A stretch of DNA of 29,662 nt, from IMG/VR virus record IMGVR_UViG_3300017482_000059. One strand, 5' to 3'. The position numbers and the translations under genes were made by a program. The notes beneath the pieces are model-generated. The model was not told where the DNA came from. It searched no databases and was given only the letters and a program-made list of their open reading frames with translations. Position 1 is the first letter of the stretch, and the number at the start of each line of letters is the position of its first letter. The DNA is from a virus. Positions 1-29,662 of this stretch are shown here, one piece after another.

Positions 1-134
1 ATCCCAGCCAATTTCTGATTAAGGTAACCAATATACCCAATATAAATAATCGTAGGTATCAACAATATATATAATACTGTGACCAACACTGCTAAGTTGT
101 CCCTCCATTCATCATCCAGTTTCAAATTGTCCAC
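1..134 (-). CDS. Partial small membrane protein, runs off window start
   Basis: Open frame from GTG at 134: MDNLKLDDEWRDNLAVLVTVLYILLIPTIIYIGYIGYLNQKLAG..., one hydrophobic segment; TTTTAAATA box at about 160-169 upstream. Not in the ORF track; start uncertain. Confidence 0.45.
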   Translation of the reverse strand, partial: MDNLKLDDEWRDNLAVLVTVLYILLIPTIIYIGYIGYLNQKLAG

Positions 135-170
135 CTTTCCATTTCCGTACTCACCAACAATATTTAAAAG

Positions 171-617
171 TCACCGGTTTTTAGTGAGTTTGTTTAATAA
201 CCCGACCACGGTATTGACCCTTTCGTTGAAGGCGGTAAGGGGGATGAAATAATAAGGAATACCGAACTCCGGATCCTCCTGTGCTATAAGTATTAAGTGA
301 CTTTCACCGCAACCCTCTACTCCCTTTAACCCTTCCACTTCTCCCCTCAACTGTTTTTCGTCGACCTCATTGCCCATCTTGATTTCGAAACCTATACATA
401 TTTCCTTTTTAGAATTCATGACCCTGTAAAAAACGTCTACTCTTTTCCTGTTAGGTAAAAGTTCCTCTTTATTAGAATATATCACTTTCACAATTTTTCT
501 AACCCATTCGTCTTTAATATAGGTCTGTAATATAGTTATGACGAACGTGCTGTCGTGCTCAATTATACTCTCTATAAGGTCGTGTAAGTAAACCAAATTA
601 GAGAAATTGTTGGTCAA
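171..617 (-). CDS. PD-(D/E)XK superfamily nuclease-like protein
   Basis: RVDVF...IGFEIK followed by a QL helix matches the (P)D...(D/E)xK restriction-endonuclease-fold motif; overlaps the parA stop, so probably co-transcribed. Confidence 0.6.
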   Translation of the reverse strand: MTNNFSNLVYLHDLIESIIEHDSTFVITILQTYIKDEWVRKIVKVIYSNKEELLPNRKRVDVFYRVMNSKKEICIGFEIKMGNEVDEKQLRGEVEGLKGVEGCGESHLILIAQEDPEFGIPYYFIPLTAFNERVNTVVGLLNKLTKNR

Positions 618-1554
618 CCCTGACCCTCCTCACGACTTCCTTGGGGATCTCAACAAATACCTTAGAGAAGAACGCGTAGAGGTCTTTTTGGGCCTTATTG
701 TCCACTAAGAACAATTTATCGAATATATCGGAGATAGGGGCCCTCTTTTCGTCCCTCCATATCAAGTCCGATAGGTATTCCTTTCTCGACGAAAGGATGT
801 AGTCCTCCGGGTTGTCCTTATCGGCACCGAAATAAGGAGGATAAATCACGTGGTCTTTGAGTATTGAGTTACTTAATTCTTCTTCTAGAGTTTTGTTATG
901 CTCTTTCAATATCGCAGTAGAATTCTTTCTCACTTTGGTCAGGACAACACCTAATACCCTCGGGTATTTGTAAAGCCCTCCTCCGGGTTTCGGTAATATG
1001 TATTTAGGAAGTGCTTCGGTCAGAAATACCTTCATCGCATGGAAAGCTTCAGGGGTTCCGTCCTCAGGTATTAAGAGGTAATGTGATGCCCTCAAAACCG
1101 GCTTAATTGTTATAGTGTCAGATGGGGCAGTGTCAATAAGGATATAATCGTATTGGTCTCTGTAAAGATCCATCATCCGTAATATGTTCCACTCGGATTG
1201 TATTGGGATATAACCCTCAAACATCAGCTTAAAAATGCTCATATAGGATCCCGGGATCACGTCTATGCCGAACTTAAGACCTCTACCTTCATGATAGAAC
1301 TTTATCCTCATAGGTTCAATAGTCCTCAATAGGGCAAAAGCACTCCTGTCTTTAGAGACATCATCGGACGACTTGAGTATTTTTAACCTGTCCTCTTCGT
1401 TCACGAATATTTGGGTAAGTGACATCTGTGCGTCGAAATCTATTAACAGAACCCTCTTCCCCATTGCACCTAAACCCATCGCTATTACTGCGGTAGTCGT
1501 AGTCTTCCCTACCCCTCCTTTGAAGTTATGAATCGTGATTATTTTAGCCATCAC
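598..1554 (-). CDS. parA: ParA/Soj Walker-type partition ATPase
   Basis: Deviant Walker A KGGVGKTT, LLIDFDAQ, Walker B YILIDTAP; 318 aa; last gene of aspA-parB-parA. Confidence 0.95.
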   Translation of the reverse strand: MMAKIITIHNFKGGVGKTTTTAVIAMGLGAMGKRVLLIDFDAQMSLTQIFVNEEDRLKILKSSDDVSKDRSAFALLRTIEPMRIKFYHEGRGLKFGIDVIPGSYMSIFKLMFEGYIPIQSEWNILRMMDLYRDQYDYILIDTAPSDTITIKPVLRASHYLLIPEDGTPEAFHAMKVFLTEALPKYILPKPGGGLYKYPRVLGVVLTKVRKNSTAILKEHNKTLEEELSNSILKDHVIYPPYFGADKDNPEDYILSSRKEYLSDLIWRDEKRAPISDIFDKLFLVDNKAQKDLYAFFSKVFVEIPKEVVRRVRVDQQFL

Positions 1555-2924
1555 AGCTCCCCCTCTAAGACCTCCTTAGGGAAAACTTCTCCCTTAGGAA
1601 ACAGCCGACAGTACGGTTTTATAAATTCATAGAAAACTTCCTCCCTTTCTTTTTCAGAAAGGCCCGCTCTCTCTAAAATCTTATCAACTGTATTATACCA
1701 TAATAATGAAGCTTGTTTGAATATTGCTTCCATGTTACGCCATATTTCATAGACCTTTTCAGCGTCTTCCGTACTAATTTTCTTCTCGTCTACTAATTCC
1801 TTAACTGAAGGTACCATGTTATAAAACGAGTTTAAATCCGTTTTCGGGATATAGACTTCAACCCTTGTTAGAGGTAACCCGTCCCCTTTTTCTTCCTTTT
1901 CGGGCTTTCGGTGCACCTCCTCGGACTTAATTCGGCTTATCGCTTGAGAAACCGTGACCTCCTTGTCCAATATTTTCCGTAAGAGGTCGTCCCTTTCAAG
2001 GACTTTCCTCCCGTACTTATCGGTTATTAGTTCATTCAGGTCGCTTTCGGGAACCCGTTTATTCAGGTCTAGTAAATTCTTCTTCTTTAACAGCCTGTAT
2101 ATGTCGTAAGCCTTCTCTATGCCTATTTTCCCCTTATTTTTGTCCCCTATATAGTTAACCAACCACGGGGCTTCCTCCTTAACCTTTAAATATTTCTTTA
2201 TAGTTTCTTCATTAATCTCAATATCCGGAACCAGCCTTTTCAGCTCCTCTTTTATCTCTCTGGACTCATGTCTTACAGAAGTCGTTTTGGTGGTGGATCC
2301 GGGGGGCGGTCTGGCCGTCCAATTTGTTTCATTTGAAGTTTCCGAAATTGGAGCTGGGGAGCTCCAATTTGTCTCATTTGAAGTTGAATTATTACTATCA
2401 GAAGCGGTCGAACCGGTTCCACCATTATCGAACAGGTACTTCCGTGTATTACCTTCAGGGTTCGGCCTCTCGTTAGGGAACATATTGGCCAGCTTCGGTA
2501 CCTTTTTATCTCCCACTATAATATAATCACCCATATCTATTACCTGAGGAGATTTCGAGTTCGTCCTGATTTCCTTCTTCATTTCATGAACCTTATCTAT
2601 AAGCATAATAATTTCGTCTTTACTCAACTGTCTCCTCCTTATATTAAGGTTGACTACCATGTCGAGCTCTTCTTCCCTCCCATTAGTCTCATAAATGTCG
2701 ACAGGGATTCTAGACATCCCCAATTCCCTGGCGATCTTCAGCCTCGTATACCCGTCTATTACTTCTTTGTTTGTGTTAACTATAATAGGAAACAGGAAGC
2801 CGTCCTTAATCACCGTCTTTTTTAATTCCTCATATTGGTTATTCGTCGGCATAAGTGACTTGAATTCATTAACTTCCTTTACCTCGTTTACATCGAGTTC
2901 AGTCCTTTTAATGAATTTGGCCAC
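1551..2924 (-). CDS. parB: pNOB8-type ParB: ParB/Srx N-domain, S/T/N/P-rich linker, helical C-domain
   Basis: N-terminal PIIV...IDGYTRLKIARELG ParB motif; 457 aa; lies between aspA and parA with overlapping ends. Confidence 0.9.
   Translation of the reverse strand: MAKFIKRTELDVNEVKEVNEFKSLMPTNNQYEELKKTVIKDGFLFPIIVNTNKEVIDGYTRLKIARELGMSRIPVDIYETNGREEELDMVVNLNIRRRQLSKDEIIMLIDKVHEMKKEIRTNSKSPQVIDMGDYIIVGDKKVPKLANMFPNERPNPEGNTRKYLFDNGGTGSTASDSNNSTSNETNWSSPAPISETSNETNWTARPPPGSTTKTTSVRHESREIKEELKRLVPDIEINEETIKKYLKVKEEAPWLVNYIGDKNKGKIGIEKAYDIYRLLKKKNLLDLNKRVPESDLNELITDKYGRKVLERDDLLRKILDKEVTVSQAISRIKSEEVHRKPEKEEKGDGLPLTRVEVYIPKTDLNSFYNMVPSVKELVDEKKISTEDAEKVYEIWRNMEAIFKQASLLWYNTVDKILERAGLSEKEREEVFYEFIKPYCRLFPKGEVFPKEVLEGEL
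2345..2370. repeat. 26-bp palindrome, copy 1 (inside parB linker)
   Basis: AAATTGGAGCT-GGGG-AGCTCCAATTT; identical to 27537-27562. Confidence 0.95.
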
Positions 2925-3195
2925 CGGGTTTCACCGTTTTTTTCAATTCGTCGACTTCTTTAAAGAACTCGTCCAATAATAGTCTTCCTTTTTCGTTGAT
3001 AACATATTTTCCGTCTTTACTTTCAATGACACCTAACGCCGATAATTTCAAGACGTTAAACCTTACGGTGTGGTAGTGAGCACCTATACCTTTACTTATT
3101 TCCGAGACCGACTTCGGTTCCCCACTTTTATCTAAATACGCCAGGATCTTATAAGCCGGGTACACTTTCGGTAGGTTGTCCCTCACATTCATCAC
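2908..3195 (-). CDS. aspA: AspA-like winged-helix DNA-binding protein
   Basis: 95 aa wHTH (PKSVSEISKGIGAHYHTVRFNVLKLSALGVIESKDGKYVINEKG) directly upstream of parB-parA, the order known from Sulfolobus plasmid pNOB8. Confidence 0.85.
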   Translation of the reverse strand: MMNVRDNLPKVYPAYKILAYLDKSGEPKSVSEISKGIGAHYHTVRFNVLKLSALGVIESKDGKYVINEKGRLLLDEFFKEVDELKKTVKPGGQIH

Positions 3196-3234
3196 CTGCC
3201 AGTGTAAACTTTTAAATATTTAAACATTTTCCGT

Positions 3235-3537
3235 TTACCTACACCCCCCATATATAACGAAATCCCTTACCGCTTCGTCTTCCGGTCTTTTAGACCCTAA
3301 TCCCCTATATCTATTAACGCATTCCTCGAATTCATTTCGTCTTATTCTCAGGGTCTTACCCGGCCTCAATTCGTCATGGTTATTCGAATAAACCACTTTT
3401 AACTCCACTCCCTCTCCCTTTATTTTCCACGATATTACGTATTTTTCTACATCTTTTTCAGAGGCCAACCCCATTAAATAAGACAAAAACGAATCTGAAC
3501 GGGTTATAGACGTCCTTCCCGACTTCCGGGTCACCAT
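3235..3537 (-). CDS. Hypothetical protein, 100 aa
   Basis: Preceded by the conserved promoter (TATA 3568-3575) and TGACCAAAAATG leader. Confidence 0.8.
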   Translation of the reverse strand: MVTRKSGRTSITRSDSFLSYLMGLASEKDVEKYVISWKIKGEGVELKVVYSNNHDELRPGKTLRIRRNEFEECVNRYRGLGSKRPEDEAVRDFVIYGGCR

Positions 3538-3648
3538 TTTTGGTCATTATTTGATTGTAAAAAGAGGTATATAAATTTTCAGGCCTCAACTCCTCTCACG
3601 TTTCAAGCTGACCGAATAAACAATAAAAAAACGAAACTCTTTAAAGGT

Positions 3649-4386
3649 TTATTTTAACGGGTATAGGAACAGGTACATGTAGCTGGGATAGAGCTCTATT
3701 TCGAGTCCTCCGTGCTCAGGACTCTCCACTACGGCCCTAGTCACGGCGGAAAACGGGTAAATTAATTCAGCATGACCCCCGAAGCTGTACAACCCGAACT
3801 TCATGACCTCATATTCGAAACCGACCTTATGGCCGTTTATCGTAATACCCTCCACTATTTCATATCTCATTGGTTTAAACAACATAGGAGGTGTCCTTAT
3901 TATATATAACCCGTCCTGCTGACCTATAAGCTTATAATTAATTACTTTCCCTTTTTTCGCATTGATATATACCTTTATGTCATTACCTTTTACTCTTATC
4001 AGCCACCTGTCCTTGTCCATCATTTTCTCGACTTTTCTCTCTACCTCCTCAACCTCATCATAAACCAGGGACTCCGTGGTTCCGTAGTCATACCAAGCCC
4101 TCCGTCCCAACCCGGCCGGGTTCACCTTCATGTCCCGGATATAGAATATACCTTCCACCGGTTCCAACTTACCGTCCCTTATCTTGAAGCACCCCTCCTC
4201 CAACGAATTACCCTCCTTCTTAGTCTCACAGTACACGAAGTCCTTTACGAGTGAAATGCTTACTCCTGTGTACCCATCTACGAATACCTTCGGCAGTTTT
4301 ACATGCTTTTCTCCTTTCTCCTTCAACCACATACTGTTTAGTACCATCCTGCCCAAGACCTCTTCAAGACCGGGGTTCCCGACCAT
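3649..4386 (-). CDS. Hypothetical beta-rich protein, paralog of 17568-18320
   Basis: Shares PKVF(V/I)DG, EGCF, PVEGIFYI, KVNPAG, IKVYINA.KGK and SP(E/D)HG with the 250-aa ORF; conserved promoter (4417-4424). Confidence 0.85.
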   Translation of the reverse strand: MVGNPGLEEVLGRMVLNSMWLKEKGEKHVKLPKVFVDGYTGVSISLVKDFVYCETKKEGNSLEEGCFKIRDGKLEPVEGIFYIRDMKVNPAGLGRRAWYDYGTTESLVYDEVEEVERKVEKMMDKDRWLIRVKGNDIKVYINAKKGKVINYKLIGQQDGLYIIRTPPMLFKPMRYEIVEGITINGHKVGFEYEVMKFGLYSFGGHAELIYPFSAVTRAVVESPEHGGLEIELYPSYMYLFLYPLK

Positions 4387-4441
4387 TTTTGGTCATTATT
4401 ATAGTGGTAAAAGAGGTATAAAAAGTTTATCCTTAAAGCCC

Positions 4442-4789
4442 CTAGTCGGATGGTTCTGGCTGATAGTCGATAAAGAGGTATGGGCTTTCGAGCCTAATTT
4501 GTATGTCTTTCCCCAATAATATTTCTCTCTTTTCTCCAGCTTTAACTATTGTTATCTTCTTCGCTATAAATAGGTCTTCGATTTTTATTATTGCATCGTC
4601 TTGGATCAAGACCATTACTGGTACCGAATTGAGAGTAACGGATTTAACCATAACCCATATTAATATCCTTGATTCATCGCCATAATAACTTATCCCTAAA
4701 CCTCTTAAATTTTCTATTAATTCACTCATTTTTTGCTTTCCAGTTCTAGTACTATCTACGTTTTTTCGGGCCATTTTAGAACTAGACAT
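4442..4789 (-). CDS. Small paralog family A protein, 115 aa (start reassigned from 4819)
   Basis: TATA 4825-4832 and GGGGTACAAAAAATG leader put the start at 4789; LRGLGISYYGDESRILI motif. Confidence 0.75.
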   Translation of the reverse strand: MSSSKMARKNVDSTRTGKQKMSELIENLRGLGISYYGDESRILIWVMVKSVTLNSVPVMVLIQDDAIIKIEDLFIAKKITIVKAGEKREILLGKDIQIRLESPYLFIDYQPEPSD

Positions 4790-5027
4790 TTTTTGTACCC
4801 CAAGATATCGTTTAACCAAGCCAATATATAAATCTTTACCTAGTTTAAGGCTAAAAAATAACCCTACATTATTAATAATACCTTATGCTTATATGCCACT
4901 TATGTTTCCTCTCGTTCATGGGATCGTTATCCATAAATAGTCCTTATCTTCATTGATAACACGTAATACTTTTTTGAAATCACTGAAAAATATTTTTATA
5001 TTATAAGGGGTATAAAAAGTTTATGCC

Positions 5028-5348
5028 TCAGGCCGGTATTACCCATAAATGGTCTCTGTAATACCCCGCTTCCGACTTTTTAGGGAAATAGAGGTAAAGC
5101 CGTTTACCGGTATCCTCATTAATTATTCGTAAGGATTTATCGAAGTCCCTAAACGATATGTTTACGTTGTCCTGGTAGACCTCTATATACCCGAACGTAC
5201 CGAGGGCCATACTATGTAGCTGGCCCCTTATTACCAATTCGGGAAATTCACCGGGAAGATAAGCAGGGAGGTAGGTAGCTTTAACACCTACACTTTTCAG
5301 GACTTCTAATGCCTGGGACGGTTTCTTCCACTTCACGAACTCGGACAT
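5028..5348 (-). CDS. Small paralog family A protein, 106 aa
   Basis: LKSVGVKA...LVIRGQLHSMALGTFGYIEV resembles 29313 VKGKLRSMGFSDFGYIIEI; conserved promoter (5379-5386). Confidence 0.8.
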   Translation of the reverse strand: MSEFVKWKKPSQALEVLKSVGVKATYLPAYLPGEFPELVIRGQLHSMALGTFGYIEVYQDNVNISFRDFDKSLRIINEDTGKRLYLYFPKKSEAGYYRDHLWVIPA

Positions 5349-5388
5349 TTTTGGTCATTATTAATAATGAAAAAGGGGTATAAAAAGT

Positions 5389-5706
5389 TTACATCACCGT
5401 TTTCGTTAATTGGTTCCTTATTCCGTTAATTAGCGGGAAATATGAATTAAACCGTTTTGCGAATAACCAATAACCGATGATTTTTGCATGGTCTTTTTCG
5501 TCTATTTCATCTATTCTCCAACCTCCTCTCAACATATTATAGATTCTGACTATATTTTTGGTGACATATTCTTCGGGTGATAAAACTTTACTGTATTTAG
5601 CATCACCTGGATATTGAATAACGGCGTCACCAGGAGGTGTGCCATCCCACTGACCGTCCTTAATCTTATATATCTTAATCATTGACCCTTGTAAATTATG
5701 TTTCAT
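5389..5706 (-). CDS. Hypothetical protein, about 105 aa
   Basis: Open frame with protein-like composition; start may be the internal Met (MIKIYK). Confidence 0.6.
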   Translation of the reverse strand: MKHNLQGSMIKIYKIKDGQWDGTPPGDAVIQYPGDAKYSKVLSPEEYVTKNIVRIYNMLRGGWRIDEIDEKDHAKIIGYWLFAKRFNSYFPLINGIRNQLTKTVM

Positions 5707-5933
5707 CTTGTAGTTTATGCCGATAACACGGTGAGAACGGATTTGGAAATTAGGGTCTTTTCGGCGTCCGGAGGTAGTTTAATTCCATATGTTCTTGTGT
5801 AATAGGTTAATGCGTCTTCATTTTTCTTACCGAATTTTCTAGACCAATCGATAAGACAAGGAATACCGAAAATTATGGTGTGAAGGTATAAATTATGATT
5901 ATTGAGTCCTGAAGGAGAAAAAACGGGTTTAAC

Positions 5934-8465
5934 TCAAAGCTCGCAGGTCTTACAACCACCCGCATAGTTCTCGGCTACTTCGACGAACTCCTTCTCAACC
6001 CTCAAGCCAGAAGGTAAGAGCTTGGACTCCTTCTGTCCTTTCTGAACCTTTTCTTCTCCCTCTTTCGCTTTTTCTTCCTTTACTTCTTTCTCCTTCTTTA
6101 TGCCGAAGTATATCACTTGGTGGCCCTTACTCTTGTCCCTATACACGGTTACGCCTTTAATCCCTAATTTCCACGCCATCATGTAGACCTTTTCAACCGT
6201 TTCTACGGGTTCTTCAGTCCTGAGGTTTATGGTCTTGGAAGTCCCTGAATCGTTCCACTGTTGCCAGCTAGCTTGGTGTAGCAAGTGGAACTCGGGTGAG
6301 ACCTCGTGGGCCGTCCTGAAGAGCCTCCTTATTGTTTTCGGTATATACGGGTTCTCACCTACTGTCCCGGTTTCAGCTACCTTCTCTATTACTTCAGGAG
6401 AATTTAATTCATATACCTTCAAGAATTCCAAGAACAGCGGGTCTATCTCTATGAACTTCCCAACACTGACGTTCCTGATAAAAGCTAATGCGAATAACGG
6501 CTCTATAGATGAAGACGTGCCGGCGATTATCGAAATAGTACCGGTCGGTGCTATGGAGACTACAGTCGCGTTCCTCAGGCCGTACTTTAACCTCTCGTCC
6601 TTGACTTTAGACACATCTATATTTTCCGCTACTTCAGCAATTTCCCTTACGTAATCGGAGACTTTCCCATCAACACCGGCTACCCTTAAAAGTCCGTCTA
6701 ATGGTTTAGCTAACTCGAATATGTCCTTATAAAGTCTGGCGTCATAAGACGGGAAGCTACCTTTTTCTTTCGCTAACCCTATTGACGCCATCACGGCATG
6801 GTAATAGATGAACTTAGCTAATTGGTATGACAAATATACGGCATCAATACTATCATAAGGTATTCCTAACTTAATCAACATCCTGGCTAAACCCATTACA
6901 CCTAACCCTACTTTCCTCGTCCTCTTCGTGGCCTCTTCTATTTGTTTCAACGGGTACCTATTGGCGTCTATCACGTTGTCCAAGAGCCTAATAGCTACCC
7001 TTATTGTATTAGCCAAATCGTCCCAATCAATAGTTGGCTTACCGTTGACCTCCTTGACGAACTTCTCGAGGTTTATTGAGCCCAAATTACAAGATTCCCA
7101 AGGTAGTAAAGGTTCTTCTCCGCACGGGTTAGTCGAGTTTATCTTACCTAAATACCATGTAGGATGTCCTCTATTAATTGTGTCTATGAACAATAAGCCC
7201 GGGTCACCGCTGTCCCATGCCCCTTTTATTATTTCTCCAAAGAGTTTTCTTGCGTTGACCCACTTAACGGTTGCACCTTCTTTTTCAGCAATAATTAAAG
7301 CCTCATCAACCGTTATAATAACGCTTTCATCGAGGTAAACCGAACCTCCCCTCTCCTCTAACTCCCTCAGTATTTCTTCTTGTACCCATCCTTCTTCCAT
7401 ATACCCTCTGGCCTTAGTAATGATGTATTCGTGACTTTTTCCCGCTACCAACGTCTTCCTCGGGTTTATTAAAGGTACATTTTCACCTCTCTCGACCTTC
7501 TCCATAAAGTAGTCGTAAATACCTACGGAAATGTTGAAGTTCTGTAATTGGACATCTTTCAGTTCACCTGTCTTAGACCTTATAAATTCTTCAATATCAG
7601 GGTGCCAGATATGCATTACTCCCATATTAGCTCCCCTCCTTTTACCTCCTTGTTTCACTACGTCAGTACTCACATCGAATACTTTCATGAACGAGACCGG
7701 GCCGGAAGCTACTCCTGCGGTCGAAGCTACTATATCCCCTTTAGGTCTGAGTTCACTGAAGTCGAAGCCGGTACCTCCACCTTGTTGGTGAATTAGTGCC
7801 ATAGCCTTTAAAGCGTCGTAAATACCGTCTCCATCAGGAGCGGTCATCGAATCTTTAATTGGAACCACGAAGCAGGCTGAAAGTACCCCCATCCTAGTAC
7901 CCGCATTCATCAAGGTCGGCGAGTTAGGTAAAAATTTTAGGTCACTCATTATAGAATAAAACTCTTCCTCTATATTCCTTATATCTTCCTCCGACTTACC
8001 ATATTTCCGTTCAACTTCAGCTAAGAACTTCGCGACTCTCCTAAACATCATCTGCGGAGTTTCAATAAACCTTAATGTATTCGGATCCTTGAGGAGGTAC
8101 CTGGACTCCAGAACCTTGAGGGCGTTGTAGCTTAGTAAAAGATCCTTGGGGTCGAAGTCCTTCCACTTACCTTTACCATAAACGTGGTTGTAGATCCTAG
8201 CCAGCACGAACTTCTTAGCGAGCTCGAAGAACCTCGCGTCCTTGACGCCGTTCTCTACGAGGTTCCTCTCGATTATGTCAGCCACAGTCCTAGCCTCGAT
8301 CACCCCGTCCTTGGAGGACTTGGCTATGTCGTTGAATATGTTGTCCGCTATTTCGTCGGGGATGGGAAGCTTGGAGAGTATTTTCTCGGGCTTGAACTCT
8401 TCCCTTCTTCCGTCCCTCTTTATGACCGAGACCTTCCTCAGCTGTACGAGGATAGTGGACTCCAT
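5934..8465 (-). CDS. nrdJ: Class II (adenosylcobalamin-dependent) ribonucleotide reductase with N-terminal ATP cone
   Basis: ATP cone VIKRDG..E.F; [33 protein letters not shown] (thiyl Cys), [17 protein letters not shown]-terminal CKTC. Start likely the ATG at 8465 rather than 8552. Confidence 0.95.
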
Positions 8466-8607
8466 AGTTGATCGGATCCAAATTCCGGGTTTTCGACTAC
8501 AAAAAGGTTTCCGACATGAGTTATGGACGGATCCCCGTAACTCCGACGTCAAAAAACCTGCATGAAAAATATAGAAAAAACATCTCCGTTTTGAGAAACC
8601 TTAACCG

Positions 8608-9075
8608 TCAACTCGGACTTCGAATTGCCCTCATTATTTCTTCCAGTCTCCTCTCGATTTCGTCGACCTCTTTATCAGACACGGGCTCACTCTCCGGTTC
8701 TCCGAGAGCGATAATGTGTTCAAGGAAGACGTTGGTAGCGTCGTACAGTGCCCTTAATATATTATTTTTTAACTGTCCGTCGCCGACCAGGACGGCGAGT
8801 TTATATAACTTCTCAATATCCCTTAATAACCTAGTGGTGTGACCGTAATCGTCATAACCGGCCTCTTTCCTTAGGTCGTCCCAATCGATGTCTTTTAAAA
8901 CATTACCATCGAGTAACGCCATTTCCCATTCCATTAAGACACTCGTATATTTTCTGAGGTATTGGTACAAACTCCTCCTCGTCGTGTCGTTTTTCGAACT
9001 CTCCACATAAAAAACCAATTTATTTAGAACCCATAACAGGTCTCCTATCTTTTTAGGGTCAAGGATTTCGACCAT
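8608..9075 (-). CDS. Hypothetical alpha-helical protein, 155 aa
   Basis: Conserved promoter (9106-9113) and GACCGAAAATG leader. Confidence 0.8.
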   Translation of the reverse strand: MVEILDPKKIGDLLWVLNKLVFYVESSKNDTTRRSLYQYLRKYTSVLMEWEMALLDGNVLKDIDWDDLRKEAGYDDYGHTTRLLRDIEKLYKLAVLVGDGQLKNNILRALYDATNVFLEHIIALGEPESEPVSDKEVDEIERRLEEIMRAIRSPS

Positions 9076-9240
9076 TTTCGGTCGATATAATGATAATGAA
9101 AATAGTATTTAAAGTTTTATCCTCCTCACGGTTTCAAGTTCTTTATAAAAACCCATACCACCTTCTTTCATCCCAAGGTCTTTAATAAAAAACTTCCTTA
9201 TTTTACTCACTCTCATAACCCGAGAAATCATATTTAAATT

Positions 9241-9380
9241 TTACATTTAATCTCTTATTGAAAGTTATACGTATTAAGGTGCGACACCTTCGTTATTAAG
9301 ACGATATCTTGCTGATGTGCATGGAAAACCTTTTTAATGAGCAATACTGCTTGTGTGTCCCCGGTTCTCGTAATTAAAAA
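9241..9380. ncRNA. Putative structured non-coding RNA next to the Nop/IS110-like gene
   Basis: ORF-less; hairpins AAGGTG-cga-CACCTT, AAGA-cgata-TCTT and AGCA-atac-TGCT, each preceded by TTAA(G/TG); TTTAAA box at 9233-9238. Transcription is not shown. Confidence 0.35.
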
Positions 9381-9382
9381 AA

Positions 9383-18471: not shown

Positions 18472-19428
18472 ATGAGGATGCTGATCTTAGGTCTGGACTC
18501 ACTTTCATATTCTGTAGCGTACCAATTAGGGAAGGAATTCGAAATCGTGGTCGTAACTAACGATATCCCCCCTTCTCACCCGGTAAAACGGTACTATTAT
18601 AACGACCTCACATATATGAAAACGGTGTTCGCGAAGGTAGACCCGCTTAATGAACCGGATAGGTTGAGGTATTTAATGAAAATCAGTGATGTAGTTGTGA
18701 ACTTTATCAGCGTATTCGGTAAGGATGAAAACGAAATGATGAAAGCGAACTACGAAGCCCCGAAATCGTTAGTGAATGTCCTGAAAGACGTGAACCCTGA
18801 CGCATTGTTTATCCATATTAGTACGTTTTCGTTAGGTCAAAAATCCAAACACGTTGAAGAGGAGTACCCGCACGGTACTAACATGGAACCGGGAAACGCG
18901 TTCGAAAAAAGTAAATTGATGGGGGAGAAGGAAGTGATGAAAGCCGATATAAGGAAAGTAATATTGAGGCCGACTGTGGTTTACGGTATAACGAACGCCT
19001 ATAAACATTTCGTAGAAACGTATAAGTTTGCGAAAAGGGGTATAATACCCGGTATAAACGTTAAAATCCCGACGGTCGACGTCCGATATCTGGCTTCGGT
19101 TATCAAAATATTAGCTAACGAGAGGCCGAAGTCCGATTATTTCTATGTTACCGAGTGTGAAAAGGTAAGCATGTCCGATATTTTAGACCTCTATTGTGAA
19201 GCTTTAAATAAAAGGTGTGTTAAAATACCGGTACTTAAACCGGCATTGGATGTCATGAAACGGCTGTACCCGGAAGCCGGAGTGACCTTGAAATACAGCG
19301 ACTACGAGTTCTCGTGTAAGAGGACGAAAGAAATTTTAGGTGATATAACATTTATAAAGGAAGACATAATAGAAAACGCCAAATTTTTAAGGTATTTGGA
19401 GACCCAGGACGAATTAGTCCCGGAATAA
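18472..19428 (+). CDS. Extended SDR / NAD-dependent epimerase-dehydratase family protein, atypical
   Basis: N-terminal LILG, VVVNFI, FIHIST, FEKSKLMGE (YxxxK-like with F), ILRPTVVYG. Confidence 0.8.
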   Translation: MRMLILGLDSLSYSVAYQLGKEFEIVVVTNDIPPSHPVKRYYYNDLTYMKTVFAKVDPLNEPDRLRYLMKISDVVVNFISVFGKDENEMMKANYEAPKSLVNVLKDVNPDALFIHISTFSLGQKSKHVEEEYPHGTNMEPGNAFEKSKLMGEKEVMKADIRKVILRPTVVYGITNAYKHFVETYKFAKRGIIPGINVKIPTVDVRYLASVIKILANERPKSDYFYVTECEKVSMSDILDLYCEALNKRCVKIPVLKPALDVMKRLYPEAGVTLKYSDYEFSCKRTKEILGDITFIKEDIIENAKFLRYLETQDELVPE

Positions 19429-19443
19429 TACCACCTCACTTCT

Positions 19444-19734
19444 TCACCTCTCGTCCTCCTCGATTTCATCGACCCTTATTATCCTCTTTAAAGTTTTCAC
19501 GAATGTTACCTCAAGTTCTATTAATAATACGGTTAAAATAATGATAATTCCTAAAGTTATACTCATGAATGAGAGGAAACCCTCCAGCTCTGTACCGCTC
19601 ATATAATATACCTTCTCGGAATTCAGCTGTACCGGGCTATCAAAGACATCTCCGAAAAACATCACCATATATATAATATCCGCTATAACCGTTAATATTA
19701 TGCTTATTCCTAAAGCTTTTATAATTTTGTCCAT
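19444..19734 (-). CDS. Small two-TM membrane protein
   Basis: Two hydrophobic stretches; ATG start. Confidence 0.7.
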   Translation of the reverse strand: MDKIIKALGISIILTVIADIIYMVMFFGDVFDSPVQLNSEKVYYMSGTELEGFLSFMSITLGIIIILTVLLIELEVTFVKTLKRIIRVDEIEEDER

Positions 19735-19823
19735 ATATGTCCGTAAACGCGGTCTCTATTTAAGAGTTTCGCTAAATACCCGGAAAGCCGGCATGAAAGT
19801 TTAAAAACGGCTCCATAACATAA

Positions 19824-20247
19824 ATGGTAAACGTAAATATCGAATTATGACTATTACCGGCTCCTGACTCATGAGGGAGATAAAGGGAGTACCGAAACCT
19901 ATCACGTCGTTGAAATAGAGGAATTAACAGTTAATTATATAAATACAATAATAATAACACATATATTTTTGTTATTGCCGGTCTTACTGAACCCGATAAA
20001 AGGACTTATTATATTTACCGTGTCTTCAATATTCATGTTTGCACTCATTAAAAACAGTACCTTACTCTTCTTCAATCCATTGATTTTCGTGACCGGCAAC
20101 CACGTCTACAGGATAAAAGTAAGTGAACATAACAAAACGATTTACGTAATATATAAGGAGAAGATTCAAGAAGGTGATTACATCAAAATTAAACATTTTT
20201 ATGAGAGTATTTACCTTGATGAAAAGATTATAAGGAAAAAAGAATAA
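19824..20247 (+). pseudogene. Membrane protein gene, probably frameshifted near the 5' end
   Basis: The frame of the tracked ORF 19969-20247 is open back to 19837 without a start codon; ATG 19824 is in another frame and stops after 8 codons. Confidence 0.4.
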
Positions 20248-20275
20248 ACCGTGACAATGACTTAATGATGTTTGA

Positions 20276-20419
20276 TCAAGAACTTCTATATAAGAATTTC
20301 GGTACCGTAACTCCCGTTTGTCATTGATATTTCCCTTTGTACAGGTTCTCCACGGGAATTAGAGCTCTGGCGAGAACCAAGTGGAGGAACCTAACTCCTA
20401 TTTTCAATTTCAAAGGGAA
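20276..20419 (-). pseudogene. dcd: dcd 3'-end remnant
   Basis: Translates as [41 protein letters not shown] versus intact [42 protein letters not shown]; in-frame stop, no 5' part. Confidence 0.9.
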
Positions 20420-20460
20420 TTAATAAAATTACATGTTGTCTGAATTAACTTTCTACTTTA

Positions 20461-20769
20461 TCAACTCCATTTACTATAAAACAATCCTTTTATCTTTACA
20501 TGTTCTTCAAGCTTGGCCTTTACCTTATCACTTTTGAAGCCAATACATGAAATCGACATAATTTTTTTCTTACCTACATCATAATCTATTTCACATACCA
20601 AGTTGTAATTAATAGACCTCAATTTCAATTTATAAATTATTCCAGGAATAATTTCTTCCTTAAAGAATATCCTGACGCCATCTACTTCCATCACGAGTGT
20701 CCCGTCTTCCAGCTTTTTAAAAGGGAAAAAGTCTATCATTCCATTATCACTACAAGACCTTCTTTGCAT
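20461..20769 (-). CDS. Hypothetical protein (third of an overlapping three-gene operon)
   Basis: Overlaps the upstream ORF; start may be the internal MIDFF. Confidence 0.65.
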   Translation of the reverse strand: MQRRSCSDNGMIDFFPFKKLEDGTLVMEVDGVRIFFKEEIIPGIIYKLKLRSINYNLVCEIDYDVGKKKIMSISCIGFKSDKVKAKLEEHVKIKGLFYSKWS

Positions 20770-21074
20770 GAGAGCTTCTTGTTTTTATATAATGGAATAA
20801 CTTTTTCTTCAATTGCCTTCGCTATACATGGAAGGTATTTGATATATTCTTTAGGTACCTCGATGACTTCATAAAAGTAGAGCTGTCCTTCTAAGAAAAA
20901 GGGGACTCTATACTCTCCCAAACTCGTCTTGTCGTCTAAATAATCAACAAAAAGTACCCTCTCCTGATTCCTTATCAGGAGAATTACATTCTTCAGAAAC
21001 GCAAGGAACCCTTTTATTTCCGATTTGAAAAAGGTTTTCCTTTCTAGCTTGACTTTAATTTCCACACAATTCAC
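20736..21074 (-). CDS. Hypothetical protein, 112 aa
   Basis: 4-nt overlap with the upstream gene. Confidence 0.7.
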   Translation of the reverse strand: MNCVEIKVKLERKTFFKSEIKGFLAFLKNVILLIRNQERVLFVDYLDDKTSLGEYRVPFFLEGQLYFYEVIEVPKEYIKYLPCIAKAIEEKVIPLYKNKKLSCKEGLVVIME

Positions 21075-21475
21075 CCAAATAGCAACTTTTGAAGCTTAGC
21101 GTAATAATAGAGCAAGAACATCTGAGCAACATTCAATGCCATGATTGAAACCATGATCAAAACCAAGAATATCGGAGGAGAGAAGGCTATCATGTACGCT
21201 AGATATATTGTTAACGCTAGTACGGACTTCGCTATTCCGTAATACTCGGCAAGCTTGAGACTCATAGCTATCATAGTTAGTATAATAGCATTAAATATAC
21301 CTGATATTAGTGGTACACTAACTAATACCGACCTCTGTATAACATCATTTACAGGTAACCCTATATATGATAGAATCGAGTAAAGTGTTACCGATAGTAT
21401 TATATTTATTGAATAAAATGTAATTGCGGATATTAAAATTGTCTTGCCCATTTTTCTTAGGTCTACCTCATTCAT
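21071..21475 (-). CDS. Four-TM membrane protein
   Basis: Four hydrophobic segments; GGAGGTGG RBS and TTTTAAATA upstream. Confidence 0.75.
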   Translation of the reverse strand: MNEVDLRKMGKTILISAITFYSINIILSVTLYSILSYIGLPVNDVIQRSVLVSVPLISGIFNAIILTMIAMSLKLAEYYGIAKSVLALTIYLAYMIAFSPPIFLVLIMVSIMALNVAQMFLLYYYAKLQKLLFG

Positions 21476-21529
21476 TGTCGTTTTACATCCACCTCCGTAT
21501 TTCTTATAGGCTCCGAATATTTAAAAAAT

Positions 21530-22081
21530 TTAAACAAGGTTATTACCCTCGACTAAGAGACTCGAGGATTTGAACTTCGGTACCGTAACTCCTGTTTGTC
21601 CTTGATATTTCCCTTTATACGGGTTCTCCACAGGCGTTAGAGTCCTAGCGAAAATCAAGTGGAGAAACCTGGTTCCCCTCCTTAACTTAATAGGGAACTC
21701 CGAGCCTATCACCTCAATGGTCAGCTGACCCTCGAAGCCCGCGTCCACTATAGTAGGAGGAATAAAGAGACCCAACCTCGCGAAAGAAGACCGTAAATTC
21801 ACGAAAGCTATTACGTCGTTAGGCAATTTTATGTATTCTTCGGTGACCGTTAAAATATGTTCATTCGGATATATCACGAACTCCTCTCCCCTCTCCTTTT
21901 GGAAATAGTTAGGGTCTGGGTTTTCGGGGTCAAATGGTTTTTCAGTTTTCTTAAACCTGGCTATTTCGTTGCCGATCCTTAAGTCTACCCCGTTCTCCCT
22001 TATCGTGTCTTCACTTAGGGGTTTAATCACTATCAACTCCTTTTCCAAATAATATTTCAAGTCTCTGTCTCCCAGGATCAT
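21530..22081 (-). CDS. dcd: dCTP deaminase
   Basis: [48 protein letters not shown]. Confidence 0.95.
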
Positions 22082-22160
22082 GAACCTCCCGATATCTGTG
22101 GATTGCCGGGATTTAAATTTAAACCGGAAGACCTTTCAAAACATGAAAACCGTCTTAATG

Positions 22161-23006
22161 TTAGATATTATTGAACCCGATGTTAGTTTTTCTCCCATTG
22201 ATCTCCTTTTCGATGTTTACCGATATCAGTTCGTCCAAATTAACGGTATACAACACTACTCTCACCTGTTGTGGGAGACTGACCAAATACAACATGGCGT
22301 TCTCTCCTTGCAACAACCTGTTACCGTCGCTGACTTCAATGCTGGAAATAGAACCGTTCTTTATTATCATCTTCCCATTAAGTTTATCACCTCTTATTAC
22401 GACTACCCCGTATTCGATGTCCTTCATTGTCTCGGTAATCTTCGGAAGGACTTGACTGAATAGGCCCTGTTCCTCCATGAGCTTTAACGGAGTTACTTCC
22501 GTGATTCCGGCTTCATTTTTCGTATTCAAATAGTGTTTCACATATGGTACTATATGGTCTTCTACTAAATGCTGTGCTAACATGAACGGGGACTTCCCTA
22601 ATATCTTTTCTAACATCGACATCTTATAATCGCATGACGTGTTGATCCTCATCAGGGTTTGGTTAGGCCTTATCGCTGAAGCTTCCAACCTGGCTTCCCA
22701 TATAAATTTCCTTTCATTAGTCCACCCCCTATACACGATGCTCCCGGACTCGTATATAGGCCCTTCAAGTTCTCCTAAGAAATAACTGATTCCCGTCTCC
22801 GGGGTGCCGAATATATATATTGATAGGAATTTATTGGAAAACCCGCTCAATTTCCCGAAATCAACGTATTTTCCTTCCTTCGGGTCATATACTCTAAGCA
22901 GTCCTATATGTCCGAACACACCCGCCGTCAGAAAAGGGTCAGTCATAAGCCTTAATGCGTCCTCTTTCTGTAAATTAATAATCAGTTCTTTTGAATATGA
23001 GGGCAT
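22161..23006 (-). CDS. Sulfolobales-type protein with probable START/SRPBCC-like N-domain and a second C-terminal domain
   Basis: L..MTDPF....VFGHI start and a beta-rich pattern typical of helix-grip folds; recognised by eye only. Confidence 0.55.
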   Translation of the reverse strand: MPSYSKELIINLQKEDALRLMTDPFLTAGVFGHIGLLRVYDPKEGKYVDFGKLSGFSNKFLSIYIFGTPETGISYFLGELEGPIYESGSIVYRGWTNERKFIWEARLEASAIRPNQTLMRINTSCDYKMSMLEKILGKSPFMLAQHLVEDHIVPYVKHYLNTKNEAGITEVTPLKLMEEQGLFSQVLPKITETMKDIEYGVVVIRGDKLNGKMIIKNGSISSIEVSDGNRLLQGENAMLYLVSLPQQVRVVLYTVNLDELISVNIEKEINGRKTNIGFNNI

Positions 23007-23145
23007 TACGTTCCCCTATTATAAAAGTCCCCGGCCCCGGTTTATAAACTTTATGAGAGCGGTTTTCCCCATTATACGGTTTTATATTAAATTTTCGAAG
23101 ATAGAAAAATTTTTATTCTTGGAATTATAATTTGTAACATGAGAA

Positions 23146-23409
23146 ATGGGGACTGAAGCGGGTTTCCCTGATAAGGATATAAGAGGACTACTCCAATTCA
23201 TGAGGGTCATAATTTTACACGCTGATAATAAAACTATTGAAGAGATTTCCGAAGCCACCGGCATTAGACCCGAATACGTTGAGGGCATATTAAGAATAAT
23301 TACGGGGATGGGAATAGCTGTCGAATCGGGTAACAGGTTCTATATTGAGGACGATATGAGGGACTCTTATAATTCGTCCATAATGAGGTTATTGAACGCA
23401 ACCGAATAA
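23146..23409 (+). CDS. Winged helix-turn-helix protein
   Basis: KTIEEISEATGIRPEYVEGILRIITGMGIAVESGNRFYI. Confidence 0.75.
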   Translation: MGTEAGFPDKDIRGLLQFMRVIILHADNKTIEEISEATGIRPEYVEGILRIITGMGIAVESGNRFYIEDDMRDSYNSSIMRLLNATE

Positions 23410-23450
23410 AAAAATACCTTTTCTTTTTCCTGTCCCGGAAAACTAAACCT

Positions 23451-23852
23451 TTAAGGAGTCGCCGGTATTACGTCTTTATTATCGTTTTTGTTTTCCGGGA
23501 CACCATCACTTATTTCGGGTACTTCAGCAATAATCCGCACCTTCCTTATCCCCTTTTCTAGCAATTCTTTTACTATCTTCTTTTTCGGGATTACTATTGC
23601 GTATAAGGGGACTCTTTCCCCGTTCTTCCTTTTATAGTCCGAATGCTTGTAGACCCTTGATTCGTTCACGAAATACCTTTTATCCTTTGTAACAATCTCT
23701 ACATTCTTAAGTGTTTTCACTTTTCCTAATATATCATTATACTCTATCGAGAATACCACGAAATACAAAGAATATTCCTTCTTCTCGCCGGTCTTCTTGT
23801 CCTTTACCTTTACCTTTTTCCTCCTAATCGTCATCTCGTCCTCTATTATCAT
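23451..23852 (-). CDS. Basic protein with two AbrB/SpoVT-like beta repeats (putative DNA-binding)
   Basis: GEKKEYSLYFVVF and GERVPLYAIVIPKK repeats; conserved promoter 23885-23892. Confidence 0.55.
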   Translation of the reverse strand: MIIEDEMTIRRKKVKVKDKKTGEKKEYSLYFVVFSIEYNDILGKVKTLKNVEIVTKDKRYFVNESRVYKHSDYKRKNGERVPLYAIVIPKKKIVKELLEKGIRKVRIIAEVPEISDGVPENKNDNKDVIPATP

Positions 23853-23929
23853 TTTTATCCACCATTTTTATGTACCATTTTCGGTATTTAAATTTAACTG
23901 GAAAATAAGGCATAAAACTCGGGTACCCT

Positions 23930-24259
23930 TTATCTGGCTGTGCCCGGAAACATTATTATTAAATAACCGTCCAGGTACCTCACGATTACCTCCAGATCCC
24001 TCCCCAGGTAAATCGAATCCGGTTCCACATCGTCAATATCGTCATCCTCATCGTTATCGGCTATCTCAATAAAATTATCACCGTTATACCTCGAATAATA
24101 TATGGACTTTTTCCCATTCGTTATGACTATTTCCTGTACGCCGAAAAATTCTACGTTTTTGACTTCACCTTTTACTTTTATCGTGTTAGTTTCGGGAGAG
24201 TACTCGACCTCGAACCCTTCCTCCTCCAGGACTTCCGCTAACCTTGAGGGGTTCACCAT
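23930..24259 (-). CDS. Small paralog family A protein, acidic, 109 aa
   Basis: LEEEGFEVEYSPETNTIKVKGEV; promoter 24291-24298 and TGACCGAAAATG leader. Confidence 0.8.
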   Translation of the reverse strand: MVNPSRLAEVLEEEGFEVEYSPETNTIKVKGEVKNVEFFGVQEIVITNGKKSIYYSRYNGDNFIEIADNDEDDDIDDVEPDSIYLGRDLEVIVRYLDGYLIIMFPGTAR

Positions 24260-24337
24260 TTTCGGTCAGTGCAAATTGGAAGAAAAGGGGTATAAAAAGT
24301 TTTCGGCACCATATTTACGAGTTCTAAGGGTATAAAA

Positions 24338-24431
24338 TTTAAATATCCGCCCGTTATAATATAATATTGAGAATGGGGAGACTACCGAGAATTTTTCTCA
24401 TTTTCGTAATAAAATTTCGGTTATGAGGAAA
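24338..24431 (+). ncRNA. Orphan promoter + 29-nt core, unit U1
   Basis: TATA 24338-24345; core AATGGGGAGACTACCGAGAATTTTTCTCA at 24372-24400; downstream ATGAGGAAA can pair with TTTTCTCAT. Confidence 0.5.
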
Positions 24432-24547
24432 CCTCTTATTCCTAATAATAAGGACATAAACGGGAAATTTTGACATTATATCCACGAGCTATAGGGCATA
24501 AAAATTTAAATACCCGTTTTTACTACATTATAACCGGGGACAAAAAA

Positions 24548-24898
24548 ATGGCCCAGGTACTCGTGAACCCCAAAACTTATATAAAAAGGGTAAACGTTTT
24601 CCACAACTCTTTAGGTGTTATAGTTAGTGCTGATATATTAAGTAAATCAAGACCGGGTCTGTCGCACTATACCAGAATCATGATAGACCCGAAAACCAGT
24701 GAAATAGTGAAATTGTCCTGTGATTGTGAAGGGTTTACTTTCAGAAAGAAGTGCTGGCACTTATATCTATTAAAAGGGCTTATTCAGACAGACCTAAAAG
24801 AAGAAGTCTTTAAAGAAGAAATAAATTGGTTTAAGGAAAAAATGCTGAGCTGTGAAATAAAATTAGCCCGAATTCGTGATATTGTATACAATGAATGA
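24548..24898 (+). CDS. SWIM zinc-finger protein, 116 aa
   Basis: SCDCEGFTFRKKCWHL (CxC...CxH). Start reassigned from 24470 because the extension reads through the promoter (TATA 24505-24512). Confidence 0.85.
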   Translation: MAQVLVNPKTYIKRVNVFHNSLGVIVSADILSKSRPGLSHYTRIMIDPKTSEIVKLSCDCEGFTFRKKCWHLYLLKGLIQTDLKEEVFKEEINWFKEKMLSCEIKLARIRDIVYNE

Positions 24899-24953
24899 AA
24901 ACGTAAATTGATACCCTTTTTGGCCATTATTTTATACCCGAATGGGGGATAAA

Positions 24954-25062
24954 TTTATATACCCTTTTTACTAATATCATAATAGGGAGACTATCGACCA
25001 TTTTTCTCATTCTTGAGATTAAAATCCAAAGACGAAATTTTTTGCTGTGCATATACCCTATT
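24954..25062 (+). ncRNA. Orphan promoter + 29-nt core, unit U2
   Basis: TATA 24954-24961; core AATAGGGAGACTATCGACCATTTTTCTCA at 24981-25009; the 5' AATAGGG can pair with CCCTATT at 25056-25062. Confidence 0.5.
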
Positions 25063-25207
25063 ATAATAAGGAGATAATGGTTGTAATTTCTATTAGTTTA
25101 AGTGAAATAAAATGGGTATAGTGACTGAAATTATGGCATTATCTATCGTAGAGTTGAGGCATAAAAATTTAAATACCCCTTTCACACTATTATATCTCAG
25201 GACAAAA

Positions 25208-25528
25208 ATGACCGACGTCGCCACTGAAATGATATCCCGAATCAGGTCAGCGTTAGATGAATTTGGAGTACCCTATTCAATTAAAAACGGCTCTATTTAT
25301 ATAAAAGCCGACCTAATCGTAGATTTTCAGGAGTCCAGCTCGTTCATTTCGTTTAGATATATTTCGAGAAACGGTGTGGAAATTGTATTTTCTGTAAACG
25401 TACACGGTGACACGAAATTTATTGAATTAAAGGCACCTGACGGGAAAAGGAAAATATTGCACTTAGGAAGAAACGTTTACTACAATTTACAAGACAAGTA
25501 TATTAAATGTAAATATTTCGAGTATTAG
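25208..25528 (+). CDS. Small paralog family A protein, 106 aa
   Basis: LDEFGVPYSIKNGSIYIKADL; TATA 25168-25175; start reassigned from 25112. Confidence 0.8.
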   Translation: MTDVATEMISRIRSALDEFGVPYSIKNGSIYIKADLIVDFQESSSFISFRYISRNGVEIVFSVNVHGDTKFIELKAPDGKRKILHLGRNVYYNLQDKYIKCKYFEY

Positions 25529-25567
25529 AAATTAGTACTCCTTTTGGCCTTATCGTGGGGTATAAAA

Positions 25568-25685
25568 TTTAAATACCCGTCCGACATATAACTGAATAGG
25601 GGGGCTATCGAATATTTTTCTCATTTTCATGATATTTTTACAACCATGAAAAACCCCTATACCATATATTATAATAATATGGTAT
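25568..25685 (+). ncRNA. Orphan promoter + 29-nt core, unit U3, with nested stems
   Basis: TATA 25568-25575; core at 25595-25623; TTTTCATG/CATGAAAA (25624-31 / 25645-52), ATAGGGG/CCCCTAT, then a perfect 9-bp IR at 25659-25685. Confidence 0.55.
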
Positions 25686-25810
25686 ATGGTCACAATTTAT
25701 TTCGTTGCCGGTAACTAAATTGGGGCTATTTTTATCCTCTATCTTATCGTCTTTATGGGGTATAAGATTTAAATATTTGAACCGACTACTATTATATCGG
25801 GGGTCAGGAA

Positions 25811-26203
25811 ATGGAAGTAGACATTTACGCAGTGGGGTCTCCTTATTTGTGCAAGGACAATGTCCTAATAATTGAAGAACACGGTTACGGGAACATCATA
25901 TTGGAAATCCGAGGCAGTGGAATAAATAAGCCCGGAAAGGAAATTTTAGATAGATATAGATATGAAATACCTTCTGAGGAGTGCAGGCCTTTATTAAGAA
26001 AAGACCTAAAGGAATTGAACATAAGGCTCAAGAAGATAGATTATATATTACTAGATCAGAGAGACGAATATACAATATATGAGGTCACCTATAGAGATTT
26101 AAAGGCTTACATTGTAGAAAATTGGAACGGATATAGTGCCGAATTGAAATTCGAAGTCTTTAAGGAGAAGGACGACGCGGTGTCTTGGGTCTTTTCAAAA
26201 TAA
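25811..26203 (+). CDS. Hypothetical protein, 130 aa
   Basis: Conserved promoter 25768-25775. Confidence 0.8.
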   Translation: MEVDIYAVGSPYLCKDNVLIIEEHGYGNIILEIRGSGINKPGKEILDRYRYEIPSEECRPLLRKDLKELNIRLKKIDYILLDQRDEYTIYEVTYRDLKAYIVENWNGYSAELKFEVFKEKDDAVSWVFSK

Positions 26204-26359
26204 GGTTTTTTACATATCCCTTTATCTCAATAGCGGTATACCTTATATTATTATAATAGGGTTACCGAACCCCTATAATTTTTGGCACCATTGTAAGCCT
26301 GAAAGGGGCATAAAAATTTAAATATTTGAACCGACTACTATTATATCGGGGTACAAAAA

Positions 26360-26695
26360 ATGGAAACCCCGCAAGAGGTCTCCGAATTAATGAGACATCT
26401 GAAAATGGCCGGGTTCAAAGCAAAGCAAAATAATGGAATAATATCAATAAAAGGAAAAATGGATATAGTGTACAAAAAAGATAATGATTTAGATATAGAG
26501 ATAGTATATAGAGATTTGAAGTTAGCATATATGGAAAGAGGAGATAGGACGAAGATAATGCTATTAAAAATCGATAAAATTATAAAAGATACTAAAGAAC
26601 AAAAAATAGTTGATTATTTCATATTGAAAATAATAGAATTCGATAGGAAATTCGAGGTATGGTTCAGTGAAGACAGTTTCAAGATAAGGTACTGA
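26360..26695 (+). CDS. Small paralog family A protein, 111 aa
   Basis: LKMAGFKAKQNNGIISIKGKM; promoter 26317-26324. Confidence 0.8.
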   Translation: METPQEVSELMRHLKMAGFKAKQNNGIISIKGKMDIVYKKDNDLDIEIVYRDLKLAYMERGDRTKIMLLKIDKIIKDTKEQKIVDYFILKIIEFDRKFEVWFSEDSFKIRY

Positions 26696-26777
26696 TTTTT
26701 TCCCTCTATCTTAAGGACATATGGGGCATAAAGATTTAAATACTTGAAGTGTTTACTATTATATCGGGGGCACAAAA

Positions 26778-27248
26778 ATGACCGGTAAAAGGTTGTTAGT
26801 CCTCGACCTCGACGGTACCCTCATGGACTCCCAGAGGAGGTGGGAAGAGTGTCAGAGGTTATACCCCAATAACAAAAAGGAGTTCTGGAATTGCTTCCAG
26901 AGCGAGAGGTTTATGGACTTAGACAGCCCTAAGGAAAATGTGGTCAGTTATGCCAAATCACTAATAAATGAAAATACGGTAACAGTAATCGTTAGCGGGA
27001 GGTCTGAGAAGCAATTGAACAAAACCCAAGAACAATTAAACAAAATAGGGATTATCCCAAATGAGATATACCTAAGGAAGAACGGAGATTTCAGGAAAGA
27101 TTTTCAATTCAAGGGCGAGATAATTAACCAATTAATTCAGAAATATATCCCGGCTGAAGTAATCGTAATCGACGACTCAGATGATGTAATAAACCACATA
27201 TCTCAGAATTACCCGAATATAAAAGTAATCGACTCGAAGAAGTTATAA
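26778..27248 (+). CDS. HAD phosphatase resembling the polynucleotide kinase 3'-phosphatase domain
   Basis: DLDGT motif I, VSGR motif II, R..GDFRKD..FK, IDD motif IV. Confidence 0.85.
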   Translation: MTGKRLLVLDLDGTLMDSQRRWEECQRLYPNNKKEFWNCFQSERFMDLDSPKENVVSYAKSLINENTVTVIVSGRSEKQLNKTQEQLNKIGIIPNEIYLRKNGDFRKDFQFKGEIINQLIQKYIPAEVIVIDDSDDVINHISQNYPNIKVIDSKKL

Positions 27249-27303
27249 TTTTTCGAAAACTTGAACCGTTTCTATTTAAATACTGTGACCGAAAATATTA
27301 ATA

Positions 27304-27416
27304 ATTTTTCTCAGAACAGTAATAATAATCCTATTGGATTTCTTGTTCAGAAATGAGAAAAATATTCCATACCCTCCCCATTTTCAATATATTATAACGC
27401 GAAACTGATATTTAAA
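27304..27416 (-). ncRNA. Orphan promoter + 29-nt core, unit U4, with long hairpin
   Basis: TATA 27409-27416; core at 27354-27382; ATTTTTCTCA (27304-13) / TGAGAAAAAT (27354-63) IR plus GAACA/TGTTC. Confidence 0.55.
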
Positions 27417-27536
27417 TCTTTATGCCCCATAAGTCATAATTATAAGGGATAAACTTCCCTTTAACTAAATGAGTGAATACCTTATATTATAATAATAGGA
27501 ATACAGAGGTCGAATTTTTCTCACTCATATTTGTCA

Positions 27537-27562
27537 AAATTGGAGCTGGGGAGCTCCAATTT
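27537..27562. repeat. 26-bp palindrome, copy 2 (intergenic)
   Basis: Identical to 2345-2370 and in the same orientation; lies just downstream of degenerate core U5 (27494-27523). Confidence 0.95.
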
Positions 27563-27674
27563 CTCTTACGAATTTGAAACAAATAACCCTAAATTTCGAC
27601 ATTATTGTAAGCCGGAAAGGTGCATAAAAATTTAAATACTTGAAATGACTATACTACAACCCGGGGGTCACAAA

Positions 27675-27989
27675 ATGGTGAACCCCGTGAACCAAAAACC
27701 CACGATAAAAATAATGACAATATCTTCGGAAGACGACGGTAATGTTTTCGTACAAGCCGAGATCCAGAGCAGGACAAACCCAAATGAATTTCATATAACT
27801 AAAGTAAAGATAGACGGTGAGAACGGCGAGACAAGTTATGCCTATTGTAATTGTAAAGGGTTCGAATATAGGAAAAGGTGCCATCATGTAGAAGCGTTAA
27901 AGGAATTTATGATCAACAATTATAAGGACAAATTAGCAGAAGCCATTGAGAAAAAGAAAAGACTGGCGAGAGAGGCTTTAGAGTGGTGA
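27675..27989 (+). CDS. SWIM zinc-finger protein, 104 aa, paralog of 24548-24898
   Basis: YCNCKGFEYRKRCHHV; TATA 27631-27638; start reassigned from 27645. Confidence 0.85.
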   Translation: MVNPVNQKPTIKIMTISSEDDGNVFVQAEIQSRTNPNEFHITKVKIDGENGETSYAYCNCKGFEYRKRCHHVEALKEFMINNYKDKLAEAIEKKKRLAREALEW

Positions 27990-28155
27990 TTTTTAATTTT
28001 ATTTGAAACCAAATTTTTAGCTATATCTTTACAGTATTTTTCCAATTCTTGAACAGAAATTATGATGCAGTTTTCGTTTACATGATAAATATTCAATATT
28101 CCTTATCTTTTGTATAATACGTAAATTTCCCCCTTTTGCATTTCTATTACTATCA

Positions 28156-28218
28156 CGCAAAAAATAGTCCGCAGTCTCCCTATTTTTATTATATTATAAC
28201 ATGAAACAAGTATTTAAA
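28156..28218 (-). ncRNA. Orphan promoter + 29-nt core, unit U6
   Basis: TATA 28211-28218; core AATAGGGAGACTGCGGACTATTTTTTGCG at 28156-28184. Confidence 0.45.
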
Positions 28219-28297
28219 TCTTTATGCCCCATTTTAGGGAAGCATAAGGATAGAAAACTTTAAATACCTCTTTTGATATAACTATACTTGACCCCAA

Positions 28298-28570
28298 ATG
28301 GCGGGGAAAACGGTCTGGGCTTGGGAAAAGGTCCATAAGATGGGTCTAATTTTTAAGGAAGACAACATATCCGTAACCATTAAAGAAGACCCCGACTTCC
28401 CCTTTGCGTTTATAGTAAAGGTATACGAAGGTGATGGGCTCGTTTATAAAGATATAATAAAATACGAAGAGGTGGGGGTCAACAACATGAACGAGTTACG
28501 AGAGAAATTAATAGAAACTCTCGAAAAAGTAACGGGGATAAAATATAATGTTGTGAGGACGTTCGGGTAA
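28298..28570 (+). CDS. Hypothetical protein, 90 aa
   Basis: TATA 28259-28266 and TGACCCCAAATG leader. Confidence 0.8.
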   Translation: MAGKTVWAWEKVHKMGLIFKEDNISVTIKEDPDFPFAFIVKVYEGDGLVYKDIIKYEEVGVNNMNELREKLIETLEKVTGIKYNVVRTFG

Positions 28571-28607
28571 AACCATTTTTTAAGGTGTATTGTTTTTATC
28601 CCTAAAT

Positions 28608-28663
28608 TGGGAAAAATCCTCGATAGTCCCCCTATATTATTATATAACAAGGAGGTATATAAA
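28608..28663 (-). ncRNA. Orphan promoter + 29-nt core, unit U7
   Basis: TATA 28656-28663; core TATAGGGGGACTATCGAGGATTTTTCCCA at 28608-28636. Confidence 0.5.
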
Positions 28664-28746
28664 GATTTATCCCCCATCTTATCGTCTTTATGGTGTATAA
28701 AGATTTAAATACCCGTAATGAGTATACTACAACCGGGGGTCACGAA

Positions 28747-29061
28747 ATGACCGTTCAAAACCTCCAGGAATTCCTTAACGCATTAAAGGAATTGGGGATA
28801 AAATATGAGGGTAATGGGGACGGCAGGACGATAACCATTAAGGGAGAATTGGACTCGGTAAACACTATTAATAACCAATTATATATCTCAATAAGGCAGA
28901 AGGAATATGTTATTGAATATGCCGAAATTGATAACAGATATCTATTAGCCGTAATGTTGCCGAATAGCGAAATGAATGTCGAATATTCAATATGTTCAAT
29001 AGAATTTCAGACGAAACCGCATGTCTATTATAAATCGGGACGCCTTTATATAAACTACTGA
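28747..29061 (+). CDS. Small paralog family A protein, 104 aa
   Basis: LKELGIKYEGNGDGRTITIKGEL; TATA 28704-28711; start reassigned from 28690. Confidence 0.8.
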   Translation: MTVQNLQEFLNALKELGIKYEGNGDGRTITIKGELDSVNTINNQLYISIRQKEYVIEYAEIDNRYLLAVMLPNSEMNVEYSICSIEFQTKPHVYYKSGRLYINY

Positions 29062-29128
29062 TTTGATTTTTCCTTAACTAAAAGTTAACCCATATTTCCT
29101 ATATTATAATATAGTGAATATAGTCATA

Positions 29129-29234
29129 ATTTTTCTCATTTTTATGATATTATTTTGGCTGAATTTTGATTACAGTAGTGAGAAAAATATTCGATAGCCC
29201 CCCTATATTATTATATAACAAGGAGGTATATAAA
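29129..29234 (-). ncRNA. Orphan promoter + 29-nt core, unit U8, facing degenerate unit U9
   Basis: TATA 29227-29234; core at 29179-29207 matches U3 at 28 of 29 nt; ATTTTTCTCA (29129-38) / TGAGAAAAAT (29179-88) IR. Confidence 0.55.
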
Positions 29235-29312
29235 TTTTTAGGCATTATGACCACGTAAGAAAAAGGCATAAAAATTTAAATACCTCACCCGCCGTAACTA
29301 TACCTGACCCGC

Positions 29313-29662
29313 ATGGACTCCCGAATACCTAAAGGGGTGAGACCGGTTCTGAACTTCCTCCGCTTTATCAGTTCGTTAAGGGAAATAGGGCTTGAAACCA
29401 CTCATAACGAAGATGATAGGGAAATAAGGGTGAAAGGAAAACTGCGATCTATGGGTTTCAGCGACTTCGGATATAATATAGAAATCGTCTCGAAGGATAT
29501 ATTATTTAATTATTCGGAATATAAAGACCTCACAACGATATCTATATGGAAAATTGAAAATGTAAAACAAATATTATTGAAAAAGATTTGGCTGAGAGGA
29601 AGTTTACGTGTAATGTACGATCAACAATACCTCAGGGTTATATATGGGGAAATAAATGAGAT
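29313..29662 (+). CDS. Small paralog family A protein, truncated by window end
   Basis: MDSRIPKG...LREIGLETTHNEDDREIRVKGKLRSMGFSDFGYIIEI..., open to the end; TATA 29275-29282. Absent from the ORF track. Confidence 0.8.
   Translation, partial: MDSRIPKGVRPVLNFLRFISSLREIGLETTHNEDDREIRVKGKLRSMGFSDFGYNIEIVSKDILFNYSEYKDLTTISIWKIENVKQILLKKIWLRGSLRVMYDQQYLRVIYGEINE

Follow-up and report, generated by a model that had tools for sequence, protein, structure and literature searches.

The 26-bp palindrome that occurs twice in the window (the whole contig analyzed here, 29,662 nt) belongs to a class of perfect palindromes that lie at the same place within pNOB8-type archaeal parB genes and that have apparently gone unremarked so far. 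Our best reading, which we hold tentatively, is that the palindrome is a cis-acting, cruciform-capable, centromere-like site of the AspA/ParB module that has been duplicated in the window. The palindrome has an 11-4-11 architecture with an asymmetric GGGG centre. The original observation of an identical, directly oriented pair was confirmed: both copies are exact matches on the + strand with a start-to-start spacing of 25,192 nt, and no third copy was found in the window at up to three mismatches (100 dinucleotide shuffles gave 0 matches). Folding of either DNA strand yields the expected hairpin, with −10.3 to −10.8 kcal/mol at 37 °C and a z-score of −4.0 to −6.2, and 0 of 200 shuffles were equally good. 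No terminal overlap of the 29,662-nt contig was found; if the element is circular, the distance between the copies the other way round would be about 4.5 kb. The two copies and the partition cassette are located as follows.

2345–2370: palindrome copy 1, 11-4-11, reading GGGG on the + strand and CCCC on the parB coding strand, in the first parB linker
27537–27562: palindrome copy 2, intergenic, 26/26 identical to copy 1 and in the same orientation
2320–2341 and 2363–2384 (span 2320–2384): two 22-nt direct repeats (21/22 identical) flanking copy 1 and overlapping it
2908–3195, − strand: aspA-like winged-helix gene (wHTH Pfam matches; 31% identity to pNOB8 AspA)
1551–2924, − strand: parB, 457 aa (Pfam ParB_N; PDB 4rs7 ParB-C, E 1.3e-41; 5k5d, E 1.6e-24)
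598–1554, − strand: parA, Walker-type ATPase (Pfam AAA_31/CbiA; 87% identity to pNOB8 ParA)
171–617, − strand: fourth cassette gene, PD-(D/E)XK-like nuclease (34 homologs; D61, E78, and K80 invariant)

The aspA-like gene overlaps the start of parB. The ParB protein consists of a ParB/Srx N-domain, a variable linker that contains copy 1, a conserved middle domain, a second linker, and a CenpA-like C-domain. Copy 1 encodes the peptide NWSSPAPI within the variable linker, and the 22-nt repeats around it encode a duplicated peptide, TSNETNW. The Atlas look-alikes of the fourth cassette gene are PD-(D/E)XK clusters (0.95), and the nuclease gene also lies 3' of parA in pBEU9E1 and two further elements (G003 and G004), as well as in pNOB8, where it follows an IS.

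Among 15 distinct pNOB8-type parB genes (20,406 nt), 10 contain perfect palindromes whose arms measure 10 nt or more, 14 in total, compared with 0.115 to 0.135 expected from 200 shuffles. All 14 fall at residues 133–196, that is, in the linker between the ParB N-domain and the middle domain, and copy 1 shares its position and architecture with the palindromes of the nine other genes; the palindromic site is thus linked to the par operon. Imperfect dyads of 26 to 28 nt, with the same ends and at the same place, occur in four more genes, bringing the total to 14 of 15, those of G293 and pNOB8 parB2 being individually not above shuffles. Three broken parB fragments also carry dyads. The dyad is kept at the same place among ParB proteins down to about 30% identity. 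A ParA match was found downstream of 7 of the 15 parB genes, so that the dyad does not consistently co-occur with a ParA motor: no ParA was found within 2.5 kb downstream of parB for L002 or pNOB8 parB2, and there was no match within the 489 to 621 nt downstream at G316a, G295, G302, and G280, whose palindromes are perfect, or at G293 and G297, whose palindromes are imperfect. In G004, parA and the nuclease gene are present and parB has no palindrome.

The palindromes in the linker are 26 to 27 bp long with the ends AAAT/AAGT…ATTT/ACTT. In the dyad alignment, columns 1, 2, 4, and 26 are invariant and columns 23 and 25 nearly so, whereas the inner arms vary among lineages with symmetry kept. 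The arms covary: 96% of cells are paired, with a score of 0.82 versus 0.19 and 0 of 500 shuffles as high, although this count was taken on sequences selected for being palindromes. Both sides have changed in 8 of 11 arm pairs, and G-U pairs occupy only 1 of 176 cells. That the inner arms vary and yet remain symmetric, with next to no G-U pairs, argues that the constraint acts on DNA. The reading frame of the dyad and the encoded peptide vary between clades, and identical arms enclose GGGG in pNOB8 but CCCC in pBEU9E1 and G302; together with the covariation, these changes indicate that what is constrained is double-stranded DNA or both strands.

These observations also bear on the idea that the palindrome works at the RNA level, with a hairpin in the parB mRNA tuning translation, processing, or termination and a transcript of copy 2 acting as antisense. 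The hairpin is indeed stable, several dyads terminate in TTT(T), and copy 2 comes after a promoter-proximal repeat unit. However, neither wobble-tolerant covariation nor a strand-specific loop was found: G-U pairs are nearly absent, and the loop reads GGGG or CCCC depending on the mRNA, which favours DNA rather than RNA. Moreover, the 0- to 2-nt centres of several dyads cannot form loops. The palindrome has no Rfam match, and a bacterial-type scan gave no terminator-like site at 27200–27700. The complementarity on which the proposed antisense target was based is trivial, since transcripts of any two palindrome copies are automatically complementary to one another. We consider an RNA-level role very unlikely.

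A selfish or purely mutational origin is doubtful. An ancestral dyad could have sat in a disordered, mutation-tolerant linker with no function for the host element, its perfection being kept by hairpin-templated (quasi-palindrome) correction, with occasional copying elsewhere. Copy 1 does lie in a low-complexity linker of variable length, its frame and peptide are not conserved among clades, some genes contain decayed dyads, G004 lacks one despite an intact cassette, and broken parB fragments still carry theirs. Mobile palindromes are known from Rickettsia (palindromic elements, in frame in genes) and from mitochondria (GC clusters). Like the parB dyads, these have a GC-richer core and AT-rich ends, are tolerated in frame in a variable segment of the protein, and vary in copy number among relatives; unlike them, they are dispersed over many genes and spacers, whereas the parB dyads occupy one linker of one gene family. 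The constancy of place down to about 30% ParB identity and the conserved ends and length are also at odds with a selfish origin, as is the intergenic DNA of all relatives examined, which is free of such palindromes although a mobile element would be expected to colonize it. Finally, S. islandicus genomes generally avoid palindromic words and counter-select palindromes (PMC3718332), a point that also favours a cis-acting site.

The search outside parB covered the whole of pNOB8, pBEU9E1, and pYN01 and 13.7 to 80 kb around parB in seven further elements, and none of these 10 elements contained an AAAT/AAGT-type palindrome there. The window's copy 2 is therefore unusual, and no partner site exists in the relatives for the site-specific excision that had been suggested, in which an att/dif-type tyrosine-recombinase site would excise the DNA between the copies and split parB. 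The layout does speak for such a site, in that an asymmetric centre separates inverted arms, the two copies run in the same direction, and their identity breaks off abruptly on the right. However, tyrosine recombinases use overlap regions of 6 to 8 nt, and the centre here is only 4 nt. The 20 ORFs searched against Pfam (each of at least 95 aa, including all ORFs of at least 230 aa) and the 8 ORFs searched against PHROGs, on a contig that may be incomplete, showed no integrase or recombinase domain, and the window has no tRNA gene. pNOB8, pBEU9E1, and pYN01 do have integrases, yet their parB palindromes are confined to a single locus. Like the antisense target, an att-type excision site is poorly supported, and we regard it as barely credible.

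The restriction of the dyads to parB across the 10 elements links them to the partition module, as a cis site is linked to its reader. We tentatively propose that the AspA/ParB module may dock or nucleate at the palindrome, recognizing it via its ends and symmetry, and that, like parS, the palindrome would be retained within the gene of its own reader. The sequences establish that the element exists, where it lies, that it is symmetric, conserved, and constrained as DNA, and that it was duplicated in the window; binding by a cassette protein and a role in partition we infer. The window's two copies are identical, and pNOB8 parB holds two palindromes (35805–35830 and 35878–35908 of NC_006493.1) with 10-nt arms in common, whereas the paired palindromes of L001, L002, G302, and G297 differ in their inner arms and have AAAT/ATTT alone in common. 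A reader of a whole half-site would probably fail to read both members of such a differing pair, and recognition of structure would fit better than a classical operator, since only ends and symmetry are common. Against a cis site stands the finding that no relative examined has a second copy outside parB.

Of the three options originally put forward for the palindrome, a centromere-like site has fared best, in that parB contains a conserved palindrome class, but this class is distinct from the known AspA site. In pNOB8, AspA binds another palindrome, 23 bp long, and it is this one that has been demonstrated to be the centromere; the archaeal pNOB8 ParB was reported to bind DNA only non-specifically (PMC5120986). 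Both sites are perfect dyads of the same cassette, and the AspA site has two copies in pNOB8 and pBEU9E1 with the asymmetric centre inverted. However, the AspA site is unrelated in sequence, has 9-nt arms and a 5-nt centre, and is found at promoters, with 4 bp between it and the start codon. Only pNOB8, pBEU9E1, and pYN01 have this 9-5-9 dyad; the region upstream of aspA contains nothing comparable in the window or in L001, L002, G316a, and others. Bacterial systems offer a partial parallel. The first parS of Bacillus is located within spo0J, and the centromeres of phage N15 and the KorB operators of RK2 are dispersed palindromic sites. Bacterial parS is a 16-bp site of conserved sequence that is read by the ParB HTH. 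In these systems, as here, a palindrome is linked to or lies inside a ParB-family gene, sometimes with more than one copy per replicon; unlike bacterial parS, the parB dyad is a 26- to 27-bp candidate site in which conservation is limited to the ends, the inner arms being hypervariable even inside a single gene.

The AspA–ParB–ParA machine of pNOB8 is the structural model of archaeal DNA segregation, and the one cis site described for it is the AspA palindrome that precedes the aspA gene. Should the parB dyads form a further class of cis site, current ideas of how the archaeal segrosome nucleates would need revision. Since pNOB8 parB itself carries two dyads, and purified proteins and crystal structures are at hand, this is directly testable with existing reagents.

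The main rival to a cis site, possible though on balance unlikely, is that the palindrome is a hotspot of palindrome-driven recombination or gene conversion. The dyad would extrude as a hairpin or cruciform and then be cut, perhaps by the PD-(D/E)XK protein of the cassette or by host Hjc, or copied across, which again we judge possible rather than likely. Such events would flip centres, replace cores, cause small duplications and deletions, and produce an ectopic copy, and the direct copies could mediate the loss of 25.2 kb or, in a circular element, of 4.5 kb. Several observations fit: symmetry is perfect regardless of sequence, and the centre is flipped between identical arms. In a 117-bp tandem repeat of L002, the flanks are 34/36 and 58/60 identical and the cores only 15/26, and G316a has its flank in common with L002 and its core (22/26) with L001a. 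Close homologs carry one to three units per linker, as inferred from peptides. In the 99%-identical variants P0133 and P0134, one 22-nt repeat is replaced (NET to DDK), so that they differ in a three-residue block that abuts the palindrome. In these four ways core and flank are decoupled, which suggests recombination of some kind at the palindromes. Why a palindromic core in the L002 repeat should have been replaced as a block, with its flanks left identical, has no ready explanation under either reading.

If such a hotspot exists, the dyad would be a long-armed relative of the 16-bp motif dispersed in Sulfolobus conjugative plasmids, which Stedman in 2000 and Greve in 2004 reportedly called a recombination motif. 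Direct repeat motifs have been linked to plasmid rearrangement (PMC4872121). The 16-bp palindrome has as its core the octamer CTGGGGAG, which is also central to the window's palindrome and to those in pNOB8 parB; these share with it a GGGG-centred dyad and AAA…TTT ends as well. pNOB8 has 23 copies of the 16-bp palindrome at up to three mismatches (0.57 expected), 12 of them exact, pBEU9E1 and pYN01 have 10 to 11 perfect GGGG-centred copies, and the motif also occurs in an integrated element of Metallosphaera. L002 has a variant of it in its second parB linker, a place at which homologs show shuffling of the C-domain. Unlike the 26-bp parB dyad, however, the 16-bp motif is dispersed in 10 to 23 copies per plasmid over genes and spacers, and a general hotspot would not be confined to a single linker of one gene across 10 other elements. 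The identities of the N- and middle domains co-vary across 98 homologs, so that the first linker is no visible breakpoint of domain shuffling. The window has no 16-mer (0 matches at up to three mismatches) and only 3 occurrences of CTGGGGAG (0.56 expected), 2 of them at palindrome centres, and the octamer is missing from many parB palindromes, indeed from most of the linker dyads. If the dyads are recombination-prone, they would provide a natural, defined substrate for palindrome and cruciform processing at 80 °C and might explain the instability of these plasmids.

Cis-site and recombination properties could also be combined, in that the dyads would be exchangeable palindromic "barcodes," cruciform-forming recognition cassettes in the coding sequence of the partition adaptor whose 18-nt cores are swapped en bloc; we find this quite doubtful. 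A structure-specific cut-and-copy process would carry out the swaps, both among elements and among the sites of a single element. In this way, related plasmids and viruses that share a host could vary their cis sites while leaving the flanking gene unchanged, and might, for instance, escape partition incompatibility; the window's copy 2 would be a fresh product.

For the cis-site reading, copy 2 would be a second site, created when a piece of about 54 to 78 nt was copied into an intergenic region, here between the ORFs at 26778–27248 and 27645–27989. Copy 2 lies 12 to 13 nt past a degenerate copy of a repeated promoter-proximal unit. The features around copy 2 are the following.

27509–27586: insertion of about 78 nt that carries copy 2, from alignment with the paralogous intergenic region 26204–26365
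27645–27989, + strand: ORF of the SWIM zinc-finger family downstream of copy 2, a distant homolog of the SWIM gene of pNOB8 and pBEU9E1

The left 28 nt of the insertion match the left flank of copy 1 at 17/28 positions when anchored (P about 2–3e-4), although an unanchored test of this likeness was not significant. With 17/28 in the left flank versus 26/26 in the palindrome, 26 unchanged positions are not expected by drift. The link through the SWIM gene is weak because the window holds several paralogs; in both pNOB8 and pBEU9E1, the SWIM gene follows the second AspA site.

The window is the entire contig (29,662 nt) of a Sulfolobales element, and its left end holds a partition cassette of the pNOB8 type:

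2908–3195, minus strand, aspA-like wHTH gene
1551–2924, minus strand, parB
598–1554, minus strand, parA
171–617, minus strand, predicted PD-(D/E)XK-like gene (148 aa), the fourth cassette gene, after parA

A scan of the window placed the 26-mer at 2345–2370 (copy 1, inside parB) and 27537–27562 (copy 2), both on the + strand, and found no third site at ≤3 mismatches; shuffled sequences gave 0 matches. The scan thus confirmed, at this threshold, the original prediction of two copies in the same orientation with no further copy in the window. The 26-mer is an 11-4-11 palindrome, and its GGGG centre is what makes the two copies direct repeats. When folded as DNA, each strand gives the expected hairpin, with -10.3 to -10.8 kcal/mol (z -4.0 to -6.2). 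An att-type site, one of the functions raised by the original prediction, fits less well and is highly improbable, as no integrase domain was found in the scanned window ORFs; nor did the window yield a tRNA gene or an Rfam match. The 26-mer was not found in the viral contigs, nor its 20-nt core in the genome contigs. The single match to this core in the metagenome contigs (L006) lies in a GC-rich, unrelated 708-aa ORF with unrelated flanks and was taken as chance, and a near half-site at 25717 of the window looks like chance as well.

Copy 1 codes for NWSSPAPI, in the variable linker that joins the N-domain of ParB to its conserved middle domain. For comparison, parB genes were taken from two IMG/VR contigs, from the plasmids pNOB8, pBEU9E1, and pYN01, and from the 15 of 325 Sulfolobales genomes that had a match; a tblastn search of plasmids for parB gave only 4–5 records, and a profile scan of the viral contigs revealed no further parB. 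Removal of two identical duplicates (G296, the same as pYN01, and contig 2 of G297, the same as contig 1) left 15 distinct genes plus fragments, all from Sulfolobales. Fourteen perfect palindromes with arms of at least 10 nt occur in 10 of these 15 genes, compared with 0.115 (mononucleotide shuffles) or 0.135 (codon shuffles) expected over the whole set, and all 14 are located at residues 133–196, that is, in one and the same linker. Conservation in relatives, which the original prediction had left to be checked, holds for the parB palindrome as a class of dyads. The pNOB8 gene has two dyads, at 35805–35830 and 35878–35908, with a common 10-nt arm. Four further genes carry imperfect dyads, with 10–12 of 13–14 pairs and with equal ends at the equal place; when three of the four (all except that of G297) were compared singly with shuffles, G316b was above the shuffles and G293 and pNOB8 parB2 were not. 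The G004 parB is the one gene of the 15 without a dyad, and three broken parB fragments also have dyads. Outside parB, three whole plasmids and seven further elements, the latter over 13.7–80 kb around parB, had no such dyads. A literature search, made without the primary pNOB8 papers, found no description of palindromes inside archaeal parB, so an earlier description is possible. In one locus (L020; G315 C1: 978902–982258, at 1901–1925), the parB frame is broken approximately 30 nt past the dyad, which puts the N and middle domains in separate ORFs; this is only one case of a lesion beside the palindrome.

The dyads are fixed in length and at their ends, and variable inside. Among 16 aligned 26-mers (alignment A5, without two further dyads that are 27 nt long and without G302a, which is the same as that of pBEU9E1), columns 1, 2, 4, and 26 are invariant, columns 23 and 25 nearly so, and everything between varies. 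In the 11-pair helix, 96% of cells are paired, eight pairs show changes on both sides, and covariation is 0.82 compared with 0.19 in shuffles (none of the 500 reached this value), a count that describes rows picked as palindromes, the proof of nonrandomness being the shuffle-based number of palindromes. A G-U pair is seen in only 1 of 176 cells, the dyads use three reading frames, and the coding strand of pNOB8 has GGGG at the centre and that of pBEU9E1, G302, and the window CCCC, with arms that are otherwise identical or analogous. Taken together, these features indicate that it is the DNA that is constrained, rather than the mRNA or the protein. The scarcity of G-U pairs and the flipped centre also speak against an RNA element, a second function raised by the original prediction, which fits less well and which we regard as very unlikely.

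The restriction of the dyad to a single linker of parB, its constant length and ends, and its deep conservation argue for a cis element of the AspA/ParB module, where it would serve as a docking or nucleation site. In bacteria, parS can be located inside parB, and with this precedent we tentatively favor docking or nucleation as the most economical reading. Several observations count against such a cis site: paired dyads have unlike inner arms, no ParA was found beside several of the parB genes with dyads, and the full cassette of G004 lacks a dyad. Dyads without adjacent ParA and the full cassette without a dyad also led us to reject a tie between perfect dyads and intact parA. In the published picture, AspA is the specific and ParB the non-specific binder (PMC5120986), which was likewise counted against a cis site linked to ParB.

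AspA has a known site of its own, a distinct dyad with a 9-5-9 architecture, which was found upstream of aspA only in pNOB8, pBEU9E1, and pYN01. The copies in two of these plasmids are as follows:

pNOB8 (L003), 33607–33629 and 35101–35123, AspA 23-bp palindrome, two copies
pBEU9E1 (L007), 30064–30086 and 31600–31622, AspA 23-bp palindrome, two copies

In both, the second copy has an inverted centre and is placed some 1.5 kb upstream; a SWIM zinc-finger gene begins 4 bp from it. Nothing comparable was found upstream of aspA in the window, in the IMG/VR contigs L001 and L002, or in G316a. Upstream of aspA-parB in two genomes (G316, 1316921–1316950; G293, 112125–112154), other palindromes are found, a perfect one of 30 bp with 12-nt arms and one of 21 bp, which may act in that lineage as the operator of AspA type. 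A GC-rich stretch in L002 (12689–12716, equal to G002 45593–45620), about 1.2 kb downstream of parB at the expected place of parA, contains a 28-bp palindrome with CCTGGGGA in its arms; no tRNA was found there.

Cores and flanks of the dyads appear to be decoupled. In L002 (IMG/VR 3300027932_000001, 10300–10650), parB contains a 117-bp tandem duplication whose flanks are identical at 34/36 and 58/60 positions, and the two dyads in the repeat, each perfect, have 15 of 26 positions in common; a possible explanation of this repeat is an assembly artefact that merged strain variants. G316a has its flank in common with L002 and its core in common with one dyad of L001 (L001a), variants 99% identical to the window ParB differ in a three-residue block abutting the palindrome-encoded peptide, and close ParB homologs have one to three palindrome-like units per linker, as judged from peptides only. 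By these observations, the cores behave like units with a history of their own. Core swaps, together with perfect symmetry whatever the sequence and the flips of the centre, favor the main rival explanation, namely that hairpins or a cruciform form in vivo and that the DNA is processed there; we consider this rather unlikely as a rival; quite possibly it belongs to one story with the cis-site reading. A tolerated selfish palindrome fits less well and seems improbable. The ParB family is a domain mosaic. In a set of 98 homologs, the N and middle domains co-vary, and the CenpA-like C-domain is shuffled against this pair: within the family (P0002–P0098), the closest relatives in N and middle domains (73–82% identity) have an unrelated C-terminus, distant homologs (about 30%) retain a roughly 70% identical CenpA-like C-domain, and some homologs have a PLD-nuclease C-terminus.

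One pNOB8 parB dyad has the same centre, CTGGGGAG, as the window palindrome. This octamer also forms the core of a 16-bp palindrome dispersed in plasmids, which is known from the older plasmid literature and recurs in the sequences examined. In pNOB8, the 16-bp palindrome is present 23 times at ≤3 mismatches (0.57 expected), with 12 exact copies. Perfect GGGG-centred palindromes, mostly the 16-mer or close variants, number 10 in pBEU9E1 and 11 in pYN01; an integrated Metallosphaera element has four such palindromes, and a variant of the 16-bp palindrome lies in the second parB linker of L002. The window contains 0 copies of the 16-bp palindrome and only three of the octamer CTGGGGAG.

Copy 2 is intergenic. 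The region around it is a paralog of 26204–26365, relative to which a scripted alignment shows an insertion of ∼78 nt at 27509–27586 with the palindrome in its middle. With the palindrome as anchor, 17 of the 28 nt left of copy 2 agree with the parB flank (P ∼2–3e-4 against random 28-mers), and this similarity ends at the border of the insertion. Unanchored local alignment of the flanks gave no significant match (p 0.14 left, 0.27 right). On the right, the flanks of the two copies align only once gaps are allowed (5/20 ungapped, not significant). Based on these alignments, we read copy 2 as putatively derived from a ∼54–78-nt stretch of the parB linker, or from a source common to both. The left flanks have diverged by approximately 40% and the 26-mer is unchanged, which points to selection on both copies or to ongoing conversion between them. 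The ORF directly downstream of copy 2 (27645–27989) is a distant homolog of the SWIM gene near the second AspA site, a weak lead that copy 2 might mark the position of that site; what weakens it is the presence of several paralogs in the window, together with a differing geometry. Five copies of a degenerate 12-nt motif, AATTT-N-T-Y-TCA-Y, are present in the window compared with 0.23 expected:

2321–2332 and 2366–2377, both flanks of copy 1
27513–27524, left flank of copy 2
24390–24401 and 29128–29139, two promoter-proximal repeat units

The promoter-proximal units read GGGGAG-N9-AATTTTTCTCA (six matches, 0.15 expected) and resemble the right half of the palindrome with its flank. The likeness of motif and units to the palindrome and its flank suggests that they share an origin or a reader.

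The window was absent from the plasmid, phage, viral, genome, and metagenome collections scanned, and the plasmid collection had no near match. The phage collection gave a single match, 460 nt (window 5435–5894) at 87.8% to Sulfolobus monocaudavirus SMV2, the only named virus with a near-identical match, and nothing matching 24000–29662. Other window genes encode a ribonucleotide reductase, a dCTP-deaminase-like protein, and proteins of viral PHROG families; the ORF at 9383–10438 matches phrog_33543 at 2.6e-165. This element could be a virus or a virus–plasmid hybrid. The fourth cassette gene is predicted to encode a PD-(D/E)XK-like protein solely from an Atlas look-alike, as PDB profile and sequence searches with the 148-aa protein gave no match. 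The gene is conserved after parA and is present in pBEU9E1, G003, G004, pYN01, and pNOB8; the protein has 34 homologs, in which D61, E78, and K80 are invariant.

Follow-up and report, generated by a model that had tools for sequence, protein, structure and literature searches.

A recurrent promoter-leader cassette heads small genes, including two AcrIIIB1 homologues, in a 29.7-kb viral DNA window

Cassette-bearing units across the window

The window, the whole 29,662-nucleotide stretch of DNA analysed here (IMG/VR record IMGVR_UViG_3300017482_000059) and belonging to an uncultured Sulfolobales virus-like element, carries copies of a promoter and leader cassette, most of which precede a small gene that forms a unit of its own, and most members lack a Pfam match. 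As the preliminary description had noted, the two arms point outward: the minus strand is used at 3.2–10.4 kb and the plus strand beyond 24.5 kb, as far as the window end. The units fall mainly under two leader classes, termed class 1 and class 2, and are, from left to right:

3235..3585 (-), class 1 unit, 100-aa gene, phrog_15325; TATA box to ATG 38 nt, exact GACCAAAAATG
3649..4434 (-), class 1 unit with promoter and leader, 245-aa AcrIIIB1 homologue (BLASTP against SIRV2 gp48)
4442..4842 (-), class 2 unit, 115-aa family A-like gene; TATA box to ATG 43 nt (alignment A1)
4960..5028 (-), orphan promoter copy, not followed by any ORF of at least 40 aa
5028..5396 (-), class 1 unit, 106-aa family A gene
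8608..9123 (-), class 1 unit, 155-aa gene
9383..10487 (-), class 1 unit, 351-aa gene, phrog_33543; 64–66% identity to ATSV and SYV1 proteins
10544..11154 (+), class 1 unit, 187-aa gene
11287..13046 (+), probable operon with class 2 leader: 383-aa gene, small acidic ORF, AcrIII-1/B116-like gene
15542..15930 (-), weaker member, 112-aa gene; degenerate TATA box, G-run leader
16770..17500 (-), class 2 unit, 226-aa gene; diverges from the next unit
17519..18320 (+), class 1 unit, 250-aa AcrIIIB1 homologue (BLASTP against SIRV2 gp48)
18461..19428 (+), NAD-dependent epimerase gene; class 1 leader without a strong TATA box
22161..23056 (-), weaker member, 281-aa gene; TTTATAAA box, G-run leader
23451..23902 (-), unit with class 2-like leader, 133-aa gene, phrog_14319
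23930..24308 (-), class 1 unit, 109-aa family A gene
24328..24400 (+), ORF-less promoter copy; conserved core begins at the predicted transcription start
24495..24898 (+), class 2 unit, 116-aa SWIM zinc-finger gene; 49% identity to SMV1 gp17
24944..25010 (+), ORF-less promoter copy
25158..25528 (+), unit with degenerate class 2 leader, 106-aa family A gene
25558..25625 (+), ORF-less promoter copy
25758..26203 (+), class 2 unit, 130-aa orphan gene
26307..26695 (+), class 2 unit, 111-aa family A gene (the modelled family A member)
26725..27248 (+), class 2 unit, 156-aa HAD/PNKP-type phosphatase
27350..27426 (-), ORF-less promoter copy
27621..27989 (+), class 2 unit, 104-aa SWIM zinc-finger gene
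28150..28228 (-), ORF-less promoter copy; set back to back with the unit at 28298, with 41 nt between the two TATA boxes
28249..28570 (+), unit with class 1 variant leader, 90-aa gene
28600..28673 (-), ORF-less promoter copy; back to back with the 28747 unit
28694..29061 (+), class 2 unit, 104-aa family A gene
29172..29244 (-), ORF-less promoter copy; back to back with the 29313 unit
29265..29662 (+), unit with class 1 variant leader; gene truncated at the window end, its product being 224 aa long in a longer contig

The preliminary description had proposed a shared promoter before 21 listed gene starts, and every one of these sites bears it out: a TATA box of the TTTAAATA type, preceded by a purine-rich BRE, lies 37–44 nt 5' of the ATG, with TTTWWATA exact at 20 sites and CTTAAATA at the remaining one. 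The A-rich BRE directly abuts the TATA box, its columns reach 1.4–1.7 bits, and the promoter core is near consensus at every cassette copy. The two leader types described earlier were also recovered, each of the 21 genes carrying one of them: class 1, with 37–40 nt from TATA box to ATG and GACCNAAAATG, and class 2, in which this distance is 43–44 nt and an A-rich stretch comes after a G run. At 18472, said to have the leader alone, the class 1 leader is indeed present, accompanied by a weak TATA-like stretch and no strong TATA box. Absent from the earlier list were the weaker members at 15880 (-) and 23006 (-), the orphan at 5018 (-) and the seven ORF-less copies.

Conservation extends beyond the core. 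The promoter is flanked by G-rich sequence upstream and by CCYC or TTGAA downstream, the flanks together resembling a quasi-palindrome that spans the BRE/TATA junction; the CCYCTTTT flank accompanies 6 of the 10 class 1 sites, those with the predicted 8-nt leader apparently devoid of a Shine-Dalgarno (SD) sequence, versus 0 of the 11 class 2 sites. A run of at least five T within 80 nt after the stop codon follows 16 of the 21 units, against a 20% background.

The aspA-parB-parA operon and gene 19734, with a TATA box 29–30 nt before the start codon, show the leaderless arrangement. By this spacing, cassette transcripts are predicted to begin at the first base of the conserved leader, and the A/T-rich stretch just before that position fits the published promoter-proximal element. 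The resulting fully conserved 5' UTR would measure about 8 nt in class 1, apparently without Shine-Dalgarno pairing, and about 12–13 nt in class 2, whose G run would pair moderately with the anti-SD. Using an assumed anti-SD sequence, not one derived from the host, predicted pairing with the 16S rRNA 3' end amounts to -5.4 to -7.9 kcal/mol for class 2, like that of the SD genes of the window, and to -0.7 to -4.1 kcal/mol for class 1. Signals other than the cassette also occur in the window, namely, GGAGGT-type SD sequences at the dCTP deaminase and 451-aa ATPase genes and another promoter at the RNR gene.

The extended motif and its leader are not enriched in three Sulfolobales genomes (1.5–2.3 Mb), both being present at chance level, so that the refuting condition named in the preliminary description, a motif equally common before host housekeeping genes, is not borne out in these genomes. 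The 29.7-kb window contains 12 copies of AAARNTTTWWATAC against 1, 9 and 9 in the three genomes, no more there than a reversed-pattern control; for GACCNAAAATG the counts are 9 in the window and 4, 1 and 4 in the genomes.

Homologues of anti-defence proteins among the members

The 250-aa protein encoded at 17568-18320 matches SIRV2 gp48 over its full length (BLASTP, E = 8e-19, ~240 aa), as does, over ~240 aa, the 245-aa protein encoded at 3649-4386 (E = 8e-7); the two are 44% identical to each other. Searching phage records with these proteins by tblastn retrieved only rudiviral genes at the gp48/gp49 position, and SIRV7 gp49 with its homologues in SIRV4, 5, 6, 10 and 11 has been tabulated as AcrIIIB1 (PMC11065993). 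On sequence grounds, both genes are full-length homologues of AcrIIIB1 (SIRV2 gp48).

Gene 12699-13046 encodes an AcrIII-1/DUF1874-like protein (PF08960 in Pfam, 41.3 bits versus a gathering cut-off of 26, 1.8e-10) with 39% identity to SIRV2 gp37. The GH motif, whose histidine we take to be catalytic (SIRV1 gp29), is absent from it, SR being aligned at the position of GH in SIRV2 gp37. The protein is an AcrIII-1 homologue of doubtful ring-nuclease activity. The gene has its own SD sequence and no TATA box of its own, and probably belongs to the operon under the motif at 11287..13046.

The two small motif-bearing SWIM zinc-finger proteins resemble ADG.54, which represents a family previously catalogued among predicted anti-defence genes (PMC11065993). 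Given the HAD/PNKP-type phosphatase, the conserved 351-aa protein and the seven ORF-less units, the set is not purely anti-defence.

Alternative explanations and a proposed early regulon

TATA-like octamers are frequent at 34–40% G+C, with 62 TTTWWATA in the window, which might suggest chance matches in A/T-rich intergenic DNA. Against this, a 22-nt matrix applied at its lowest training score found 30 matches in the window versus a mean of 0.09 across 100 Markov shuffles, ruling chance out as an explanation; given also the fixed distances to the ATG and the conserved leaders, we assign it a negligible probability. Since the listed sites served to train the matrix, the independent evidence consists only of the 9 of 30 matches outside the training set and the pattern counts: AWAARNTTTWWATA occurs 7 times versus 0.37 expected in the window, GGGGNNNNRAAATG 4 times versus 0.22, and GACCNAAAATG, exact at 9 places, 15 times in all when up to one mismatch is allowed, versus 2.7. 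The repeats could also be passive relics of duplication or cassette shuffling, that is, upstream DNA carried along with paralogues or marking recombination junctions, without common regulatory selection. Paralogous families do exist under the motif (family A with about seven members, two SWIM proteins, two AcrIIIB1 homologues), and in some places adjacent cassettes hardly differ, spacer included. However, the most similar cassettes precede unrelated genes, at 70–81% identity to each other, and those of true paralogues are less similar. In the BRE/TATA block the cassettes have a mean pairwise identity of 0.61, and in the leader one of 0.47; the value falls to a background level of 0.28 in the coding sequence and to 0.31 further upstream. 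This excess of promoter and leader identity argues for selection, not shared gene descent. Moreover, in two relatives from other metagenomes (L058 and L084), with coding DNA only ~69–73% identical to the window, the promoter and both leader classes persist with the same spacing; in L084, the orthologue of 28249..28570 is identical at 38 of 40 positions from TATA box to ATG, with a coding sequence 65% identical. A 72,851-base contig, 100% identical over 22747-29662, extends the right arm by 5 kb with about seven more units. We consider a passive origin very unlikely; the cassette is a real cis-regulatory element of this window.

A separate question is whether this element serves a special class of genes. 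It might be a general promoter, standard for monocistronic accessory genes and constitutive or stage-neutral, with no particular link to anti-defence: it heads about half of the transcription units in the window, the phosphatase and the ORF-less units among them, and most members have no recognizable function. Yet the par operon, gene 19734, and the dCTP deaminase, 451-aa ATPase and RNR genes use other signals, and the motif set includes the two AcrIIIB1 homologues. Furthermore, early anti-defence genes of Sulfolobales viruses are distinguished by a virus-specific consensus around a strong BRE/TATA promoter, and of the 13 early genes of SIRV2, 11 carry such a cassette (Bhoobalan-Chitty et al. 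2024, PMC11065993). We regard the general-promoter explanation as rather unlikely.

Our preferred interpretation, which we consider fairly probable, is that about 30 accessory genes, many of which serve anti-defence, are expressed strongly and together from this promoter, probably in the immediate-early phase, with a putative repressor acting later. The repeats would be copies of one element-specific transcription cassette, comprising, in order, a G-rich flank, purine-rich BRE, consensus TATA box, short C- or T-rich flank, A/T-rich promoter-proximal stretch and, from the predicted transcription start onward, a fixed block. Strong recruitment of TBP/TFB could then produce the high, co-ordinated early burst, many of the products would inhibit host defence, and the putative repressor would bind the shared flanks for later shut-off. 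The early timing is suggested by analogy with the known systems, and the start position, the repressor and the function of most members are likewise inferences. The early anti-defence regulon of the preliminary description is in keeping with the published regulatory sequences, as the window displays a strong BRE/TATA promoter, genome-shared flanks and small genes that are single or first in their operon, and with the AcrIIIB1, SWIM and AcrIII-1-like homologies; the ordinary enzymes among the members count against it, and the claim that most ORFs are anti-defence extrapolates beyond the homologies found.

As to a regulator, no recognizable DNA-binding domain occurs in the motif-bearing genes except the SWIM fingers, and the SWIM proteins could possibly fill this role. 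A wHTH-like 87-aa gene at 23146 lies without the motif.

In a more elaborate and rather improbable version, the regulon would be layered, the two 5' UTRs defining two translational or temporal sub-classes of about 30 genes and the seven ORF-less copies yielding counter-defence small RNAs that start with the common G run. If so, no larger anti-defence regulon would yet have been seen in archaeal mobile elements, and none before it would have had an RNA arm.

Comparison with known regulatory systems

Among the closest parallels is the SIRV2 regulon with Aca8, which likewise combines a purine-rich BRE, TTTAWATA and genome-specific flanks. There, too, the ATG follows after ~40–44 nt, behind a short leader that is first G-rich and then A-rich, and the genes, acrIIIB1 included, are small, mostly single and grouped in the arms. 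In contrast to SIRV2, the flank and spacer sequences are unrelated, about 30 units are present instead of 11, and the window has an SD-less 8-nt leader class, seven ORF-less units and outward arms; phmmer (E<1) found no homologue of Aca8 or of the leucine zipper SMV2 gp37. The element also differs from SIRV2 in carrying a host-like RNR gene and a partition operon of the pNOB8 type.

Bacterial phage acr-aca operons resemble the proposed regulon in strong early anti-defence expression followed by repression, but they use sigma-70 promoters and operons, whereas the window has many separate archaeal promoters and no detected Aca. The generic core promoter of Sulfolobales consists of a 6-bp BRE, TTTAWATR and an A/T-rich proximal element, and its mRNAs are mostly leaderless, a rule that the par operon of the window obeys; the cassette shares this core and the spacing to the predicted start but adds conserved flanks and a fixed 8–13-nt 5' UTR. 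The published work cautions against false positives, a few highly expressed host genes sharing the core promoter (PMC11065993).

The motifs of predicted anti-defence genes in SMV2, SYV1 and Sulfolobales/Thermofilum MAG contigs (PMC11065993) are built in the same way as those of the window. In SMV2, gp52 is preceded by a near-identical leader of the class 1 type, 39 nt from the TATA box; in SYV1, a G run, an A-rich stretch and the ATG succeed one another as in class 2; and the inverted repeats reported for SMV2 are comparable to the quasi-palindromic flanks described here. The upstream operator sequences differ, and only a few proteins are common to these viruses and the window. The concept is therefore not new; the regulon of the window represents a new, clean and unusually large case of a published regulatory layout, and its approximately 30 promoter-bearing genes provide a ready list of candidate anti-defence genes.

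The promoter–leader cassette and its specificity

The preliminary description had proposed a strong promoter shared by a large set of small genes, and this claim holds at all listed starts: each has, 37–44 nt 5' of the ATG, the start of a TATA box of the form TTTWWATA (CTTAAATA once), with an A-rich BRE in front of it. The leaders fall into two fixed types, class 1, with a TATA–ATG spacing of 37–40 nt and GACCNAAAATG, and class 2, with a spacing of 43–44 nt and an A-rich stretch after a G run. A 22-nt matrix yielded 30 matches in the window compared to 0.09 in shuffled sequences, nine of the 30 being new sites, and patterns independent of matrix training were also far above chance. Conservation extends beyond the TATA box, to about 12 nt upstream (G-rich) and 4–8 nt downstream. 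The CCYCTTTT flank is tied to class 1 leaders (6 of 10, versus none of the 11 class 2 leaders), and hence there are at least two subtypes of the cassette of promoter and leader. Five promoter pairs are arranged back to back, with the TATA boxes 39–41 nt apart.

Other genes in the window carry different signals. The par operon and the gene at 19734 have a TATA box 29–30 nt before the start codon, a leaderless arrangement, and the genes for the dCTP deaminase and a 451-aa ATPase have Shine-Dalgarno (SD) sequences of the GGAGGT type. In three Sulfolobales genomes of 1.5–2.3 Mb, the extended promoter pattern occurs 1, 9 and 9 times, versus 12 times in the 29.7-kb window, and the class 1 leader 4, 1 and 4 times, versus 9 times in the window; in these genomes, neither is more common than reversed controls. 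Given these control-level counts, the objection foreseen in the preliminary description, that the motif might be equally common before host genes, does not refute the proposed regulon.

The evidence thus shows a genuine cis-element that is both specific and conserved, and the likeness of the cassettes reflects selection, not just duplication. Pairwise comparison gives a mean identity of 0.61 for the BRE/TATA block, 0.47 for the leader and 0.28 for coding DNA, and some cassettes standing before unrelated genes are 70–81% identical. We compared the window with two diverged relatives found in other metagenomes, L058 (ENA) and L084 (JGI 3300045890), in which coding DNA is about 69–73% identical. 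Both retain the promoter, the spacing and the two leader types, at orthologues as well as at other genes; one TATA-to-ATG stretch is identical at 38 of 40 positions in a relative, where the gene itself is 65% identical. An IMG/VR scan with the promoter and class 1 leader gave 52 single, chance-like matches and no related contig, and a search of viral contigs with the AcrIIIB1 homologue and a 383-aa protein as queries found no related loci.

In L058 (7560–7680 and 8480–8541), the BRE/TATA elements of two promoters are flanked by a perfect 8-bp inverted repeat, and the window has a 24-bp quasi-palindrome (9 of 12 positions) over the BRE/TATA junction in the same place. These repeats are candidates for an operator bound by a dimeric repressor. 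A phmmer search with Aca8 and SMV2 gp37 among the queries found no regulator of the cassette among the window proteins.

Predicted transcripts and promoter copies lacking ORFs

Calibration on leaderless genes sets the distance from the TATA box to the start site at about 29–30 nt, and on this basis, cassette transcription would start where the conserved leader begins, at its first base. The predicted start base lies directly 3' of an A/T-rich stretch that matches the promoter-proximal element described for Sulfolobus. With this start, the entire 5' UTR would be conserved, its length being about 8 nt for class 1 and about 12–13 nt for class 2. Predicted pairing with the 3' end of 16S rRNA, for an assumed anti-SD sequence, is moderate for class 2 leaders and barely present for class 1. 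Most units are monocistronic, and 16 of 21 have an oligo-T tract shortly downstream of the stop codon, compared to a background of 20%. Promoter and leader positions also bear on two gene starts, indicating an ATG at 25208 (106 aa) in place of the metagenome call at 25112 (138 aa; 25112–25528) and favoring 11338 over the called start at 11383.

Seven promoter copies within 24328–29244 have no ORF behind them. Starting precisely at the predicted transcription start, they share a conserved core of about 29 nt, with a G run first and a T5 tract inside, the G run occupying the same position as in the cassettes. Its presence in these copies suggests that the G run may have a role in transcription, or at the 5' end of the RNA, and not in translation alone. 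Rfam and tRNA scans gave no match, the former with the ORF-less cores included, and three Sulfolobales genomes contain no copy of the core.

Past the window end, in L081 (6916–11905), on the 72,851-base contig described below, the plus-strand array of small genes runs 5 kb further, with about seven more promoter/leader units, and stops less than 600 bp short of the end of the contig. The last gene there points inward and is preceded by a promoter and by a long leader that can form a hairpin.

The element and its gene content

The window DNA comes from an uncultured Sulfolobales mobile element with mosaic gene content, including a partition operon of the aspA-parB-parA type. Regions of similarity are as follows.

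22747–29662, matching the right part of a 72,851-base contig from JGI metagenome 3300017562 at 100% identity
7585–28320, 99.5% identical to the same contig
5934–8552, class II ribonucleotide reductase (RNR) gene, whose product shares 87% identity with the enzyme of Sulfolobales archaeon Acd1

The RNR gene is probably host-derived and a clue to the host. Strain variants are 99.5–100% identical to the window, and their differences lie in the RNR region, so they provide no footprint; nearly all differences from the 72.8-kb contig cluster at 7.5–9 kb, which suggests a recombination boundary there. The dCTP deaminase is 66% identical to SIRV2 gp23. Megablast against phage records matched only 460 bp of SMV2 gp48, and against plasmids it gave no match.

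Two local differences were observed. About 328 bp (5587–5913) are absent from L059, a 98–99% identical contig from another sample; a 105-aa ORF that overlaps this region is probably a gene fragment, as it is 79% identical to the C-terminal portion of SMV2 gp48. In the strain variant L080, 339 bp covering most of a SWIM gene (24583–24921) have the opposite orientation, at 100% identity and bounded by 10-bp inverted repeats, which reflects a genuine inversion of the DNA or else an artefact of assembly.

Gene products and comparison with known systems

The preliminary description had read the regulon as early and anti-defence, and our analysis leaves this reading plausible and partly supported. 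Three genes resemble known anti-CRISPR genes.

17568–18320, full-length homologue of SIRV2 gp48, AcrIIIB1 (E 8e-19)
3649–4386, full-length homologue of the same protein (E 8e-7)
12699–13046, AcrIII-1/B116-like gene with its own SD and without a TATA box, downstream of a motif-bearing gene

The two AcrIIIB1 homologues are 44% identical to each other, and a search of PDB sequences with an AcrIIIB1 homologue returned no match. The AcrIII-1/B116-like protein shares 39% identity with SIRV2 gp37, with SR replacing the GH motif. Two SWIM proteins resemble the family listed as ADG.54 among predicted anti-defence genes (PMC11065993; Bhoobalan-Chitty et al. 2024), as well as SMV1 gp17. Some other motif-bearing members are enzymes. 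Searching the window proteins using phmmer with Aca8, SMV2 gp37, the AcrID1 family, SIRV2 gp47 and other SMV2 candidates produced no match at E<1.

The motif-bearing genes also encode family A, about seven paralogous small proteins, for which AlphaFold predicts a single helix together with a meander beta-sheet (pLDDT 92.6). Foldseek detected no PDB match for this model at E<=0.001, the best VIA-align Z (7.8) was at background level, and a profile search of PDB sequences found nothing. For a 133-aa protein, the ESM Atlas returned only beta-barrel look-alikes at TM<0.5.

Of 13 early genes in SIRV2, 11 share a consensus around a strong BRE and TTTAWATA promoter, among them acrID1, acrIIIB1 and aca8, and virus-specific versions of the consensus predicted 354 genes as anti-defence in 57 viruses and 6 MAGs (PMC11065993). 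The cassette set of the window is a large new example of this published kind; as strong-promoter cassettes marking early anti-defence genes have already been described for Sulfolobales viruses, the finding opens no new question. Its value is practical, since a single uncultured element, whose host is a Yellowstone-type member of the Sulfolobales, supplies about 30 candidates. Among them are two AcrIIIB1 paralogues outside rudiviruses and lipothrixviruses, the two SWIM proteins, and a seven-member family that is confidently modelled, with no clear match among solved structures. The clean cis-anatomy, comprising a predicted start site, two leader types and back-to-back pairs, could serve reporter work and the hunt for a repressor.

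ATSV has three proteins in common with the window, but our scan found ATSV to lack the motif; a 351-aa window protein is common to ATSV and SYV1. In SIRV2, SMV2 and SYV1, also scanned here, the flanks differ, but the architecture is alike and the leaders are close to the two classes of the window.

Follow-up and report, generated by a model that had tools for sequence, protein, structure and literature searches.

Between positions 24,338 and 29,234 of the window, the 29,662-nucleotide stretch of viral DNA analysed here, which represents a plasmid-like element of hot-spring archaea, the gaps between cassette genes contain strong promoters with no gene behind them. The question that this locus raises is what these promoters drive. 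The preliminary description proposed a family of units making abundant small RNAs; we examined the anatomy, distribution and relatives of the units and weighed this proposal against other readings.

Promoter-linked cores in the window

Each unit joins a standard strong BRE/TATA promoter to a G-rich start (GGGRG), followed by a conserved module, M. Six of the seven core copies originally described match the 29-nt pattern with 0–2 mismatches (24372, 24981 and 25595 on the + strand; 27354, 28608 and 29179 on the − strand), and the chance expectation for copies with at most 2 mismatches is 0.00 in 100 shuffles. The seventh, at 28156–28180 (−), is a genuine copy too, though a diverged one: 5 of the 25 core positions mismatch, and its nhmmer E-value is 0.003. 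The BRE/TATA ahead of every copy is identical or near-identical to the gene promoters of the element, and this promoter is the same strong one used by about 20 genes. Between TTTAAATA and the first G of GGG lie 30 nt in the copies at 24376, 27378 and 28180, and 23 nt in the copies at 24985, 25599, 28632 and 29203. The proposed fixed distance to the TATA box holds in the window, as two classes 7 nt apart, but it does not hold in related contigs, which additionally show spacings of 22, 27–30 and 43–50 nt; the spacing is therefore constant per subfamily and not across the family. The elements of the region are as follows.

U1, 24331–24420 (+): TATA octamer 24338–24345, 30-nt spacer, core 24376–24400, tail 24401–24420; nhmmer E-value 7.6e-14.
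U2, 24946–25029 (+): TATA 24954–24961, 23-nt spacer, core 24985–25009, tail to 25029.
U3, 25560–25694 (+): TATA 25568–25575, 23-nt spacer, core 25599–25623, tail to 25643.
Copy at 26255, 26240–26290 (+): AT-rich palindrome; decayed core carrying a 4-nt insertion.
U4, 27289–27423 (−), two-armed: TATA 27409–27416, 30-nt spacer, core 27354–27378; then, past a 40-nt interior (27314–27353), an inverted promoter-less M arm (27289–27313).
Copy at 27494, 27480–27559 (+): AT palindrome 27480–27499, promoter-less M-like copy 27504–27523, then palindrome TTGGAGCTGGGGAGCTCCAA at 27540–27559.
U5, 28136–28225 (−), diverged: TATA 28211–28218, 30-nt spacer, core 28156–28180 (GGGAGACTGCGGACTATTTTTTGCG).
U6, 28588–28670 (−): TATA-like TTTATATA near 28656–28663, 23-nt spacer, core 28608–28632 (ATTTTTCCCA variant).
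U7, 29114–29241 (−), two-armed: TATA 29227–29234, 23-nt spacer, core 29179–29203; then, past a 40-nt interior (29139–29178), an inverted M arm (29114–29138).

The "degenerate copies" reported at 26255, 27494 and 29110 are three distinct kinds of object. The decayed core at 26240–26290 has no canonical TATA upstream and escapes the profile search, the site at 27480–27559 has the element order of M plus TAAACTCCCCAGTTTA of conjugative plasmids, and the 29110 copy is the inverted distal arm of U7. The M arm of U4 lies 57 nt past the stop of the + strand HAD gene (26778–27248) and that of U7 lies 69 nt past the stop of gene 28747–29061, while U6 is directed into the 3' end of gene 28298–28570; the matching junction in the related contig L015 has no U6-type unit. 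U3 ends in an AT-rich palindrome near 25660–25694, to which its fold z of −4.0 is due. A degenerate AT palindrome is also seen 3' of U1, near 24435–24452, and another AT palindrome beyond U2, near 25056–25071.

A conserved module shared with conjugative plasmids

We counted 38 distinct promoter-linked cores in nine hot-spring metagenome contigs, all of which have cassette genes in common with the window. The conserved part spans 45 nt and consists of the G-rich start, TATCGA-NN-ATTTTTCTCA and a 20-nt tail; M itself reads (C)TATCGA-NN-ATTTTTCTCA followed by the tail nTTTTGTAATAAAATTACAA. The AAAT(C/T)CA motif previously noted downstream belongs to this semi-conserved tail. Information content is about 2 bits in the 25-nt core, about 1 bit in the tail and near 0 in the flanks. 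A TATA with at most one mismatch lies 18–55 nt upstream in 36 of the 38 distinct G-started cores, always in the same orientation. Aligned with L015, the unit reaches 79% identity, whereas the syntenic block around it reaches 69%. The units are gene-less, non-coding and strongly constrained behind full-strength promoters, as had been supposed, and a transcribed non-coding product is the natural reading of this combination.

As first noted, the units share no consistent start codon: 5/38 cores have an in-frame ATG and 5/38 a GTG, the others having TGG, ATA, AAT, TAT, GAT or AAA. The triplet preceding GGG at the expected transcription start, the 45 nt free of indels and the resemblance among the translated peptides could suggest leaderless micro-proteins of the type xGRLSxIFLIxVIKLQ (16–38 aa). 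We regard this as very improbable, given not only the start codons but also that one additional G in subtype B shifts the frame, that third codon positions are invariant and conserved like first positions, that ATT-TTT-CTC shows no synonymous change at all, and that stop positions differ between copies.

M also occurs without a promoter. Among 44 copies, 33 lie behind a promoter and 9 are promoter-less, 13–66 nt past a same-strand stop; all nine lack GGGRG. The promoter-less forms include the distal arms of the family, the "degenerate copies" and the single plasmid copy. In 42 of the 44, M is oriented the same way with respect to incoming transcription.

The statement that no archaeal element of this form had been described has to be revised, as 12 Sulfolobales conjugative plasmids carry a conserved non-coding segment to which the 3' two-thirds of the unit is homologous. 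Plasmids with an M-like segment are pNOB8, pING1, pHVE14, pARN3/4, pAH1, pYN01, pSOG1/2, pMGB1 and pBEU9E1 (nhmmer E-value 3.6e-6 for the latter, and 5.4e-6 for the 50-kb element G218). The segment is 78–89% conserved in the 12 plasmids, better than the 3' end of its upstream ORF, and always lies directly past that same ORF. It adjoins a TAAACTGGGGAGTTTA-type motif, and in every conjugative plasmid examined M lies at the edge of a large ORF-less region, adjoining the TAAACTCCCCAGTTTA motif. Plasmids and units have in common about 35 nt, CTATCGA-NN-(A/T)TTTTTCTCA-TTTTTGTAATAAAAATT, the orientation to upstream transcription, and a C-rich or palindromic element about 12 nt further on. However, the plasmid segment is single-copy, promoter-less, without GGGRG and always behind one conserved ORF, whereas the units of the window are multi-copy, promoter-driven and often inverted pairs. 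A literature search found no paper describing the conserved non-coding plasmid segment.

The core is also a target of host immunity: two different spacers against it are present in host CRISPR arrays, with a CCN PAM at the L009 -7143 target. RNA anti-CRISPRs and solitary repeat units (PMC10651486) are likewise small, non-coding, equipped with their own promoter and carried by mobile elements under CRISPR pressure. Unlike them, the units show no similarity to the repeat of the targeting arrays (local alignment score 6, shuffle mean 6.4).

Predicted transcript ends and two-armed units

TTTTTYT is described as a transcription terminator motif of SSV1 and Sulfolobus (Reiter et al. 1988, as cited in PMC9608457). 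The same signal is intact in 33/38 unit cores (as TTTTTCT), with the T run shortened in 5/38, and promoter-less copies likewise place it shortly past stops. Between 23900 and 29662 of the window, each of the six + strand TTTTTYT sites belongs to an M copy, and for four genes the TTTTTYT of M is the first such signal past the stop. The predicted terminator signal lies 16–22 nt downstream of the core start, so the primary RNA may be about 20–50 nt rather than the 30–90 nt first suggested. Known Sulfolobus terminators are simple T-rich runs, whereas conservation here extends over 45 nt around the run, and the majority of module copies stand directly behind a promoter.

The paired units consist of two inverted halves exactly 40 nt apart, a spacing retained in at least 11 diverged units. 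The halves are independent, since arm complementarity within a unit equals that between units. L009 has convergent intergenic regions made up entirely of a single two-armed unit. The RNA fold-back envisaged for several units finds no support: RNAalifold recovers only a 6-bp invariant stem, no fold shows co-variation, and the arms are not a co-varying hairpin.

Lambda oop RNA and plasmid countertranscripts contain conserved stem-loops and base-pair with the target that they overlap. The units resemble oop-type RNAs in their compact strong promoter, putative short non-coding transcript, built-in stop and often convergent position relative to a gene 3' end, but their predicted stop precedes any target overlap, no structure is supported, and they carry one common sequence that is not complementary to their differing neighbours. 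Integron attC sites and REP/Correia-type elements are intergenic palindromic repeat elements, and like the units they are imperfect inverted repeats of about 90–150 bp between cassette-like genes, with variable copy number. In contrast, promoter linkage is obligatory in the units and their halves follow a consensus rather than mutual pairing; no target-site duplications are seen at the units and no integrase lies nearby.

Possible functions of the units

Our preferred reading, which we hold tentatively and at a little below even confidence, is that the units are self-contained, non-coding mini transcription units, which yield short RNAs and halt transcription between cassettes. It is rather unlikely that the RNA itself is the functional product, as abundant trans-acting small RNAs for which the stop is secondary. 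Such RNAs could be decoys or sponges mimicking the 3'-end module of element and plasmid mRNAs, or antisense partners of convergent-gene read-through transcripts, which would be complementary to the unit RNA. The single orientation behind a promoter of all 38 G-started cores, the multiple copies driven by the promoter of about 20 genes, and the retention of the sequence despite two host spacers are consistent with this. On the other hand, neither conserved secondary structure nor co-variation was found, G-U tolerant changes number 50 in sense and 38 in antisense with no clear bias (counts without a significance test), 41 Sulfolobaceae genomes show no excess of complements to the 5' half, a search of Rfam gives no matching family, and the 5' end differs by 0–25 nt among subtypes. 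Lack of co-variation between halves that both fit the consensus is what repeated protein sites would show, and M could be a double- or single-stranded DNA site for a protein common to these elements and the conjugative plasmids, serving transfer, replication, recombination or cassette exchange, with promoters opening or activating the site and inverted pairs as half-sites. The exact 40-nt spacing, the single-copy M at the ORF-less region edge in every plasmid examined and the variable unit content among syntenic relatives (U6 is missing in L015) speak for such a site. We nevertheless judge it unlikely: a pure DNA site would not need the near-invariant orientation to incoming transcription (42/44), no recombinase, relaxase or Rep gene is recognised in the window, and M is not adjacent to the TCTATACCCCC motif used in the literature for a putative plasmid origin (PMC4390865).

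That the units have no function and are relics, either empty cassettes or what is left of the 5' ends of deleted genes, kept similar by inter-repeat recombination, is improbable. Each unit does join a gene-type promoter to a gene-end-type module, copies at 26255 and 28156 are decayed, and cassette order varies among relatives. Yet the units are the best conserved sequence of the region across four diverged lineages, the GGGRGRC-TATCGA junction recurs with three promoter spacings and differing promoter sequences, and the sequence is retained under CRISPR targeting. A partnership with the Nop-domain protein (9383–10438), raised in the preliminary description, is a very doubtful prospect. This protein matches NCBIfam TIGR_Tas_endo (E-value 4.5e-10) and has a 64%-identical homolog on G218. 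In this reading the units would be its guide or scaffold RNAs, as dispersed, singly promoted stem-loop tigRNAs. Stem-loop TIGR arrays indeed have palindromic arms and an interior of 36–43 nt, close to the 40 nt of the units, and a Tas-like gene on the element as here (PMC12045711; bioRxiv 10.64898/2026.09.09.750476). However, the gene is immediately followed by a separate TIGR-type dual-repeat array, which has about 2 units in the window and at least 13, of period 38, in G218; the promoter-linked units are therefore unlikely partners of the protein. They lie 14–19 kb from the gene, their interior is semi-conserved instead of comprising two variable spacers, a simplified TIGRFinder-type scan of the window gave no pairs of box C and box D separated by 9 nt, and G218 has the gene yet a single promoter-less M copy.

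Under the preferred reading of mini transcription units, M would work on the transcribed strand, as a module that sets transcript ends in a sequence-specific way. RNA polymerase would start 0–25 nt ahead of M and mostly stop inside it, giving a short RNA of roughly 20–50 nt with a conserved 5' part, and about 90–150 nt upon read-through past M. Tail-to-tail Ms exactly 40 nt apart would stop transcription arriving from either side, and the units would in this way punctuate and insulate the cassette array. An insulator role accounts for the arms better than for the promoters, and U2 and U3 stand in tandem with neighbour genes, where insulation is not obviously needed. A plain terminator has no need of an invariant CTCA, a TATCGA box, a tail or a strong promoter 23–50 nt upstream; these features therefore imply a sequence-specific recogniser of M, either a protein or an RNA function.

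Promoter-driven units in the window and in related contigs

Small genes, each preceded by a nearly identical BRE/TATA promoter, are arrayed over the right-hand 5.7 kb of the window, where U1–U7 also lie, units that consist of a gene-less promoter, a G-rich start (GGGRG) and a conserved core and tail. The preliminary description had listed seven copies of a 29-nt pattern at a fixed distance from TATA. Six are recovered with at most two mismatches (0.00 expected), while the seventh, at 28156-28180 (-), is diverged. The gap that separates the TATA octamer from the first G of the core is 30 nt in U1, U4 and U5 and 23 nt in U2, U3, U6 and U7; the fixed distance thus holds as two classes within the window, while related contigs add further ones. 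Across the family the spacings are 22–23, 27–30 and 43–50 nt, the last class with a small CCCCC/GGGGG hairpin ahead of the core. With the usual Sulfolobus TATA-to-start spacing, transcription of a unit would start either at the core or some 7 nt upstream of it; the several spacing classes and the hairpin imply that the core need not be the exact 5' end.

Metagenome contigs were scanned once with a loosened core, which gave 13 hot-spring contigs. Nine of them (L005–L010, L012, L014 and L015) carry further units and the remaining four are CRISPR arrays. The nine contigs and the window together contain 38 distinct promoter-type cores, as many as a dozen promoter-driven copies occurring in one contig, and they have SWIM, HAD and "family A" cassette genes in common (35–77% amino-acid identity) in a partly syntenic order. 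When the sequences are aligned on the core, information content is about 2 bits at positions 0–24 except for two free positions, falls to about 1 bit in the 20-nt tail nTTTTGTAATAAAATTACAA and is close to zero outside these parts. Each lineage has its own promoter consensus, and a unit compared with its counterpart in L015 is 79% identical, against 69% for the surrounding syntenic block.

In L007 (1-1474) and L015 (600-1200), four to five units stand back to back with no intervening genes; divergent and convergent promoter pairs alternate there, so arranged that palindromes of about 150 bp would be transcribed from both ends. A 64-kb element with a 52% identical ParB (G001, IMGVR_UViG_3300027932_000001) has two diverged copies of TGCACTATTTTTCTCA-NN-TTTTGGATAATAT at about 25443 and 26775 (-), 1.3 kb apart in the same orientation, one of them preceded by a TATA-like box. 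Exact-pattern scans of viral contigs and a first scan of genome contigs found no copies, and a second genome-contig scan returned chance matches for the most part, its one real copy being of plasmid type and from Stygiolobus sp. CP850M. As for host-chromosome copies, one orthologous coding-region look-alike in 5 of 201 Sulfolobales genomes was judged to be chance and set aside. By eye, no target-site duplication of a MITE-type insertion was seen in the aligned units. In 41 genomes, sequences complementary to the 5'-terminal 13 nt are not commoner than the control.

That the units lack a consistent start codon, as stated earlier, is borne out: the triplet ahead of GGG reads ATG in 5 of the 38 cores, GTG in another 5, and TGG, ATA, AAT, TAT, GAT or AAA in the rest. 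The subtype with the long spacer (subtype B) has one additional G, which shifts the frame. Third codon positions are conserved as much as first ones, and ATT-TTT-CTC is found without synonymous change in all copies. A protein-coding micro-ORF was rejected, since a conserved start and frame and third-position variation are both absent.

One 45-nt module in two contexts

An inverted copy of the 3' part of the core, TGAGAAAAATTAYCGATA, lies exactly 40 nt past the core in at least 11 units, and the 40 nt in between are two 20-nt tails placed tail to tail, each matching the tail consensus from its own side. Other units have a gap of 100 or 119 nt with an AT-rich palindrome at the middle, and both of their ends bear promoters that fire toward each other; these central palindromes are irregular among units. 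The preliminary description had noted that several units fold back on themselves; for such pairing we find no co-variation. Arm complementarity in three segments is 9.1 of 15, 9.6 of 10 and 9.7 of 20 within a unit, the same as when halves of different units are compared (9.1, 9.5 and 10.6). In single-armed units RNAalifold yields only an invariant 6-bp stem of -2.5 kcal/mol with 0 compensatory pairs, and fold z-scores of the units are mixed (+0.2 to -4.8). Changes tolerated by G-U pairing have no clear strand bias, the raw counts being 50 for the sense against 38 for the antisense strand. Rfam gave no match at gathering thresholds and only chance-level matches at E up to 10; no box C/D sRNA family was among the matches, and C (RUGAUGA) and D (CUGA) boxes were not seen in the aligned units. 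Because the halves do not co-vary and are as complementary between units as within them, and because single-armed units have no more than the 6-bp stem, the pairs are one 45-nt module in two copies, inverted and independent of each other, and not a selected hairpin RNA. Of the "degenerate copies" reported earlier, that at 29110 turns out to be the distal, promoter-less arm of U7 and that at 27494 an AT palindrome followed by a promoter-less module, while that at 26255 is a decayed unit.

We classified 44 distinct copies of TATCGA-NN-ATTTTTCTCA. Promoters precede 33 of them, and in these the GGGRG start is present; nine have neither promoter nor GGGRG and lie 13–66 nt past a same-strand stop codon. 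Within the window seven copies are promoter-preceded, and the only promoter-less ones are the distal arms and the copy at 27504-27523. The module box contains TTTTTCT, intact in 33 of 38 cores, which fits the TTTTTYT motif linked to termination of SSV1 transcripts in Sulfolobus (PMC9608457). A sense-strand T-run of at least five just downstream of a gene or transcription unit, by which archaeal intrinsic terminators are recognized, is thereby present. All six + strand TTTTTYT sites between 23900 and 29662 are module copies, and for four genes of this stretch the TTTTTYT of the module is the first such signal past the stop. In L009 entire convergent intergenic regions of about 130 nt are each a single two-armed unit, so that either gene's transcript encounters a T-run on entering. 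The 45-nt module is thus conserved and non-coding, with an orientation fixed relative to incoming transcription.

Conjugative plasmids, CRISPR arrays and the Tas-like protein

An nhmmer profile built from the 38 units matched the plasmid pBEU9E1 (6727-6765, E 3.6e-6) and the 50-kb element G218 (15711-15749, E 5.4e-6), and also pNOB8 and the plasmid-type contig of Stygiolobus sp. CP850M. With a 101-nt query the segment was found in 12 Sulfolobales conjugative plasmids at 78–89% identity. The consensus of a nine-plasmid alignment (A3), CTATCGA-NN-TTTTTTCTCA-TTTTTGTAATAAAAATTC, about 12 nt and then TAAACTCCCCAGTTTAATTTC, is the same as that of the units, and similarity between the two is significant over TATCGA-NN-ATTTTTCTCA and the tail. 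The plasmid segment always lies just past the stop of one conserved ORF and is conserved clearly above the 3' end of that ORF. The contexts differ: the plasmid copy is single, promoter-less and directly behind the conserved ORF, whereas the window does not have that ORF and seven of its copies are promoter-preceded. The palindrome TTGGAGCTGGGGAGCTCCAA (27540-27559) comes after the promoter-less copy at 27504-27523, an arrangement as in the plasmids, where TAAACTCCCCAGTTTA follows the module in a parallel way, and TTGGAGCTGGGGAGCTCCAA may be the counterpart of this recurrent plasmid motif. A second copy of TTGGAGCTGGGGAGCTCCAA lies inside parB (2345-2370). The TCTATACCCCC motif marks the putative plasmid origin in the literature (PMC4390865); as it sits elsewhere in pNOB8 and pBEU9E1, the idea that the module lies within this origin was dropped.

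L003, L004, L011 and L013 are CRISPR arrays throughout, with 41–75 repeats of GTTGATCTTGGATAGAATTGAAAG; their distinct spacers number 210. Of these, two match the core and one the promoter; others match family genes (the HAD gene), pNOB8-type plasmids (pNOB8/pBEU9E1) and L001, a related contig. At L009 -7143, CCC stands ahead of the protospacer, in agreement with the CCN PAM described for Sulfolobus loci (PMC3839810). From spacers against core, promoter and genes and from this protospacer, the elements are real invaders of Sulfolobales, and since the same arrays target the family and the plasmids, their hosts see both kinds of element. The core is retained despite being a multi-copy CRISPR target. 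As regards a solitary CRISPR repeat or an RNA anti-CRISPR, similarity of the units to GTTGATCTTGGATAGAATTGAAAG, the one repeat compared, is not above that of shuffles.

Features of the window outside the unit array
171-3195 (-): aspA-parB-parA module of pNOB8 type
5934-8552 (-): ribonucleotide reductase with ATP cone
9383-10438 (-): 351-aa Nop-domain (Tas-like) protein
12687-13046 (+): AcrIII-1/B116-like protein (PF08960, E 1.8e-10)
21530-22081 (-): dCTP deaminase

ParA is 87% identical to pNOB8 ParA and ParB only 38–58% identical, a contrast that suggests module exchange with conjugative plasmids. The reductase, the deaminase and the AcrIII-1/B116-like protein make a nucleotide-metabolism load that is unusual among plasmid-like elements of Sulfolobales. 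The window further encodes two SWIM zinc-finger proteins and a phosphatase of HAD/PNKP type. GC skew in the window tracks gene direction only. Because no conjugation genes were recognized in the window and megablast found no near-identical relatives in phage or plasmid collections, it is an element of uncultivated Sulfolobales, plasmid-like or virus-like.

The Tas-like protein matches NCBIfam TIGR_Tas_endo (E 4.5e-10, below the cut-off of the model) and, weakly, an IS110-C-terminal-domain chain in the PDB. A homolog on G218 is 64% identical (gene and array at about 6200-7826) and is directly followed by an array of TGCACAYNAGCAA, a 9-nt spacer, TCAATAA and a 9-nt spacer, with a period of 38 and at least 13 units, which matches the dual-repeat TIGR layout (PMC12045711). 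About two array units survive in the window (~9265-9372), so that window 9265-10438 (-) and G218 present a TIGR-Tas-like system on Sulfolobales plasmid-type elements. The suggestion that the promoter units are partners of this protein is unlikely: the protein has its own adjacent array, G218 has the tas-like gene with no promoter units and one promoter-less module copy only, a simplified TIGRFinder-type scan of both strands gave 0 units with two 8–12 nt spacers flanked by box C (CNA)/box D (YG), and no 9-nt spacer of the window remnant recurs as a perfect match within the units. The units lie 14–19 kb away from the tas-like gene, and their interior is semi-conserved, unlike paired variable tigRNA spacers.

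Interpretation of the module

The module is found both behind promoters and behind genes, carries a terminator signal and is common to conjugative plasmids. The most economical reading, which we advance tentatively and at somewhat less than even confidence, is that it would be a sequence-specific transcript-end element acting on the transcribed strand, the units being mini transcription units. In the units, polymerase would be stopped by the module after about 20–50 nt, and tail-to-tail pairs would block transcription arriving from either direction. This reading leaves unexplained why a strong promoter is constantly attached and why 45 nt are conserved rather than the T-run alone, and for this reason our confidence stays limited and two serious rivals are kept. 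The module must be recognized specifically, by a protein or via the short RNA itself.

That the units are a trans-acting short RNA is unlikely, at roughly half the weight of a transcript-end element, and a DNA site common to units and conjugative plasmids is slightly less probable again. A further proposal, to which we give a still smaller chance, is that in Sulfolobales conjugative plasmids the module is the long-sought cis-acting site at which DNA is processed, be it as the transfer origin or for replication or recombination, and that this par-bearing, tra-less family has amplified it as promoter-activated copies; the copies would then serve mobilization by co-resident conjugative plasmids, or competition with them. 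In its favor, the module is the best-conserved non-coding stretch in the aligned plasmid part, its halves behave as independent protein sites, and hosts are shared with the plasmids, the same CRISPR arrays targeting both.

Neither the promoter-driven family nor a functional element corresponding to the plasmid segment is described in the papers searched. Autonomous short non-coding units and terminator modules are a known kind on mobile elements, and the units are a variant of these, with a modest chance of being something more unusual. Non-coding functions of archaeal mobile elements are poorly understood, and here a 45-nt sequence is conserved above any neighboring gene and kept despite host CRISPR spacers. 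Its homology to a single-copy element present in every sequenced Sulfolobales conjugative plasmid offers a concrete starting point for cloning and testing. As a terminator or insulator, the module would be a useful part for Sulfolobus genetics and would show how cassette arrays stay transcriptionally separate; as a small RNA or DNA-processing site, it would bear on archaeal conjugation, plasmid competition and anti-defence.
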